Shown piece after piece: positions 1 to 64,000 of a stretch of DNA of 64,000 nucleotides (its first letter is position 1; each line of letters starts with the position of its first letter). A program made the translations under genes and the position numbers. Under the pieces are notes generated by a model. The model was not told the origin of the DNA. It ran no database searches and worked only from the letters and a program-made list of their open reading frames with translations. This stretch comes from an uncultured delta proteobacterium (lineage in GTDB: Bacteria > Desulfobacterota > Binatia > UBA9968): the NCBI GenBank assembly GCA_963816145.1, contig CAWFJP010000011.1, positions 224,001-288,000 on the forward strand. Direction: 5' to 3'.

Positions 1-846
1 GGCGACGAGTTCCATTCTACCGATGGAACTGGCGGCCCCGGCCAAATGTGTCAGCCGTGTGGATTCGGTACCGATCAGGCGGCGGGTGGCGATACTTTTG
101 GCTCGAATTCACCAGGCTCGCCGCCACAAACGGGCATGCCCGGTAATAATCCGGTACCTGGACTTGGTGGAACGGATGGACCGTTGCCTTGGGAGCAGCC
201 TGCGGAAGCCCAGACTCCTCAAGAACGCCCAATCGGTACTGTAAGTGTCGACATAAGTTGGGACTCACCTCCCAACGAGAACGAAGATGGTAGGCGGAGA
301 ATCGGTTCGTGTGGTATGTCGATCGAATTTTACCGGAACGGCACGGCACTTGTCAGAAGTTACAGATACAAGAATCAAGACTTCTATCGAAGTACAGAAT
401 ATCCGGACCAGAGGCGACGTGAGGACATTATAGGAGGTCCGGCAACTTTTCGGTTCCAAAGCGGCCTAAGCAGAGTTCCGAAAGGAGGCAGCTTGTATGA
501 TATTTCATGGAACAATCCGTATTTGAATAGCAGTCGAGACAATTACAAGCGATTGGATGACCAGTCTCAATGGGAAGCTGTACCAGAGGACGGTTCGCCC
601 GCATATCAAGCATACTGTGTTGGCCGCAACCTAGGCCCGGTAGGCAATACCCCGGCTGTTCGTGTCAGGCTTTTGAGTGTCGGTCTGGTGGACAGTTTAC
701 TTCCCACATCGAATAACATGACGTCCACCATCAGTCTGAATAATTTGCAAAAGCAAGTTGCAAAGGCTAGCGTCACGATGCGCTGGAACTTTCAACAACC
801 TCAGGTCGGTCAACAAAATATGCCTAGCACACAACCTCGAAGGTAG
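1..846 (+). CDS. Hypothetical protein, 5'-truncated by window edge (G/P-rich linker followed by a beta-rich domain)
   Basis: The frame of ORF 46..846 is open from base 1 (GDEFHSTDGTGGPGQMCQPC...). No family recognised. Confidence 0.5.
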   Translation, partial: GDEFHSTDGTGGPGQMCQPCGFGTDQAAGGDTFGSNSPGSPPQTGMPGNNPVPGLGGTDGPLPWEQPAEAQTPQERPIGTVSVDISWDSPPNENEDGRRRIGSCGMSIEFYRNGTALVRSYRYKNQDFYRSTEYPDQRRREDIIGGPATFRFQSGLSRVPKGGSLYDISWNNPYLNSSRDNYKRLDDQSQWEAVPEDGSPAYQAYCVGRNLGPVGNTPAVRVRLLSVGLVDSLLPTSNNMTSTISLNNLQKQVAKASVTMRWNFQQPQVGQQNMPSTQPRR

Positions 847-1259
847 GCAGGCTATATATCCCGTACCACACGCCGCGGGATAACCTCTTGTGAAAACAAA
901 CGCCGCAGCTCTGGGTTTTATAGAGGAGATGTGGTGCTCCCCGCACCACAGATGTCGTGCGGGACCGGGACAACTTTGGCGCAGCTCGAAAGCCTCATGG
1001 GCGCCCATTTCGGCCCAATTGCAGAGGCGGCCCGAACCCCAGGCCCCATTTCTTCAATATCGTGAGGCACGGCGGCGATGTGATGCTGTCGGACGGACAG
1101 CTAGGACGCCAGCCTTCATGGGCAGAAATTGGTCGATATGGATTCACGCAATTTCAGTTGCTACGGACGAATTGAGAGTCAAGCCTCGCCGCTCGGCGAT
1201 AGCTGGAGATTGGCGGGGTACTGTCCAGAGTGCGGAGCACAGAAGGGGGCACTAAGTCT

Positions 1260-2407
1260 ATGACGAGAAAACTAACTGCAGGTTTTTCCTTGGTAGCTGC
1301 AATTGTTAGTCTTTCTTTGGGCCACGCTCATGCCGCTTCCTGTGACGCGATCCTCGGCAAGTGGACCTGGTTTACCAAAGGTGTGGTGACCTTCAATCGT
1401 GACGGCACGATGGTGCATGAACCGGGCAACGACGGCACATGGGAATGTACCGATCCGGCGCGGGGAAGGATTACGCTTCGATGGCGACAAGGAGGCTATG
1501 TTAATCAGGTTGCCGTGTCGGCGGATGGCAATGGGTTATCCAGCACCGATCCATCGCAACAATTTGTCAGCGCGAAAAAAATTGGTGCCACTGGAACGGC
1601 GCAGACTGCGAAGAACTCATCTCGCGCCAGTTGCGGCGACTTTGATCCTGACAACCCATGCGGATGGTGCGCGTCAGTTACCTAAAGACCTTCCGGAGCT
1701 GATGCATGCCGCGAGACAGCGCGCTCAGCAGTGGCGCGCGGATGCGATCCCTGTCGCGCTCAAATTCGAACATCGAGATGCGCCAAACCCGAAAATGCGC
1801 GGACCCGAAGTGACTATCTCTTTTTTCTCGCCCGCAGCAGGCAACGGCATGTTAGTGAGGGTAACCTCAGATGGCGCGCGCACGTCTGAATTCAACCAGC
1901 TTGTAAACTGGGGCAAGTTGCCATTGCCGCCGGTGTTCGTGGACCTTCCCGCGGCCCTGCGCATTGCGCGCAATAACGGCATGAAAGGTGCGGTAAATCG
2001 CGCTCGCCTGGACATCTGGAGCCCCTCCGGCGCGCCGCCGGTCGTTGCGTGGATGATCGGCGACAAAACAGTCAACGGCGCGACCGGGGAAATCATCGAT
2101 TACGACGTGACGGGTTACATCGCTCGCTACAATGCGCAGTGGCAGCATGCTGCCAAGGGATTGCTCGCGCTGATGCGCGCCGCGCAAGGAGGAAGATCGA
2201 ACGGCGCTTCTCCCACCATCGGAGGTGATAGTAGCTACCCGGGCTCAGGGTCCTGATAAACCCTATGACGACGGCAGCGCCGCCCGGCAGGAATACGATC
2301 GCAGGGCTGCGGAGAGCCGAGCCTACTGGAATGGCAGTGCAGATGATTACAATCGCATCAAGAACGGCCAGTGCACCTGGAGCGATTCATCCAGATTCGC
2401 CTGTTGA
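1260..2407 (+). pseudogene. Secreted hypothetical protein split over three frames (frameshifts near 1660 and 2250)
   Basis: Signal peptide MTRKLTAGFSLVAAIVSLSLGHAHAA. Protein-like sequence continues from ORF 1230..1685 into 1399..2256 and then 2225..2407. Confidence 0.45.
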
Positions 2408-2906
2408 GGCGCCTGATTGATTTACACCCTCAACAAGTGGCTCTGCACCAATGCATGCTGCCAGAATAAAGCGGTCGAAAACTACACTCGCCTTTGAGGC
2501 ACCACAAGATCCGAGGTCCAGAGAGACTTATACAACGTACTCATTCCACGCGAACAAAATTATACGAACTTACCGTGCGACCGCTGCTGCGCCCCTCCAG
2601 CGCAGAAGTGGCTGTCAGGTGAAGCGTCGTCTTGCCATTATATCGTTCATCGATTTACATGGAACATTTTCTGTCGGCGGCACTCTATCAACCAAATAAT
2701 GAATTCCAGATGGAGTTCAGCGACTGAATCGAGCACTTCGTGGATCGCGGATTGACAAACCTATTGCCGTGGAGGATACTCCGAGCTTTGCCGTTGAATA
2801 TTATCGTTAAGACGGCGTGAAAAAAGTGATAGCTGGGCGACCGACCACCTAGCCAGACCTCAAATACTAGCGGTGAATTTCTTAACTCAAAAACTTCGGT
2901 GAAGTT

Positions 2907-3652
2907 ATGAGCATGGAAGATATCGAGCCAAAGACAGCGGGGGTAGAAGCACCGGTCGATAGCGTTCAGGGTGCCGCTTGGTACAAAGGAGTAGCCGCCG
3001 GGGCAACGGTGGTAAGAATCGTCGAACTTAAGAATGGCGGCAGAGTTATATTGTTTTCTTCAGGCGATAAGGTCCTCAAATTACCAGGCCAATCGACCAA
3101 GACAGTGAAGCCGGATGGCCGTATCGTCGTCGAGCACAGCGACGGACAGGTCAGCGAGTCACGAATCAAGCAGCTTGATTCCGCTTGAAGAGAAACCGCT
3201 CAACGTCGCCAGTGGCGCCGGGGAATCTGTTGGGAAGTTACTGTCCAATTTTGCCGTGCGACCGTTCGTAATGGATGGGAAACCTTACACCTCGGTGGAG
3301 GCTTTTTATCAGGGACTCAAATGGCCTGCTCCGGCAAAGCGATCCGAGATCGCCAGGCTTTCCGGCAAAGCCGCGAAAGTCAACGTCCCGGGGTGCGCCC
3401 AACTCCGACTGGTTCGAATATGAAGGTCGTAATTATTGATTTGGCAGCGGAGAACATCACCAGCTGATCAAACGAGCTATTCGTGCAAGCCTCGATCAGA
3501 ACAAGGAAATCCTTGATCAATTTGTTGCAACCCATCCGAGACCCATTGAGCACAAGACGGGCAGACCCGAGAACTCTCATTCCGCCTTTCCAGACACCGT
3601 GTTCACGCGTATTCTGACCGAGCTGAGAGCGGAATTCATGGCCGGCCTCTAA
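2907..3652 (+). pseudogene. NADAR/YbiA-like protein, disrupted
   Basis: LSNFAVRPFVMDGKPYTSVEAFYQGLK matches the NADAR N-terminal motif. It continues after a frameshift near 3385 as WFEYEGRNY*FGSGEHHQLIKRAIRASLDQN...ILTELR, with an in-frame TGA. The upstream ORF 2907..3188 may be a separate gene. Confidence 0.55.
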
Positions 3653-3936
3653 AAGCGTGGAAGGTTAGAATCCAACCGTTACACAAAAGCGAGGGTCCAC
3701 GTGACCGAAGCAAGATCTGTCGCTGACATATTGGGCTCCATCAAACCCGAACTGCCCACGGCCACCATCTAGATCTCTATGTGCGATTATTCGCTGATTT
3801 TCCGATGCGTGCCGGAGGATTGTCGCGAGCGGGTTGTCTTCGGGTAATCACGTATATGGAACTCTCCGTTTCGTGGGCTGCGGGCTAATGCCGGATTACT
3901 AATGTAGAAAGGTGTCTGATTGGCGTACGATACCTC

Positions 3937-4359
3937 TTATGATCTGATACGCCGATACATGATCGCGCGGTCACCAAAAATCACCAACTCATCGGCGTCT
4001 TTCCATTTGATCTTCACTCTCTGCTCCTCGTTAAGGCGCACATGCCGCGTGGGCGGAAGAACGTCTCCGCCGGCGCGATTTATCGTCAGCTTTTGCTCAA
4101 CCCACCAAAGCTGTTCTCCCTCCAAACGAAAGATGCCGGTGACCGTTGCGCGCGCTCCCAGCAATCGAAGCACCTCGGAGTAAGTGCCGTCGGCTCCAAA
4201 GGTCTTCACGCTGGTGCGGCGGGGATCGTTCGACCTCCAAGTGCCAATCAGGCGCTGTGCCGAGTCGTCAGACGGTTGACTAGCAGTCTGTACATCACTG
4301 GGTAATGATGTCGCGGGCCATAGCATAATCAGCAGAGCCAAAAAAAACCGAAACACCAT
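3937..4359 (-). CDS. Secreted hypothetical protein (small beta-barrel-like, LIGTW motif)
   Basis: Signal peptide MVFRFFLALLIMLWPATSLP, followed by RLIGTWRS. Confidence 0.5.
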   Translation of the reverse strand: MVFRFFLALLIMLWPATSLPSDVQTASQPSDDSAQRLIGTWRSNDPRRTSVKTFGADGTYSEVLRLLGARATVTGIFRLEGEQLWWVEQKLTINRAGGDVLPPTRHVRLNEEQRVKIKWKDADELVIFGDRAIMYRRIRS

Positions 4360-4909
4360 ACGGCCTCCGCTATGACACTGATCTGCACACGACGCCATAC
4401 TGCACCCATTCACCGCAAAATATGCCAACCAACTGCCCAAAGACTCATGGCAGTCGTATGCACGCTCTATTTACAAGCTGTTAGAGAACCGCGACGCTAA
4501 AATGTTCCTAATCTTGAAAAACTAGACCACAAGGGAGGCATGGAAAACTTGTGGGTGGGAGCATGTTCGGTCTCCATCGCCTTGCGCCAGGACCAACTTT
4601 TCGCACGGTAAGTCGATCACAAACCAATATTAGCTGACAGTTGTCTCAAACGTGAGAACATCAATGAGATTCCAAGCTTTGATAAAAACTTCGGATTGAC
4701 CGGACTGGTATCTAATTGGGCTTTTGAAAAATTGCAGCGGGCGACGGCGATCGAATTCGTGACATCCAACTTGGAAATTTTGTCGCGAATTTGATGTTTT
4801 CTTATCCGGTGACCAGAGGTTAACGGGCAATTTCTGCCATAAGAACCTTTTTTCGCTCTCCACTACTTTCAACTAGTTTGGCGATCTCCACTTCGGTCTT
4901 GGAAAGGCG

Positions 4910-5333
4910 GCACCGTTGCAAATCCAACGTTATCGTTTGCACGTCCCCAGTTTACTATTGGATCGCGTCGACATTTCAATTGCAGTTTGAGGTTTACGCT
5001 ATCACGCTCTCGCCAGCAAAGATGCTGGCGAATCGCCCGGCTTCATCCGACGCCGAGTTGTCGACCCGCGCAAAATTCGACTGCACCGCTTCGCGAAAAC
5101 CGAGCTCCACTCCCAGGTCCAGATAAGCACCAAAGAGATCAAGCGCTACCGCGCCGCAAAAGAAGACCCCGAGGAGTTGCTGGAGACCACGATCGCTCGG
5201 CTTGAGCGCACGCGCGCACAGCCAAGCGCTCAAATTTGGGCGTACGATCGCCGATCTAGCTGGCGCGGATAAGATCGAGTCGTCGGTTATCGCCGAAGCG
5301 ATCGAGCTACTGGAGTTTGGATCTAAGCATGTA
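4910..5333 (+). pseudogene. comM: Decayed 3' fragment of comM/yifB (Mg-chelatase-like ATPase)
   Basis: Manual translation gives PLQIQRYR...LLDRVDISIAV*GLRYHALA...TKEIKRY...LLETTIARL, then LSARAHSQALKFGRTIADLAGADKIESSVIAEAI. This matches the ComM C-terminus, with a stop and frameshifts. Confidence 0.7.
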
Positions 5334-5399
5334 ACCGCTCGTTGCGTAATGTCGCTCTCTAACGGACAAAGCGACTCGCGTTTGGGAGCAATATCTCTG

Positions 5400-6263
5400 C
5401 TAATAGCCTTTCTCCAAGCACCAGTTGGCGATTTCGATGCGCCGGGCGAACCAGACTTTTACAAAGCCCTTTACGTAACGGATAAACTCGTCGATTATTT
5501 TGGTGCGAAACGGCACACCGGATATGAACGGATGCAAGTTGAAGGCGAAAAACTTCGGCGCGCCTTGTTCGCCTTCCCAATAAAGATAGTCAAATTGATC
5601 TTTCATGATTTGCAGCAAATCGCGCGGTGTTCTGCCAGCGCCGTAAGTCGAGTAATCATTACAGCCGGGAACGTTGTACGGAACCACGACGACCTTTCTG
5701 CCGTTCGACTCTATCGTGTACGGGTTGTCCGAGTTGAGCGGATCGGCCCACCAGACAAATCCTGCCTCGGCTACCAACTCAAGCGTGTGCGGCGTCGAAG
5801 CGTGGCCAGGAGACAAGTAGCCGGTCGGCTTCTCGCCCAAGACCTTTTGAAAAGCCGCGACAGTTTTTTGGATCGATTCGCGCTCCTGATCGCGCGTGTA
5901 CATAAAGGAATACTCATGCTCGTAACTCTCCGACGAGAATTCGTGTCCCTGCGCTTGGAACGCCCGGCATTCGTCGGCAAATTGCTCGACCTTGAGACCG
6001 TTCATCAAAAACGTAACCTTTAGGCCATGGCGCTCGAACATATCCATGATGCGCCAAATACCGATGCGGTCGCCGTATTCTCTCTCGGTAACCGCCGCCA
6101 TATTTTTCTTAAACACCGCGTTGGCCGGCGGAATCGTGTGTGTGCCTTGGCGCTGCAGCGACTCGCGGGTGGCGAAATTTTCCGGCCAAACTTCCCACGG
6201 AATAATGAAAGTAACGCAAATGTTGGCCTTGTCGGGCCACTCGATAATTTTCGGTCTAGGCAT
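5400..6263 (-). CDS. Polysaccharide deacetylase / PuuE-like allantoinase family hydrolase
   Basis: EYGDRIGIWRIMDMF, LHPFISGVPFR and VWFARRIEIA motifs. Confidence 0.8.
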   Translation of the reverse strand: MPRPKIIEWPDKANICVTFIIPWEVWPENFATRESLQRQGTHTIPPANAVFKKNMAAVTEREYGDRIGIWRIMDMFERHGLKVTFLMNGLKVEQFADECRAFQAQGHEFSSESYEHEYSFMYTRDQERESIQKTVAAFQKVLGEKPTGYLSPGHASTPHTLELVAEAGFVWWADPLNSDNPYTIESNGRKVVVVPYNVPGCNDYSTYGAGRTPRDLLQIMKDQFDYLYWEGEQGAPKFFAFNLHPFISGVPFRTKIIDEFIRYVKGFVKVWFARRIEIANWCLEKGY

Positions 6264-6357
6264 ATAGAGTCACTCTCCTCGTTGTCAGGATACAGAGGTC
6301 GTTAGGCGATAATTAAATTTCTTCCTCCTGCTATACACACCGCTATCGGCGCCAACG

Positions 6358-6840
6358 CTACCTCCAAAGCCCAAATATTAAGCCGTCCGGGAAGGGGAGA
6401 TGGAGAAGTCTGGTGAAGAGGCCTTCCATGGAAAGCCAAGAAATTGCCGTTAAAACAATGGTGAGCGTCCAGGGTTCTCGGCCGGCTATTTTCAAATAAG
6501 CGCAAACAAAGATTGGCACTGCGAGAGGAAAGCCAACCAAAAGAATGAGCAGCAGAAAGCCCAGCATCCAGATAATTATTGCTATCGTTCTCTTCCTGGC
6601 CAAGGCAGGCTCAACGGTATCGGTGGGTTGGAAATCCACGGCATGACCCTCGCGTTCTCCTTCGATGCTCCAGACGCTCAGGGCCGATTCAATCAAGGCG
6701 AGGAAAAGAATGGGAAGCGCGATAACCCTTGGGAAGAGCGCGGTTCGGAACGGCCAGCTCCATGATGCGTAGAGAGCATACCCGGCAACACATGCAGTCG
6801 CTAAACTGAGAGCACAGCGAAGATTCAAGAGACGCCTCAT
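6358..6840 (-). CDS. tctB: Tripartite tricarboxylate transporter small membrane subunit TctB
   Basis: About 4 TM helices, FPRVI, C-terminal LPFPDG; overlaps the tctA stop. Confidence 0.75.
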   Translation of the reverse strand: MRRLLNLRCALSLATACVAGYALYASWSWPFRTALFPRVIALPILFLALIESALSVWSIEGEREGHAVDFQPTDTVEPALARKRTIAIIIWMLGFLLLILLVGFPLAVPIFVCAYLKIAGREPWTLTIVLTAISWLSMEGLFTRLLHLPFPDGLIFGLWR

Positions 6841-8348
6841 TGCTCGTTTCCCCCGGCCAACGGGCGCCGCTTAAAGCGCATAAAAGGAAAAAAAAGCACG
6901 ATTACCGACAAAGCGATGAGAATCAAAACCAACGGGCGCAGGGTCCAGGACGGGCCGTAGCGAATGGTTGAGATGTAAAAATTGTTCTCCGCTATCCTGC
7001 CCAAAACAAAGCCGAGAACCAGAGGGGCTCGAGGCCAGCCACAACTGATCATGAGATAACCGAGAAAGCCGAACGCGAGAAACACCAACAAGTCTCCTAG
7101 ATGATTGTTGGAGGTATAGGCCCCAATGAAAGCGAAGAACAGGATGAACGGGATCAGCACTGTGCCGCGGATCAGAGTGAGCTTGGCCAGGTAATTCAGA
7201 ATAAAAAGACTGACGGCCACGGTAATAATATTGGCGACGACCATCGTCCAGACCATCGAAAAGGTGAGAACGAGATGCTTATCCAACATGTCAGGTCCCG
7301 GCATGATCCCCTGAAGGAAAAACGCCCCCAGGAGAACCGCCATGGAAGAGCTACCGGGAACGCCAAACGCAATGGTTGGTATTAGGGACCCTCCTTCTTT
7401 GGAGTTATTCGCCGCGCCGGGACCCAATACTCCCCGGACGTCTCCGTTGCCGAACCCGGCTCGCTCCTCACTGGTGCGCGCGCTCTGCACCGCATGACCG
7501 TAAGCGATCCACTGCGCCACCCCGCCGCCTAAGCCCGGCATGATGCCGATGAAGGTGCCCACGAGGCTGCATCGGACGGTTAGCCAAAAATGCACGAAGG
7601 TATCTTTGACCCCGACCCAAACGCCGCTGCCAAGATTCCCAGGCGGCAGCTCGCCCGCGATGGACGTCCCTCTAACGGCGAGGTCAATGATCTCGGGAAT
7701 TGCGAATACACCCACTAACACTGGGACCAAGTCGAGCCCGTTCCATAGATAGAGCTGGCCGAAGGTGAAGCGCAGAACTCCCGCCTGGGGATCTTGGCCC
7801 ACGAGGGCGAACAGGAGTCCCAAAAGCCCGGCGAGAATTCCGCGCAACAGGGCCCGTCCCCCTTGTCCGCTCAACGACGAGATAAAGGCAATGCCGACGA
7901 TGGCAAGCATGAACAGTTCCGGCGCCCCAAATGAAAGAACCAACGGGCGCACGACCGGGATCGCCAGAGCCAGGGCAAAAGCACCAATCAAGGCGCCGAT
8001 AAGGGAGCTCATGAGCGCTGCCCCCAGTGCCCGTCCGGCCTCGCCTTTCTTGGCCATCGCGTGACCGTCCAAAACCGTTGCTGCGGTGGTCCCCTCGCCG
8101 GGAATTCCAAACAGAACCGACGTGATATCTCCGGTGGTCGAGACCACCGAGTGCATCCCCAACAGGAAAGCAAAGGCTTCCACAGGCGTCATCTGGTAAA
8201 TAAAGGGAAGCATCAGAGCGAGGGTGGTTGTGCCTCCCAGACCCGGGAGCAACCCCACCCAGAAGCCTAGAAAGACGCCCAACAGCATCACGAGAAAAGT
8301 GTGCCATTGAAGGACTACCAACAGTCCTTGGACAAATGCATCCAGCAT
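6837..8348 (-). CDS. tctA: Tripartite tricarboxylate transporter large membrane subunit TctA
   Basis: GLLPGLGG, GIPGE..ATVLDGH.MAKKGEAGRAL, AANNSKEGGSLIPT. Confidence 0.92.
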   Translation of the reverse strand: MLDAFVQGLLVVLQWHTFLVMLLGVFLGFWVGLLPGLGGTTTLALMLPFIYQMTPVEAFAFLLGMHSVVSTTGDITSVLFGIPGEGTTAATVLDGHAMAKKGEAGRALGAALMSSLIGALIGAFALALAIPVVRPLVLSFGAPELFMLAIVGIAFISSLSGQGGRALLRGILAGLLGLLFALVGQDPQAGVLRFTFGQLYLWNGLDLVPVLVGVFAIPEIIDLAVRGTSIAGELPPGNLGSGVWVGVKDTFVHFWLTVRCSLVGTFIGIMPGLGGGVAQWIAYGHAVQSARTSEERAGFGNGDVRGVLGPGAANNSKEGGSLIPTIAFGVPGSSSMAVLLGAFFLQGIMPGPDMLDKHLVLTFSMVWTMVVANIITVAVSLFILNYLAKLTLIRGTVLIPFILFFAFIGAYTSNNHLGDLLVFLAFGFLGYLMISCGWPRAPLVLGFVLGRIAENNFYISTIRYGPSWTLRPLVLILIALSVIVLFFPFMRFKRRPLAGGNEQ

Positions 8349-8430
8349 CGTTAAAGCAGCTTTCCCTTAAGGGGAAAGCGCGGATCAAGCCGCGCTCTCT
8401 CCGCCCCAAGTATCTAAATGATGCAAAGCC

Positions 8431-9477
8431 TCAATCGCCAAACTTGATATATTTCGCCAGAGTCTGGACTACGTCCGGTGGTTGGCTTAAGACCTCGGAG
8501 ACAACCTTCAGAGCATCGTCCGGCGAGACGAAATCGATGGTGATCTTGCCCTTCTCAGCCTCCGCAAGGAGATCTTTGTCCTTGAGGGCGTTGGCAAATG
8601 CGTCGCGGAGGATTTTTATGGCGTCCTTCGCTGTTCCCGGGGGTGCTACGAAAGGCCGGTAGATTTGCGTAGGGACAGCGTTCACGGCCATGATAAGCTT
8701 TCCTTGCTGAGTCTTTGCAAGACTTTCGTCAACCGCTAATTTTTCGATTCCCGGAGCCGAGGTCCGGTTGCGAATAATCGGACGCACGAGACCACGGTCG
8801 ATAAAGGGCTTTATCGAATCGTAAGAGCCCGCCCGGCCATCCACCTCTTTGCGCTCGAGGGCGAGCATAACATCGGCGCTCGATGAGTAACCAGGGACAA
8901 GTTTGAAGTCAAAACCAGCGAACTCCTCAAGCAGCGCGGGAAAATCGTGGGTCGAGCTTCCCGGTCCGGTGGTGCCGATGATAAATGGCTTTGCCTTTCG
9001 CAAGTCGTCCGCGGTCCTGTAGGGCAGATCGGAGCGCACGCTGAGAATCACCGCATCGCTGGCAGCACTGCCCAACCAAGCAAACTTGGTTATATCGAAC
9101 CGCACGCCCTCGACCTTGATCAATTGCGCGACGACCGTCGCATTGTTGAAAGTCCCGATCGTCAGACCATCCGGCTTGGCGACGCTATAAAGATGATTCG
9201 CCGCAATGACGCTGCTAGCTCCCGGCATGTTCTGAACAATGGCGCCAGGATTTCCCGGGATGTATTTGGGCAGATATTTGGCGATGAGGCGCGCATATCT
9301 GTCATAGCCCCCACCCGGTTTGTAGCCAACGACGATGGTGATTGTCTTGCCTTCGTATAATGAAGCGCCATAGGAAGGCGCGTTTGGAAAAAATAGGAGC
9401 AGAGAAATAAAAATGATCATTAACGTCTTCATAAGAACTCCTTTGCTAAAACACGCCTTCAGTCTGTTTAGATACAT
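8431..9477 (-). CDS. tctC: Tripartite tricarboxylate transporter substrate-binding protein (TctC/Bug)
   Basis: GYKPGGGYDRYARL, VQNMPGA, KPDGLT, PPGT; AGGAGG RBS. Confidence 0.9.
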   Translation of the reverse strand: MYLNRLKACFSKGVLMKTLMIIFISLLLFFPNAPSYGASLYEGKTITIVVGYKPGGGYDRYARLIAKYLPKYIPGNPGAIVQNMPGASSVIAANHLYSVAKPDGLTIGTFNNATVVAQLIKVEGVRFDITKFAWLGSAASDAVILSVRSDLPYRTADDLRKAKPFIIGTTGPGSSTHDFPALLEEFAGFDFKLVPGYSSSADVMLALERKEVDGRAGSYDSIKPFIDRGLVRPIIRNRTSAPGIEKLAVDESLAKTQQGKLIMAVNAVPTQIYRPFVAPPGTAKDAIKILRDAFANALKDKDLLAEAEKGKITIDFVSPDDALKVVSEVLSQPPDVVQTLAKYIKFGD

Positions 9478-9549
9478 CGTCCTCCTGATCAGTTTATGCG
9501 GCGCCTATTGATGGACTGTCGTGTTGAGCAAGACCATCCTGAATCGGCT

Positions 9550-10131
9550 TTATCCCGTTACGCCTTCTAATTCTGCGGCGATCTTGAGAAATTTTTCATG
9601 CGCTCCAGCGCCCATCTCTTTGACCTCATGATTTTCGAATTCCCGCAGCAGCCGCTTCTGTTCATCCGCCGGGATCACTTCATCGGCCATGCGAAACAGC
9701 ACTTCATCTTCTTTTTGAATATGCTCGCGCAACAGCCGGAGATACTGCCCAGCGCTGTCGAACAGCCCGGCTTCGGCGCTATCGTCGCCCGCATCGATGC
9801 GCGCCAACGCGTCCATCATCCCCCGCACCAGAGATCTGCCCTCTTCATGCTCCTGCAACATCATGCCGACCGGCCCTCCCTCCGTCGGTATCCCATGCGC
9901 CTCCAGCGCCGGAAACAGCACCTGCTCTTCCTTGCAGTGGTGGCACTGGTCGGCAAAGCCGCGGATGAACTCGATCGCCTTTTGCCAATGCGGCAAATTT
10001 TGCCGCGCCGGCGCCGCGCTCAGCCGTTGCACGGCGTCGAGCACACGCTCGATGATCCGGTGCTCATCGCTGAGGATTTGCGTCGGGTTTTCCGCTTGGT
10101 GACCGAAGCCGTGGGCGCTGAGCTGTTCCAT
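9550..10131 (-). CDS. Hemerythrin (HHE) domain protein
   Basis: EHR..., HHCKEEQVLFP, EHEEGR, HIQKEDEVLF. Confidence 0.88.
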   Translation of the reverse strand: MEQLSAHGFGHQAENPTQILSDEHRIIERVLDAVQRLSAAPARQNLPHWQKAIEFIRGFADQCHHCKEEQVLFPALEAHGIPTEGGPVGMMLQEHEEGRSLVRGMMDALARIDAGDDSAEAGLFDSAGQYLRLLREHIQKEDEVLFRMADEVIPADEQKRLLREFENHEVKEMGAGAHEKFLKIAAELEGVTG

Positions 10132-10158
10132 AATTGGCTCTCCTCTCCAATCGCTTGG

Positions 10159-11349
10159 TTAATGCAGGCCGGCAGCATAACTCTCGGCCTGTCGCCGGCG
10201 TTTTGCCGTCGCATTACGGTTGCTCCATGCAGCCGGCTGATAGACACAAAACGGATCGCTGCGCCAAACATCCCCGGTAAGCGCAAACGCCCGGGCCCGG
10301 CTGCCGCCGCAAATGTTTTTGAATTCGCACAGGCCGCATTTACCCTTGAGTTGCCCGTAGTCGCGCACGCGGCGAAATACCGATGAGTCGCGGTAAATGT
10401 CCGCCAATGTCTGAAAGCGGACATTGCCGCCGACGAGGTTGAGGAAACCGCTGGGCTGGACATCGCCCTGGTGCGAAATGAACAGGATCCCCTTGCCGTC
10501 GTTCACGCCAAGCGGCGCGCGCACGATGCGGGTAGCGCGCGCCGACGGCGCGACCTCTGTCGGCGTCGAGTGCTGCCGTTCGACCTCAGCGAGCAGGTCG
10601 GCAACGGGAATGGCGAGTTCGGCGGCGCGCCGCTGCAACAACACGCGCCGGTAGTGGTAACCTTCCCGCGGCGTGACATCGAAGGGCGCCGTTTTGGCCA
10701 GATCATAGAGCCAGTTAAACAGCGACTCCAATTGGCGCGCGTTGAGATTGAGCCGGCGCACCTCCGGCCGCGCCGCCCGCCCCACGGCGATCAGGAGAAA
10801 CAGCGCCCACAGTTTGATGCCGCGCGCGCCGATCATTTCGGCGATCGCGCCGAGATCGTTCAGCACATGGCGCGTCACGGTGGTGTGAATCTGGCTCTCC
10901 AAGCCACAGTCGCGGCACCAGTCGAGGATCTGCAGCGTGCGCTCGAACGATCCGGCAACGCCGCGAAAGCCGTCATGGCTCGCAGCATCCTTGCCGTCCA
11001 GGCTCAACGCCAAGCGCACCAGTCCGGCGTCGGCCAAGCGGCGCACCACCGCGGGCGTCATCAATGGTGTCGCCGATGGCGTCATCGCCACCCGCAGCCC
11101 TTCGCCGCGCGCGTAGGCGATAATGTCAAAGATATCGGAACGCTTCGCCGGATCGCCGCCGGTTAAAATAAAAATCGGATACGGCGGACCGAAAGCTTTG
11201 ATGTCGAACACCAGCTTCTGAGCCTCGGCAAAGGTTAGTTCTCCCGCGCTTCTTCGCGGATTCGCTTCGGCGCGGCAGTGCACGCAGGCGAGATCGCAGG
11301 CGCGGGTCGTCTCCCACACCACGGTAAAGGGTCGTTGATTGAAATTCAT
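10159..11349 (-). CDS. Radical SAM/SPASM protein, AhbD/NirJ-like (TIGR04053-type)
   Basis: WETTRACDLACVHCRA (CxxxCxxC); C-terminal GKCGLCEFKNICGGSRARA...DPFC. Confidence 0.85.
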   Translation of the reverse strand: MNFNQRPFTVVWETTRACDLACVHCRAEANPRRSAGELTFAEAQKLVFDIKAFGPPYPIFILTGGDPAKRSDIFDIIAYARGEGLRVAMTPSATPLMTPAVVRRLADAGLVRLALSLDGKDAASHDGFRGVAGSFERTLQILDWCRDCGLESQIHTTVTRHVLNDLGAIAEMIGARGIKLWALFLLIAVGRAARPEVRRLNLNARQLESLFNWLYDLAKTAPFDVTPREGYHYRRVLLQRRAAELAIPVADLLAEVERQHSTPTEVAPSARATRIVRAPLGVNDGKGILFISHQGDVQPSGFLNLVGGNVRFQTLADIYRDSSVFRRVRDYGQLKGKCGLCEFKNICGGSRARAFALTGDVWRSDPFCVYQPAAWSNRNATAKRRRQAESYAAGLH

Positions 11350-11418
11350 TAGTGCTTTTTCTCAGCATGTTGCGTGCCACCCACGCGGATCAAGAAACGG
11401 AGCTGTGGCTCGGTTAAC

Positions 11419-11630
11419 TGAACAACCCTCGGCTTTAACCCGAGGGGTTCTAAATTTGTCCACTGAAAGTCGATTCTTCGGGGTCGTCATTCCGGCGTAG
11501 AGCCTGCCCCGGACTCGATCCGGGGCCGGAATCCAGGTTTCGTTTAGCCTTGAAGCGCGCGCGAAGATGGATGCCGGCCTGCGCCGGCATGACAAACCCT
11601 CTCTTCGCCTCAAGGCGAGGGATTTCAACC
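11419..11630. repeat. REP-like palindromic element, copy 1 (with an extra internal hairpin)
   Basis: GTCATTCCGGCGTAG...GCCGGAATCCAGG...GGATGCCGGCCTGCGCCGGCATGAC; direct repeat of 11870..12056. Confidence 0.8.
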
Positions 11631-11869
11631 ATCCCCGAGAGCGACATTAATATTGACGACCGAGCGAGAAATTATTGGACTTGGGAAAACCACCGGGCGA
11701 ACTTCTTGTTTTCTAGAAACCGATCGGCTTCTTGACAGCGCGCGCCGTGCCCGGCGCTGACGGTCTTCGCGGGCAAGACAACCAACTATTCATCTGCGGC
11801 GATATTGGCGAAAGATCGAGCGCTTTGAACCAGCAGGAGATCACCATGGGCGAAGTTCTGCTCGAAAAC

Positions 11870-12056
11870 TGAATACCCCTCAGTTCCAAGCCGAGGGGTT
11901 CGAATACGTCGACTGGAAGTCGACTCTTTCATGTCGTCATTCCGGCGTAGGCCGGAATCCAGGTTTTCTTTGGCCTTGCAGCGCGTCGAAGATGGATGCC
12001 GGCCTTCGCCGGCATGACAGACCTTACTCTTCGCATCGAGGCGAGGCGCTTAAACC
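11870..12056. repeat. REP-like palindromic element, copy 2
   Basis: GTCATTCCGGCGTAGGCCGGAATCCAGG...GGATGCCGGCCTTCGCCGGCATGAC. Confidence 0.8.
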
Positions 12057-12183
12057 GTCTCCGTGAGAAACAGTAACCACGACTTGTCGCGAAAAATAGA
12101 ATCGGCCGACGTGATTTTCCTATTTTCAAAAAAGCCCCGCGCGTCCCGCCGCAATTTTCTCCGAGAACAGCGCCGTTTGTCCG

Positions 12184-12199
12184 TGGTATGCCGATTGCG
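12184..12199 (+). promoter_or_regulatory. Sigma54 -24/-12 promoter of the rrf2-nxr operon
   Basis: TGGTATGCCGATTGCG has GG-N10-GC spacing, about 45 nt upstream of the Rrf2 ATG. Confidence 0.65.
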
Positions 12200-12212
12200 T
12201 CGCGATTATGCC

Positions 12213-12233
12213 AAAGGACTAAATTCATCCGTT
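12213..12233. promoter_or_regulatory. Candidate Rrf2 operator (imperfect inverted repeat)
   Basis: AAAGGAC-TAAATTC-ATCCGTT lies between the promoter and the rrf2 start. Confidence 0.35.
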
Positions 12234-12245
12234 GACTCCGACACC

Positions 12246-12653
12246 ATGAAACTCGGCAAGGAAAGCCGCTACGCGATCGAGGGACTTGTGGTCTTAGCCA
12301 AAAAGCCATTCGGCACAACCATGCAATTGCGAGATATTGCCGCGGCGGCAGGAGTTCCCTCCAACTTTCTAGCGAAGATATTCCAAAAGCTCGGCCGGGC
12401 GAGCATCCTTGTCTCCTCCCGCGGCGCCGTTCGCGGCTACGCCATCGCTCGTCGGCCAAACGCCATCACGATGAAGGATGTCGTTGTCGCCGTCGAGGGC
12501 AGCGATGTTTTCGATCGCTGCATTTTTTGGCGCGATCGCTGCGCCGATCTGTCTCCCTGCCCGATGCATTCCGAGTGGAAACAGATGCGCCAAGCCATCG
12601 CCAGGCGGATGCATGGGATAACCTTGGCGGACTTAGCGAGAAAAAAACGGTGA
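12246..12653 (+). CDS. Rrf2-family Fe-S transcriptional regulator
   Basis: SRYAIEGL, FLAKIFQKL, SSRGAVRGYAIAR, and three Cys in CIFWRDRCADLSPCPMH. Confidence 0.88.
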   Translation: MKLGKESRYAIEGLVVLAKKPFGTTMQLRDIAAAAGVPSNFLAKIFQKLGRASILVSSRGAVRGYAIARRPNAITMKDVVVAVEGSDVFDRCIFWRDRCADLSPCPMHSEWKQMRQAIARRMHGITLADLARKKR

Positions 12654-12698
12654 AGCGCATTTGATCGATCCGACAACGATCCGGGGAGGGACCCTGAG

Positions 12699-14279
12699 AT
12701 GAAATTGTTTTTTGCTTCGATGATCGCGCTGGTTGTCGTTTTATGCGGCCTCGCAGTCATCAAATCCGCGGAAGTCAAATCACCTCCTGCTTCCTCTCAA
12801 CTCATTGCGGTCGGCAAGCAGCTCTACGGCCAGCAATGCGCCGCTTGCCACGGCACCACCGGCCGTGGCGACGGCGAAGCGGCTTATCTCTTGTATCCCA
12901 AGCCGCGCGATTTCGTTGCCGCCAGGTATCGCTTGGTTTCCACTTGGGAGCGCGTCCCGACCGATCAGGATCTGTACGACACCATCACTCGCGGCATGCC
13001 GGGTTCGGCCATGCCATCTTGGGGACATCTGACGCCCGAGCAACGTTGGGGCTTGGTCCACTACATCAAATCGCTGGCTGAGAAGCCGCTGGAAATTAAA
13101 CCGTCGAAAGCTCCCAACGCCGACGGCAGCGGCGGTCAGGGAGTCATTCAACCGCCGCCGCAACTGCCATTCGATAGCGCGGCTAGAACCCGAGCTTTGG
13201 AACTGTACAAAGAAGCCTGCGCTTCTTGCCACGGCGCGACGGCAAGAGGCGACGGCACAGAGAAGCAGGTCGACGAAGAAGGCTATCCAACCCGTCCGCG
13301 CGATCTCACCGCCGGTATTTTCAAAGGCAACCATGATCCGCTTTCGCTCTACCGCCATATCGTTGCCGGCATTCCTGGTAGCCCGATGCCGATGAGCGAC
13401 TGGGCCTGGGGCAATGACGCCTGGCATCTGGTCAATTACGTGCGTTCTCTTTCCAGTGACACGCAGCGTGCGCGTGTCGAGATGAAAAAATTCATCATTC
13501 AGGCAGAGCGCGTCAAAACTCTTCCCGATCATCCCGAGTCCGGTATCTGGCGCAGCGCGCCGCCGGTCAATCTTCACCTGATGCCGCTTTGGTGGCGCAG
13601 CGAAAGACCGGAGGAAGTGACCGTGCGTGCCGTCCACGATGGCAAAGAGCTGGCGATCCTGATGGTCTGGCGCGATGATACCAACGACCAGACCGCTGTG
13701 CGTCCGCAGGATTTTCGCGATGCCGCCGCAATCCAATTTTCGTTGACCGCAAACCCACCGTTTTTCGCCATGGGCGCCACCGGCGCGCCGGTGAATATCT
13801 GGATGTGGAAATCCGAGCGGCAAGCCGATCTGGATCTCGCCTTTCAGGACATCGAGAGAGCTTATCCAAATATCGGTATCGATTCCTACCCCAATTCGAT
13901 GCGCTCAGCCGTCGAACAGCCGTCTCGACACGCTCTGACGTTGCAATCGGACCCGACATTCGTCACCGGCTGGGGCGCAGGGAATATCGTTTCTGATCCG
14001 CAGCGAAAAAGTGCTGTCGAAGATCTTGCGGCCCAAGGATTCGGCACATTACGAGCAAGACCGAGGATCGAACAAAAGATTGACGCCCATGGAGTCTACG
14101 GACTGGGTTCCTATGCGGTCATGTTCCGCCGAACGCTGACACCGACCGGTGAAGGAGCCGTGGCACTGAAACCGGGCTCGACCCTGCCCGTCGCCTTTGC
14201 CGTCTGGAACGGCAGCGCGGGAGATCGCGACGGCAAGAAATCGGTGACTATTTGGCAGGATCTGAAGATTGCTAAGTAG
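12699..14279 (+). CDS. nxrC: Periplasmic diheme cytochrome c fused to an ethylbenzene-dehydrogenase-type heme b domain (NxrC-like gamma subunit)
   Basis: Signal peptide; CAACH and CASCH; C-terminal FRDAAAIQF...FFAMG...PVNIWMWK...AFAVWNGSAGDRDGKKSV. Confidence 0.75.
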   Translation: MKLFFASMIALVVVLCGLAVIKSAEVKSPPASSQLIAVGKQLYGQQCAACHGTTGRGDGEAAYLLYPKPRDFVAARYRLVSTWERVPTDQDLYDTITRGMPGSAMPSWGHLTPEQRWGLVHYIKSLAEKPLEIKPSKAPNADGSGGQGVIQPPPQLPFDSAARTRALELYKEACASCHGATARGDGTEKQVDEEGYPTRPRDLTAGIFKGNHDPLSLYRHIVAGIPGSPMPMSDWAWGNDAWHLVNYVRSLSSDTQRARVEMKKFIIQAERVKTLPDHPESGIWRSAPPVNLHLMPLWWRSERPEEVTVRAVHDGKELAILMVWRDDTNDQTAVRPQDFRDAAAIQFSLTANPPFFAMGATGAPVNIWMWKSERQADLDLAFQDIERAYPNIGIDSYPNSMRSAVEQPSRHALTLQSDPTFVTGWGAGNIVSDPQRKSAVEDLAAQGFGTLRARPRIEQKIDAHGVYGLGSYAVMFRRTLTPTGEGAVALKPGSTLPVAFAVWNGSAGDRDGKKSVTIWQDLKIAK

Positions 14280-14282
14280 CGA

Positions 14283-14374
14283 CGGTTCAACCCCCACCTC
14301 TTTCCTCCCCCGCGGCGCGGGGGAGGATGAAGGAGGGGGATTGAACGACTGGAACCACTGGAACGATTGGAACG
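14283..14374. repeat. Palindromic intergenic element, nxr copy 1
   Basis: Core CCTCCCCCGCG-N-CGCGGGGGAGG with flanking TGGAACNAY 9-mers. Confidence 0.85.
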
Positions 14375-14398
14375 CGAGCGACGACAGGAGCGAGAAAA

Positions 14399-17300
14399 AT
14401 GAACGACGATGAAGCCAGAGCGATGAGCGCGAATCACCCGCCGTGATTTTCTCAAGTGGATGGGCATCGGCACCGGCGCAGCGGCCATCGCTGCCGGTTC
14501 TTTGCACTATTTCAGACCGGCAGACGGCGGCGACAATCCCCTTGCCCGATCGATCAATCGAGAATGGGAAAAGATTTACCGGGATCAATACAAATTCGAT
14601 AGCGCTTTTGACTGGGTCTGCTCGCCAAACGACACCCATGCGTGCCGAGTGCGCGCTTACGTGCGCAATGGCATCGTCACCCGCATGGGAGCCACCTACG
14701 ATTACCAAAACTACGCCGATCTTTACGGCAACAAAGCAACCGTCAATTGGAATCCGCGCCAGTGCGCCAAGGGCTACACTTTTCATCGCGTCATCTATGG
14801 CCCCTACCGGCTGCGCCATCCGATCGTGCGCAAAGGTTGGAAGGCTTGGGCGGATGCCGGCTTTCCCGAACTCACGCCGGAGAACAAAACCAGATACATG
14901 TTCGACGCCCGCGGCCAAGACGAGTTCGTGCAGATTTCCTGGCCGGACGCCTTCGACAACATCGCCAAGGCGCTGGTCGCGATTTCTACCCGTTACAGCG
15001 GCGACGCCGGAAAGAAACTTCTCCTGGCACAAGGTTACCAACCGGAAATGGTCGAAGAGATGGGCGGCGCCGGCACGCGTACGGTAAAAATGCGCGGCGG
15101 TATGGGCTTGCTTGGCGTGATCGGCAAGTACGGCATGTACCGCCTCAACAATTCACTGGCGCTGCTCGATGCCAAGATCCGCGGCGTCGGTCCCGAGAAG
15201 GCCCGCGCCGGGCGCAATTTTTCGAACTATACCTGGCATGGCGATCAAGCGCCGGGCCATCCCTGGGTGCACGGCCTGCAGGCGTCGGAGTGCGACTTCA
15301 ACGATTTGCGTTTTTCCAAACTCATCATCATGGACGGCAAGAACCTGGTCGAAAACAAGCTCACCGACTCGCACTGGTTTATCGAGTGCATGGAGCGCGG
15401 CGCGAAGATCGTGGTGATCGCGCCGGAATACGGCCCGCCGTCGACCAAAGCCGACTACTGGATTCCGATTCGCCCGCAGACCGACGCCGCGCTTTGGCTC
15501 GGCGTTACTAAGCTGATGATCGACAAGCAATGGTACGACGAAACTTTCGTCAAGCGCTTCACCGATTTCCCGCTGCTCGTGCGCACGGATAATTTGAAGC
15601 GGCTGCGCGCCCAGGAAATTTTTGCCAATTACAAAACCAGTCTGTCGGCTGACGGCCCGTCGATGAAGGTGCAAGGTCTGACCGCCGAGCAGCACGCCCA
15701 GCTTGGCGACTTCGTGATTTGGGATGGGAAGACGAACGGCCCGGTGGCAATCACGCGCGATGATGTGGGCGAGACTATGGCAAAAAAAGGCTTGGACCCA
15801 GCGCTCGCCGGCACTTTCAAGGTCAAACTCACCGACGGCAAAGAAGTCGAAGTCGCAACGCTTTGGACGCTTTATCAAACCCATCTGAAGGACTACGACC
15901 TCGATACGGTAGCCGAGATCACCCAGGCGCCGAAAGCGATGATCGAGCAGCTGGCGCAAGATATCGCGACGATGAAACCGGTGGCGATTCATCAAGGCGA
16001 GGGCATCAACCACTGGTTCCACGCCACGGAAATGAACCGCGCAGCATACTTACCGCTGATGCTGACGGGCAACATCGGCAAGCCGGGCGCCGGCTGCCAC
16101 ACCTGGGCGGGCAACTACAAAGCGGCCCTCTTTCAGGGCTCGCCCTGGACCGGTCCTGGCTTTAAAGGCTGGGTAGCGGAAGACCCGTTTGAGATCAACC
16201 TCAATCCGAAGGCTGACGGCAAAGAGATCCATGCTCATGCTTACACCAAAGACGAAGAGCCGGCTTATTGGAATCACGGCGATCTCGCTTTGATCGTCAA
16301 CACGCCGAAGTTTGGCCGCAAAAACTTTACCGGCAAGACCCACATGCCGACGCCCACCAAAGCCCTGCTCTTCAACAACGTCAACCTGATCAATAACGCC
16401 AAGTGGGCCTACGGCATGATCAAGAACGTCAATCCCAATGTGGAAATGATCGTTTCGATGGACATTCAGATGACCGCTTCCATCGAGTATGCCGACCTCG
16501 CGCTGCCGGCCAACTCGTGGCTCGAATTCGAAGGATTGGAAATTACCGCGAGCTGCTCGAATCCTTTCCTGCAAATTTGGAAAGGCGGTATTGCGCCGGT
16601 CTTCGACAGCAAAGATGACCTCGACATCATCGCCGGCATCGCCAATGCGCTCGCCAACGTCACCGGCGAGAAACGATTCCGCGATTACTTTGCCTTTGCC
16701 GCCGCCGACAAACGGGGCGTTTACATCCAGCGCCTGCTCGACACCTGTACGACGACGGCCGGTTACAAGCTCACCGATATCATGGCCGGCAAGTACGGCC
16801 CGTCGGGCGGCTGCTTGCTGAACTTCCGCACCTATCCGCGCATTCCCTTCTATGAACAGGTGCACGACAGCGAACCGTTCCATACGGACACAGGACGGAT
16901 GCACGCCTACGCGGACGTGCCGGAAGCGATCGAGTACGGCGAGAACTTCATCGTGCATCGCGAAGGGCCGGAAGCGACACCCTATTTGCCCAACGTCATC
17001 GTCAGCTCCAATCCGCTCGTGCGACCCGAGGACTATGGCATCCCTGCCAAGGCCGAGCACTGGGATGAGCGCACCATCCGCAACATCAAGATGCCCTGGA
17101 GCAAGGTCAAGCAGAGCAAAAACTTTCTCTGGGAAAAGGGCTTCCAGTTTTACTGCTTGACACCGAAGACGCGCCACCGGGTGCATAGCGGCTGGTCGAA
17201 CGTCGATTGGCACATGCTGATGGACTCCAACTTCGGCGATCCCTACCGCCTGGACAAGCGCGCCCCCTGCGTCGGCGAACATCAACTGCACATGAATCCC

Positions 17301-17868
17301 CAGGCAGCTCGCGATCTTAACATCAACGACGGCGACTACGTTTACGTCGACGCCAACCCGGCCGATCGGCCCTACCTCGGCGCGAAACCAGATGATCCGT
17401 TCTATCGCGTGTCGCGCCTGCATGCTGCGCGTGACCTATAACCGCGCTTATCCGTACAACATCGTGATGATGAAGCATGCACCGTTCATCGCCACGGAGA
17501 AAAGCGTCAAGGCGCACGAAACCCGGCCCGACGGCCGCGCGTTGTCGGCGAACACCGGCTACCAGGCCAATCTGCGCTACGGCTCGCAGCAATCGATCAC
17601 GCGCAATTGGCATATGCCGATGCATCAGACCGACACGCTGTTTCACAAGTCGAAAGCTTTCATGAGCTTTATTTTCGGCGGCGAAGCCGACAATCACGCC
17701 GTCAACACCGTGCCCAAAGAAACCCTCGTCCGCGTCACCAAAGCGGAAGACGGCGGCATGGGCGCCAAAGGCATCTGGAAACCAGCGACGTCGGGACACT
17801 CGCCGGATAACGAGAACGATCTGATGAAACGATATCTGGCGGGAGATTTGACCAAGGTGAAAACATGA
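14399..17868 (+). CDS. nxrA: Periplasmic (Tat) nitrite oxidoreductase/nitrate reductase alpha subunit, anammox/Nitrospira type; two +1 frameshifts (~14426, ~17420)
   Basis: ATG 14399 follows AGGAG. Tat motif RITRRDFLK is in frame with ORF 14460. WEKIYRDQY..., FS0 motif CSPNDTHAC...NPRQCAKG, Mo-ligand region YTWHGDQAPG. C-terminus is in ORF 17392..17868 (GSQQSITR, NTVPKETLVRVTKAEDGG). About 1155 aa when repaired. Confidence 0.9.
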
Positions 17869-17875
17869 AGCGAGA

Positions 17876-18001
17876 CCGTTCCACAAGTTCCAACCGTTCC
17901 AATCGTTTCAGCCCCCACCTCTTTCCTCCCCCGCGTCGCGGGGGAGGACGAAGGAGGGGGATTGAACTTCTGGAACAATTGGAACCTGGAACGACTGGAA
18001 C
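17876..18001. repeat. Palindromic intergenic element, nxr copy 2
   Basis: Same core, with GTTCCA arms on the left and TGGAAC arms on the right. Confidence 0.85.
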
Positions 18002-18023
18002 CCGAGCGACGAAGGAGCGAGAG

Positions 18024-18455
18024 ATGCCCTTTAAAGACCCCGATCCCACCGATCCGAACATGCTCGTCGGCGTGATGTTGCCGGCGGACGCGGAAGCGAC
18101 CCGCGATATGGCCTATGTCTTCGCTGAAGAATTCGCGCGCATGGGTTACAACCGCGAGCAGTTGCTCTGGCTGTTCAAGAATCCCTTCTACGGCGGCGCC
18201 CATGGCGCGTACCGGGCGCTCGGCGAACAAGAAACTCTGGCGATCATCGATGAATGTCTGAACGTTTGGGGAAACATTCGGGTTCGGTTCTGGATTTTCG
18301 ACGTTCAAGCGATCAAACTGCCAGCCTCCGACCTCCCCCGCGACGCGGGGGAGGATGAAGGAGGAGGCTTGAACGGAGCGCAGCGTGTTGAACGGAATCG
18401 AATGATCGAACGATTGAACGGAATCCAAATTCGAGCGACGAGAGGAGCGAGATGA
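18024..18455 (+). CDS. Small conserved-looking nxr-associated protein; 3' end runs through repeat copy 3
   Basis: GAAGGAG RBS; MPFKDPDPTDPNMLVGV...FAEEFARMGY...LFKNPFYGGAH. The natural end is probably near 18300. Confidence 0.65.
   Translation: MPFKDPDPTDPNMLVGVMLPADAEATRDMAYVFAEEFARMGYNREQLLWLFKNPFYGGAHGAYRALGEQETLAIIDECLNVWGNIRVRFWIFDVQAIKLPASDLPRDAGEDEGGGLNGAQRVERNRMIERLNGIQIRATRGAR
18303..18421. repeat. Palindromic intergenic element, nxr copy 3 (degenerate)
   Basis: CCTCCCCCGCGACGCGGGGGAGGATGAAGGAGG followed by TTGAACG repeats. Confidence 0.75.
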
Positions 18456-19721
18456 TGAGCTAAGGTTCACAACTGGCAGATCGGCCGGGAAATGAATTAT
18501 CCCTACCCGCAAGCATTCCCGCGCCAACAATTCGCCTTCGTCTTCAACATCAACCGCTGCATCGCCTGTCAGAGCTGCACGATGGCCTGCAAGTCCACCT
18601 GGACCTTCAATAAGGGCCAGGAGCATATGTGGTGGGCCAACGTCGAGACCAAGCCCTACGGCGGCTACCCGCAATTCTGGGACGCCAAGATTCTCGACCT
18701 CCTGGAACAAGCCAACCCCGGCAACCAGCAATGGTCGGGAAAACCGTCCAACGATAAAAACAAACCTTACGGCCAGTTCGACGGCAAGACGATTTTCGAA
18801 GCGCAAAACATGCTGACGCCGGACAGCGCCCGCGTGCTCGGCTATCTGCCGACCGACGAAGAATGGAACTTGCCGAATATTTTCGAAGACAATCCGGTCG
18901 GCAAACGAGGGGTGCGCAACGAGATCGACAAGGAAGGCACGGCGCTGCCAGAGCATAAGACCTGGTTCTTCTATCTAGCGCGCATCTGCAACCACTGCAG
19001 CTATCCGGCCTGCCTGGCCGCCTGCCCGCGCAAAGCGATCTACAAAAGGCCCGAAGACGGCATCGTACTAATCGATCAGAAGGAATGCCGCGGCTACCGC
19101 AAATGCGTTGAAGCCTGCCCGTACAAAAAGTCCATGTACCGCGGCAACACCCGGGTGTCGGAAAAATGCGTCGGCTGTTATCCACGCGTCGAAGGGAAAG
19201 ATCCGGAAAGCGACGGCCAACCGATGGAAACCCGTTGCATGGCCGCCTGCATCGGCCAGATCCGCATGCAGGGTCTGGTCAAGATGAACAACGACGGCAG
19301 TTGGGCCGAAGACCGCTACAACCCGCTCTACTATATGGTCAAGGTCGCCAAAGTTGCCCTGCCGCTTTATCCGCAGTTCGGCACCGAGCCCAATGGTTAT
19401 TATATTCCGCCGCGTTGGGTGCCGCGGGAATATCTGAAGCAGATGTTCGGTCCGGGCGTCGACGAGGCGATCGAGCGCTACAGCTATCCCGATCGCGAAT
19501 TGTTGGCGGTCTTGCAGCTATTCCGCCGCTCGAATCGGATTATTTTCCGCTACGAAATCAAAGAAGGGCCGAAAGTCTACGAAGCGACGCTCAGGGGGCG
19601 CAAGGTCACCCTGTATAACGACACCGTGATCGCCTACGGCCAAGACAATAAAGAGATCTTCCGCACCCAGATCGAAGAGCCGGTGCACGTGCGGCCGAAC
19701 AAGCATGCGAACTCCATATGA
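18455..19721 (+). CDS. nxrB: Nitrite oxidoreductase/nitrate reductase beta (Fe-S) subunit, anammox-like; +1 frameshift right after the start
   Basis: KVHNWQIGREMNYPY lies upstream of the ORF-track start. CIACQSCTMAC, CNHCSYPACLAAC, CRGYRKCVEAC, C-terminal EEPVHVRPNKHANSI. Confidence 0.92.
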
Positions 19722-19727
19722 ATCAAA

Positions 19728-19860
19728 CGCGTTCCAGCCGTTCCACCGCTGCGCTCCGTTCCAGTCGTTCAACCCCCTCCTTCATCCTCCCCCGCGACGC
19801 GGGGGAGGAAAGAGGTGGGGGTTGGATCGATTGGAACGATTGGAACCACTGGAACCAACC
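19728..19860. repeat. Palindromic intergenic element, nxr copy 4 (core inverted)
   Basis: CCTTCATCCTCCCCCGCGACGCGGGGGAGGAAAGAGGTGGGGG with GTTCCA/TGGAAC arms. Confidence 0.85.
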
Positions 19861-19878
19861 GAGAAATGAGGCAACTCC

Positions 19879-20685
19879 ATGAACATTAACGAAGAAGATT
19901 TCGCTCAAGCGACTAGCGACACTGATCTGAGTTATTGCCGCGCGGCAATTTACAGCGTGCTGTCTCTGGGTTTTCAGCCGCCAACCGAGCAAATTTTATC
20001 TCGGCTCTTGACACCGGAAAGCCGAGCTTCGCTGGCGCATGCCGCGACGTTGCTTTATCCCGAGCAGAAAACCGATCTCGTCACCAGCATCGAGGCATTG
20101 GCCCAGGCCGGCGAAAACGATACCGCCGCGCTGGCTTCCCGTTATCGCTTCCTGTTTGGCCACACCGCCCGCGGCGAGATTACGCCGTATGAAACCGAAT
20201 ACGGCAACGAAGCACTGTTTCAGCAACCTCAAGAACTCGGCGACCTGATGGGCTTCTATCGCGCCTTCGGTCTGGACATGCGAGCCGGCACACATGAACG
20301 GCCCGACCACATTAGCTGCGAGTTCGAGTTCTTGATGTTCTTGGCGCTCAAAGAAGCCTATGCCCTGGAACACAACGACCGCGACATGCGCCAGGAAACC
20401 AGCAAGGCTGAAGTGCTATTCATGCGCGATCACCTCGGCCGTTTTCTGCCCGCATTCGTCGGCCTACTGCAGCGAGAAGATCGATCCGGTTTCTATGGGA
20501 ACCTCGGTGAACTCTGCCGCCGCTTTGTCAGCGCTGAGGCTGACCGGCTGCAAGTTCCGCTGGGTGCAGCAAACTTGGGGTTGCGGCCGGCGGACGACGG
20601 GAGCGTCCCTATGGCCTGCGGCAGCGGTGCGGAATGCGCCGCCATACCCGGCGCCGATACGCCGGAAGGAGCAGAATCGGCATGA
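19879..20685 (+). CDS. TorD/DmsD-family molybdoenzyme chaperone (NxrD-like)
   Basis: PYETEYG, FYRAFG, ERPDHISCEFEFL, FMRDHLGRF. Confidence 0.85.
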   Translation: MNINEEDFAQATSDTDLSYCRAAIYSVLSLGFQPPTEQILSRLLTPESRASLAHAATLLYPEQKTDLVTSIEALAQAGENDTAALASRYRFLFGHTARGEITPYETEYGNEALFQQPQELGDLMGFYRAFGLDMRAGTHERPDHISCEFEFLMFLALKEAYALEHNDRDMRQETSKAEVLFMRDHLGRFLPAFVGLLQREDRSGFYGNLGELCRRFVSAEADRLQVPLGAANLGLRPADDGSVPMACGSGAECAAIPGADTPEGAESA

Positions 20686-21650
20686 GCGAAGGGTTGAGCG
20701 TTAAATTCGATCCGAAGCTAGTTGAAGACACGGTGTTCTACTCTCAGGGCGCCAGCGATATTGCGCCGGAGCTCGCCAAGCAGCGCGACCGCATTTATGA
20801 CGTAGCCAAGCCCGAAGCGCGCGACGAACTATTTCGTGAACTCTATCGGACTTGGTTCAACCGTCTCGGTTTGGGAGAGCCGATCCACCGAGCTTTGCGC
20901 GAACAGGCGCTGGTCACGACTCGGGTAAATAACTGTTACGTCCTCTGCGCTACCCATGCGAAACAAGAAGGCGCCGAGCTCTTCGTCGCTACAGACCCGG
21001 CTTCGCGAGAGATCCAGCAGCGCAATTTGCGCATCTTGATCCGCCCCGCAACCTTGCTTCGAACCGAGGCGGTGATGGAGTTTCTCCGTCATGAACTATT
21101 TCATATCGCCGACATGCTCGACCCAGCGTTTGCCTACGAACCGACTTTGCCGAAGGCCGAGGGCGGGCCGACCTACGATACGCTGATCATCAACCGCTAT
21201 CGCGTGCTCTGGGATGTGACGATCGCCGGCCGCATGCTGCGGCGCGGCTGGTGTGCCGCCACCGTTCGCGATCAAGAGCTCAATAACTTCGTCCAAGCCT
21301 TTGCGATGCTGAACGGCCAGTACGAAGAACGTTTTCAGCGCTTTTTTGATGCAGCGGAGCCGCGCCATGCGGAACTCGCCGCGTTCGCCTTCGCTCCCCG
21401 AGCAGCCACGGACAATCTCTCGAACCAAGGGGTCGCTGGTACGCACTGTTCGTTGTGCCGATTTCCCACCCACGCTTTTGCATCCGAGCCCGCGCGCCTC
21501 GGCGCTGAAGTCTTAGCCGCGATCAATGAAGACTTCCCCGACTGGACCCCGGCAAAGGGACTCTGCGTCCAGTGCGCCGATCTCTACCGCGGCCGGCAAA
21601 TGTCGTTGGAGGCTTTGCGACTACTACCGGGATACATATCGTCGAGATAA
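20682..21650 (+). CDS. Hypothetical protein with HExxH and C-terminal CxxC...CxxC
   Basis: LRHELFHIADMLDPAF; HCSLCRFPT...CVQCADLY; translationally coupled (ATGA overlap). Confidence 0.7.
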   Translation: MSEGLSVKFDPKLVEDTVFYSQGASDIAPELAKQRDRIYDVAKPEARDELFRELYRTWFNRLGLGEPIHRALREQALVTTRVNNCYVLCATHAKQEGAELFVATDPASREIQQRNLRILIRPATLLRTEAVMEFLRHELFHIADMLDPAFAYEPTLPKAEGGPTYDTLIINRYRVLWDVTIAGRMLRRGWCAATVRDQELNNFVQAFAMLNGQYEERFQRFFDAAEPRHAELAAFAFAPRAATDNLSNQGVAGTHCSLCRFPTHAFASEPARLGAEVLAAINEDFPDWTPAKGLCVQCADLYRGRQMSLEALRLLPGYISSR

Positions 21651-21708
21651 ATTAATTTCACGCCAGGAGTCGCCATATCCGATCAAAAACCGAAGGGAAC
21701 AATCTACA

Positions 21709-22803
21709 ATGCGAAGTTTCGACGAACTGCTTAAAGAGACGTCGACCATCCACGGCCACCAGTGCGCCGGGCAAATCTTGGGCGTCCGCATGGCGATGCT
21801 GGGATGCCGCGAAGTTGGCATCGACGAGCCGCGCGGCTGCAAGAAGCTGATCGTTTACGCTGAGATCGACCGCTGCGCCACCGATGCCGTGCAGGCGGTC
21901 ACCGGCTGCTCGCTCGGCAAACGGACGTTAAAGTTTCTCGACTACGGCAAGATGGCGATAACCTTCCTCAACACCGAGACCGGGCAAGCGGTGCGAGTGT
22001 TGGCGAAAGACGACGCGCGCAAGCTGGTGCCGCTGTATGTCCAGGACAGCGCCAATCCGCGAGAAGCACAAAAACAAGCCTATCGAATCATGCCTGAAGA
22101 AGCGCTCTTCGCCGTTAAACCGGTAACTATGGAAGTATCCCCGCAAGAGATGCCCGGCTATCGCGGCAAACGGGTAGAGTGCACCCGGTGTGGCGAGGGA
22201 ATAAACTTCAATCGCGAAGTCGAGCTCGCCGGCCTTGTGCTCTGTATTCCCTGCTCACAGGAAGAATTGCGCTCGAACGGTCATGGCAGTGGAGCAAAAA
22301 CAGCCGACGCTAAAGTCCTATTGATCGTCGGCTATAAGAAAGTCGGCAAGACAACCTTGATTGAGAGACTGATCCCGGAGCTCTCTCGGCGTGGCTATCG
22401 AGTCGGCACGGTGAAGCATCATCACTCGGACTTTCCGGTGTCAGTCGATACCGTGGGTACGGACACCTGGAGACATCGCCAAGCCGGGGCCGCCGGTGTC
22501 GCCCTGGTGACACCAACCGATGTCACGCTGTTCCGTAACGGTGAGAGTTCGGTTCCCCTCGATGACATCGTCGCCGGGTTGGGCGCAACCGATATTGTCT
22601 TAGTCGAAGGATTTCACCAGGAACCACGCGCTAAAATCGAAGTGCGATCGGCTCACATCGATGCAGCGTTGTGCGGCAACGACAAAAACCTGCTCGCGGT
22701 CGTCGGGCCGAATGCGCAGCAAGGCTCGATACCGACCTTTGCGCCCGGAAGCATCCAGCCCATCGCCGATTTCATCGAGCGCGAGATTTTGGTGCGAGCC
22801 TAA
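21709..22803 (+). CDS. FmdE/FwdE-like domain + C4 zinc finger fused to MobB
   Basis: HGHQCAGQILGVRM, EIDRCATDAVQAVTGCSLGKR, CTRCGE...CIPC; then GYKKVGKTTLIE, VKHHH, DTWRH, DIVLVEGF. Confidence 0.82.
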   Translation: MRSFDELLKETSTIHGHQCAGQILGVRMAMLGCREVGIDEPRGCKKLIVYAEIDRCATDAVQAVTGCSLGKRTLKFLDYGKMAITFLNTETGQAVRVLAKDDARKLVPLYVQDSANPREAQKQAYRIMPEEALFAVKPVTMEVSPQEMPGYRGKRVECTRCGEGINFNREVELAGLVLCIPCSQEELRSNGHGSGAKTADAKVLLIVGYKKVGKTTLIERLIPELSRRGYRVGTVKHHHSDFPVSVDTVGTDTWRHRQAGAAGVALVTPTDVTLFRNGESSVPLDDIVAGLGATDIVLVEGFHQEPRAKIEVRSAHIDAALCGNDKNLLAVVGPNAQQGSIPTFAPGSIQPIADFIEREILVRA

Positions 22804-22833
22804 AGACCGCGCATCGAAGCGCGATCAAATCCT

Positions 22834-23403
22834 CTAAACCGCCTTGCGCTTGCCGGCGGTTCGCCCCTTGTCGCGTAGTTTTCGCCGCAGGAACTCGAGG
22901 ATACCGATGTGTTTGTGCGAGTCGTGAACCATCGTCGTGTAGAGCAATGCAAACACGTCACGATAGTGTCCTTGGCTCTCTTTTTTCAGCCGTTCGTATT
23001 CTTTGATCCCCTTGCGCTCAGCCTCAAGAAAGCGCTCAACGGATGCCAGCAGCTGGGCGCGCTTCTCCCCCTTTTCATAAACGCGCCGGGCCAGCCCTTC
23101 GGCGCGCGTCCACGCCAGCTCATCTTTGAGTTTCGTAATCATTCGGCGCGTCAGCTCGTGATGGCGCTGTTCGTCGGCGACGATCAGATCGAGGAGAAAG
23201 CGGATCAGTGGATCGCTCGACTCCTTGGCGATCACTTGATAATCCGTCAGCCACTGCTCCTCATGAGTCGCATGGGTTTGGAATTCGTTCATCAAACGCT
23301 GCACCGAGGAGAATTCCGGCGACTCAGGGACTCCCCACATCGCATCTTCCGCCCAGTAGTTGGCAATCGCTTTAATCGCTGACGACCGCGGGCTTCGTGC
23401 CAT
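22834..23403 (-). CDS. Ferritin-like (rubrerythrin-type) di-iron protein
   Basis: HEEQ...IVADEQRHHEL...EAERKG...HDSHKH four-helix pattern. Confidence 0.65.
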   Translation of the reverse strand: MARSPRSSAIKAIANYWAEDAMWGVPESPEFSSVQRLMNEFQTHATHEEQWLTDYQVIAKESSDPLIRFLLDLIVADEQRHHELTRRMITKLKDELAWTRAEGLARRVYEKGEKRAQLLASVERFLEAERKGIKEYERLKKESQGHYRDVFALLYTTMVHDSHKHIGILEFLRRKLRDKGRTAGKRKAV

Positions 23404-23448
23404 GGCGTTCTCCCTTCAACGGCTAATGCTGTGTTGACAATTGAAATC

Positions 23449-23464
23449 AGCAAGGCGTATGCCA
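23449..23464 (-). promoter_or_regulatory. Sigma54 promoter for the ferritin-like gene
   Basis: Minus strand TGGCATACGCCTTGCT (GG-N10-GC). Confidence 0.7.
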
Positions 23465-23580
23465 TGAGCTATTCGATGGAAGGGTCCGGCAATTTTCTGA
23501 TTATTGAGAATCAGTCGCCACGGCTTTCCGATTGTTGGGAAGGTTGCCAGTGAGATCTGCCGTTATCCCTTGGAAAATCC

Positions 23581-23596
23581 TGGCATTACGATTGCG
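23581..23596 (+). promoter_or_regulatory. Sigma54 promoter for the bcr operon
   Basis: TGGCATTACGATTGCG (GG-N10-GC), just upstream of bcrC. Confidence 0.7.
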
Positions 23597-23621
23597 TTGA
23601 TCCTATTGCCAGAACTATGAA

Positions 23622-24792
23622 ATGGGGTGGTCAATGACAACTGTCGAGAATATCGTTTCTCGGTATCGCGAGCCTTTGGAAAACTCTCCCCTCGATCTCG
23701 TCCAAGATTGGAAACGGACCCACCCTGAAACAAAGATCGTCGGCTGCTATCCGGTCTACACCCCGGTCGAACTCATCCATGCCGCCGGCATGCTGCCCGT
23801 GGGCGTCATCGGCGCGGGCAACCGGTTGGAGATCGCCCACGCGGATTCCCGTTTCCAATCTTTCGTCTGCTCCATTGTGAAAAGCACCTTGGAGCTGGGT
23901 CTCACCGACAGACTGAAATTTCTCGACGGCATGGTGTTCCATTCGATTTGCGATCCGGCGCGCAATCTCGGCAGCGTGTTCACCCGCAACTTCCCCGATC
24001 TCATGGTGGAGTATATTCACTTTCCGCAAAACATGACTTCGCCTCACACCGTTGAGTATTTGCTCGCTGAATACAAAAGGATCGCCGTCAGCTACGAGCA
24101 ACTGGCGCGCCGGAAAATCACCGACGAAGCGCTGCGAACGAGCATTGCGCTTTACAATAAGCAGCGGCGCTTGATGCGAGAACTCTACGCCATCCGCAAA
24201 GCGACGCCGCAGAATCTTTCCACCGTCGAGTGCTACGTCCTGACCCGCATCGGCACGCTACTGCCCGGCCGAGGAACATATCGCGATCCTCGAGACGGCG
24301 ATCCCGCAACTGCGCCAGCGCAACGAAAAACCCAAGGACCGGATTAGAGTGGTCCTGGAAGGCTCGTTCTGTGAACAGCCGCCCCTCGAACTGCTGGAAG
24401 GATTGGAGGCAGCGGGTTGCTACATTCTCGATGACGATTTCGTGATCGGCTGGCGCTGGTTTTCCGAGGATATCCCCACCGACGGCGACCCCATGCGCAA
24501 TCTCGCCAACGCTTACCTCAACCGCAGCGTTTATTCCGGCGTCAAACACGATACCCGCGAGCCCAAATCCAAACACCTGATCGACAAATTCAGGGATGCC
24601 CGCGCCGACGCGGTATTGATCCTCGCCGCCAAGTTCTGCGAGCCGGCGCTGTTCGACTACGCGCTCTATAAACGGGCGCTCGAGAAAGAAGGAATCCCGC
24701 ATCTCTGCCTCGAGTTCGAGGAAAAGATGTGGATCTTCGATAAAGCGCGCACCGAGGTCGAAACTTTTGTCGAATCGATGCTCTTCGATTAG
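23622..24792 (+). CDS. bcrC: Class I benzoyl-CoA reductase subunit C (BcrC/BadD); +1 frameshift ~24266
   Basis: PVYTPVELIHAAGMLP, QSFVCSIVKSTLELGL, SICD..RNL, GSFCEQPPL, KFCEPALFD. Removing one C restores LPAEEH. Confidence 0.85.
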
Positions 24793-24801
24793 GAGACAGT
24801 T

Positions 24802-26103
24802 ATGGCCGAAACAGCAGCAGCAGAAAAAACTCAGTATCAGGGTCAGATGCATCTTCTGCAGAAGGAAATGATGGGCCGCTACTTTGACCGCGTCACCCGT
24901 GCCGCGGAACAGGGCGAAGGCAAAGCCGTCTACATGCTGATCAGCGGCAATCCGGTGGAGCTCATCCAGGCCTTCGATCTGATTCCGGTCTATCCTGAAA
25001 TTGACGCCCTGCAGCTGGCGGCGAAGAAGAGCGCCCTGCCCTTCATCCTCAAGGCCGAAGAGTTGGGCTACTCGATGGACAACTGCGCCTATGTGAAAGC
25101 CGATGTCGGTCTGTTTCTCGGCGACCGCAAGACCCCGTTCGCAACCATCCCGCTGCCGTCGCTGATTCTCTGCAACTATGTCGGCTGCAATGTCTACTTG
25201 CAGTGGTTCGAGCACCTGGCCGAATACTGCGATGGGCAACTCTACAACCTCGACATCCCGTTCTTGCGCGACCCCTCCGGCGTGCCGAGCGCGGCGGACG
25301 TCACCTACGTCGTGCGCCAGCTCGAAGAAGTGATCGAAGTCTGCGAGCGATTGACCGGCAAGAAACTCGACTACGCACGGCTCAAACAAATCGTCGGCCG
25401 GTCGAGCGAAACCGGCCAAATGTGGGCGCGGATCAAAGCGCTGACCAAGAATCTGCCGTCACCCTTCGACGCCTATTTCGACTCGGTGACCATGATGGCG
25501 CCGCTCTATTGTCTGCGCGGAACCGAAGAAGGCGTGCGCTTCTTCGAGACCGCCCTCAAGGAGATGGAAGAGAAAGTGCGCCTGGGCCAGGGGCCGTTAC
25601 CCCAGGAGCGCTTCCGCTTCGTCATCGAAGGGCCGCCGCCTTGGGGCCATCTGCGAACCTTTAGAGATATGTTTTCCAAATGGGGCGCGGTGGCGGTGGC
25701 GTCGACTTACTCCACCGTCGGCGGCCTGTGGGAATTCGGTTTTCACCACGACTCCAATCACCCCTTGGAATCCATCGCTCAGCATATGCTCCAATGGAAC
25801 GTGACCAACCGCAACTTCCTGCAACGCTACCAACAGATTCGCCGCTACGTCGAAGAGTGGCATGCCGACGCGCTGGTGATTCACTCGGTGAAGAGCTGCC
25901 GGCTTTTCTCCGCCGGCCAGGGCGACATGCGGGAATATTTCACCAAAGAGCTGAACGTTCCCACCCTTTTGATCGAATCGGATCTTGAAGATCCGCGATA
26001 TTTTTCCGAAGCCCAGCTCAAAAACCGGGTCGACGCATTTTTCGAATCGTTGGAACACAAGAAAATGGTCCGTGCCGGCGCGGAAGCGGGAGGCGCAACA
26101 TGA
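24802..26103 (+). CDS. bcrB: Class I benzoyl-CoA reductase subunit B (BcrB/BadE)
   Basis: [56 protein letters not shown]. Confidence 0.88.
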
Positions 26104-26933
26104 TTTACGCCGCTGGCATCGACGTTGGTTCGACTCAGACCAAAGGGATTATCCTCAACGACAAGTTCGAGATTGTCGCCCGGGCTTTGACCGACACCGG
26201 CGCTTACGTGACCCGGGCCGCTGAACGGTGCTTCGTCGAAGCGCTGCAGGCATCCGGCGTCAAGCGCGAAGATGTCGCCTATGTCGTCGGCACCGGTTAT
26301 GGCCGCTACAAGGTGACCTTCGGCGACGCGCAGATTACCGAAATCAGCTGCCATGCGCGCGGCGCCAGCTACCTCTTTCCCAAAACCCGCACCGTGATCG
26401 ACATGGGCGGCCAGGACGCCAAGGGCATCAAGATCGGCGTCGACGGCGATGTCAAAGACTTCGTCATGAACGATAAATGCGCCGCCGGCACGGGAAGATT
26501 TCTCGGCAGCGCCGCCGACGCTCTGGCGATTCGCCTGGACGATATCGGCGACATATCCCTCAAGGCCAAAAACCCGGTGCGCCTCACCACCGTGTGCACG
26601 GTGTTCGTCGAGTCGGACATCATGTCTTACCTCGCCCAGGGCAAGAAGACCGAAGACATCCTCGGCGGCGTGCACAGCGCCATCGCCGCTCGGACCATCT
26701 CCTTGATTCGCCGCGTCGGCATCGAGCCGGAGGTGACTTTTACCGGCGGGGTGTCAAAAAACATCGGCATGGTGCGCGCCCTCGAAGAAAAACTCGGCAT
26801 GAAACTCAACGTCAGTCCGGATTCCCATTTCGTCGGCGCCCTGGGCGCGGCCATCTTCGCCCTGGAGCGGGCAACGAAGTCGATGGGCGAAATGCAAAGA
26901 GCAACAGGAGGCGAGGCGGGCCCTAGTGCCTAA
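26100..26933 (+). CDS. Benzoyl-CoA reductase ATPase (ASKHA) subunit, short BcrA/BzdQ-like
   Basis: [47 protein letters not shown]. Confidence 0.88.
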
Positions 26934-26961
26934 TGCCTATTGCCTAATTTAAGGAGGCATC

Positions 26962-27789
26962 ATGACATTTGTCGCGGGCATCGACATGGGCGCCAAATCG
27001 ACCAAGGCGGTGGTCTTGGATGGGGAGAAACAAATTTGTGGCAAGGCCGCGATCAAAACCCGTCCGGATTTCGCCGCGGTTGCCAAGGAGGTGCTCGACT
27101 TGGCGCTGCAGCAGGCTGGGCTCAAAGAGAATGACCTGAACTACATCGCCACCACCGGCTTCGGCCGCTACAATGTGCCGTTCCGCGACGTTCAGATCAC
27201 CGACATCACCTGCGTCGGCCGCGGCGCGGTTTTTCTCTTTCCCAAGACCCGCTGCGTGCTCGACATCGGCGCCCAGAGCACGCGGGCGCTGCGGGTCAGC
27301 GACACCGGCAAGGTGCGCGAGTTCCGCACCAACGATAAGTGCGCCGCCGGCGCCGGCGGCTTCATCGAGCGCGCTTGCAAATATCTCGAGGTCAAGATCG
27401 ATCAGGTCGGCGATCTCTCCATCCAGGCCACCAAGCCGCAAACCATCAGCAGCGTGTGCGCCGTGTTGGCCGAATCGGAGATCATCAATCATGTCTCCAA
27501 CGGCGAGACCATCGAAAACATTCTGCGCGGCGTGCACAACTCGCTCGCTTCGCGGGCGCTCGCCTTGCTCAAGCGCTCGGGCATGGAAGACGAAGTCACC
27601 TTCGTCGGCGGCGTGGCCCGGCAAAAAGGCATGGTCAAAGCCCTTGAGGAAACGCTCAAGCGCAAGGTCAACGTCAGCGACGAGCCCGAGTTGGTCGGCG
27701 CGCTGGGCGCGGCCCTGCTGGCGCTGCGCCGGCTGGAAAAACTCCGCACCGAGAAAGCAAATCCTGTCGAAGAAGCGAGGGTGGCATAA
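26962..27789 (+). CDS. Benzoyl-CoA reductase ATPase subunit, BcrD/BzdP-like
   Basis: GIDMGAKSTK, TTGFGR, LDIGAQ, NDKCAAGAG, SSVCAVLAESEIIN. Confidence 0.85.
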   Translation: MTFVAGIDMGAKSTKAVVLDGEKQICGKAAIKTRPDFAAVAKEVLDLALQQAGLKENDLNYIATTGFGRYNVPFRDVQITDITCVGRGAVFLFPKTRCVLDIGAQSTRALRVSDTGKVREFRTNDKCAAGAGGFIERACKYLEVKIDQVGDLSIQATKPQTISSVCAVLAESEIINHVSNGETIENILRGVHNSLASRALALLKRSGMEDEVTFVGGVARQKGMVKALEETLKRKVNVSDEPELVGALGAALLALRRLEKLRTEKANPVEEARVA

Positions 27790-28551
27790 TGGATCTTCAA
27801 AACAAGTCCGCATTGGTGGCCGGCGGCGGCGGCGGTATCGGCCGGGCGGTGGCGTTGGCGTTGGGGCGCGCCGGGGCGAAGGTAGCCGTCGCCGACATCG
27901 CCAAGGACAACGCCGAGAAAGTCAAATGCGGAAGTCCAAGGCCTCGGCGTGGGCGCCATGGCCTGCCCGGTGGATCTGACTCGCAAGGCCGACGTCGACC
28001 GCATGGTCGGCGAAATCATCGAGCGCTTCGGTCAGATCGATATCCTGGTCAACTGCCAGGGCTGGGATCGGCTCGAGCCCTTTGTCGAAAGCGACGAAGC
28101 GACTTGGGAAAAACTCTTGGCGATCAATTTCAAATCGGTGCTGTACACGGCCCGCGCGGTCTTGCCGAACATGATCTCCCATAACTTCGGCAAGGTCGTC
28201 AACATCAGCTCCGACGCCGGCCGGGTGGGATCGAGTTGGGAAGCGGTCTACGCCGGCGCCAAGGGCGCGGTCATCGCATTTTCGAAAACCATCGCCCGCG
28301 AGGTCGCGCGCTACCACATCAACGTCAATGTCGTCTGCCCAGGGTTGACGGAAACGCCGCTACTGCAAGCCGTGCGCAGTCAATCGGAACAGACCGCGAG
28401 AATCATCGATGCGGTGACCAAGGCGACCCCCTTCCGCCGTCCGGCGCAACCGGAAGAGATCGCCAACGCCGTTCTGTTTCTTACCTCGCCAGAGGCTGGT
28501 TTTATCACCGGCCAAACGCTGAGCGTGAGCGGCGGACTGACGATGGTGTGA
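27789..28551 (+). CDS. badH: BadH-like SDR (2-hydroxycyclohexanecarboxyl-CoA dehydrogenase family); +1 frameshift ~27927
   Basis: GGGGGIG, GWD..EPF, SDAGRVGSS.EAVYAGAKG, VVCPGLTET, GQTLSVSGGLTM. Confidence 0.72.
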
Positions 28552-28561
28552 AGGGAAGTTA

Positions 28562-28612
28562 CCAGAACTCAGAAGTCAGCATTCAGAATATTCTGGCTCC
28601 TGACTTCTGAAT
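28562..28612. repeat. 7-mer-based palindromic intergenic element
   Basis: CAGAACTCAGAAGTCAG...CTGACTTCTGAATTC. Confidence 0.6.
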
Positions 28613-28637
28613 TCCCAATGACAAGGAGACGAATTCC

Positions 28638-29492
28638 ATGCGTAACGGAATCAACGCCATCGACATCATGTACTACGTCGCCACGCCGGAGTTTATTCAG
28701 CGCTGGAACGATGCGAAAAAAGGCGAGCTGATTTGCCGCATGGAAAAAGCCATCGGCGGCCTGCCGCAGTTCGACAGCTTCGACGCCATGCTCGCCAAAA
28801 TGGACGAAGCCGGCGTGGCAAAAGTTTTTATCACCCAGACCAAGATGTGGTCGTACCGCAACAAGTGGATGTACATGGACACCCAACTCGAAGAAGTCGC
28901 CCAGTACACCCGGCGTTATCCCGACCGCTTCGTCGGGCTCGCCGGCTACAACCCCTTTCGCATCAAAGAGTCTCTCGCCGAAATCGACTGCGCGGTCAAA
29001 GAGCATGGCTTCAAGGGCGTCTACGTGCACATCTACGGTTTCGATATCCCGCTGCACGACGCGAAAATGTATCCGCTCTACGCCAAGTGCGACGAACTCA
29101 AGATTCCCGTCTCGCTGCAAGTCGGCCATGTGTTGGAAGCGATGCCGAGCGAACATGCCCGGCCGATCTACTTGGACCGCATCGCCAGCGATTTTCCCGA
29201 ATTGAAAATCGTCGGCGCCCACACTGGCTGGCCCTGGGTCGAGGAGCTGATCTCGGTTTGCTACAAGTGGGACAATGTCTATTTCGGCGTCGACGCCTGG
29301 ATGCCCAAATACCTGAAGCCCGAGATCATTCACTACATCAACAGCCGTATGGGCCAGGACCGCTGCCTGTGGGGCACCAACGGTCTGCCCTGGAAAGAGA
29401 GTCTGGACCAATGGGACGAGATGGGGCTGAAGGAAGCGACCAAGAAAAAACTGCTGCACGATAACGCGGCTGAGCTGTTTGGATTGAGCTAA
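28638..29492 (+). CDS. Amidohydrolase_2 family protein
   Basis: YPDRFVG, YPLYAKC.EL.IPV, DFPELKIVGAHTGWPW, WGTNG. Confidence 0.85.
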   Translation: MRNGINAIDIMYYVATPEFIQRWNDAKKGELICRMEKAIGGLPQFDSFDAMLAKMDEAGVAKVFITQTKMWSYRNKWMYMDTQLEEVAQYTRRYPDRFVGLAGYNPFRIKESLAEIDCAVKEHGFKGVYVHIYGFDIPLHDAKMYPLYAKCDELKIPVSLQVGHVLEAMPSEHARPIYLDRIASDFPELKIVGAHTGWPWVEELISVCYKWDNVYFGVDAWMPKYLKPEIIHYINSRMGQDRCLWGTNGLPWKESLDQWDEMGLKEATKKKLLHDNAAELFGLS

Positions 29493-29512
29493 CCCGCAGG
29501 GAGGAGAACGCC

Positions 29513-29761
29513 ATGATGTGCCGATTCCTAAACGCCGATTTCGAACTCTCGCTCCAATGTCCGGTCGACAAGCGTAATCATAGCGTCCGGTTCCAAGCTT
29601 ATCCCCAGTTGCGCGACCATGCGTTGGACGTGGTTGCCTGCGATGCCGCGCCCGAGGTCGAAAAGCTGACCTGTGGCAAAAATTGCCGGGCACTGATTGA
29701 GAGCGGCCTCTACTGGCAAAGGATTTATCCCGAGTCGGCGATTTACACGCAAGACCAATGA
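29513..29761 (+). CDS. Small Cys-rich hypothetical protein
   Basis: GGAGGAG RBS; five Cys (CRF, CPVD, VACD, TCGKNC); lies within the operon. Confidence 0.6.
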   Translation: MMCRFLNADFELSLQCPVDKRNHSVRFQAYPQLRDHALDVVACDAAPEVEKLTCGKNCRALIESGLYWQRIYPESAIYTQDQ

Positions 29762-29806
29762 AGAGTTTTCTATTGGCTGAGCGAACCGGAAGCTGGCGCA
29801 ACTGGA

Positions 29807-30598
29807 GTGAATGATTCCATGTACCAAACTCTGCAATATCGAGAAGACGGCGCGGTGGCGACCATTCGACTGAACCGGCCACAGAAAAAGAATTCATTCA
29901 ATGGCGAGATGCGCCAGGAGCTCGAGCAGGCGCTGCAAGCAATCGCGGACCAAACCGAATTACGAGCGGTGGTCATCACCGGCGGCGACGAGATTTTTTG
30001 CGCCGGCGCCGACATCGGCGAGATGGGCGGCGACCCCAACGCCGAATCCTCGTACCGCCACGCGCGCGAGTTCCAGATTCTGTTCGATCAAGTGGAGTCG
30101 CTGCCGCAACCGGTGATCGCCGCGGTGTCCGGTTATGCGCTCGGCGGCGGCTGCGAGTTGGCCTTGGCGGCGGATTTTCGTATCGCCTCGGAGAGCGCGC
30201 GCTTCGGTCTGCCGGAAATAAAAATCGGCGCCTTTCCCGGCGGCGGCGGGACGCAAAGATTGACCCGTTTGATCGGCGCCGCCAAAGCCAAAGAATTGAT
30301 CCTCCTCGGCGATCCGATCACGGCCGAGCAGGCGCTCGCTCTCGGCTTGGTGATGAAAGTCGCGCCCAAGGACAAGTACATGGCGGAAGCCATGGAACTC
30401 GCCGTCAAGCTCGCCGCCCTGCCCCGCCTGGCGCTGCAAGCCTCGAAAATGTTGATCAACCGCAGCCAGGATGTCGACCTGGCCACCGGCCTGGAGTTCG
30501 AAGCGCGCACCTTCGGCGCCATCGCGCACTCACATGATTTGGCCGAGGGCACCCGAGCGTTTTTGGAAAAGCGTAAGCCTAATTTCACCGGCCATTGA
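29807..30598 (+). CDS. Enoyl-CoA hydratase (crotonase)
   Basis: FCAGADI, GGGCELALAADFRIA, PEIKIG.FPGGGGTQRL. Confidence 0.9.
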   Translation: MNDSMYQTLQYREDGAVATIRLNRPQKKNSFNGEMRQELEQALQAIADQTELRAVVITGGDEIFCAGADIGEMGGDPNAESSYRHAREFQILFDQVESLPQPVIAAVSGYALGGGCELALAADFRIASESARFGLPEIKIGAFPGGGGTQRLTRLIGAAKAKELILLGDPITAEQALALGLVMKVAPKDKYMAEAMELAVKLAALPRLALQASKMLINRSQDVDLATGLEFEARTFGAIAHSHDLAEGTRAFLEKRKPNFTGH

Positions 30599-30657
30599 AA
30601 GCGCCGGCAGAGAAGTTACCGTCAGGACAATACCATCAATCGGAGGATACCCAGAGC

Positions 30658-31453
30658 ATGACCTACAACAGCTTCGTTTTCGAAAACAACGACGGCGTGG
30701 CGACGATCAGACTGAACGACCCGGAGCATCTCAACGCGCTGACCTTCCAAGTCTATGGCGATCTGGAAAAGATCTTCGCCGAATTCGCTCATGACACGTC
30801 GGTCAAGGTCGTTGTCTTGACCGGCACCGGCAAAGGTTTTTGCTCCGGCGGCCGGGTCGACGACATCATCGGCCCGCTGCTGAAAATGAAAGGCGACGAG
30901 CTCTACAAGTTTACGCGCATGACCTGCAACGTCGTCAAGAACATGCGCAACTTGAAAAAGCCCATCATCGCCGCGGTCAACGGCATCGCCGCCGGCGCCG
31001 GCGCCATGTTGATGCTGGCGTCCGATCTGCGGATTTTTTCCGACAAGGCGCGCGCCGCTTTTCTCTTTGTCAAAGTCGGCTTGTCCGGCGCCGACATGGG
31101 CGCGCTCTACCTGCTGCCGAGGATCGTTGGCCTGGGCAAAGCCACCGAGCTGGTCTACTTCGGCGATACCATCGACGCCCAGGAAGCCCACCGCATCGGC
31201 TTGGCCAATCGCGTCGTCGCCGGCGAGACCTTAATGGAGGAAGCTTACAAGTGGGCCAATCGCCTGAAAGACGGGCCTTTGTACGGGCTCGGCGTCACTA
31301 AAGAGCTGCTCGAATACGAGGCCAACGTGAATTTGGAAACGGCCTTGGAAATGGAAGCAGCCGCGCAGGCGCGCTGCATGGAGACGCCCGGATTTTATCG
31401 AGGGCTACAACGCGTTTGTCGAAAAGCGACCGCTGCGCTTTAACCGCGGCTGA
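30658..31453 (+). CDS. Crotonase-family protein, AbmC/PRK08258-like; +1 frameshift ~31389
   Basis: FCSGG.V.DIIGPL.KM, FTRMT, FLFVKVGLSGADMGA. The repaired end is ETPDFIEGYNAFVEKRPLRFNRG*. Confidence 0.8.
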
Positions 31454-31476
31454 GAGCGGCACAGGAGGAAAACAAC

Positions 31477-31926
31477 ATGGCAAAAAATATTCACATCAGA
31501 AGCCTCGAAAAAGGCGATCTGGCGGCGATCGTCAACATGGAAGAACGCCAAACCGGCGTAGCCCGGCTCGACTATTGGGAGAAGCGGTTCGAAATCTCCG
31601 AAGCCATAAGGCCGCACTGGGCATCACTTGTCGCCGAATTCGATAACCGGGTCGTCGGATTTATCCTGGGCCGGGCCGGTGAACAGGAATTCGGGCTGCC
31701 TGGTACGGTGGCATGGGTCGAGATGATCGGTGTCGATCCAGCCTACCGCCGTCGCGGCGTTGCCGAAGAGCTGATGGAGCAATTCACCGAGTCGGCTGAA
31801 GACCACGGCATTAAGACCATCTTCACGTTGATCGATCCGAACCGATCTGATTTGCAGCATTTTTTCAGCAAGCTCGGTTTCGAGCACGGCAAGATGGTGC
31901 ACTATCAGAAGGATCTGTCGACCTAA
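31477..31926 (+). CDS. GNAT acetyltransferase (BadL-like)
   Basis: VVGFILG, IGVDPAYRRRGVA, FFSKLGF; located in a bcr cluster. Confidence 0.8.
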   Translation: MAKNIHIRSLEKGDLAAIVNMEERQTGVARLDYWEKRFEISEAIRPHWASLVAEFDNRVVGFILGRAGEQEFGLPGTVAWVEMIGVDPAYRRRGVAEELMEQFTESAEDHGIKTIFTLIDPNRSDLQHFFSKLGFEHGKMVHYQKDLST

Positions 31927-31971
31927 CTCGGCATCGTTGCGGGCTCACCGCCGAGTAAAAGGAATCAACCG

Positions 31972-33123
31972 ATGGATTTCGAATTGTCGGAGGAATTGGC
32001 CGAAGTACAAAAACTGGCCCGCGACTTTAGCGAAAAGGAAATCGCCCCCAATGCCGCCAAGGACGATCGGGAACATATCTTTCGCCGAGATCTCGTCAGC
32101 AAAATGGGCGAGCTCGGCTTTTATGGCTGTCTGATTCCAGAGGAATATGGCGGCAATGGCCTGGGCTTTCTCGCCCACGCGCTGATCTCCGAAGAAATCG
32201 GCCGGGTCCATAGCGCCATCCGGGTTTACTTGAACATGCAAGCCGGGCCGGCGGTCACACTCTACGAGTTCGGCAATGAAACCCAGAAGAAAACTCATCT
32301 GCCCAAGCTATTGAGCGGCGCAACCAATGGCTTATTCGCCATCACCGAACCCGATGCCGGTTCGGATGTCGCGGCGATGAAAACCACCGCCAAGCGCGAT
32401 GGCAGCAGTTATATCCTCAACGGCACGAAGATCTGGATCACCAATGCAACCGTGGCCGACTTCGGCGTGATCTTCGCTTACACCGATCGCGCCCAGAAAC
32501 ATCGCGGCATGTCGGCTTTCTACGCCGACTTGAATCAACCGGGGGTGAGCCGGCGCGAACTCGACAAGCTGGGTGCCCACGCCTCACCGACCGGTGAATT
32601 GACCTTCGAGAATTTCCGGATTCCGGTGGAAAATTTAATCGGCCAGGAAGGCGACGGCTTCAAGATCTGTATGCGCCACTTGAATCACACGCGCCTGGGC
32701 TGTGCCGCCGGCGCCGTCGGTCTCGCCACGGCGGCGCGCGAGGCCGCGGTGAGCTACGCCAACCAGCGCGAGCAGTTCGGCCAGAAAATCGGCCAGTTTC
32801 AAATGAATCAGGATCTGATTGCGCAAATGGTCGTGCAGGAAGAAGCGGCGCGCTTGTTGGTTTATCGCGCGGCATGCCTCGCCGATCGCGGCCGACCCTA
32901 CAACTTGGAAGCCTCCATGGCGAAATACGCTGCCGCCGAAGCGGCGGCGTTCTGCGCGGACAACGCGCTCAAGATACTCGGCGCCTATGGCTACTCGACA
33001 GAATTTCCCGTTGAGCGTTACTATCGCGACGCCAAGTCCTATCAGATCGTCGAAGGCTCAGTGAACATTCAAAAGCTCATCATTGGCCAGGACGCCTTGG
33101 GTTATCGCAAGGCGAACCGATGA
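31972..33123 (+). CDS. Acyl-CoA dehydrogenase (glutaryl-/cyclohexanecarboxyl-CoA DH-like)
   Basis: TEPDAGSD, NGTKIWITN, REQFG, ERYYRDAK..QIVEG. Confidence 0.9.
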   Translation: MDFELSEELAEVQKLARDFSEKEIAPNAAKDDREHIFRRDLVSKMGELGFYGCLIPEEYGGNGLGFLAHALISEEIGRVHSAIRVYLNMQAGPAVTLYEFGNETQKKTHLPKLLSGATNGLFAITEPDAGSDVAAMKTTAKRDGSSYILNGTKIWITNATVADFGVIFAYTDRAQKHRGMSAFYADLNQPGVSRRELDKLGAHASPTGELTFENFRIPVENLIGQEGDGFKICMRHLNHTRLGCAAGAVGLATAAREAAVSYANQREQFGQKIGQFQMNQDLIAQMVVQEEAARLLVYRAACLADRGRPYNLEASMAKYAAAEAAAFCADNALKILGAYGYSTEFPVERYYRDAKSYQIVEGSVNIQKLIIGQDALGYRKANR

Positions 33124-33231
33124 ACCTGTCGGCTGGTCTGCCTTTGCAGGGACAATGATCTTATTCATTTTGCGGGATGTGCTTTCAATTCCTTAGAGAA
33201 GAAAGCGTCGGTTGATTGCGCCGCTGTTCAA

Positions 33232-33480
33232 TCAGTTGCCAGAAAGCTGGTGCGGTTTCAAAAACGATATCCTGCCAAACTTTTCCTTCAACCCCACCAA
33301 AACCGCGGCTGGTTTACCATGCCGAGTTACTATCACCCTTTCGGATTGCCAGAGATCTACACGCTCTTTGACGTTTTTCTGAAGGTCACCCGCGATTACG
33401 CTTTTCATAGTACGTCCTCTGTCTTCTTTGCCGATGGTTTTCGCCGCGTTCGGAGATAGAACGACCAGTATCTTCCGCCG
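33232..33480 (-). pseudogene. Decayed type II toxin-antitoxin module (RelE-like toxin tail + Phd/YefM antitoxin)
   Basis: Antitoxin from 33408: MKSVIAGDLQKNVKERVD...VIVTRHGKPAAVLVG. An upstream tail RRKPSAKKTEDVL* overlaps its ATG. Confidence 0.6.
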
Positions 33481-33965
33481 CATAATGCGGGTCATTTAAT
33501 CGTTAGGCGTCGCTCGCGCACACTGAGAAATGAAGCCGAGTAACCAAGCTGAATGGCCACACTCAGCCGCCAACTCAAAGAAGCCTGTAACATCACCGGC
33601 ACCCCCCGTCTTTCCGCATGAGCTGCGCCGCCCTTCGCGGTCGCTGAGCTTGGGGTCTTTAGACCGACAAACCAGCGGTCGGCGGCAATTGTTGAACGAA
33701 AGGGAGCGATGACCGAAGGGATTCCCACCGCTTTCCGTGATCTACGATGGGAGCCTACGAACGAGCAGGAAGTTGTCATGCTTTTCAGGCGGTTACTTGG
33801 CTGACTGAAAAGACTACCGCTACATACTCCGACCTGGCGTGGGCGTCCGTGCTTGCTACATGGCCTCAGCGCTTTTGCCGTGGACAGGTTTTGGGCACTT
33901 TTTCGGATTTTCCGCAAAATGGCCGGAAACGCGCATTCAAAGTTGCTAAATTTGCAGGGAAAGTT

Positions 33966-34040
<75 letters not shown>

Positions 34041-34178
34041 TCAGGTCAGGGTAGTTGAGCGTTCAAACTGTATGGAATTGCTACTGGGTTGTCAACGCGG
34101 AGCGAAAGTTAAATCACCATGCCATTTTACGCGTGCGCTAAGCCAAGATTACGACAGCCGTCGCGTCTCAAGAAAACT

Positions 34179-34991
34179 CTAGGCATGCGCCGATTTGCCA
34201 CGCAGCAGTGCGAGGAGGTCGGCGGGCGCCATTTTTGAAACTAATATACAAACAACGTTGCCTTCTTGGTGCAGCACCGCGTTGATCCCGTCCTGCGAAA
34301 ACGAGAAGAAATTGAGTTTCATGTCGGCATCGAAAAAGCGCTCGGCGCTCTTGGGAGCGTCGGCTTCAGTGCCGAGAAAAGTAAAGCAGGTGATCGCCGG
34401 CCCACCGCCTTGATAAACGGTCACGAGCACTTCGCGATCGCCGACCTTCTGGACGAAACCCGAAACCGGATAGAGTTTCATCATCGACAAATCTAATACG
34501 ATCGGCGCGAACCGGTTGCCTACCGCCCGTGAAAGCCCCTGGCGCAGGCGATTGGCGTCATCGTAACGCACCAGCGTCGTCTTGCCGCGGAGCAGATTGC
34601 GATGGCTCTCGAGGGCAGCCATGCCGAGATTCTGCTGCGGCGCTCTGACATAGAAAATAGTCGCGATGCCGATGACTAATAGCGCCACGGCAACCGCCGG
34701 CCGCCAACTGCGCAAGTTAAGCCATACGGCAAAGCCGCCGTCGGCTTTCCCAGCCGTGGCAGCCCGGCGCGACGCTATGGCGTTTTCAATCTCCCGGCGC
34801 AACGCCGCCGGTGCGACGACTTCTCGCTGCACCGCCTTGATCTGTTGTTTAAGGCGGTATTCCGCCGCCATGGCCCGCCGGCAAGGCTCGCAACTCTTAA
34901 GATGCGCTTCGAGGGTGCTTTGCTCCGCGGCGTTCAGTTCATTATCCAGTCGAGCCGTGATCAGTTCTTGGGCCTGCTCGCAACGCATCAT
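34179..34991 (-). CDS. Anti-sigma factor (zf-HC2, single TM)
   Basis: MRCEQ...HLKSCEPC; a TM helix; directly downstream of the ECF sigma. Confidence 0.85.
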   Translation of the reverse strand: MMRCEQAQELITARLDNELNAAEQSTLEAHLKSCEPCRRAMAAEYRLKQQIKAVQREVVAPAALRREIENAIASRRAATAGKADGGFAVWLNLRSWRPAVAVALLVIGIATIFYVRAPQQNLGMAALESHRNLLRGKTTLVRYDDANRLRQGLSRAVGNRFAPIVLDLSMMKLYPVSGFVQKVGDREVLVTVYQGGGPAITCFTFLGTEADAPKSAERFFDADMKLNFFSFSQDGINAVLHQEGNVVCILVSKMAPADLLALLRGKSAHA

Positions 34992-35562
34992 CTATCGATC
35001 CGATCCGGTTCTGCCTAAATAACCGCTCAATTGTTTTTGCAAAAGCCGGCGCCCGCGCGACAATCGCGACCGTACCGTGCCGATGGGGCAGGAAAGAATC
35101 TCCGCCGCTTCCGCATAAGTCAAAGTCGCCCATGTCGACGAGCAGGATCGGCGCGCGAAACTCCTCGGGGATTCCCTTGAGAGCGATGCCGATCTTGGCC
35201 CCGAGCTCGCGATCGAGTATCTGCACCTCGGGACCCGGACCGTCGCCGCCATAAGCCTCCCAAAAGTCAGCGCTGTCCGTACCGTCGACGAGATCTTCAG
35301 TGGCGACCGTGCGCTTGTTGCGGGCGTAGGAGTCATAAAAAAAATTGTAGAGAATTCTTGTCAGCCAGGCCTTCATGTTGCTGCCGGGCAGGAACTGCCC
35401 CTGCGAGCTCAGTGCTCGCGTGCAGGTCTCTTGGACGCAATCCTTAGCCTCATCTACGTTGCGCACCAGATGGATGGCGACGCGGTACAGATGATCGAGG
35501 TGCGTTAGGATCTCCGTAGCGAAAGGGTCGCGCGCGGGATTACGGCTGTCGGCGGCGCTCAC
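34992..35562 (-). CDS. ECF sigma-70 factor; +1 frameshift ~35122
   Basis: [25 protein letters not shown]; then [24 protein letters not shown]. Confidence 0.85.
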
Positions 35563-35702
35563 GGCCCAGCCAGTGTAACCAAGAGTATAGATGCTGTCCA
35601 ATCGATTGCCTCCCTTCGTCAACGAATCAAGCGAATCAAAAGTTCCCTAAAGAGAGGGCTAACGCTTGCGGTCGCTGCCACAGCTGTCTTATGTTGGCGG
35701 CC

Positions 35703-36647
35703 ATGAAGTACCGGACTCTCGGCAAAACCGGCTTGCGCGTCAGCACCATCGGTCTCGGCACCATGGTGCACGCCGGCCATTTCGGCCCCATGAAAGACTC
35801 AGAATCTTTGAGCGCCATCGAAACCGCCATCGAACTCGGCGTCAATTTTATCGATACCTCGGATGCTTACGGCGCCGGTTATTCGGAATCACTGTTGGGC
35901 AAGGCGCTCAAGGGCAGGCGCGATCAAGTGATTATCGCCACCAAAGGCGGCAACGTCATGGTGGGCCCCAACCGCGGCAAGAGAAACTTCGATCCCGAGT
36001 ATATCAGCCGGGTGATGGACGAAAGCTTGCAACGGCTGCAAATCGACACCATCGATCTTTACCAGCTGCATAATCCGACTGTCGACGTCATCGAGCGCGG
36101 CGCAGTCTGGGAAGTCTTGGAGCGCGCCAAACAAGCCGGCAAGATCCGCCACTACGGCGTGTCGATCAACACCATGGAAGAAGGCATCGCCGCGGTCAAA
36201 GACGGCCGCGCCGAAACAATCCAGGTCGAATACAACCTGCTCGCCCAGGAGCCGGCCGAGAAAATCTTCCCCCTGGCGCATCAGGCCAATATCGGCATCA
36301 TCGCCCGCGTGCCGCTGCGCCGGGGCATTCTGACCGGTAAAATGACCGTCGCCGATGAACAAAGATTTCAAGGTGAGGATTTACGCGCGCGCAGTTTCAA
36401 AGGCGAGGCGTTCGTCAAAGAGCTGGCCAAGGCCGATGAATTGCGCTTTCTCGTCCATGGCGGGGCGAAGACTTTAGGCCAGGCCGCGATCGCTTTCTGT
36501 ATCGCGCACCCGGCCGTCAGCGTCGTTATCCCCGGCGCGCGCAATGCCGAGCAGATGCGCGAAAACGGTGCTGCTGCGGACATAGAAATCCCCACCGCCG
36601 ACCTGGCGCGCATCGCCGAGCTATGGCGCCACGGCTTCGCGGACTAA
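35703..36647 (+). CDS. Aldo/keto reductase
   Basis: LGKTGLRVSTIGLG, FIDTSDAYG, IATKGG, IDLYQLH. Confidence 0.92.
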   Translation: MKYRTLGKTGLRVSTIGLGTMVHAGHFGPMKDSESLSAIETAIELGVNFIDTSDAYGAGYSESLLGKALKGRRDQVIIATKGGNVMVGPNRGKRNFDPEYISRVMDESLQRLQIDTIDLYQLHNPTVDVIERGAVWEVLERAKQAGKIRHYGVSINTMEEGIAAVKDGRAETIQVEYNLLAQEPAEKIFPLAHQANIGIIARVPLRRGILTGKMTVADEQRFQGEDLRARSFKGEAFVKELAKADELRFLVHGGAKTLGQAAIAFCIAHPAVSVVIPGARNAEQMRENGAAADIEIPTADLARIAELWRHGFAD

Positions 36648-36710
36648 TTTTTTAGCTTTGATGCTTCAGAGCTTTGTGTGAATCAATCGTGTCGCTCAGT
36701 TTAGTTGCGT

Positions 36711-36781
36711 CACCACGAAGGACACGAAGGGTTCGGACAATTTAAACTCCGAACTTCGTGCTCTTCGTGTCCTTCGTGGTG
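36711..36781. repeat. 9-mer-based long palindrome
   Basis: CACCACGAAGGACACGAAG...CTTCGTGTCCTTCGTGGTG. Confidence 0.75.
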
Positions 36782-36836
36782 CAGACTTTTGTCACAGTAA
36801 ACCCGGGAAAACCACTTTTTGAATGGGAGTAATATC

Positions 36837-37658
36837 ATGGAACGGACCCTCGCCGCCTGGCCCAATAACCAGAAACTAGTCGTCATGGTGACGATCATGT
36901 TCGAGGTCTGGTCCGACGGCAAGGCGCCGCCCTACTCGCCAATGACGACGTCCCTCAAATCCGGCACGCCCGACCTGTTGGGCATTTCCTGGTCGCAGTA
37001 TGGCGGCAAAACCGGCATCTGGCGCTTCCTGCGCATCCTCGACGAAACGCAAATTAAAGCGACGGTCTGCTTGAATGCCAAAGGCGCCGAACTGTTTCCC
37101 GACGCGGTCAAAGAAGCTCACCGGCGCGGCCATGAAATCGCCGGCCACTCATACACCCAGGATCTGGTTTTGCCCTATCTATCGGCGGCGGAAGAACGGG
37201 AAGTGATTCAGCGCTGCAAGCGCATCATTACCGATACGGTCGGGGTCACTCCCGTCGGATGGTTCAGCCCGGTGGCGGCGCCGACGGTAAACACCGCGCG
37301 CTTTCTCGCCGAAGAAGGCTTTATCTGGCATGGCGACTACAACGACAGCGACCTGCCCTATGTCCTGGAAACCGGCAACGGCCGGCTAGTCGCCCTGGCC
37401 CATAGCGACTTCACCGACAACCGCACACTGCGCTCCAGCCCGCGCGACTTCTACAACGTTTATAAAGACACCTTCGACTATCTCTACAAACACGAAGCGC
37501 CGTCGCTGCTCAATTTGACCATGCACTGTCACTTCGGCGGCCGGCCGATGATGTCGGCGATGCTGCACGAACTGCTCCATTACATGAAAGGCTTCCCCGA
37601 CGTCTGGTTCGCGCGCCACGATGAAGTCGCGCGCTGGGTGCTCAGTCAGTCAAAGTGA
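36837..37658 (+). CDS. Polysaccharide deacetylase / PuuE-like hydrolase
   Basis: YGGKTGIWRFL, GHEIAGHSYTQD, HCHFGGRP, VWFARHDEVA. Confidence 0.82.
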   Translation: MERTLAAWPNNQKLVVMVTIMFEVWSDGKAPPYSPMTTSLKSGTPDLLGISWSQYGGKTGIWRFLRILDETQIKATVCLNAKGAELFPDAVKEAHRRGHEIAGHSYTQDLVLPYLSAAEEREVIQRCKRIITDTVGVTPVGWFSPVAAPTVNTARFLAEEGFIWHGDYNDSDLPYVLETGNGRLVALAHSDFTDNRTLRSSPRDFYNVYKDTFDYLYKHEAPSLLNLTMHCHFGGRPMMSAMLHELLHYMKGFPDVWFARHDEVARWVLSQSK

Positions 37659-37660
37659 AT

Positions 37661-38704
37661 TCAGAACTCGATGCCGAGTCCCTGAGACCGCGCCAAAGTG
37701 AATACTTTGCTGGCGATGGCGACATCGGCGATTCCCTGGCCGGCGTTGTTTTTGAACAGCGTGATCTGTTTCGCACCGACGCGACCCGGAATGGTACCGT
37801 TAAGCAGCGCACCGAGTTCCCCGACTCGCTCCCAAGTCAAGAAACCCGCCTGCACTGGATCGTAAAGATCTCCCTGCTCGTCTTGAATCGCTTGCTCTAA
37901 TGAGTTGACGACGATCACATCGGAACGTCGAATCGTCGCATCGTCCAATTCACGCCGCTTTGCCGCTGCGATACCCGCTTTGACCAAACCGACATTGCCG
38001 CCCATGATCGAGGTCACGTGGGTTCCCGGCTGTAACCACTCGCCGTCAAATACCGCCACGTTGGAGTTGGTTGCAGTCAACACAACATCGGAATCCACCA
38101 CCGCATGCTTCGCGCTGGTTACGGGTCGCAACTCGCAGGGAACGATCTTTTCCATCATGCGGCAGAAATCGCTGCGGGTCGAATCTGTGCGGCAGAAAAC
38201 CTTAACCCGCTTAAACTGTCGGACCTTGGAAAATGCCAACAAATGATATTTGGCCTCGCCGCCGGCGCCGAGAATGCCGAGAGTCGACGAATCAGCGCGC
38301 GCCAGTGCGCGCGTGCCCACCGCGCTCGTCGCAGCCGTACGCATGGGCGTCGGCCGCTCCGCCTCAATCTCGGCGACACCGATTCTGCCGACGATCATGC
38401 CCATGAGCGAAGCGTCTTTGGCGTCGAACAAGACCGTTACCGGTCCGCCCATGTTGTGGTAGGTCTGCACTTCCCTGGTGACCGCGACATGTTCAGCATG
38501 GGCGAGCACGCCAATCCCGCCGAGGCTGGGCACGCCGCCGGGATGAACGCTGACGCGGACACCTCCCGGCGTAGTAATGCGACGGCGCGGCGCGTTCAGC
38601 TCCGGACTCTTGCCGAACTCACGGAACCCGGACTCTACAGCGTTGATCGCCGCATCCATGGTCAAGAGACCGATTGCATCTTCTGCACGAATCAGGAAAG
38701 CCAT
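37661..38704 (-). CDS. Ornithine cyclodeaminase/mu-crystallin family protein
   Basis: RTAATSAVG, LGILGAG, DVVLTATNS, ITLFKN..GQGIAD. Confidence 0.88.
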   Translation of the reverse strand: MAFLIRAEDAIGLLTMDAAINAVESGFREFGKSPELNAPRRRITTPGGVRVSVHPGGVPSLGGIGVLAHAEHVAVTREVQTYHNMGGPVTVLFDAKDASLMGMIVGRIGVAEIEAERPTPMRTAATSAVGTRALARADSSTLGILGAGGEAKYHLLAFSKVRQFKRVKVFCRTDSTRSDFCRMMEKIVPCELRPVTSAKHAVVDSDVVLTATNSNVAVFDGEWLQPGTHVTSIMGGNVGLVKAGIAAAKRRELDDATIRRSDVIVVNSLEQAIQDEQGDLYDPVQAGFLTWERVGELGALLNGTIPGRVGAKQITLFKNNAGQGIADVAIASKVFTLARSQGLGIEF

Positions 38705-38820
38705 CGAACTACCTCCAAACACAAGAAACTCAGCTGTTACTACATCATCAATCCGTCCATTGACAAGAAACCTAGCCGTGCCTATCGTCTGTCAGGTTCT
38801 GAGCTAGCGGAGATTCACCA

Positions 38821-39846
38821 ATGCCAATTTCATCCCATTTATATCGCTCACTCACTGCGCCACTACTCGTCGTGTTTCTGCTAGCTTTGCGCCTGCCCGC
38901 CGCGGCGCAATCGGTCGATACCGAGGCGGCAAAAAAAGAAGGCAAAGTTGTTGTTTACGCTGCCGTGCCGCCGCAAACAATGAAAGTGATCAATGAGCCG
39001 TTTGAAAAAAAATATGGCATCAAGGTCGAGTACTGGCGTGCGTCGACGACCGGCATCTTGGAACGGGCCCTCAATGAATGGCGCGTCGGCACAGCGCCCT
39101 TCGATGTCGTCGAGGGTAACAAAGGGCCCCAATACATTCTCAAGACCGAAGGAGTTTTCGCCAAGTTTCAGCCGCCTTCGGCGGCCAAATATCCCAAGCA
39201 GTTTCTCGAGAACGACCAGCTTCTCACCCCTTGGCGCTTCAACCCGATCAGCATTCTATTTAATACCACCATGGTCCGCAAAGAGGACGCTCCTAAAAGT
39301 ATTCAAGAGCTGCTGTTGGCGAAATGGAAAGGTAAGATCACCATTCCCGACCCGGCGCGCCACACGACAACGGCGCAGTTTCTCGCCGATCTCGATAAGT
39401 ATGACGGCATCAAATGGCGCGAGTTCGCCAAGAGTTTGGCGCTACAAGAGCCGTTCTTGGTCGAATCCTTTGCGCCCATCGTCAACACCGTCATTAAAGG
39501 CGAGGCAGCGCTGGGCTTGACCTACTTGAAATATGTCGGCCAATATAAAGGCCCCATCGATTACGCCCGTTTGAACAAGTATCTCGCCGACGTAAATTAC
39601 CTGGGTCTTAGCCGCAAGGCTCCCCACGCCAACGCCGGACGGCTGTATATCGAGTACATCTGTTCGCTGGAGGGGCAAAAAGCGATGGCGGAAACCGCTG
39701 AATTTGTCCTTTACCCGCAAGTAGCGCCGAGCTTTAGCGGCGCCGACCAAGTGCCGCAGCGAACCGTTTTCATGGAAGAACCGACCGCGGAAGAGTTCAA
39801 AAAGCTGCGCGATGAAATGCGCCAGATCTTTCTCGACAACAAATAA
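38821..39846 (+). CDS. ABC transporter substrate-binding protein (Fe3+/thiamine-like)
   Basis: Signal peptide, AAKKEGKVVVY, APHANAGRLYIEY. Confidence 0.8.
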   Translation: MPISSHLYRSLTAPLLVVFLLALRLPAAAQSVDTEAAKKEGKVVVYAAVPPQTMKVINEPFEKKYGIKVEYWRASTTGILERALNEWRVGTAPFDVVEGNKGPQYILKTEGVFAKFQPPSAAKYPKQFLENDQLLTPWRFNPISILFNTTMVRKEDAPKSIQELLLAKWKGKITIPDPARHTTTAQFLADLDKYDGIKWREFAKSLALQEPFLVESFAPIVNTVIKGEAALGLTYLKYVGQYKGPIDYARLNKYLADVNYLGLSRKAPHANAGRLYIEYICSLEGQKAMAETAEFVLYPQVAPSFSGADQVPQRTVFMEEPTAEEFKKLRDEMRQIFLDNK

Positions 39847-39869
39847 TCACGGAGATCGCTAGCGGATCG

Positions 39870-40361
39870 CTAAAACTCACCGTGGAAAATGCCGCGTTGG
39901 CCGCGCGCCTCCTCGACCCCGACTTCCATGGCGCGAATCTTGGCGCCGTGAAATTGCGCTTTCACCTGCTGGCGAATCAGTTTCGCGACATGCTCGGCGA
40001 GCAATTCAGTGCTGGTGTTGGCTAGCGGCAAAAGAATCACATCGCTTTTCGGCAGAATAATTTTCTGCGCCTTGTAGCGGACTTCGATTTCCTTGGCGCG
40101 CCGATGCACGGCAAGATTCGGGCTGTTGTTTTGAATCATGGTGCGATGATCGAGAGAATCGCAGATGCGCTTAACCAGCGGCTTGAAGGCAATGAAGTCC
40201 AACACCACGCCGGCGCGGTCGAGTTCGCCTTCCAGCTTTACCGACACTTGATAGTTGTGCCCGTGCAGCGGTTCGCGCTTGCCGTTGGCAAAGATAAGAA
40301 AATGCGCCGAGGCGAAATTAAAATAATCTTTGGCGACTTCGATGGTGAAGGTGCGTGACAT
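39870..40361 (-). CDS. queD: 6-carboxytetrahydropterin synthase (QueD/PTPS family)
   Basis: FASAHF, LHGHNY, LDF, LDHR, TSTELLA. Confidence 0.8.
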   Translation of the reverse strand: MSRTFTIEVAKDYFNFASAHFLIFANGKREPLHGHNYQVSVKLEGELDRAGVVLDFIAFKPLVKRICDSLDHRTMIQNNSPNLAVHRRAKEIEVRYKAQKIILPKSDVILLPLANTSTELLAEHVAKLIRQQVKAQFHGAKIRAMEVGVEEARGQRGIFHGEF

Positions 40362-40377
40362 GGCCGCGAAGTTAACC

Positions 40378-40406
40378 AAAAGCCGCGATCCTTTCAAGCC
40401 GCGGCT
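40378..40406 (-). terminator. Intrinsic terminator-like hairpin upstream of queD
   Basis: Minus strand AGCCGCG...CGCGGCT followed by a short T-tract. Confidence 0.55.
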
Positions 40407-40494
40407 CCGGGACCGCAACGATCGCGGAATTGGCAGTGGAGAAACGCCGGGTCGGTGAGCCGAGGGTTAAGCCCGATGCAACAAATCCACTCGG

Positions 40495-40611
40495 GGTGTG
40501 ATCGCAAAGTCTCATGCCATGGGCCGCTCAATGCTACTCCTCCTGCGCCGAACTTGCCGGACCTACCGTAGCGGGCTCAGTGCCCACAGATAGAGACCCA
40601 CTGGCAACACC
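40495..40611 (-). ncRNA. Candidate structured ncRNA (long irregular hairpin, SRP/6S-like)
   Basis: Nested pairings GGTGT/ACACC, GTCTC/GAGAC, CTGTGGGC/GCCCATGG, GCTAC/GTAGC, TCC/GGA. Confidence 0.35.
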
Positions 40612-40741
40612 ATGAAGGGCTTGCCCTCCGTGCAATCATCAAATTCCAACTGAACCTTCTGGGATTTTCGCAGCAAAAGATTGTTCAAAATGGCCAAATT
40701 TTCCTTGCAAGTCAGCAACGGAAGAGTTAGGTGAGAAGGCC

Positions 40742-41527
40742 ATGTTGCTCCGGGATGCGCTTGGATTGACGCGCGGCGAGATGGTTTCGCTGATCGGCGC
40801 CGGCGACAAGACGACCACGATGTTTCGCCTCGCCAAAGAACTGCGCGACCAGGCTTGGAAAGTGCTAGTCACGTCAACCACCAAGATTGTCAAGCCAACC
40901 AAGCCGCACATCGACCGGTTATTTCTCGTCGACGAACTCCAAGCTCTGATCGATGTCTGCGGCGAGATTTTAGCGCCGGTGATTATCGGCGCCGGCTGTG
41001 GCGTGAACCTGGAAGGCGAATTGATCGGTATGCCGGTAGCCTGGCTCGATCGCCTAAACCAAGTTGCAACATTTGATGCGATCTTGGTGCAAGCCGATGG
41101 CGCGGCATCGCGCTTACTGGAAATCCCGACGAACGGCGAAACGCTGATACCGCAGAGTTGCCAGACCACCCTATGGATCGTTGCGGTCAAAGTCCTCGGC
41201 AAACCGCTCTCCGAAGCTTGGGTGTATGGCTCAGCGCGGGCGCGCGATCTGCTCGGGTTGCCGGCCGATGCCAGCGTCAGCGAAGACATCCTGATTCAGT
41301 TACTCCAACATCGAGACGGCTGTCTCAAAGGTATTCCGTCCGGCAGCCGAAAAATCGCCATCATTAATCAAGTTGATAGTCCGGCAGAAATGGCGGCGGC
41401 CCAAGCGCTCGGCGACAAACTGCAAACTCAAGGATTCGACAGGGTCGTCATTGCCAGTTACGCCAGCGCCGAACCGGTTATCCACGGTATTGGCCCATTA
41501 GAACTTAACGTTGACGAGACTCGATGA
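40742..41527 (+). CDS. yqeC: YqeC-like selenium/molybdenum hydroxylase accessory protein
   Basis: SLIGAGDKTTTMF.LAKEL, VTSTTKI, ILVQADGA, IINQVD; upstream of mocA. Confidence 0.75.
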   Translation: MLLRDALGLTRGEMVSLIGAGDKTTTMFRLAKELRDQAWKVLVTSTTKIVKPTKPHIDRLFLVDELQALIDVCGEILAPVIIGAGCGVNLEGELIGMPVAWLDRLNQVATFDAILVQADGAASRLLEIPTNGETLIPQSCQTTLWIVAVKVLGKPLSEAWVYGSARARDLLGLPADASVSEDILIQLLQHRDGCLKGIPSGSRKIAIINQVDSPAEMAAAQALGDKLQTQGFDRVVIASYASAEPVIHGIGPLELNVDETR

Positions 41528-42111
41528 TTTCCGCCGTCATACTTGCCGCCGGCCGGGCTGAGAGAATGGGTGAGCCAAAACTTTTCTTGCCTCTCGGCGG
41601 CAAACCGGTGCTCCAATGGGTTTTGGAAAGCGCTCTCGCATCCGATCTCGACGAGGTGATCTGCGTCACCCGAGAACTCAACTCGGCGCGGCGCCAAATC
41701 AATGTCGCCGACGAACGCTTGTTCTGGCTGCTCAACTACGCCGCGGACCGCGGCCAGAGCACCTCCGTGATCGCCGGATTGTGGGCAGCCAGCGCCACCA
41801 CCGATGGCGTGATGTTTTTATGCGGCGACCAACCGCTGGTGCGCCCGGAGCTTATCAATGCGCTGATCGAAAAATTCGACGACACGTCAGCATGGATCGT
41901 CGCGCCGAGATTCAATGGCGAAGTGCGCAACCCGATCTTGTTCCACCGCAAACTATTTCCCGAATTGCTCCGACTCACCGGCGACCGCGGTGGCCGGCCG
42001 CTGCTCGACAAACACAAGCGCAAAACCGCATTGTTGGACTGGCCGGAGGAACTCTCATTTCTCGATATCGACGTGCGCGCAGATTACGAACGGCTCAAAC
42101 AACTGGCTTAG
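41524..42111 (+). CDS. mocA: Molybdenum cofactor cytidylyltransferase
   Basis: ILAAG...RMG.PK, GQSTS, GDQP, NPILF, GDRGGR, DID...DY. Confidence 0.85.
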   Translation: MISAVILAAGRAERMGEPKLFLPLGGKPVLQWVLESALASDLDEVICVTRELNSARRQINVADERLFWLLNYAADRGQSTSVIAGLWAASATTDGVMFLCGDQPLVRPELINALIEKFDDTSAWIVAPRFNGEVRNPILFHRKLFPELLRLTGDRGGRPLLDKHKRKTALLDWPEELSFLDIDVRADYERLKQLA

Positions 42112-43217
42112 TCACGTACATCTCGGCCCACCGCTTCGGAGATATGTTTGAGGCCGTCCCGTTCGAGCAAACGCAGTAAGCCTTTGTTGATCCGCTTGAC
42201 CGCACCCGGTCCTTCGTAGATCCAGCCAGTGTAAATCTGCACCGCGTTGGCGCCAGCCTTGATCTTCTCGTAAGCATCGTAGGCGTCAAAAATACCGCCG
42301 ACACCGATGATCGGTAGTCTGCCGCGGGTGTTTCGATAGATATGGGAAATGAACCGCGTCACCATCGCCGTGATTGGCCGGCCGCTCAATCCTCCGGGCT
42401 CGGGACCATTGGGAGATTTCAGCCCCTCGCGTTTGAACGCCGTCGCGTTGGTGGCGACGATGCCGGTGAGCTTCACCTGATCGACGACATCGATGATCTC
42501 GTCGACTTGGCCAAACTCCATATCCGGAGCGATTTTCACGAACACCGCCTTCGGATCGATCTGTGCCCGCGCCGCCAGTTGCAGATTTCTTTGCTGCACC
42601 GCCGTGAGCAGCTCGCGCAATAGATTTTTTTCCTGCAGGTCGCGCAGATTCGGTGTGTTCGGCGAACTCACGTTAAGCGTGAAGAAATCGCCGTGCGGAA
42701 ACAGCTTCTCGAAACAGGAAAGAAAATCCGCCACCGCGTCCTTGGTCTCGACGATCTTGGTACGGCCGATGTTCATGCCGAGGGGAATCTTCGGTCGCCC
42801 ACCGCGCGCGCGCAGGCGGTCGAGCTTGATCGCGATCGCTTCGGCGCCTTCGTTGTTGAATCCCAAACGGTTGATCAAGGCATCGTCTTCCGGCAACCGG
42901 TAGAGGCGCGGTTTGGGATTGCCGGGCTGCGCCTGCGCGGTAATCGCGCCCACTTCCATAAAGCCGAATCCGAAAGCGGAAATCATCTTCGGCGCCAGAG
43001 CATTCTTGTCGAAACCGCCGGCGAGCCCCACCGGGTTGGCAAACGTCAGCGGGCCAATCTTGACGACGAGTCGCTCATCTTCGGCCTTGTAGAAATCCTC
43101 GAGGGTAGCGTAGAGCCACTCGTTTCTGGCAAGCATGTGCAAAACCGCCTCGTGGCTTCGCTCCGGATCTTTGCGAAATAATATTGGCCGAATCAGCGAT
43201 TTGTAAATCAAAGACAT
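42108..43217 (-). CDS. pyrD: Quinone-dependent dihydroorotate dehydrogenase
   Basis: NPVGLAGGFDK, INRLGFNN.G, NVSSPNTPNLR, KIAPD, GGLSG. Confidence 0.95.
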   Translation of the reverse strand: MSLIYKSLIRPILFRKDPERSHEAVLHMLARNEWLYATLEDFYKAEDERLVVKIGPLTFANPVGLAGGFDKNALAPKMISAFGFGFMEVGAITAQAQPGNPKPRLYRLPEDDALINRLGFNNEGAEAIAIKLDRLRARGGRPKIPLGMNIGRTKIVETKDAVADFLSCFEKLFPHGDFFTLNVSSPNTPNLRDLQEKNLLRELLTAVQQRNLQLAARAQIDPKAVFVKIAPDMEFGQVDEIIDVVDQVKLTGIVATNATAFKREGLKSPNGPEPGGLSGRPITAMVTRFISHIYRNTRGRLPIIGVGGIFDAYDAYEKIKAGANAVQIYTGWIYEGPGAVKRINKGLLRLLERDGLKHISEAVGRDVRD

Positions 43218-43285
43218 GGCAAGGATGTATCGGAAAACAAAAATGACTTCCAGCAAACCAGCGGGTCGACTTTCTCTGGCGCACC

Positions 43286-43320
43286 AAAAAAACAGGGAGA
43301 ACGCGAACGCTCCCCCTGTT
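43286..43320 (-). terminator. Intrinsic terminator after the NIPSNAP gene
   Basis: Minus strand AACAGGGGGAGCG-TTCG-CGTTCTCCCTGTT followed by a T-tract. Confidence 0.7.
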
Positions 43321-43381
43321 ATTAGATGACCGTGCCCGTCCTAGCGTGGCACTTACCGCAATTTACGAATTGTTTCTCAGT

Positions 43382-43999
43382 TTATTTGAACGGCGCACAG
43401 GGTGCCGGAGTCATAATAGTATTTTCCTGCATCACGAGCAGCTCCCTAGTAGGCGGTGGCCAACCCTCGACCGTCTTTGACGCTTCGGCGCGCAAACGCT
43501 CGCGCTCGCCGGCGTCTTTGTAGGCCCAAACATGAATATATTGGTTAAGTGGCCCGATGATCGTCTGCCCGGCAAAAACCAGCGGCGAGACCTTGGTGCG
43601 TGCGCCGATTACTTTGCTCCACCGCTCCAAAACCGTCGGCATGGTCCCTGGCTGATAGGTATAGGTGCGGAACTCATAAAGCTCGCCCATCTTTTTTTCC
43701 GGTAAGGGCGGGGAAAACGGCGCCAGCTGAATGATCTTGTTTTCCTGGGTGACGATAAACTCTTGGGTCTTGGGCGGCCATTTGCCGGTCTTACGCGCTT
43801 CGCCACCGATCCGCTCTCGGTCTTCGAAGCTTTCGTAGGGCCAGACATGTGTCACGCGATTCAGCCCGCCCACTTCCGAGCAGAAAAGTCCGAGCAGCTT
43901 GGAAAATTGCAACCGAGCCGTCAGCCCTTCGGCAAAGCGTTCGACAAAGTTGTTGGTCATCCCTGGTTTCAACACATAGGTTCTCATCTCAAGAAACAT
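43382..43999 (-). CDS. NIPSNAP family protein (two repeats)
   Basis: EMRTYVLKPG...HVWPYES and EFRTYTYQPG...HVWAYKD. Confidence 0.88.
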   Translation of the reverse strand: MFLEMRTYVLKPGMTNNFVERFAEGLTARLQFSKLLGLFCSEVGGLNRVTHVWPYESFEDRERIGGEARKTGKWPPKTQEFIVTQENKIIQLAPFSPPLPEKKMGELYEFRTYTYQPGTMPTVLERWSKVIGARTKVSPLVFAGQTIIGPLNQYIHVWAYKDAGERERLRAEASKTVEGWPPPTRELLVMQENTIMTPAPCAPFK

Positions 44000-44226
44000 A
44001 GCGACCCCCCTTTTAGAAGTTTTCCTATCCTTTCCACAATCCCATGCGGTAATGCAACCGCAAATTTCCGCTCGCGCCGCAATGGTCATGAATCGAATCC
44101 GCCGGTTCAGCGGGAAAAAGTTGCCGGGCCCGGTCCTCAGAGTAACCGGCACCGACAGAAATTAGCGCGCCCGCGGAAAATACCACCAGATTTCCAACCG
44201 GTCAGCTGTGCGTCAATGCGAGATTA

Positions 44227-44790
44227 TTGGATGGCAGCGTCGTCGTCACCCTGACCCGAGAAGTCCTTAGCGACACCGCCAAGCTGGTGCAACACCGCAT
44301 TCGCATTACGACCGCCGGCATCGACCTCAAGCAAAATCTGACCGAACGGGTTTCTGTCGAAGGCCGCTACACCTACAAGAGTTTTTCCGATGGTAATCAC
44401 GCAAACGAGTTGCAATGGTCGACATAGTACGCGTTGTATTTGACGCCGCGCATCGTCATCGGCCATCGTTTTCGCCTGCTCGACTTTCAAAAGCAGAGCG
44501 GCAGCGGCTACTTCGACCCCAACAACTACATAGCCAATCGCGCATTCGGTCACTGTATTTCGAAAATCGCATCTATTGGTCCTACGTCGAAGCGTATCTC
44601 GGCTATGATAGCTATCGGGGCTACGGCGTCGTTTCGGCCAACTTCCTTCATGGCGGCGCCGGCAGCGTCGGCATCAAACCGCTGCAAAATCTTTCCCTTG
44701 AGATCAATATAGAAGGCGGCAAGTTCGCGGCTGGGCAACCTCGGGATTCAACTACAGCACCGTCGCGCCGAGAATCCTATTGCGGTTCTG
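44227..44790 (+). pseudogene. Fragment of an outer-membrane beta-barrel protein
   Basis: Amphipathic strands (EGRYTYKSFSDGN, GSGYFDPNNY), with an in-frame TAG at 44425, frameshifts and no start. Confidence 0.45.
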
Positions 44791-44929
44791 AGGCGCTTAC
44801 AGTGCCCTTAGCGCGCTTCCTTAACCGAGACCATCGTCAAAGCGCCGCGCTCAAGGATGGCTAGCGAAGGGGTTCCCGACAGAAGTTCTGTCTTATGGGC
44901 TGTTATTTGCAATACAACAACCTGGCGAC

Positions 44930-45706
44930 TCACATAAATCTCTTGCCACCCATGTCGGCAAGCAGGGACACTAGGCGCGGCGACTTTCTCTTTCTCTTAG
45001 CATCGAGGGCTTTCTCCAGATCATCTCCGCCGCTCATGGTTTGTTTGGTGCTCTCAATCTCGACAGATTTTGCCGACAGGGTGAAGTCCTTTTCTCGACT
45101 ATCGCTCTTCAGCCTTTCTATGTCGAATGACGTGCGATCTTCAAATTCCTTTATCATGTCCGTGGTATCCTCTGTCGGATTATCTTGCGACTCGTCCAGT
45201 AATAGCATGGGCGTTGCGCCGCTAGATGACAGACCACTGACAAGACGGTTCAAAGACTCCGCGGCGGCTTTGAGATCCGTCAACGCAATTTCGCGAATCT
45301 GCAGCAGCCGGTCTTTTTCTCTAATCTGTCCTTTAAGATCTTCCATCCCGGCGATAAATTCTTCCTGTAGCTCTGTGACTGCGGTTTCTTTGCTCTGGAG
45401 CGTTTGCTCCATTTCCATGATTTGAATCGTTAGCGCGCTCTTCTCGCTTTCAAGGCTTTGCTGACGCTCGCGCTCCCACTCGGCATCCTGTAACGCTGAG
45501 GTGGCGGCTTGCGTGATGATGGCTTCAAACCGGTTCGCCTGCTCGCTCAAAATCTCCTTTTCCAGAGCCAATTCGTCCAGCGCGGCTCTGAGTCGGGACT
45601 CGTGAGAGTCGATGGTGCGAAGACTTTTTTGGATCTGCTTCACCTCATTGGAGAGAAGCATGAGATTACGGAACAACTCTTTGTCGCTTGCTACGTCTGA
45701 GATCAT
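44930..45706 (-). CDS. Coiled-coil hypothetical protein
   Basis: E/Q/K/L-rich heptads. Confidence 0.55.
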   Translation of the reverse strand: MISDVASDKELFRNLMLLSNEVKQIQKSLRTIDSHESRLRAALDELALEKEILSEQANRFEAIITQAATSALQDAEWERERQQSLESEKSALTIQIMEMEQTLQSKETAVTELQEEFIAGMEDLKGQIREKDRLLQIREIALTDLKAAAESLNRLVSGLSSSGATPMLLLDESQDNPTEDTTDMIKEFEDRTSFDIERLKSDSREKDFTLSAKSVEIESTKQTMSGGDDLEKALDAKRKRKSPRLVSLLADMGGKRFM

Positions 45707-46192
45707 GGTTCACTCCTTATGGTTCATGAGGCGAGCCCCTCGCTCAGCCTTGCCCTTGCTAAGTATAGCCGCATCTTCACGAGTCACAGGCCCGGCAAAG
45801 GGCAATAAATATACCAGGAACGCCCTCAAGGACCTTGAACGCTCAGAAAATCTTTGACGGTCAAGCGGTTAGATTTGACGAAGACATCAAATAGGTTAGC
45901 TCGTGCGAAGAGCGCAGATTTTGCCGAATTTGACACTTTAATGACAAATTGACAGACAATTTGACAAATAATACATAGAGTTCCTTAGTGTTGCTAGATA
46001 ACTCCAATAACTGCCAGGTCCGAGCTGAAATCGATCTCAGCCGTTAAAAAGTGGTCTAAAAGTTAAAAGTATTTGCCGCTGGCGGCATCAACAAAAAAAA
46101 TAAGACTATACGGCATGCCCGACGATACACACCCGATCCTAACCCCATTTGCGGACAAGGGTGCCCCCTTTTCTAATCGTCGCTGCCTCCCC

Positions 46193-46228
46193 AAAAGCAA
46201 AGGGCCCCGATTTCCCGAGGCCCTTTGC
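46193..46228 (-). terminator. Intrinsic terminator after the M4 peptidase
   Basis: Minus strand GCAAAGGGCCTCGG-GAAA-TCGGGGCCCTTTGC-TTTT. Confidence 0.7.
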
Positions 46229-46270
46229 CAATTATTGCGGCGTGAACGGATCACCGCCCCCGCATAAGTG

Positions 46271-47892
46271 CTATGGCCGGTTGACCGCGGTCCACGCCGC
46301 AGCCACGGCATTGTACTCAGGGCTGCCGTTACCGTAGAGGTCGCTCGCGGCCTTCAACGTCACCGTGCGGGCGGCCGCGTAGTTGGTACTTGAAGTCATG
46401 TACAGCGTGAGCGCGCGGAACCAGATCTTTTCGGCCTTGGCGCGGCCGATGCCGGTGAGCGTGCCGGCGCCCGACGCGACCCGCGTGTTGCCCGCGACAC
46501 AGGTCGGGCTGGGGCTGCCGTTGGTCGTGCCTTGGGCCAGTAACTAGAAGAAGTGGTTGGCGACGCCGGAACTGTAGTGTACGTCGAGCGAGCCCATCCC
46601 AGAGTACCAGCAATCGGCCGACCGGCCGTCAGCACTCGGCTTGATCATTGAGCGAAGCCACGACGTACCATTCTTGTAGAGTTCCTCGCCGATCAGGTAG
46701 TCGGGCGTGTCGTTTTGGTTGTTGGCGTAAAACTCAACCATGGTGCCGAAGATGTCGCTGGTGGCCTCGTTGAGTCCGCCCGACTCACCAGAGTAGGTCA
46801 GGTTCGCGGTGCGGCTGGTCACCCCGTGGGTCATCTCGTGTCCGGCCACGTCAAGCGAGTCGAACGGGTTAAATGTGACACCGTCGCCATCACCGTAGGT
46901 CATACAGAAGCAGGAGTTCGACCAGTAGGCGTTGTTATAATTACGGCCGAAATGCACGCGGCTGTAGGCGCTTTTTTTGTCGTTGGCGATGCCTTCGCGC
47001 TGGTGCACATTTTTATAGTAGTCCCAAGTCATCGCGGCGCCGTATTGCGCGTCGACGCCAACGGTCTGACGGTTCGACAGCAGTCCGGAGCCCCAGCTAT
47101 TGTCAGTATCGGTGAAGACCGTCCCGCTGCCGCCCTGCTTGTTCTTCATGTCCACCGTGTGCTGGTTGCCACGGCTCGGGTCACGCAGGTAATAGGTGCT
47201 GCCGACCAGGTCGGTGGTGCGGGCGACAGTGCCGTTGAAGAAGCCTTGCCAGTCCCAGGTGTAGCGCCGGTATGAATGTCATCCCATGCGTCGAGCACAT
47301 TACCGCTCACCGCATCGATAATGACATGCAGTTCACTCGGTGTTCCGTCGTTTTGCGCACCGGTAACGAGGACATCGTAGGCGAGCACCGGAGTCGCGCC
47401 GCGGGCGAAGACAATCAACTCGGGCTGGGATCCAGACGGCCTGTGGCTGGTAAACCGCGCGATGGCCGCACGGACTGCGCCCTGCGGCGAAAGCGACGGC
47501 TGCGTCGATAGCGTGAGGTCACTAGAGAGCGTCTGGGACACACCTGTGAACTGACCGTTCGCAGCGGTGTGCATGACCAAATCTCCCCCGACAACACGAA
47601 GTCCCCTGTAGGTGCGGTCGAACCGGACATGCTCCGTGCCATCGGCGTCGATGATAGCATCGCGCACGACGAGATCCTGGTCGGGGCCGAAGTGTGTGAC
47701 CGCCGCGTTGGCCGCCGCATGGCTGCGTGCAAGCGCGATCGCCTGCGCTCGATCCGCGGCAGCGTTCTGGGCGCGAGCAGGTACTACTCCGCAAATGAAC
47801 GCCAGCACGATGAGGGCCGTCGCCCAAGCTTTGGTTCGCCCTCCGTGCGAACAAGCCGCGCCGGTTGTCGGTTTAGTGGTGCAATCGATCAT
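46271..47892 (-). pseudogene. Secreted thermolysin-family (M4) metalloprotease with FTP/PepSY propeptide; frameshift ~47245 and in-frame TAG at 46544
   Basis: NNAYW, YGDG, VAGHEMTHGVT, GGLNEATSDIFG, VHYSSGVANHFF*LLAQG. Confidence 0.85.
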
Positions 47893-49086
47893 ACGACCTC
47901 CTCGAAGGTTTACTTTTATAACCATTAATTCATTTACCTCATCGATCGCCCAGCGCAATGAAACATCCAACTCTCCCTAGGCGGCCGCTCAAAGGTGAAT
48001 TAATGCTATCCAGTCGCGTATCAAACTCCCTACGGTACTCTCGTACTCACGCTGTCATCTGCTACCATGGCTAAACGCGTTGTTACTTTTAAAGTTACGT
48101 TCCACGCCAGTTCCGATGTGAAAAAACCAATGCTTGGCACCACCTATACTTCTGATCGTATGAAGCAGTGCAGCGTACACCGATAGAGATCAATTAGTTC
48201 GACAGTGTCACCCTAAAAACTGTCGATGGATTCTGCCAACCCCTGGACAATATCGCGCATTTTCTACCCGAGAAATTTCCCCGACCAACTCAAGCAGGCA
48301 TTTATGCCGGACGTCAAATCACCCCCGCTTAGAATCTCTAATCTCTTTTTTGCGCATTTTGGAGCAATCTCCACTTTCCTTCGATCGCAACATCTACGAT
48401 GACATCGGACCGTAATCGTTGCATCAACAGTCGTGCCGGTGATTCGATTAATCGCTCGGTGTTGTGCAAGACTAAAATTTCCCCGAGACAATAAATTGCA
48501 GTTAAAATTTCTTAAATCGAAAAGAAATTGAGCAAGGCCTACGTGCCGCCAAAAGTTCACCAATCGCATCGTGTCCAGATTCCCCCAAGTTCATCTGGGC
48601 AGTCATGCGACTGACAGAAACACCGATACACTCAGCCGTTCCAGTTAATAACGGTAATCGCCATACCCATTCGTCGACACCGGATAAGTTTGACGCCGCT
48701 AACACTTCCGTCGCAAATTCCTAATAAATTCGGGCCCATCGGCTCTAGCTTTGAATGCGAAGAGCCTTGGCGCAAATGTCGCCGCGGATCGAAGAGATTC
48801 ACAATCGGTTCGCCACTGTGGAGGAGGGCTGGTTTAAAATCGTTTTTTGGGCTATGAGGTTTTTGTCAATAAACTTTGTCGTTGCGAGATTGCGTAGCCG
48901 ACGCCATGGGACAATTTCACGCAGAGTCGCAAAGATAAATCGGGTTTCCGATTGTTGGCGATTTAGCAATCACCAATCGCCATTGCAAAGCACGAAAGGC
49001 AGCGGGATATATCTTGGCAAACGATGAAACCTCGCACCAATCGCAATTCAAATGATGCGCGATACAAACTGCCTTCCATCGCCTAG

Positions 49087-50256
<1,170 letters not shown>

Positions 50257-50479
50257 TTCCTTTAGCGCTTTCTACAGCACAAAACATTGTGGTCGGCGCA
50301 AGGTGCCGATAGCAAATCTAGCGGCATTATTTCTTGCCGCGTCATCGATCATTTCACCGGAGAATTTGCCGGGAAAACGGCTTGCAGTTTCACCAATTTC
50401 TCACTATAAGAAGGCCCTAGTGGTTTTTTCCGGCCTGGGCTGAAAATTCCGCGCAATAGTTTCTGAGAAAGGAACAGCG

Positions 50480-50947
50480 ATGAATAAGAAGATCAAATTC
50501 CGCGTTAACGGCAAACGACATGAGGTCGAGGTCCCGACCAATCGCCTGTTGATCGACTGTTTGCGTTACGATCTCGGACTGACCGGCACCAAGGAAGGTT
50601 GCAGCGTCGGCGTCTGCGGTGCCTGCACAGTGCTGATGGACGGTGACATGATCAGCTCTTGCCTGACACTAGCGGTGATGGCGGACGGTCATGATCTAAC
50701 CACGGTGGAGGGGCTGGCGAAGAACGGCGAACTCAATCCGGTGCAAAAGAGCTTTATCCAATATGGCGGTTTTCAATGCGGTATCTGCACCCCCGGCCAG
50801 GTGGTTGCCGCCACCGCGCTGTTGAAAGAAAACCCCAAACCCAACGAAGACGAAATCAAGGACTGGATGATGGGCAACCTGTGCCGCTGCACCGGCTACT
50901 ACAAGATCATCGAATCGATCCAGAAAGCGCATCAATTCGCGAAATAA
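50480..50947 (+). CDS. coxS: Xanthine-oxidase-family 2Fe-2S subunit (CoxS-like)
   Basis: GTKEGCSVGVCGACTV, QCGICTPG, GNLCRCTGY. Confidence 0.88.
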   Translation: MNKKIKFRVNGKRHEVEVPTNRLLIDCLRYDLGLTGTKEGCSVGVCGACTVLMDGDMISSCLTLAVMADGHDLTTVEGLAKNGELNPVQKSFIQYGGFQCGICTPGQVVAATALLKENPKPNEDEIKDWMMGNLCRCTGYYKIIESIQKAHQFAK

Positions 50948-50960
50948 TAAGGACACAGCC

Positions 50961-51896
50961 ATGATACCTTTTGAATATCGCACCCCGAAAAATCTCAAAG
51001 AAGTCCACGCGACACTGAAAGAATTTGGCAGCGACGCCAAGCTGATCGCCGGCGGCACAGCATTGGTGATCATGATGAAACAACGCTTGGTCCGGCCCAC
51101 CTGTTTGGTCAGCCTGCGCTCGGTGCGCGGCTTGAACGGCATTGAGGTCAAAGACGGCGGCCTGTCGATTGGTGGTCTGGCCACCCACAGAGCAGTGGAA
51201 AGCTCCTCCTTAGTGCGCCGGCGCTTGCCGATGCTGGCCGAAACCTATCACCATGTCGCCACCCTGCGCGTGCGGAATATGGCAACCGTCGGCGGCGGCT
51301 TAGCTCACGCCGATCCCAACCAGGATCCGCCGCCGAGCCTGATCGCGCTCGGCGCTACTGTGAAAGCCACCTCGTCGACTGGCAGCCGGGTGATTCCCCT
51401 CGATGAGTTTTTTAAAGACTACTATGAGACCGTGCTCAATCCCGACGAGGTCGTCACCGAAGTGATGGTGCCGAAGCAGGCAGCCAACACCGGCGCGGCA
51501 TATATCAAATTTCTTCCGCGTACCGCCGATGACTATGCCACCGTTTCCGCGGCAGCGGTGCTGACTCTCGATAAATCGATGAAGACCATCGCCGATGTGC
51601 GCATCGCGCTAGGCAGCGTTGGCGTGACACCGATCCGCGCCACCGCAGCCGAAGCAGTGCTACGCGGCCAACCGCTGAAAGCCGAAGCCTTCGCTGAGGC
51701 GGGGGAAAAGGCTAAACAAGCCGTCGACCCGGTCAGCGATTTCCGCGGCTCGGCAGCTTACAAGACCGATATGGCCGCGGTGTTCGTCCGGCGCGCCTTA
51801 GAAAAAGCGCTGGCCGATATTCGCCAGCAGGCGAAAGCCAAGGCGGCACCCAAACCGGCTAAAAAGAAGACCGTCAAGAAAGGCAAAAAACGTTGA
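50961..51896 (+). CDS. coxM: Xanthine-oxidase-family FAD subunit (CoxM-like)
   Basis: LIAGGT.L, VRNMATVGG.LAHADP, DFRGSAAYK. Confidence 0.88.
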   Translation: MIPFEYRTPKNLKEVHATLKEFGSDAKLIAGGTALVIMMKQRLVRPTCLVSLRSVRGLNGIEVKDGGLSIGGLATHRAVESSSLVRRRLPMLAETYHHVATLRVRNMATVGGGLAHADPNQDPPPSLIALGATVKATSSTGSRVIPLDEFFKDYYETVLNPDEVVTEVMVPKQAANTGAAYIKFLPRTADDYATVSAAAVLTLDKSMKTIADVRIALGSVGVTPIRATAAEAVLRGQPLKAEAFAEAGEKAKQAVDPVSDFRGSAAYKTDMAAVFVRRALEKALADIRQQAKAKAAPKPAKKKTVKKGKKR

Positions 51897-52345
51897 AATT
51901 CTCCCAGACAGCCCAGATTCCCGTCGCCCGCGAACCGCTTTGGAATTTTTTGATGGATGTACCCAAGGTCGCCAAGTCGCTGCCCGGGGTGGAGTCGGTC
52001 AGTCAAATCGACGACACGACTTATGAAGGCGCCTTGACTGTGCGCGTCGGTCCGATCAAGCTCAACTTGCAAGGTAAAATCATTCTCGAAGAGCGAAACA
52101 AAACTGATTGGCGTGCGGCGCTGCGTGCCGAGGCAAAAGACCGCATGGCGGCAGGCGCCGTGAACGGCAAGACCATCATGAACCTGAAAGAGATCGGCGC
52201 CGGTATGACCGAGCTGCTTGTCGAGACCGATGTCAATATTCTCGGTAAAATCGGCGAGTTCGGCCAACCGATCATCCGCAAGAAAGCCGACGCGATGCTC
52301 AAAGAGTTCGTCGAGAACATCAAGAAACAGTTAAGTGGGCAGTAA
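51893..52345 (+). CDS. coxG: CoxG (SRPBCC) protein
   Basis: LWNFLMD, LPGVE, VGPIK, GKIGEFGQ. Confidence 0.85.
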   Translation: MKFSQTAQIPVAREPLWNFLMDVPKVAKSLPGVESVSQIDDTTYEGALTVRVGPIKLNLQGKIILEERNKTDWRAALRAEAKDRMAAGAVNGKTIMNLKEIGAGMTELLVETDVNILGKIGEFGQPIIRKKADAMLKEFVENIKKQLSGQ

Positions 52346-52958
52346 CGGTTCGCCGTCCTCTTGTATCTCGTCATCCTGATCCAAACTGATTTCCGTCATC
52401 CGGCCGAGGACGCGATCGTAGCAGTCCTCGGCCAGTTTTTTTCGTCCCGCGGAATTATCCTGATAGCGGAAGCATTCAACTTTGGGCGGGATCGTCACCA
52501 GAACCTCGATACTGCGCAGTGCTAACAGCTGCCAAAAATGCGACACGAAATCCATGTCGCCGTACCAATAAATCGAATCGCGATTGGCCGGGCTAACCGG
52601 CACGCCATCGATGGATTTGTATGCGAGAGTCGTCGGCACGATCACCGACCGGCTGCGCAGCGGCGCCGCGAGCGGCACGGTTTGAAACGGCAACAGCCGT
52701 TCACCGTCGGTCGATGTGCCCTCGGGAAATAGCAAAATATTGGCTTCCTGCGTCAACTTGCTCGTCATCTCTTGCAGCAGCAGACCCACCTGATCCTTAC
52801 GCTGCCGATCGATGAAAACCGTCCCGCACAGAACGTTCCACTGGCCGACAATCGGCCAACTGCGCACTTCCTTTTTCGACACGAAGACGATGGGGAAAAT
52901 ACTGCCGAGCATATGGCCACCCGTTTGATAATCGAAACTGCCGAGCGCCGCGCCTCAT
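52331..52958 (-). pseudogene. Lysophospholipid acyltransferase (PlsC/OlsA-like) with internal deletion
   Basis: FVSKKEVRSWPIVG, FIDRQ and LFPEGTSTDG are present. The NHxSxxD block and N-terminal TM are missing between the start (MRRGARQF) and LGSIFP. Confidence 0.6.
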
Positions 52959-53716
52959 CGATGGCTCCATTGTGGCGGCCGCTTCTGTAAAAAAGCCTGG
53001 ACACCTTCTTCGACATCCGCGGTGCGGAGAAGCTCATCGCAGTAAATTTGTTCGGCGCGCTTGAGCGACGCGTCGAAATCGCGCAGAGACAATTCACGCA
53101 ACCCTTTGACGGTTAGACGCATGACGGCGCCGCTCTTACTCAGGAGTTCCCCGACCAGACTCTCGACACCACATTCTAGTTCGCCATCGGCAAACACGCG
53201 ATTAATCAATCCCATCGCATGGGCCTCGCGGGCACTGAAGCGGCGGCCGGTGAGAATCATTTCCGCCGCCCGGTGGTAACCGATCAAGGCGGTGAAGCGG
53301 GCCAGCGCCACTGGCGGGTAGCAGCCGACAAGAATTTCCGGCGTGGCGAACCAGCTTTCTTCTGCGGCGACAATGAAATCGCAAACACTGGCGACTTCGC
53401 AGCCGCCGCCGAGACAGGCACCGCGCACCGCAGCAACGGTGACTTGGGGCAGGCCCATAAGCTTGCGAATCACGCCGTGAACCACGCCGAGCATTTCCGG
53501 AACCTTTTCTTTGGTGTGGTCCTTAATGTCCACACCCGCCGAGAATGCTTTCCGCCCTTGACCACGCAGCACCACTACATCGACGGCTGGTTCCGCTGCG
53601 CAGTATCGAAGAATTTCGTCGAGCTCGCGTAATAAGACGATGTCGAGCACGTTTAGAGGCGGCTGATCCCAAGTGATTGTCAACCGCCGATCTTTTTTGT
53701 CTACATTCACGCGCAT
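52955..53716 (-). CDS. dch: Cyclohexa-1,5-diene-1-carbonyl-CoA hydratase-like crotonase
   Basis: PPLNVLD, FSAGVDIKDH, CLGGGCE, PEI.VG.YPPVA, EQIYCDELLRT.D.EEG..AFLQKR.P.W resemble Dch/BamR. Confidence 0.65.
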   Translation of the reverse strand: MRVNVDKKDRRLTITWDQPPLNVLDIVLLRELDEILRYCAAEPAVDVVVLRGQGRKAFSAGVDIKDHTKEKVPEMLGVVHGVIRKLMGLPQVTVAAVRGACLGGGCEVASVCDFIVAAEESWFATPEILVGCYPPVALARFTALIGYHRAAEMILTGRRFSAREAHAMGLINRVFADGELECGVESLVGELLSKSGAVMRLTVKGLRELSLRDFDASLKRAEQIYCDELLRTADVEEGVQAFLQKRPPQWSHR

Positions 53717-53872
53717 GTCAAATTCCTCGCCTGCTGTGAAACTTCTAACTACGTCGATTAGTCTTAAACCGAGGATCGCTACGCTTGCAAGGCGATCGAC
53801 AAACATAAGTTTGACAAACCCCCTCGCAGCTCTTAAACTGTTGTTTTATCAGACTCTTAAGGAGGGCTTAAC

Positions 53873-54628
53873 ATGAAAAAACGAACCGCCCAAGCAGTGA
53901 CATTGGCGCTGTCAATTGGATTAGCGGCGCAGACGAGTTTTGCTGCCCCCGACGCATATGACGATAGCCAATCGAACCCGTTGAGAGTCCTTGCATACCT
54001 CACCTATCCCGTCGGCTGGCTCGCCGAGTGGACGATCTTTCGACCGTTTCATTTTCTGGTCAGCGGTACTCAAGCGCAGGAGGCTTTTTTTGGCCATACG
54101 CCCCATCCGCCCGTCCTAGCTGAACCGCAAACCGTGAACAGCTACGGAGTAGCCAAAAGAGTTCCGCTGCAGACGGTGCGAGTAGCACCGCCCGCGCCGC
54201 CACCGGTGCCAGTGCCGGAGCATGTTAAGGTCGTCGAAGTGCCTGTCGAAAAAACCGTGATTCAAGAAAAAATCGTCGAGGTCGATCGCCTGGTCTTTAC
54301 ACCCGTGGCGTTCGAATTCGACTCTGCTCGCTTGACAGACCTGGGCAAAGGTCAGGTCTATCTTGCCGCCCAACGGCTGAAAGAACGCGGCAACATGACC
54401 ATTGCCGTCGAAGGCCACACCGATAATCGCGGCGACGATAGCTATAATCAAAAGCTTGGCTTACAGCGCGCTCAAACAGTCATGAGTGAATTGGTTTCAT
54501 TGGGCATCGAGCCGAGCCGCATGTCGACCACTAGTATCGGCGAAAGCAAACCGCTGATCGAACAAGATACGGCTTGGGCGCGTGCGATCAATCGCCGAGT
54601 CGAGTTTCAAGTGCGGGCAGCGAAATAA
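53873..54628 (+). CDS. OmpA-family peptidoglycan-binding protein
   Basis: Signal peptide; FEFDSARL, VEGHTD.RG...YNQKLGLQRA, NRRVEF. Confidence 0.9.
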   Translation: MKKRTAQAVTLALSIGLAAQTSFAAPDAYDDSQSNPLRVLAYLTYPVGWLAEWTIFRPFHFLVSGTQAQEAFFGHTPHPPVLAEPQTVNSYGVAKRVPLQTVRVAPPAPPPVPVPEHVKVVEVPVEKTVIQEKIVEVDRLVFTPVAFEFDSARLTDLGKGQVYLAAQRLKERGNMTIAVEGHTDNRGDDSYNQKLGLQRAQTVMSELVSLGIEPSRMSTTSIGESKPLIEQDTAWARAINRRVEFQVRAAK

Positions 54629-54650
54629 CCTTAGAATCTCCGCGACAGCG

Positions 54651-54682
54651 AGCCCAGCCGAACCATTCGGCTGGGCTTTTTT
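54651..54682 (+). terminator. Intrinsic terminator
   Basis: AGCCCAGCCGAA-CCA-TTCGGCTGGGCT-TTTTT. Confidence 0.85.
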
Positions 54683-54721
54683 ATGGCCGCCGTTCGGGTA
54701 GAGTAAGAGCGATATCAGCCC

Positions 54722-55336
54722 ATGGCCTACATACCTCAAGACCGCTTTTTCAAGAAAGCTAAACAGGACGGCTATCGCTCCCGCGCCGCGTATAAACTAG
54801 TCGAACTGCAACAGCGCTTACGCTTGATAAATACCGGCGACAAGGTTGTCGATCTCGGCGCGGCGCCAGGGGGGTGGTTGCAGGTAGCAGCCAAGCTGGT
54901 CGGCCCGACCGGCAGAGTCATCGGCGTCGATCTACAACCGATTCAGCCGTTTCAAGAGCGCAACATCGTGTTGATTCAAGGCGATGTCTTGACCGGTGAA
55001 ATCCAAGGCAAGATTAAAGAGCTATTGGACGGCATGGCGCACTGCGTGCTCTCGGATATGGCACCGAAACTCAGCGGTATTCGTGACGCCGACATGGCGC
55101 GCTGCCAAGAACTCAATCGCCTGGCGCTCAACGTCGCCAAAGAGTTACTGCGCCCCGGTGGTGTTTTGTTGGTCAAGAGTTTTGTCAGTGAAGACCTACA
55201 GTTTTACAGCGCTGAGCTGAAAAATTATTTCGCCACAGTCCAACGCACCAAACCGGAAGCAAGTCGCCAGGGTTCGTCTGAGTTTTATTTCTTCGCCAAG
55301 GGCTACCAGCCACAGATTATCGCTGTTGCGCCGTGA
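54722..55336 (+). CDS. rlmE: 23S rRNA Um2552 methyltransferase
   Basis: YRSRAAYKL, DLGAAPGGW, SDMAP, KPEASR..SSEFY. Confidence 0.93.
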   Translation: MAYIPQDRFFKKAKQDGYRSRAAYKLVELQQRLRLINTGDKVVDLGAAPGGWLQVAAKLVGPTGRVIGVDLQPIQPFQERNIVLIQGDVLTGEIQGKIKELLDGMAHCVLSDMAPKLSGIRDADMARCQELNRLALNVAKELLRPGGVLLVKSFVSEDLQFYSAELKNYFATVQRTKPEASRQGSSEFYFFAKGYQPQIIAVAP

Positions 55337-55339
55337 GTC

Positions 55340-56332
55340 ATGTCGGAAATTAGAAAAGACCCGCTCACCGGTCGCGCGGTGATTATCGCCCCCGAACGGG
55401 CGGCGCGCCCCAACCAGCTCGGCTCTCCCGACAAGGCAGACCCACCCCAAGCCTGCCCATTTTGTCCTGGTAATGAAAACTCAACACCGCCGGAGTCATG
55501 GGCAGATAGGCCAGGCGATTCGCAACCCAATCAGCCCGGCTGGTCAGTCCGCGTCGTGCCGAACAAGTACCCAGCCGTCGCCATGGATGAAGCCTATGGC
55601 GAAAGCTACGCAACAGAGCCGTCAACCGGCACTGGCATCCATGAGGTCATCATCGAAAGCCCGGCTCATAGCGCCAACCTGGCTGCGCTGGACGAAGATC
55701 AATTCACCAGGATTTTTTATGCCTACCGCGAGCGATTGCGCGCCTGGCGCAGGAACCCTCGCTGGCGCTACCGGTTGATCTTCAAAAACCAGGGCGCGCG
55801 CGCCGGCGCCACCTTCGAACATGCGCATGCGCAGTTGATCGCATTACCGTTCGTGCCCGCCGATGTTGAAAATGAACTCGCCAGCGCCTGTGCATACCAC
55901 CGGCGCAGCGCCCGCTGTTATTATTGCGCGCTGATCGGACATGAGCTGCAAGCACAAACACGCGTGGTCAGGAGCAGCGCAGAATTCATCGCGCTTTGTC
56001 CCTTGGCGCCGCGCTTCGCCTTTGAGACCTGGATACTACCGCGGATTCACGGCGCAGCCTTCGAGGAGTCCGAGGAGGCAACTGTTGCTGCGCTGGCTAG
56101 GATTTCACGGCAAGTGATTGCCGCGTTGGACCGTCTTCGGGCCAATCCACCGTTCAATTACTTTATTCAGTCGCTGTCTTTGGATGAAAGTGAGCTGGCG
56201 CACTACCATTGGCAGCTGCGCTTGCTGCCGCAGTTTTCTCGGGCCGCCGGTTTCGAATGGGGCTCGGGTATGCACATCAACCCGGTAGCGCCGGAAGACG
56301 CGGCGCGGATGTTACGCGACGCGGCGATCTAA
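55340..56332 (+). CDS. galT: Galactose-1-phosphate uridylyltransferase-like protein
   Basis: CPFCPGNE, VVPNKYPA, HEVIIESP.H, FKNQG..AGATFEHAHAQL, AGFEWGSG. Confidence 0.85.
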   Translation: MSEIRKDPLTGRAVIIAPERAARPNQLGSPDKADPPQACPFCPGNENSTPPESWADRPGDSQPNQPGWSVRVVPNKYPAVAMDEAYGESYATEPSTGTGIHEVIIESPAHSANLAALDEDQFTRIFYAYRERLRAWRRNPRWRYRLIFKNQGARAGATFEHAHAQLIALPFVPADVENELASACAYHRRSARCYYCALIGHELQAQTRVVRSSAEFIALCPLAPRFAFETWILPRIHGAAFEESEEATVAALARISRQVIAALDRLRANPPFNYFIQSLSLDESELAHYHWQLRLLPQFSRAAGFEWGSGMHINPVAPEDAARMLRDAAI

Positions 56333-57580
56333 GCCTTCAGCGGGCGCGCCGCCGCGGGCCTGCCGTTGCTGGTAAAGTAGCACCGAAGCCGCAATCGCGC
56401 AAAAAGCGCCGGAGATGGTAATTGCCCGTGGCGTACCGATCAGATGGGCGACGCTGCCGATAAACAGCGTGCCAAACGACCACAATCCCTTGTCCATGAA
56501 AAACAGGCTGAGCATGCGGCCGAGATACTGCGGCGGAGTTTCCATTTGCACGATAGAGTTCGCCACGGCGCGAAAAGCGATGTTGCTGGCGCCGACGAAG
56601 ATAAGAAACAACATCGAAAGATAGACCGAGCGGGAAAATGAAAACAGCATCAGCGAGATCGAGAACGCTAACACCGCCGTGGCGACGAAATGAAGACGTC
56701 TTCGCAATCGGCCAAGCGAGGCGATCCCCAACCCGGCAAAAACAGCGCCCATCCCCGGCGCCGCGAGCAACAAACCGAACGTCGTTGGCCCGGCATGGAG
56801 CACGTCGGTGGCGAACACGGGCAAGAAACGCGAATACGGCGTACCGACCAGCGCGATGCCATAGGTAAGCAGAATGACCGATAGCAGCCGCCGCTCGCCG
56901 CGCAGAAAGCGATACCCTTCGCAGACCTCCTGCCAGAAGCGTGTTTCCTCAGCGACCTTGGCTTTCCCCGGAGGAATTTCCATGACCACCAATGTGACGA
57001 TAATCGCAAAAAAACTCACGGCGTTGACCAGCAGGCAGCCGGCGATGCCGATCACACCGATCAGCACGCCGCCCAAGGAAGGGCCGATGATCTTGGCCAA
57101 ATTGGCCAGCGAAGAGTTGAGCGCGATGGCATTCATCAAATCCTCGCGCGGCACGATGTTGTTGATCAGGGAATGGCGCGCTGTTTGATTGAGCGAATTC
57201 ACCGTGCCGAGGAAAAGCACTAGAACCAGTACATGCCAGAACTCGACCCCGCCGAATTGAACCAGAGCCCAGAAAGTAAACGCCTGAGCCATGGCTAAAA
57301 ATTGCGTGCATAACAGCAGTCGGCGCCGTTCGACACGGTCGACGATGGCGCCGCCGATGGCACCCAAGAGCAAGCGCGGCAAAGCCTGGGCAAAACCGAC
57401 GATACCGAGAAGAAACGGCGATTTGGTCATCTGCCAGACGAGCCAGCTCTGTGCCATCGCCTGAATGAAATCGCCGACATGGGACAGGCTGGTGCCGCAG
57501 AAGAGCAGACGAAAATTGCGATGCTTGAGCGAGCTAAGCGTGATTGCGAGTTGCGTCGACCCTCGTAGCCAGAGGGCCAT
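56312..57580 (-). CDS. MFS transporter (DHA3-like)
   Basis: GAIVDRVERRRL; about 12 TM helices. Confidence 0.88.
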   Translation of the reverse strand: MALWLRGSTQLAITLSSLKHRNFRLLFCGTSLSHVGDFIQAMAQSWLVWQMTKSPFLLGIVGFAQALPRLLLGAIGGAIVDRVERRRLLLCTQFLAMAQAFTFWALVQFGGVEFWHVLVLVLFLGTVNSLNQTARHSLINNIVPREDLMNAIALNSSLANLAKIIGPSLGGVLIGVIGIAGCLLVNAVSFFAIIVTLVVMEIPPGKAKVAEETRFWQEVCEGYRFLRGERRLLSVILLTYGIALVGTPYSRFLPVFATDVLHAGPTTFGLLLAAPGMGAVFAGLGIASLGRLRRRLHFVATAVLAFSISLMLFSFSRSVYLSMLFLIFVGASNIAFRAVANSIVQMETPPQYLGRMLSLFFMDKGLWSFGTLFIGSVAHLIGTPRAITISGAFCAIAASVLLYQQRQARGGAPAEGLDRRVA

Positions 57581-59410
57581 TATTCGACCGTAACGCTCTT
57601 GGCGAGATTGCGTGGTTGATCGACATCCTTACCGCCTAGCACGGCGATATAGTAGGCCAGCAATTGCAGCGGGATGGTCATCACGATTGGCGTAAGATAA
57701 TGCGAAGCTTTGGGCAGCGTCAAGACCCGAAACGCCGGAATCTCCGCGGCGGTTTTCGCGTCGTCGGTTAAAACAACGACTTTGCCGCCGCGCGACTCGA
57801 CTTCTTTCAGGTTGCTCACGGTTTTCTCGAAAAGGCGGTCGCGCGGCGCAAGGACCACGACCGGCATCTTGTCATCGATCAAGGCGATCGGCCCATGCTT
57901 CATCTCGCCGGCTGGGTAACCCTCGGCATGGATGTAGGAAATCTCCTTCAATTTAAGCGCCCCCTCGAGAGCGATAGGATAATTGATGCCACGGCCGAGA
58001 TAGAGAAAATCACGGCTGTGCAACAGATCGCGCGCCAATACTTTGACTTCACCTTCGAGCTTCAAGGCTTCTTCGATCCAAGTCGGCAGATGCATCAGAT
58101 CGCGCAGTAACTTACGCGCGTCCGCCTGTTTGAGCTTGCCGTTCATCCGGCCGAGCGCGACGGCAAGCAGGTAGAGGGCGGTTAATTGAGTAGTAAAGGC
58201 TTTGGTGCTGGCGACGCTGATCTCAGGTCCGGCATGGGTGTAAAGCACGCCATCGGATTTGCGCGGGATCGAAGCATCGATCACATTGCAGATGGAAAGA
58301 ATCTTCGCCTTCTTCGCCCGCGCGATATCGGTTGCGGCCAAAGTATCGGCGGTTTCTCCAGATTGGCTGACCATCAACAATACCGACTTCGGGTCCATCA
58401 AAGGCGAGCGGTAGCGGAACTCCGAACCGTAGTCGACCTCGGCGGGAATCCCGGCGATCTCCTCGAGCAAGAATTTACCGATCAAACAAGCATGCCAAGC
58501 CGTACCACAGGCAACCAGGTGAATGCGCTTGATCTGTTTGACAGCGCTGGGTTTGAGCCTAATGTCTTCCAGCGACACCTGGCCCTGCTTAAGCACGATG
58601 CGGCCGCGAAAGGTATCGGCCAGGGCACGCGGTTGGTCGTGGATTTCCTTGAGCATGAAATGCGGATAACCGCCCTTTTGCGCCGCGACGGCATCCCAGG
58701 TGATCTCTTTGACGGGTCGCTTGATCGGCTTACCCTTGCCGTCGAATAAACGATAGGAGCCGAGAGATACGTCACCGATCTCTCCGTCTTCGAGAAACGC
58801 CACCTTACGCGTGTAATCGAGCAGTGCAGGAATATCGGAAGCGATAAAGGTTTCGCCTTCACCGCAGCCGATGACAATGGGCGTGGAATTCTTAGCGACG
58901 ATCAGCCGCTTTGGATCGCGCCGGTTGAGAAACAACAGCGCATAAGAACCGTGAATCTCACGCAGCGTACGCTGCACCGCGGCGAGAAAGTCGACGCCAC
59001 GCTCGACCTTCTCGGCGACTAAATGAGCGACGATCTCGGAATCTGTTTCGGAGCTAAAATGCGTGCCGCGCTTTAACAGCTGCTGCTTCAACTCAAGATA
59101 ATTTTCAATGATACCGTTGTGCACGACGACGATGTCGCCGGCGCGGTGCGGGTGGGCATTGTTCTCCGACGGCCGGCCATGGGTCGCCCAGCGGGTGTGG
59201 CCGATGCCGATGCTACCGGTCATCGGCTGCCGCGTCAGCATGCTCGCGAGGTTGCTGAGCTTGCCCTCGGCCCGGCGCACGGTCAGCTGGTTGTCATGCA
59301 GCACGGCGATGCCCGCGGAATCATAACCGCGATATTCGAGCTTGCGCAAACTATTCGAGGATCAGCGGGGCTGCGTCTCGATGACCGATGTAGCCGACGA
59401 TTCCGCACAT
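57580..59410 (-). CDS. glmS: Glutamine-fructose-6-phosphate transaminase; +1 frameshift ~59352
   Basis: MCGIVGYIG..., then LEYRGYDSAG, GHTRWATHG, C-terminal PRNLAKSVTVE. Confidence 0.95.
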
Positions 59411-60805
59411 TATTGTTTTTTTCCTTTCATCTGCTTGCGCTTCTGCTGCGGTCCAGCCCTCGCGGATTTTTTCTTCGCGCTGATTGAAGACGAGAGCCCC
59501 GGCGGGAACATCATGGCGCACCGTGCTGGCGGTGGCGACATAGACATCGTCGCCGAGCGCGATCGGCGCCACTAACGTGGTGTCGCTCCCCACCTGAACG
59601 CGATCGCCAATCTGGGTCTGGTACTTTTGAAAGCCGTCGTAGTTACAAGTGATCGTGCCCGCGCCAATATTGCTGTCACGGCCAATGGTCACGTCGCCCA
59701 GATAGCTTAGGTGATTCGCTTTTGTGCCGTCGCCAATATGCGCCGCCTTGGCTTCGACGAAGTTGCCGATATGAACGTTGCGGCCCAGGTCGGTTCCGGG
59801 ACGCAGTTGAGCGAACGGACCGATGATCGCGCCGGCGCCGACACGGCTGCCGGTGAGCATGACGGAAAATTTCAGTTCGACATCGTCGCCGATCTCAACA
59901 TCGGTAAGAAACGCCGTGCCGTCAATCCGGCAGCGCTCGCCGATGATCGTCTTGCCACGCAATTGGGTATTGGGACCGATCACGGTGTCTTTGCCGATGA
60001 TCACGCCTTCATCGATATAAGTCGTGTCGGGATCCTTCAACGTCACCCCGGCGAGCATCCATTTTCGGTTAATGCTCTCACGCAAGCTTTTCTCCATAAA
60101 AGCCAGCTCCTCTCGCGTATTCACGCCTAACATCTCGCGAGCATCCGCGACATGCACGGTTTCGATGATTTCCCCCTGGGCTAATCCGATAGCGACAATA
60201 TCCGGCAAATAGTACTCGCCCTGCCGGTTGTCGTTTTTAACCGCGCTCAGTGCAGCGAATAAATACGACGACGAGGCGACATAAACACCAGCGTTCACTT
60301 CGCGGATTTGCCGTTGGATGTCGCTGGCATCGTTCTCTTCCACAATTCCCGTGACGCGGCCGGCGCCATCGCGCAGCACCCGGCCGTAACCTTGGGGCTC
60401 ACTCAGAGATGCCGTAAGTAAGGTCACGACGGCTGTTTGTCGGCGATGCTTCTCAACCATGCTGCGCAAAGTCTCTTCTTTGATCAGCGGCACATCGCCG
60501 CTAAGAATCAGCAGTTCGCCGGAGAAGCTTTCAAAAATCTCCTTGGCGCATAATACGGCATGGCCGGTTCCCAGCTGTTGATCTTGGATCACCCACGCAA
60601 CACCGCCACCGCCATAAGCTCGGCGCACCGCGTCAGCGCCATGGCCGATAACGACCGCGATTCGCACCGGTGCCAGCCGTTCCGCCGTGGTCAAGGCATG
60701 GAGAAAGAGCGGCTGCCCGGCGAGCGGGTGGAGCACCTTGGGCAGCGCGGATTTCATCCGGGTACCCTGTCCAGCAGCCAAGAGAATGACTCCAAGTTCC
60801 TGCAT
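59411..60805 (-). CDS. glmU: Bifunctional GlcNAc-1-P uridyltransferase/acetyltransferase; +1 frameshift near the 3' end
   Basis: LAAGQGTRMKS..PKVLH, QLGTGHAV, GNFVE.K, HLSYLGD, GAGTITCNYDG. Confidence 0.95.
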
Positions 60806-60857
60806 GTTCCTCAAATCACAGCCACAAGCTTGAATTATAGAGTAACGACCGATTCAA

Positions 60858-61215
60858 TCAAAGCGGTGATTTGGGTTTGTTGGCCGCTTTCGGCAGGATC
60901 CCAGACACCAGGCCGCAGGCCACGGCGCTAACGGCAACGGCCAATGGCACCGGCATGATCGTCGCCACGCTGCCAATACCGATGGCACCGAGCGAACCGA
61001 AACCCCGGTCAAAAAAAAAGCTCATAGCGCGGCCGAGCATATGATCGGGACATTCCTCCTGAATGATCGCGCGCGCCAGCACACGGTAGCTGATCTGCAT
61101 CGAGCCGACGATGGCGAGCAGTGCGATGGAAAAAAAGTAAATCGGTGACAGCGCGAACAGAAAAATACTTACGGCGTAAATCAGACTGGAGCCAACCAGT
61201 AGGCGGCGGCTAGCG
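60858..61215 (-). pseudogene. C-terminal fragment of an MFS transporter paralogous to 56312..57580
   Basis: IIQEECPDHMLGRAMSFFFDRGFGSLG parallels IVQMETPPQYLGRMLSLFFMDKGLWSFG; N-terminal part absent. Confidence 0.6.
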
Positions 61216-61550
61216 CGCAAGCGCGAGTGGGCAGAGAGAAAAAAAGTTGAGCCCGCAAGTTCCCAAGCGAGGCCATTTTCGACGACCAAGTGAATATATA
61301 CGTCGATCTCTGCCGTCAGGTCACCGATGGCAATCAGACAAAATCTTGATAACGCAGTGCTGGAGGTAGTTTCACACCGGAAAGCAATTCTCAGTGCAAA
61401 TAGGCAGGGAGACTATTCTTTCAGGCAGCGGCAAAGTCCAATTCCATTCGGGCAAGAATTTCGCCAAAAATCCTTGTCAGTGCGACAGAATTCCATTACA
61501 AAATAACTGCAGCCTGAGAACTTGTCGCAGACTTTGCAGTCGGAGGTCTA

Positions 61551-61715
61551 TTGAAAGATCGATCCGCGGCGCCGTCGGCCCAACAGAATTCACAGGACAA
61601 CTGGTGGGACTACTGTCCCATTTGCAGCTCGAAGCTCAACAATCAGAAATGCAAATATGTTTGTCCCAATCCGAAATGCAATTTCTTCATGAGCTGCAGC
61701 GAATTCGATCTCTAG
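61551..61715 (+). CDS. Small Cys-rich zinc-ribbon protein (54 aa, below the ORF-track cutoff)
   Basis: GGAGG RBS + TTG start; ...WWDYCPICSSKLNNQKCKYVCPNPKCNFFMSCSEFDL*. Confidence 0.7.
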   Translation: MKDRSAAPSAQQNSQDNWWDYCPICSSKLNNQKCKYVCPNPKCNFFMSCSEFDL

Positions 61716-61750
61716 CGATGCGCGCCGCATTGCGGTAAAAGACCAAAATC

Positions 61751-62479
61751 ATGGCGAAAACAGCCGGCATCGTCATCATCGGCAACGAGGTCCTGTCGGG
61801 CAAGACCCAGGACATCAACTCACACTTTTTCTGCACCGAGCTGCGGCAACTGGGCGTCGAGGTACAAAAGATCTCCACCATCCAGGACGAGATCCCGCTA
61901 ATCGGCAAGGAAGTCGCCGAGTTTTCCCATCGCTTTGACTTCGTTTTCACCTCAGGCGGCGTCGGCCCGACCCATGACGATGTCACCATCGAAGGCATCG
62001 CCCATGGTTTCGGTGTCAAAGTCGTGCGCCATCCGGACATCGAAGCGCGCATGCGGCGGCGCCTGGGCGTGGATTTGAACGAAGCGCGCCTGCGCATGGC
62101 CAACGTCCCAGAAGGCGCTACGCTCTTGTGCGCCGACGCGCCGTTCGCGCCGATCGTGCAGATGCGCAATGTCTATGTTTTCCCCGGCATCCCGAAGATA
62201 CTCCAGGAGCGCTTTCTTAGCATCAAAGAACAGTTTCGCGACGCGCCCTACTATCTCAAAAATGTTTACGTGCGCCACGGCGAAGGCATCATCGCCACCA
62301 TGCTTAACGACCTGTTGGTGAAATATCCCGATCTCATGTTGGGCTCCTATCCGGTGCTCGACCTCCCAGACTACAAGGTCAAGGTCACCTTGGAGTCGAA
62401 AGACCAGAAATATTTGACTCGGGCGCTGGAAGCCTTCGTCTCCTCCCTGCCAAAGGACAGCGTCCACCGCATCGACTAG
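61751..62479 (+). CDS. CinA-like molybdopterin-binding-domain protein
   Basis: IIGNEVLSGKTQD.N, TSGGVGPTHDDVT, FPGIP, GSYP. Confidence 0.88.
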   Translation: MAKTAGIVIIGNEVLSGKTQDINSHFFCTELRQLGVEVQKISTIQDEIPLIGKEVAEFSHRFDFVFTSGGVGPTHDDVTIEGIAHGFGVKVVRHPDIEARMRRRLGVDLNEARLRMANVPEGATLLCADAPFAPIVQMRNVYVFPGIPKILQERFLSIKEQFRDAPYYLKNVYVRHGEGIIATMLNDLLVKYPDLMLGSYPVLDLPDYKVKVTLESKDQKYLTRALEAFVSSLPKDSVHRID

Positions 62480-62488
62480 CTCGCGCGA

Positions 62489-63928
62489 ATGGCCGAACCT
62501 TCTTCCTGGGGCCGACTGCCGCCGTTCAAAAAGGCGCCGCTGCCGCCCATGCCGGGAATGCTCCGGGCGCTTGGCCCCGGCGTGGTATTCATGGCGCTGG
62601 CCCAGGGTAGCGGCGAACTGATTTTTTGGCCCTATACGATTGCTAAATACGGCTTGACGTTTTTGTTTTTGCTGATTCCCGCCTGCCTTTTGCAATTTCC
62701 CATCATCTACGAGATCGGCCGCTACACGTTGCTCACGGGGGAAAGCATCTTTCAGGGTTTTATCCGGCTGAATCGGAAGTTTGCTTTTTTTCTCTGGATA
62801 CTGATGACGCTGTCGTTTCTCTGGTTCGGCGCTTTTGCCGCCGCCGGTGGCACCTCGATCGCCGCGCTGACAGAATTCCCGGGTGGCTGGAGCCGTAAAG
62901 AGCAGACATTATTCTGGGCCTACGCCACCATGGCGCTGTTTCTAATTGCCATCCTGCTCAGCAAAGTGATTTACAAACTGATCGAGACCTTTATGTGGGG
63001 CGTGGCGATCTTTACGTTAGTCGGACTCATTTGGGCTAGCGCCAACGCTGAAGTGCTGAGCGCGCTGCCGGCGTTCATAAAAGGTCTCATCATCCCCGAG
63101 TGGCCGATGCCGCGCCCTTGGGATCCGGCCGATGCGACGAAGTTGCTGACAGCAATCACCTTTGCCGGCCTCGGCGGTTTCTGGACGCTCTTTTATTCTT
63201 ATTGGCTGCGCGACAAAGGGTCCGGCATGGCCCACTATGCCGGACGTCTCACCGGGCCGATCACCGGCAAACCGGAAGCGATACCCGATTCGGGCGCGCT
63301 ACCAGGCAACGATGAAGGACTGGCCCATGTAAAACACTGGCACCGCTTCATGTTCTGGGATATCGGCATCGGCGTGGTCGGCAACCTGATCACCACGCTA
63401 TTGACCTGCCTGCTCGCCTACGCCCTGCTGTTCCCCAAGGGGCTGTTGCCCCAGGGATATGAGATCGCCGTGGTGCAAAGCCGCTTCTTCGAAGTCAGCT
63501 GGGGCGGCTGGGGCCGAATTTTGTTCTTGATTGTCGCCGCGGCATTTCTCTCTGACACTTGGCTGGCGACCGTCGACGCCGTCAGCCGCACGCATGCGGA
63601 CTGCGTCTACGGCTTTTTTCCCGGCAGTCATCGCATCCCCTATCGCAAATGGTATCTGATCTTTTTGCTGCTGCTCACGTTAGTCACCGGCGTTACCGTG
63701 CAGATGAACGAGCCGGGCACGCTGATTTTGATCTCAGCCGTAATCGGATTCGTCGGCACAGTAATCTATTCCGTCGCGCTCATTTTGTTGAATCACGTTT
63801 ACCTGCCGCGCCATCTGCCCAGCGCAGCCAAACCAGGAAGATTGAGTTTATTTCTCATAGTCGTCTCGTGCCTTGCCTACCTCATCCTGGCCACGCTTTA
63901 TGTACTAACACTGCTCCAGGTCACGTAA
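62489..63928 (+). CDS. Nramp-like/APC-fold membrane transporter
   Basis: LGPG.VFMALAQGSGELIFWP, EIGRYTLLTGESIFQG, YSYWLRDKG; about 11 TM helices. Confidence 0.75.
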   Translation: MAEPSSWGRLPPFKKAPLPPMPGMLRALGPGVVFMALAQGSGELIFWPYTIAKYGLTFLFLLIPACLLQFPIIYEIGRYTLLTGESIFQGFIRLNRKFAFFLWILMTLSFLWFGAFAAAGGTSIAALTEFPGGWSRKEQTLFWAYATMALFLIAILLSKVIYKLIETFMWGVAIFTLVGLIWASANAEVLSALPAFIKGLIIPEWPMPRPWDPADATKLLTAITFAGLGGFWTLFYSYWLRDKGSGMAHYAGRLTGPITGKPEAIPDSGALPGNDEGLAHVKHWHRFMFWDIGIGVVGNLITTLLTCLLAYALLFPKGLLPQGYEIAVVQSRFFEVSWGGWGRILFLIVAAAFLSDTWLATVDAVSRTHADCVYGFFPGSHRIPYRKWYLIFLLLLTLVTGVTVQMNEPGTLILISAVIGFVGTVIYSVALILLNHVYLPRHLPSAAKPGRLSLFLIVVSCLAYLILATLYVLTLLQVT

Positions 63929-64000
63929 GCCGGGACCTCTCCACTCTCGGCTTGATAGCTTTGCCGCCGCCGCGCTGGTATCATAGGTGAAATTTACTTG

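What the first reader, a model, noticed from the sequence alone, without database searches (positions are those of the whole stretch)
12184..33123. Anammox-type periplasmic NXR operon adjacent to, and possibly co-regulated with, a benzoyl-CoA reductase pathway
Seen: the nxr operon ends at 22803 and the bcr operon starts about 820 bp later. Both have sigma54 -24/-12 motifs ending in the same CGATTGCGT (12184, 23581), and both upstream regions contain GCAATTTTCT (12151, 23489). Known: class I BCR users (Thauera, Aromatoleum) respire nitrate with cytoplasmic NarGHI or periplasmic Nap, whereas this NXR clade is best known from nitrite oxidisers and anammox bacteria. Inference: this is a module for anaerobic aromatic degradation that runs NXR in the nitrate-reducing direction under a shared sigma54 activator. 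It is the best candidate for an undescribed system in this window.
Basis: partly seen in the sequence, partly recalled or inferred. Interest (0 to 1): 0.88.

Follow-up and report, generated by a model that had tools for sequence, protein, structure and literature searches.

The report
NXR nitrate/nitrite enzyme beside benzoyl-CoA reductase
An uncultured soil bacterium keeps the genes for a periplasmic nitrite/nitrate enzyme, best known from nitrifiers and anammox bacteria, right next to its genes for breaking down aromatic rings without oxygen, and the same pairing turns up in several unrelated phyla, which suggests the enzyme serves there as a nitrate reductase.

Summary
A Tat-type periplasmic NXR cluster (Rrf2, dihaem cytochrome c fused to NxrC, NxrA, a small ORF, NxrB, NxrD, orf338, FmdE-MobB; 12246-22803) lies 0.8 kb from a class I aryl-CoA reductase pathway (23622-33123) whose nearest solved relative is the 3-methylbenzoyl-CoA reductase Mbd. 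Both -24/-12 motifs are real and conserved in relatives.

- a minus-strand rubrerythrin-like gene between the clusters;
- that gene's own divergent sigma54 motif;
- the Rrf2 gene;
- five 1-nt insertions that break nxrA (twice), bcrC, the SDR and an ECH. Contigs from other runs lack them, so they are probably assembly errors.

GCAATTTTCT is not conserved upstream of nxr. I found no good evidence for a shared activator, and the window encodes no enhancer-binding protein.

The genome has no NarG, NapA, NirK or NrfA and no convincing NirS. It has two haem-copper oxidases and none of the CO2-fixation markers searched.

Of 43 related nxr loci with at least 8 kb downstream, 7 carry class I BCR genes, 2 carry Oah, and 1 carries a benzoate-CoA ligase. 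These sit at about five places on the NxrA tree.

Best reading: two separate sigma54 units, with NXR acting as the respiratory nitrate reductase for anaerobic aromatic degradation. The direction of catalysis is inferred, not shown.

The parts
9550..10131 (-). Haemerythrin-domain protein, divergent from the nxr cluster. It travels with nxr in 8 of the 80 related loci.
   Evidence: PF01814, 83.9 bits. Weak YtfE/RIC match, 35.2 bits, below the cut-off. Neighbour of nxr in L004, L009, L010, L013, L014, L018, L048 and L078.
10159..11349 (-). Radical SAM/SPASM protein of family TIGR04053, related to the haem b synthase AhbD.
   Evidence: TIGR04053, 438.2 bits, above the 395 cut-off. AhbD model 311.5 bits, below its 500 cut-off. 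Conserved upstream of nxr in Binatia-type loci.
12113..12135 (.). AT-rich dyad (TTTTCC-N7-AAAAAA in the window, TTTTCT-N7-AGAAAA in relatives) about 60 nt upstream of the nxr -24 element. Candidate activator or IHF site.
   Evidence: Conserved block in alignment A2. Its function is inferred only.
12184..12198 (+). Sigma54-type -24/-12 promoter element of the Rrf2-nxr unit.
   Evidence: Conserved in L009, L010 and L078. Similar elements lie directly before the cytochrome c-nxrC gene in L012, L016 and L018.
12246..12653 (+). Rrf2-family regulator with three cysteines (C-x6-C-x5-C) and 135 aa. It is the first gene of the unit.
   Evidence: PF02082, 100.8 bits. TIGR00738, 99 bits, above the 73.3 cut-off. 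IscR and NsrR equivalog models are below their cut-offs. Sequence read.
12699..14279 (+). Fusion of a signal peptide, a dihaem cytochrome c (CAACH, CASCH) and the NxrC haem b domain.
   Evidence: PF00034 and PF13442 plus PF09459. 6h5l_B 129.6 bits for residues 36-252 and 7b04_C 102.3 bits for residues 307-523. Translation. The fusion is present in most of the 80 loci.
14427..17868 (+). NxrA, the Tat-exported molybdopterin subunit. In the window it is broken by 1-nt insertions near 14425 (start region) and 17420.
   Evidence: 7b04_B 1535.6 bits for residues 12-988 and 219.8 bits for the C-terminal ORF. The motif ITRRDFLKW lies in frame before the ATG at 14460. The insertions are absent from L002, L003, L004 and L078 and from contigs of runs X1, X15 and X16.
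18024..18455 (+). Small conserved ORF between nxrA and nxrB. The conserved part is about 88 aa, 18024-18285. It belongs to no known family.
   Evidence: tblastn gives 71 hits in the 80 loci, with median query range 52-140 of the 196-aa ORF. No Pfam or NCBIfam match.
18492..19721 (+). NxrB, the Fe-S subunit.
   Evidence: 7b04_A 588.1 bits over residues 1-409. PF13247.
19879..20685 (+). NxrD, a TorD/NarJ-type chaperone.
   Evidence: PF02613, 69.4 bits. TIGR03482, 95.8 bits, below its cut-off.
20634..21650 (+). orf338, a conserved hypothetical protein that follows NxrD in most loci across phyla.
   Evidence: No Pfam or NCBIfam match. The nearest Atlas clusters are unnamed hypothetical proteins scoring 0.98.
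21526..22803 (+). FmdE-MobB fusion, a molybdenum cofactor (MGD) insertion helper. The real start is probably near 21709.
   Evidence: PF02663 and PF03205. TIGR00176, 118.3 bits, above the 76.2 cut-off. The alignment to L002 begins at 21709.
22834..23403 (-). 189-aa protein, probably a rubrerythrin/ferritin-like di-iron protein. It is convergent with nxr and divergent from bcr.
   Evidence: No Pfam or NCBIfam match. The Atlas search by features gives 0.94-0.95 to clusters in which 14-46% of members carry PF02915. This is a lead only. The gene is conserved with bcr in L002, L008, L009, L022 and L078.
23450..23464 (-). Sigma54-type -24/-12 element that faces the 189-aa gene.
   Evidence: GCAAG...TGCCA is invariant in alignment A1.
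23492..23507 (.). Palindrome TTCTGATTATTGAGAA between the two divergent sigma54 elements. Candidate activator site for the bcr and rubrerythrin-like pair.
   Evidence: TTCTGA-N4-TGAGAA is largely conserved in 6 of 6 sequences of alignment A1.. Its function is inferred.
23581..23595 (+). Sigma54-type -24/-12 promoter element of the bcr unit.
   Evidence: Conserved in L002, L008, L009, L022 and L078.
23622..24792 (+). BcrC/MbdN-like subunit (HGD-D family). In the window it is split by a 1-nt insertion near 24266.
   Evidence: PF06050 matches both halves. TIGR02263 gives 197.2 and 119.8 bits, below the 421 cut-off. The insertion is absent from L002 and from contigs of X1 and X16.
24802..26103 (+). 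BcrB/MbdO-like subunit.
   Evidence: TIGR02260, 304.6 bits, below the 486.55 cut-off. 9g87_A (MbdO) 251.2 bits, against BzdO at 100.7 bits.
26100..26933 (+). ATPase subunit, MbdQ-like (BcrA/BzdQ type without the long N-terminal extension).
   Evidence: PF01869, 234.5 bits. 9gai_D (MbdQ) 380.2 bits over residues 1-257.
26962..27789 (+). Second ATPase subunit (BcrD-like by family model).
   Evidence: PF01869, 207.9 bits. TIGR02261, 188.5 bits, below the 312.85 cut-off.
27789..28551 (+). BadH-like short-chain dehydrogenase. In the window it is split by a 1-nt insertion near 27930.
   Evidence: adh_short matches both pieces. TIGR03206 gives 238.2 bits on the 200-aa piece; the cut-off for the full protein is 431..
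28638..29492 (+). Amidohydrolase_2 family protein. Its role is unknown.
   Evidence: PF04909, 130.5 bits. No NCBIfam match.
29807..31443 (+). Two enoyl-CoA hydratase-family genes (29807-30598 and 30595-31443). A 1-nt indel near 31390 is seen against other runs.
   Evidence: PF00378. PRK08258, 343.5 bits, above the 330 cut-off, for the second gene. Neither gene lists the Dch, Oah or BadI models among its best 25 matches..
31477..31926 (+). GNAT acetyltransferase.
   Evidence: PF00583.
31972..33123 (+). Glutaryl-CoA dehydrogenase of the NCBIfam family GlutCoADH_Des (Acd).
   Evidence: NF045552, 491.2 bits, above the 470 cut-off.
14283..19857 (.). Four copies of a palindromic REP-like element of about 80-110 nt in the nxr intergenic spacers (14283-14384, 17877-18012, 18311-18392, 19758-19857).
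   Evidence: Family D1 and inverted repeats I1-I10. The core CCCCCGCG-N(1-3)-CGCGGGGG occurs 28 times in the genome, and the 4 copies on contig C11 all lie here.

Best explanation
Two neighbouring but separately transcribed sigma54-dependent units sit in a facultatively aerobic heterotroph. The closest public relatives of this genome are labelled Candidatus Binatia.

Unit 1 (12184-22803) encodes a Tat-exported, soluble periplasmic NXR-type nitrate/nitrite oxidoreductase. Its parts are NxrA, NxrB and an NxrC fused to a dihaem cytochrome c, together with a chaperone, a molybdenum-cofactor helper and an Fe-S-type Rrf2 regulator.

Unit 2 (23450-33123) encodes an ATP-dependent class I aryl-CoA reductase closest to the Mbd type, dehydrogenase and hydratase genes, and a glutaryl-CoA dehydrogenase. 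A divergently promoted rubrerythrin-like gene goes with it.

Inferred mechanism: under anoxia the cell activates benzoate-type acids to CoA esters and reduces the ring with the BCR. The electrons released in the following oxidation steps enter the quinone pool, pass through a cytochrome bc complex and c-type cytochromes to the cytochrome c-NxrC subunit, and reduce nitrate to nitrite at NxrA. On this reading NXR stands in for NarGHI or Nap as the high-potential respiratory acceptor that an ATP-consuming BCR needs.

Shown: gene content, family assignments, conserved promoters, the lack of Nar and Nap in this genome, and recurrent adjacency. Inferred: the direction of catalysis, the electron path and co-induction.
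For: (1) NXR family. NxrA scores 1535.6 bits, NxrB 588.1 bits and NxrC 102.3 bits against Kuenenia NXR (7B04). The next best alpha subunit, PcrA, scores only 190 bits. A Tat motif is present.

(2) BCR. Two HGD-D-type subunits and two different BcrAD-type ATPases lie in one operon. The nearest solved chains are MbdO at 251.2 bits and MbdQ at 380.2 bits. Acd is above its equivalog cut-off.

(3) Other nitrate and nitrite enzymes in this genome (99.5% complete). The best NarG-model match is 72.8 bits against a cut-off of 1084. No NapA reaches its cut-off. NirK has no match, and the only NirS-model and NrfA-model matches are weak, at 30.7 bits over part of the profile and 23.2 bits. There is one nxrA and one BCR.

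(4) Respiratory and carbon context. Cytochrome b of bc-type complexes is present. Two benzoate-CoA ligases are above cut-off elsewhere in the genome. Neither RuBisCO nor the CdhC subunit of acetyl-CoA synthase was found.

(5) Linkage in close kin. G011 and G121 keep the same order with 5.25 kb between nxrB and bcrB. In G145 the two lie on one contig, 18 kb apart. L002, L008, L009, L078 and L022 share the order, including the 189-aa gene.

(6) Recurrence. Of 43 loci with at least 8 kb downstream of nxrA, 7 carry class I BCR genes.
- L038, an Eiseniibacteriota chromosome, has a Thauera-type BcrCBAD. BcrB scores 737.7 (cut-off 486.55), BcrD 365.7 (cut-off 312.85) and BcrA 577.7 (cut-off 578). The operon is convergent with nxr.
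- L056, labelled Neomarinimicrobiota, has bcrCBAD followed by an Oah-like gene.
- L005 has Oah at 525.3 bits (cut-off 464.45). L035 has Had at 511.5 (cut-off 338.65) and Oah at 580.4. L045 has a benzoate-CoA ligase at 492.2 (cut-off 375.25). L006 has a UbiD-family gene, an ECH and a ligase.
These loci sit at about five separate places on the NxrA tree.

(7) In a sample of 81 Eiseniibacteriota genomes, NxrB was found only in G151, while BcrB-like genes were found in 27. The nxr cluster acquired there therefore lies beside a native bcr operon.

(8) Promoters. -24/-12 elements are conserved before bcrC (5 of 5 loci) and before Rrf2 (3 of 3). rpoN is present. The simple consensus scan found no sigma70-like site in either intergenic region.

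(9) Contigs from RNA libraries of two soil studies (X15, X16) cover parts of nxrA, nxrB, bcrC, bcrB and the ATPase genes.
Against: - Direction is not readable from sequence. Enzymes of this clade are known as nitrite oxidisers (recalled).
- The genome has two haem-copper oxidases, so aerobic nitrite oxidation through cytochrome c is equally possible on gene content.
- In L021 and L034 (Methylomirabilota) COX2 and COX1 genes directly follow nxr. The same enzyme type therefore also sits in oxidase contexts.
- No enzyme that would remove the nitrite produced was found with the NirK, NirS, NrfA or NirB models.
- The two distant genomes with the linkage have NapA above cut-off, one copy in G151 and two in G152. 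NXR is not their only candidate nitrate reductase.
- 33 of the 43 loci show no benzoyl-CoA pathway gene above a family cut-off within 10 kb downstream (L006 is only probable). Within the class, G038 has bcr without nxr and G105 has nxr without bcr.
- Kin are not independent, so the counts overstate the number of events.
- The RNA-library contigs were matched at 92% or more and may come from relatives or from carried-over DNA.
- The BCR subunits fall below all NCBIfam equivalog cut-offs, and Dch, Had and Oah equivalogs are missing from this cluster. The substrate may therefore be a substituted benzoyl-CoA or another aryl-CoA.
Confidence: 0.55

Rival explanations
1. NXR works here as a nitrite oxidase, either to supplement energy or to detoxify nitrite, with electrons passing through c-type cytochromes to the aa3-type oxidases. 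On this reading its place beside the BCR cluster has no shared physiology. It would reflect island structure or hitch-hiking.
For: - The genome has two COX1 genes, at 504 and 477 bits.
- COX2 and COX1 directly follow nxr in L021 and L034.
- G151 and G152 already have NapA.
- No dissimilatory nitrite reductase was found to take up the product of nitrate reduction.
- This enzyme clade is known from nitrite oxidisers (recalled).
Against: - Adjacency to an oxygen-sensitive, strictly anaerobic pathway recurs in 9-10 of 43 loci, at several places on the NxrA tree.
- No RuBisCO or CdhC was found. The test for ATP-citrate lyase was uninformative because its control did not ring.
- The genome has no other dissimilatory nitrate reductase, yet it has a class I BCR. 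Class I BCRs are typical of nitrate-respiring or phototrophic facultative anaerobes (recalled).
Confidence: 0.25
2. This is the reader's version: both units form one regulon, switched on by a single shared sigma54 enhancer-binding protein that binds a common upstream motif.
For: - Both units have conserved -24/-12 elements with an identical extended -12 region, CGATTGCGT.
- Both upstream regions carry TTCT...AGAA-type dyads.
- The nxr site ranks 1st of 131 sites in TTTTC/GAAAA content.
- A similar AGAAAATTTTTCT element and a divergent pair of sigma54 motifs precede oah in L005.
Against: - GCAATTTTCT is not conserved at the nxr site in 3 of 3 relatives.
- The dyads differ in spacing (N7 against N8) and in half-site sequence.
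- The window's own nxr dyad is degenerate.
- The strict pattern TTTCT-N6-10-AGAAA was found upstream of none of the 131 sigma54-like sites.
- The bcr site ranks only 29th of 131.
- No enhancer-binding protein gene lies in the window. The nearest are 46 kb and 44 kb away, and the genome has about 34. Two neighbouring sigma54 promoters are therefore not remarkable here.
Confidence: 0.2
3. The clusters are decaying pseudogenes. On this reading the frameshifts in nxrA, bcrC, the SDR and the ECH are real and the module no longer works.
For: The window as given has 1-nt insertions near 14425, 17420, 24266, 27930 and 31390, and each breaks a frame.
Against: - At each of these places contigs from other runs leave out one letter. 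At 17420: X1 12.1 of 12.1 depth, X15 19.1 of 23.8, X16 20.9 of 20.9. At 27930: X1 10.3 of 10.3, X15 10.2 of 10.2. At 24263/24267: X1 8.59 plus 5.8 of 14.4, X16 19.4 of 19.4.
- L002, L003, L004 and L078 lack the insertion at 17420.
- The coding sequence is otherwise intact and 95-96% identical in protein to relatives.
- Other genes in the window are split in the same way, for example the M4 peptidase. This pattern fits consensus indel errors.
Confidence: 0.05

Closest known systems
Kuenenia stuttgartiensis nitrite oxidoreductase NxrABC (PDB 7B04), and the periplasmic NXR of Nitrospira and Nitrospina (the latter recalled)
   Same: The alpha, beta and gamma (haem b, EB_dh) subunits match at 1535.6, 588.1 and 102.3 bits. 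A Tat motif is present on NxrA. The motifs CSPNDTHACR and WHGDQAPGHP are identical to the Kuenenia chain; their roles as the FS0 site and the Mo-ligand site are recalled. A TorD-type chaperone is present. Extra genes lie between nxrA and nxrB.
   Different: - NxrC is fused to an N-terminal dihaem cytochrome c that matches a separate Kuenenia cytochrome, 6H5L_B.
- The host has none of the CO2-fixation markers searched. Anammox genes were not searched for.
- The cluster sits behind a sigma54 promoter with an Rrf2 regulator.
- It lies next to a benzoyl-CoA pathway.
- The physiological direction is probably nitrate reduction (inferred).
3-methylbenzoyl-CoA reductase MbdONQP (PDB 9G87, 9GAI), and class I benzoyl-CoA reductases BcrCBAD (Thauera type) and BzdNOPQ (Azoarcus type)
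   Same: Four genes encode two HGD-D-type subunits and two unlike BcrAD-type ATPases. MbdQ scores 380.2 bits, MbdP 184.9 bits to the same query and MbdO 251.2 bits. The best family models are the benz_CoA_red A-D models.
   Different: - All four subunits are below the Bcr and Bzd equivalog cut-offs.
- MbdO similarity is moderate.
- The downstream genes are a BadH-like SDR, an amidohydrolase_2, generic ECHs, a GNAT and Acd, rather than Dch, Had and Oah.
- The promoter is sigma54-type, with a divergent rubrerythrin-like gene.
- The substrate is unknown.
Nitrate-respiring benzoate degraders that use NarGHI or Nap (Thauera, Aromatoleum, Magnetospirillum; recalled)
   Same: An ATP-dependent BCR is combined with a high-potential nitrogen-oxide acceptor. 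Benzoate-CoA ligases are present.
   Different: No NarG or NapA was found. The only candidate is an NXR-type periplasmic enzyme, and it is physically linked to the bcr genes. No NirS, NirK or NrfA was found to reduce the nitrite further.
NXR-like genes reported in MAGs of bacteria that are not nitrifiers
   Same: Passages read:
- Binatia Nar/Nxr-type protein with unique peptides detected in river sediment, in a paper that also reports aromatic pathways in Binatia (10.1101/2022.03.11.484050);
- NAR/NXR in Methylomirabilis MAGs that lack PMO (PMC11264602);
- nxrA in Marinisomatota and Planctomycetota MAGs (PMC10359470).
   Different: None of the passages read mentions adjacency of nxr to benzoyl-CoA reductase genes or sigma54 promoters. 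The supplements of the preprint were not seen.

Membership tests
Periplasmic NXR (type II DMSO reductase family; Nitrospira, Nitrospina and anammox clade) | The alpha subunit is much closer to a proven NxrA than to NarG, PcrA or EbdA. | tested here: met
   7b04_B scores 1535.6 bits, against PcrA at 190.1, EbdA at 169.3 and NarG at 114.1. The C-terminal ORF adds 219.8 bits.
Periplasmic NXR | A twin-arginine signal on NxrA, which places the active site in the periplasm. | tested here: met
   ITRRDFLKW lies in frame just before the ATG at 14460. The in-frame start is lost in the window by a 1-nt insertion near 14425 that other runs lack.
Periplasmic NXR | A beta subunit with Fe-S clusters, a gamma subunit with the EB_dh haem b domain, and a TorD/NarJ-type chaperone. 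| tested here: met
Periplasmic NXR | Nitrite oxidation as the physiological activity. | not testable with these tools
   Only context is available. The genome has no Nar or Nap, has haem-copper oxidases, lacks RuBisCO and CdhC, and has a BCR next to nxr.
Class I (ATP-dependent) benzoyl-CoA reductase | Two different HGD-D-type subunits and two different BcrAD-type ATPase subunits in one operon. | tested here: met
   PF06050 matches two genes (one of them split) and PF01869 matches two genes.
Class I benzoyl-CoA reductase, Thauera (Bcr) or Azoarcus (Bzd) equivalogs | Scores above the NCBIfam equivalog cut-offs. | tested here: not met
   BcrB scores 304.6 against a cut-off of 486.55. BcrC scores 197.2 plus 119.8 against 421.15. 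BcrA scores 210.5 against 578. BcrD scores 188.5 against 312.85. The Bzd models score lower still.
Mbd-type class I reductase (3-methylbenzoyl-CoA reductase) | The closest solved relative of both the catalytic subunit and the ATPase subunit. | tested here: inconclusive
   MbdQ at 380.2 bits and MbdO at 251.2 bits are the best PDB matches. No family cut-off exists for this type and no tree was built. The substrate is unknown.
Benzoyl-CoA lower pathway (Dch, Had, Oah or BadK, BadH, BadI) | Dienoyl-CoA hydratase, hydroxyacyl-CoA dehydrogenase and a ring-opening hydrolase next to the BCR. | tested here: inconclusive
   A BadH-like SDR scores 238.2 bits on a 200-aa piece. Two generic ECHs are present, and neither lists Dch, Oah or BadI among its best 25 models. 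Acd is above its cut-off.
Sigma54-dependent promoter | GG and GC elements with canonical spacing upstream of the genes, conserved in relatives, and rpoN present in the genome. | tested here: met
Sigma54-dependent promoter | A cognate enhancer-binding protein and a mapped transcription start. | not testable with these tools
   About 34 enhancer-binding proteins are encoded in the genome and none in the window. The runs laid were contigs, which cannot show transcript starts.

The most novel reading that the evidence does not exclude
Across several uncultured phyla (Binatia, Acidobacteriota, Eiseniibacteriota, Neomarinimicrobiota-labelled and unclassified lineages), the anammox/Nitrospira-type periplasmic NXR with a trihaem NxrC has been recruited repeatedly and independently beside benzoyl-CoA pathway genes. 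In these organisms it would be the dedicated terminal nitrate reductase of a widespread soil and sediment guild of anaerobic aromatic-compound degraders. If so, gene neighbourhood predicts the direction in which a given NXR runs: a BCR context points to reduction and a cytochrome c oxidase context points to oxidation. A sizeable share of environmental nxrA counts would then report nitrate reduction, not nitrification.
Probability: 0.4. Interest if true: 0.72.

Novelty: new variant of a known kind. Interest (0 to 1): 0.58.

Why it matters
nxrA is widely used as a marker of nitrite oxidation. In this search of one genome per species, relatives were found in 462 stretches, and the 80 kept came from MAGs of many phyla not known as nitrifiers.

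A recurrent physical link to the oxygen-sensitive, ATP-costly benzoyl-CoA reductase pathway is a concrete, testable clue that in many of these organisms the enzyme reduces nitrate. In this genome no other dissimilatory nitrate reductase was found.

If the clue holds, three things follow:
- nitrogen-cycle gene surveys would need to be read differently;
- a new respiratory partner would be added to anaerobic degradation of aromatic compounds in soils and wetlands;
- gene neighbourhood would offer a simple way to guess the direction of a reversible enzyme.

The evidence so far is comparative only.

Tried and rejected
- **GCAATTTTCT as a shared operator.** It is present at both sites but not conserved upstream of nxr. 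Rejected as a chance match.
- **A shared TTCT-N-AGAA dyad.** The strict pattern TTTCT-N6-10-AGAAA was found upstream of 0 of the 131 sigma54-like sites in the genome. The relaxed pattern TTCT-N6-10-AGAA found 6 sites, including the bcr pair but not the window's nxr site. The TTTTC/GAAAA count ranks nxr 1st and bcr 29th of 131. This is not enough to claim one regulator.
- **The shared CGATTGCGT.** It is only an extended -12 consensus, and relatives vary in it.
- **Pseudogene reading of the split genes.** Rejected.
- **An EBDH-like hydroxylase, or achlorate or selenate reductase, instead of NXR.** Rejected on the score gap.
- **2-hydroxyacyl-CoA dehydratase instead of BCR.** HadB and HadC models score lower (193.8 and 142.5 bits), and two unlike ATPase genes are present.
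- **ATP-citrate lyase search (PF16114).** No match, but the control rang in no genome, so the result is uninformative.
- **Earlier findings of this scan.** Nothing was returned.
- **Literature.** Seven searches found no paper that reports adjacency of nxr and bcr. A search for '3-methylbenzoyl-CoA reductase' found no paper at all. The bioRxiv supplements were not seen, including Additional File 6 and Figure S5 of 10.1101/2022.03.11.484050. They may list the Binatia aromatic and Nar/Nxr genes.
- **Depth of RNA-library contigs.** I did not use it to rank genes or to claim co-expression, because the tool warns against this.
- **Limits of the neighbourhood survey.** Upstream flanks of the related loci were not annotated. 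Only the downstream side was, only ORFs of 170 aa or more, and with two different libraries and thresholds. 75 ORFs of L005-L045 were scanned with Pfam at 1e-8, and 10 of these then with NCBIfam. 77 ORFs of L046-L073 were scanned with NCBIfam at 1e-60 only. The 35 ORFs of the seven BCR loci were covered by tblastn, and those of L038 and L056 also partly by NCBIfam.

Full report
**1. What is in the window**

On the plus strand between 12.2 and 33.1 kb lie two gene groups.

Group 1:
- an Rrf2-family regulator (12246-12653);
- a 526-aa protein (12699-14279) with a signal peptide, two CXXCH motifs and a C-terminal EB_dh haem b domain. Residues 36-252 match a Kuenenia dihaem cytochrome (6h5l_B, 129.6 bits) and residues 307-523 match NxrC (7b04_C, 102.3 bits);
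- NxrA, in two ORFs (14460-17441 and 17392-17868). They match residues 25-1002 and 1001-1146 of Kuenenia NxrA at 1535.6 and 219.8 bits. The next best alpha subunits are PcrA (190.1 bits), EbdA (169.3 bits) and NarG (114.1 bits);
- a small conserved ORF;
- NxrB (588.1 bits to 7b04_A);
- a TorD/NarJ-type chaperone;
- a conserved hypothetical protein, orf338;
- an FmdE-MobB fusion that ends at 22803.
The motif ITRRDFLKW lies in frame directly before the ATG at 14460. NxrA is therefore a Tat substrate, as expected for the periplasmic NXR clade.

Group 2 starts at 23622 (or 23634):
- two HGD-D-type genes, the first of them split;
- two different BcrAD-type ATPase genes;
- a split BadH-like short-chain dehydrogenase;
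- an amidohydrolase_2;
- two enoyl-CoA hydratase-family genes;
- a GNAT;
- a glutaryl-CoA dehydrogenase of the Acd family, at 491.2 bits against a cut-off of 470.
The reductase subunits match the benz_CoA_red A-D models best, but all fall below the equivalog cut-offs. The nearest solved chains belong to the 3-methylbenzoyl-CoA reductase: MbdQ at 380.2 bits and MbdO at 251.2 bits, against BzdO at 100.7 bits.

**2. The observation**

- The pattern TGGYAYN5TTGC occurs four times in the window against 0.5 expected, and 0 of 100 shuffles reach 4. Three of the four flank these clusters.
It faces a 189-aa gene (22834-23403, minus strand) that lies between the two clusters.
- The bcr region therefore has two divergent sigma54 elements. 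The palindrome TTCTGATTATTGAGAA lies between them.
- The -24/-12 elements pass a conservation test. Upstream of bcrC the GG and TTGC blocks are invariant in L002, L008, L009, L022 and L078 while the spacer varies. Upstream of Rrf2 they are kept in L009, L010 and L078.
- rpoN is present once in the genome.
- The simple consensus scan found no sigma70-like site in either intergenic region.
- The 10-mer GCAATTTTCT is not conserved at the nxr site, and I take it for a chance match.

**3. The broken genes**

The window has 1-nt insertions near 14425, 17420, 24266, 27930 and 31390. They break the nxrA start, nxrA, bcrC, the SDR and the end of the second ECH.
- Relatives L002, L003, L004 and L078 lack the base at 17420, and L002 lacks the one at 24266.
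- Contigs of other public runs leave out one letter at each place. At 17420 the figures are X1 12.1 of 12.1 depth, X15 19.1 of 23.8 and X16 20.9 of 20.9. At 27930 they are X1 10.3 of 10.3 and X15 10.2 of 10.2.
- Other genes in the window are split in a similar way, for example the M4 peptidase.
I read these as consensus indel errors, not decay. One caveat applies: X1 may be the source sample.

**4. The organism and its other genes**

The genome has 7.8 Mb in 31 contigs at 56-57% G+C. It is 99.5% complete with 6.7% contamination. The closest public contigs, with NxrA at 95-96% identity, are labelled Candidatus Binatia.

| Searched for | Result |
|---|---|
| NarG | best match 72.8 bits, cut-off 1084 |
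| NapA | none above cut-off |
| NirK | no match |
| NirS | one 30.7-bit match over part of the profile |
| NrfA | one 23.2-bit match, below cut-off |
| NirB | none above cut-off |
| Class I BCR (BcrB) | one copy |
| Benzoate-CoA ligase | two above cut-off, on other contigs |
| Haem-copper oxidase subunit I | two genes |
| Cytochrome b of bc complexes | present |
| RuBisCO | not found |
| CdhC | not found |
| ATP-citrate lyase (PF16114) | uninformative, the control did not ring |
| Sigma54 enhancer-binding proteins | about 34 strong matches, none in the window |

The organism thus looks like a facultatively aerobic heterotroph. Its only candidate dissimilatory nitrate or nitrite molybdoenzyme is this NXR.

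**5. Is the linkage conserved?**

In a sample of 151 genomes of the same class, NxrB of this clade (64% identity or more) was found in 17. BcrB-like genes (E of 1e-30 or lower) were found in 12, and both were found in 7.

Within the window's own family:
- G011 and G121 have the same order and spacing, with 5.25 kb between nxrB and bcrB;
- G145 has both on one contig, with bcrB 18 kb upstream of nxrB;
- G002 is cut at contig ends;
- G038 has bcr without nxr, and G105 has nxr without bcr.
Outside that family, the two class members with both genes (G004, G148) have them on different contigs.

Among the 80 best public nxrA loci, 43 hold at least 8 kb downstream of nxrA, and 7 of these carry class I BCR genes:
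- four Binatia-type loci;
- L022, labelled Acidiferrales, with the same architecture including the 189-aa gene and the sigma54 element;
- L056, labelled Neomarinimicrobiota, with a radical SAM gene, bcrCBAD and an Oah-like gene;
- L038, an Eiseniibacteriota chromosome, with a Thauera-type BcrCBAD (B and D above, A at, the equivalog cut-offs) that is convergent with nxr.

Annotating the downstream ORFs of the other 36 loci added more:
- L005 has Oah (525.3 bits, cut-off 464.45) and a Dch-like gene, behind a sigma54 motif;
- L035 has Had (511.5, cut-off 338.65), Oah (580.4) and a Dch-like gene;
- L045 has a benzoate-CoA ligase-family gene (492.2, cut-off 375.25);
- L006 has a UbiD-family decarboxylase, an ECH and a ligase just under its cut-off.

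So 9 of 43 loci carry ring-reduction or ring-opening genes of the anaerobic pathway right after nxr. One more carries a ligase and one more is probable.

On a FastTree of 76 NxrA segments, the seven BCR-labelled rows need at least five changes. Five loci were dropped from the tree for short or broken matches: L042, L051, L074, L077 and L078. The linked loci lie in the Binatia clade, at L022, at L038, at L045, and in a clade that holds both L056 and L035.

In a sample of 81 Eiseniibacteriota genomes, BcrB-like genes occur in 27 but this NxrB occurs only in G151. The nxr cluster acquired there therefore sits about 0.5 kb from a native bcr operon.

Other neighbours of nxr differ by lineage:
- COX2 and COX1 in L021 and L034 (Methylomirabilota);
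- nosZ in L030;
- NnrS in L027 and L040;
- sigma54 response regulators in L023 and L047.

Three caveats apply. Kin are not independent. Only one flank was annotated. The two halves of the survey used different libraries and thresholds.

**6. How it most likely works**

The recurrent adjacency to an oxygen-sensitive, ATP-consuming ring reductase argues that here NXR serves as the respiratory nitrate reductase. So does the lack of Nar and Nap in this genome and in G153-G155. Electrons would reach it from quinol through a bc complex and c-type cytochromes to the cytochrome c-NxrC subunit.

Several results speak against certainty:
- the two oxidases, and the COX neighbours in Methylomirabilota relatives, show that the oxidising direction is equally possible on gene content;
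- NapA is present in G151 and G152;
- no nitrite-consuming enzyme was found.

The Rrf2 regulator with three cysteines and the neighbouring haemerythrin fit control by redox or NO. That is inference.

Contigs from RNA libraries of two soil studies cover parts of both clusters. This is compatible with expression of both, but it does not prove co-expression or assign it to this organism.

**7. Co-regulation**

Each unit has its own sigma54 promoter, and the bcr promoter is paired with a divergent one. I found no good evidence for a common activator. The proposed motif fails. The dyads differ in spacing. No activator gene is nearby. With about 34 activators and 131 sigma54-like sites in the genome, two neighbouring sigma54 promoters are not unusual. 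A shared activator is not excluded.

**8. Comparison with what is known, and novelty**

The parts are members or close relatives of known families: the periplasmic NXR and the class I BCR of the Mbd/Bcr kind. NXR-like genes in bacteria that are not nitrifiers, including Binatia, have been noted. Peptides of a Binatia Nar/Nxr-type protein were detected in river sediment, in a paper that also reports aromatic pathways in Binatia (passages of 10.1101/2022.03.11.484050). See also the passages read.

In seven full-text searches I found no report of a physical link between nxr and benzoyl-CoA pathway genes or of its recurrence across phyla. The supplements of the preprints were not available.

I rate the finding as a new variant of a known kind. 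It is a known reversible enzyme in a new, repeatedly assembled genomic partnership that suggests its direction of use.

**9. Verdict**

Interest is moderate to fairly high, at 0.58. The direction of catalysis remains untested.

Noticed in passing
window 14283-14384, 17877-18012, 18311-18392, 19758-19857: A palindromic REP-like element of about 80-110 nt fills four intergenic spacers of the nxr cluster. It has a long hairpin with the core CCCCCGCG-N-CGCGGGGG, flanked by GTTCCA/TGGAAC repeats. The core occurs only 28 times in the 7.8-Mb genome, and all 4 copies on contig C11 lie here. RNA-library contigs jump between the copies (joints 14395->18464 and 17869->19757). It may stabilise or segment the mRNA.
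   Followed up: partly
window 18024-18285 (inside ORF 17865-18455): A protein of about 88 aa between nxrA and nxrB is conserved across phyla (71 tblastn hits in 80 loci) and has no Pfam or NCBIfam family. It is a candidate unknown NXR accessory protein or subunit.
   Followed up: partly
window 20634-21650: orf338 follows NxrD in most nxr loci of many phyla. It matches no family, and its nearest Atlas clusters are unnamed hypothetical proteins scoring 0.98.
   Followed up: partly
window 22834-23403 (-) with 23450-23464 (-): A rubrerythrin-like 189-aa protein has its own sigma54 motif and is divergent from bcr. It is conserved with bcr in five related loci. It may protect the oxygen-sensitive reductase.
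   Followed up: partly
window about 14425, 17420, 24266, 27930 and 31390; also 46544-47970: Single-base insertions relative to relatives and to contigs of other runs break several genes. The M4 peptidase (46544-47155 and 47146-47970) is also split, and an MFS fragment lies at 60858-61289. This suggests that the assembly carries indel errors throughout.
   Followed up: partly
window 45802-45816 (-): A fourth sigma54-like motif (TGGTATATTTATTGC) lies about 96 nt upstream of the minus-strand ORF 44930-45706, which I did not annotate.
   Followed up: no
window 50480-52345: CoxS-, CoxM- and CoxG-like genes (2Fe-2S subunit, FAD subunit, CoxG) have no large molybdopterin subunit next to them among the ORFs scanned.
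   Followed up: no
L021 11070-13711; L034 18858-21426: In two Methylomirabilota loci, cytochrome c oxidase subunits II and I directly follow the nxr cluster. This is the opposite kind of neighbour to the BCR and hints that neighbourhood tracks the direction of NXR use.
   Followed up: partly
L023 17027-20391; L047 20525-21883: A histidine kinase with a sigma54-dependent NtrC-type response regulator (L023), or the regulator alone (L047), lies directly downstream of nxr in a Planctomycetota locus and an Acidobacteria locus. These are candidate cognate activators of nxr in those lineages.
   Followed up: no
L016 and L022 (two contigs of one MAG): One MAG labelled Acidiferrales carries two nxr clusters. 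Their NxrA sequences fall far apart on the tree: L016 lies inside the Binatia clade and L022 lies near the base. L022 has the Binatia-type bcr architecture. This points to gene transfer or to a mixed bin.
   Followed up: no
genome contig C3 (many places, for example 113865-146821 and 581713-622805): The benzoate-CoA ligase model also hit dozens of adenylation domains in very long ORFs (up to 4328 aa). The genome therefore holds large NRPS- or PKS-type clusters.
   Followed up: no
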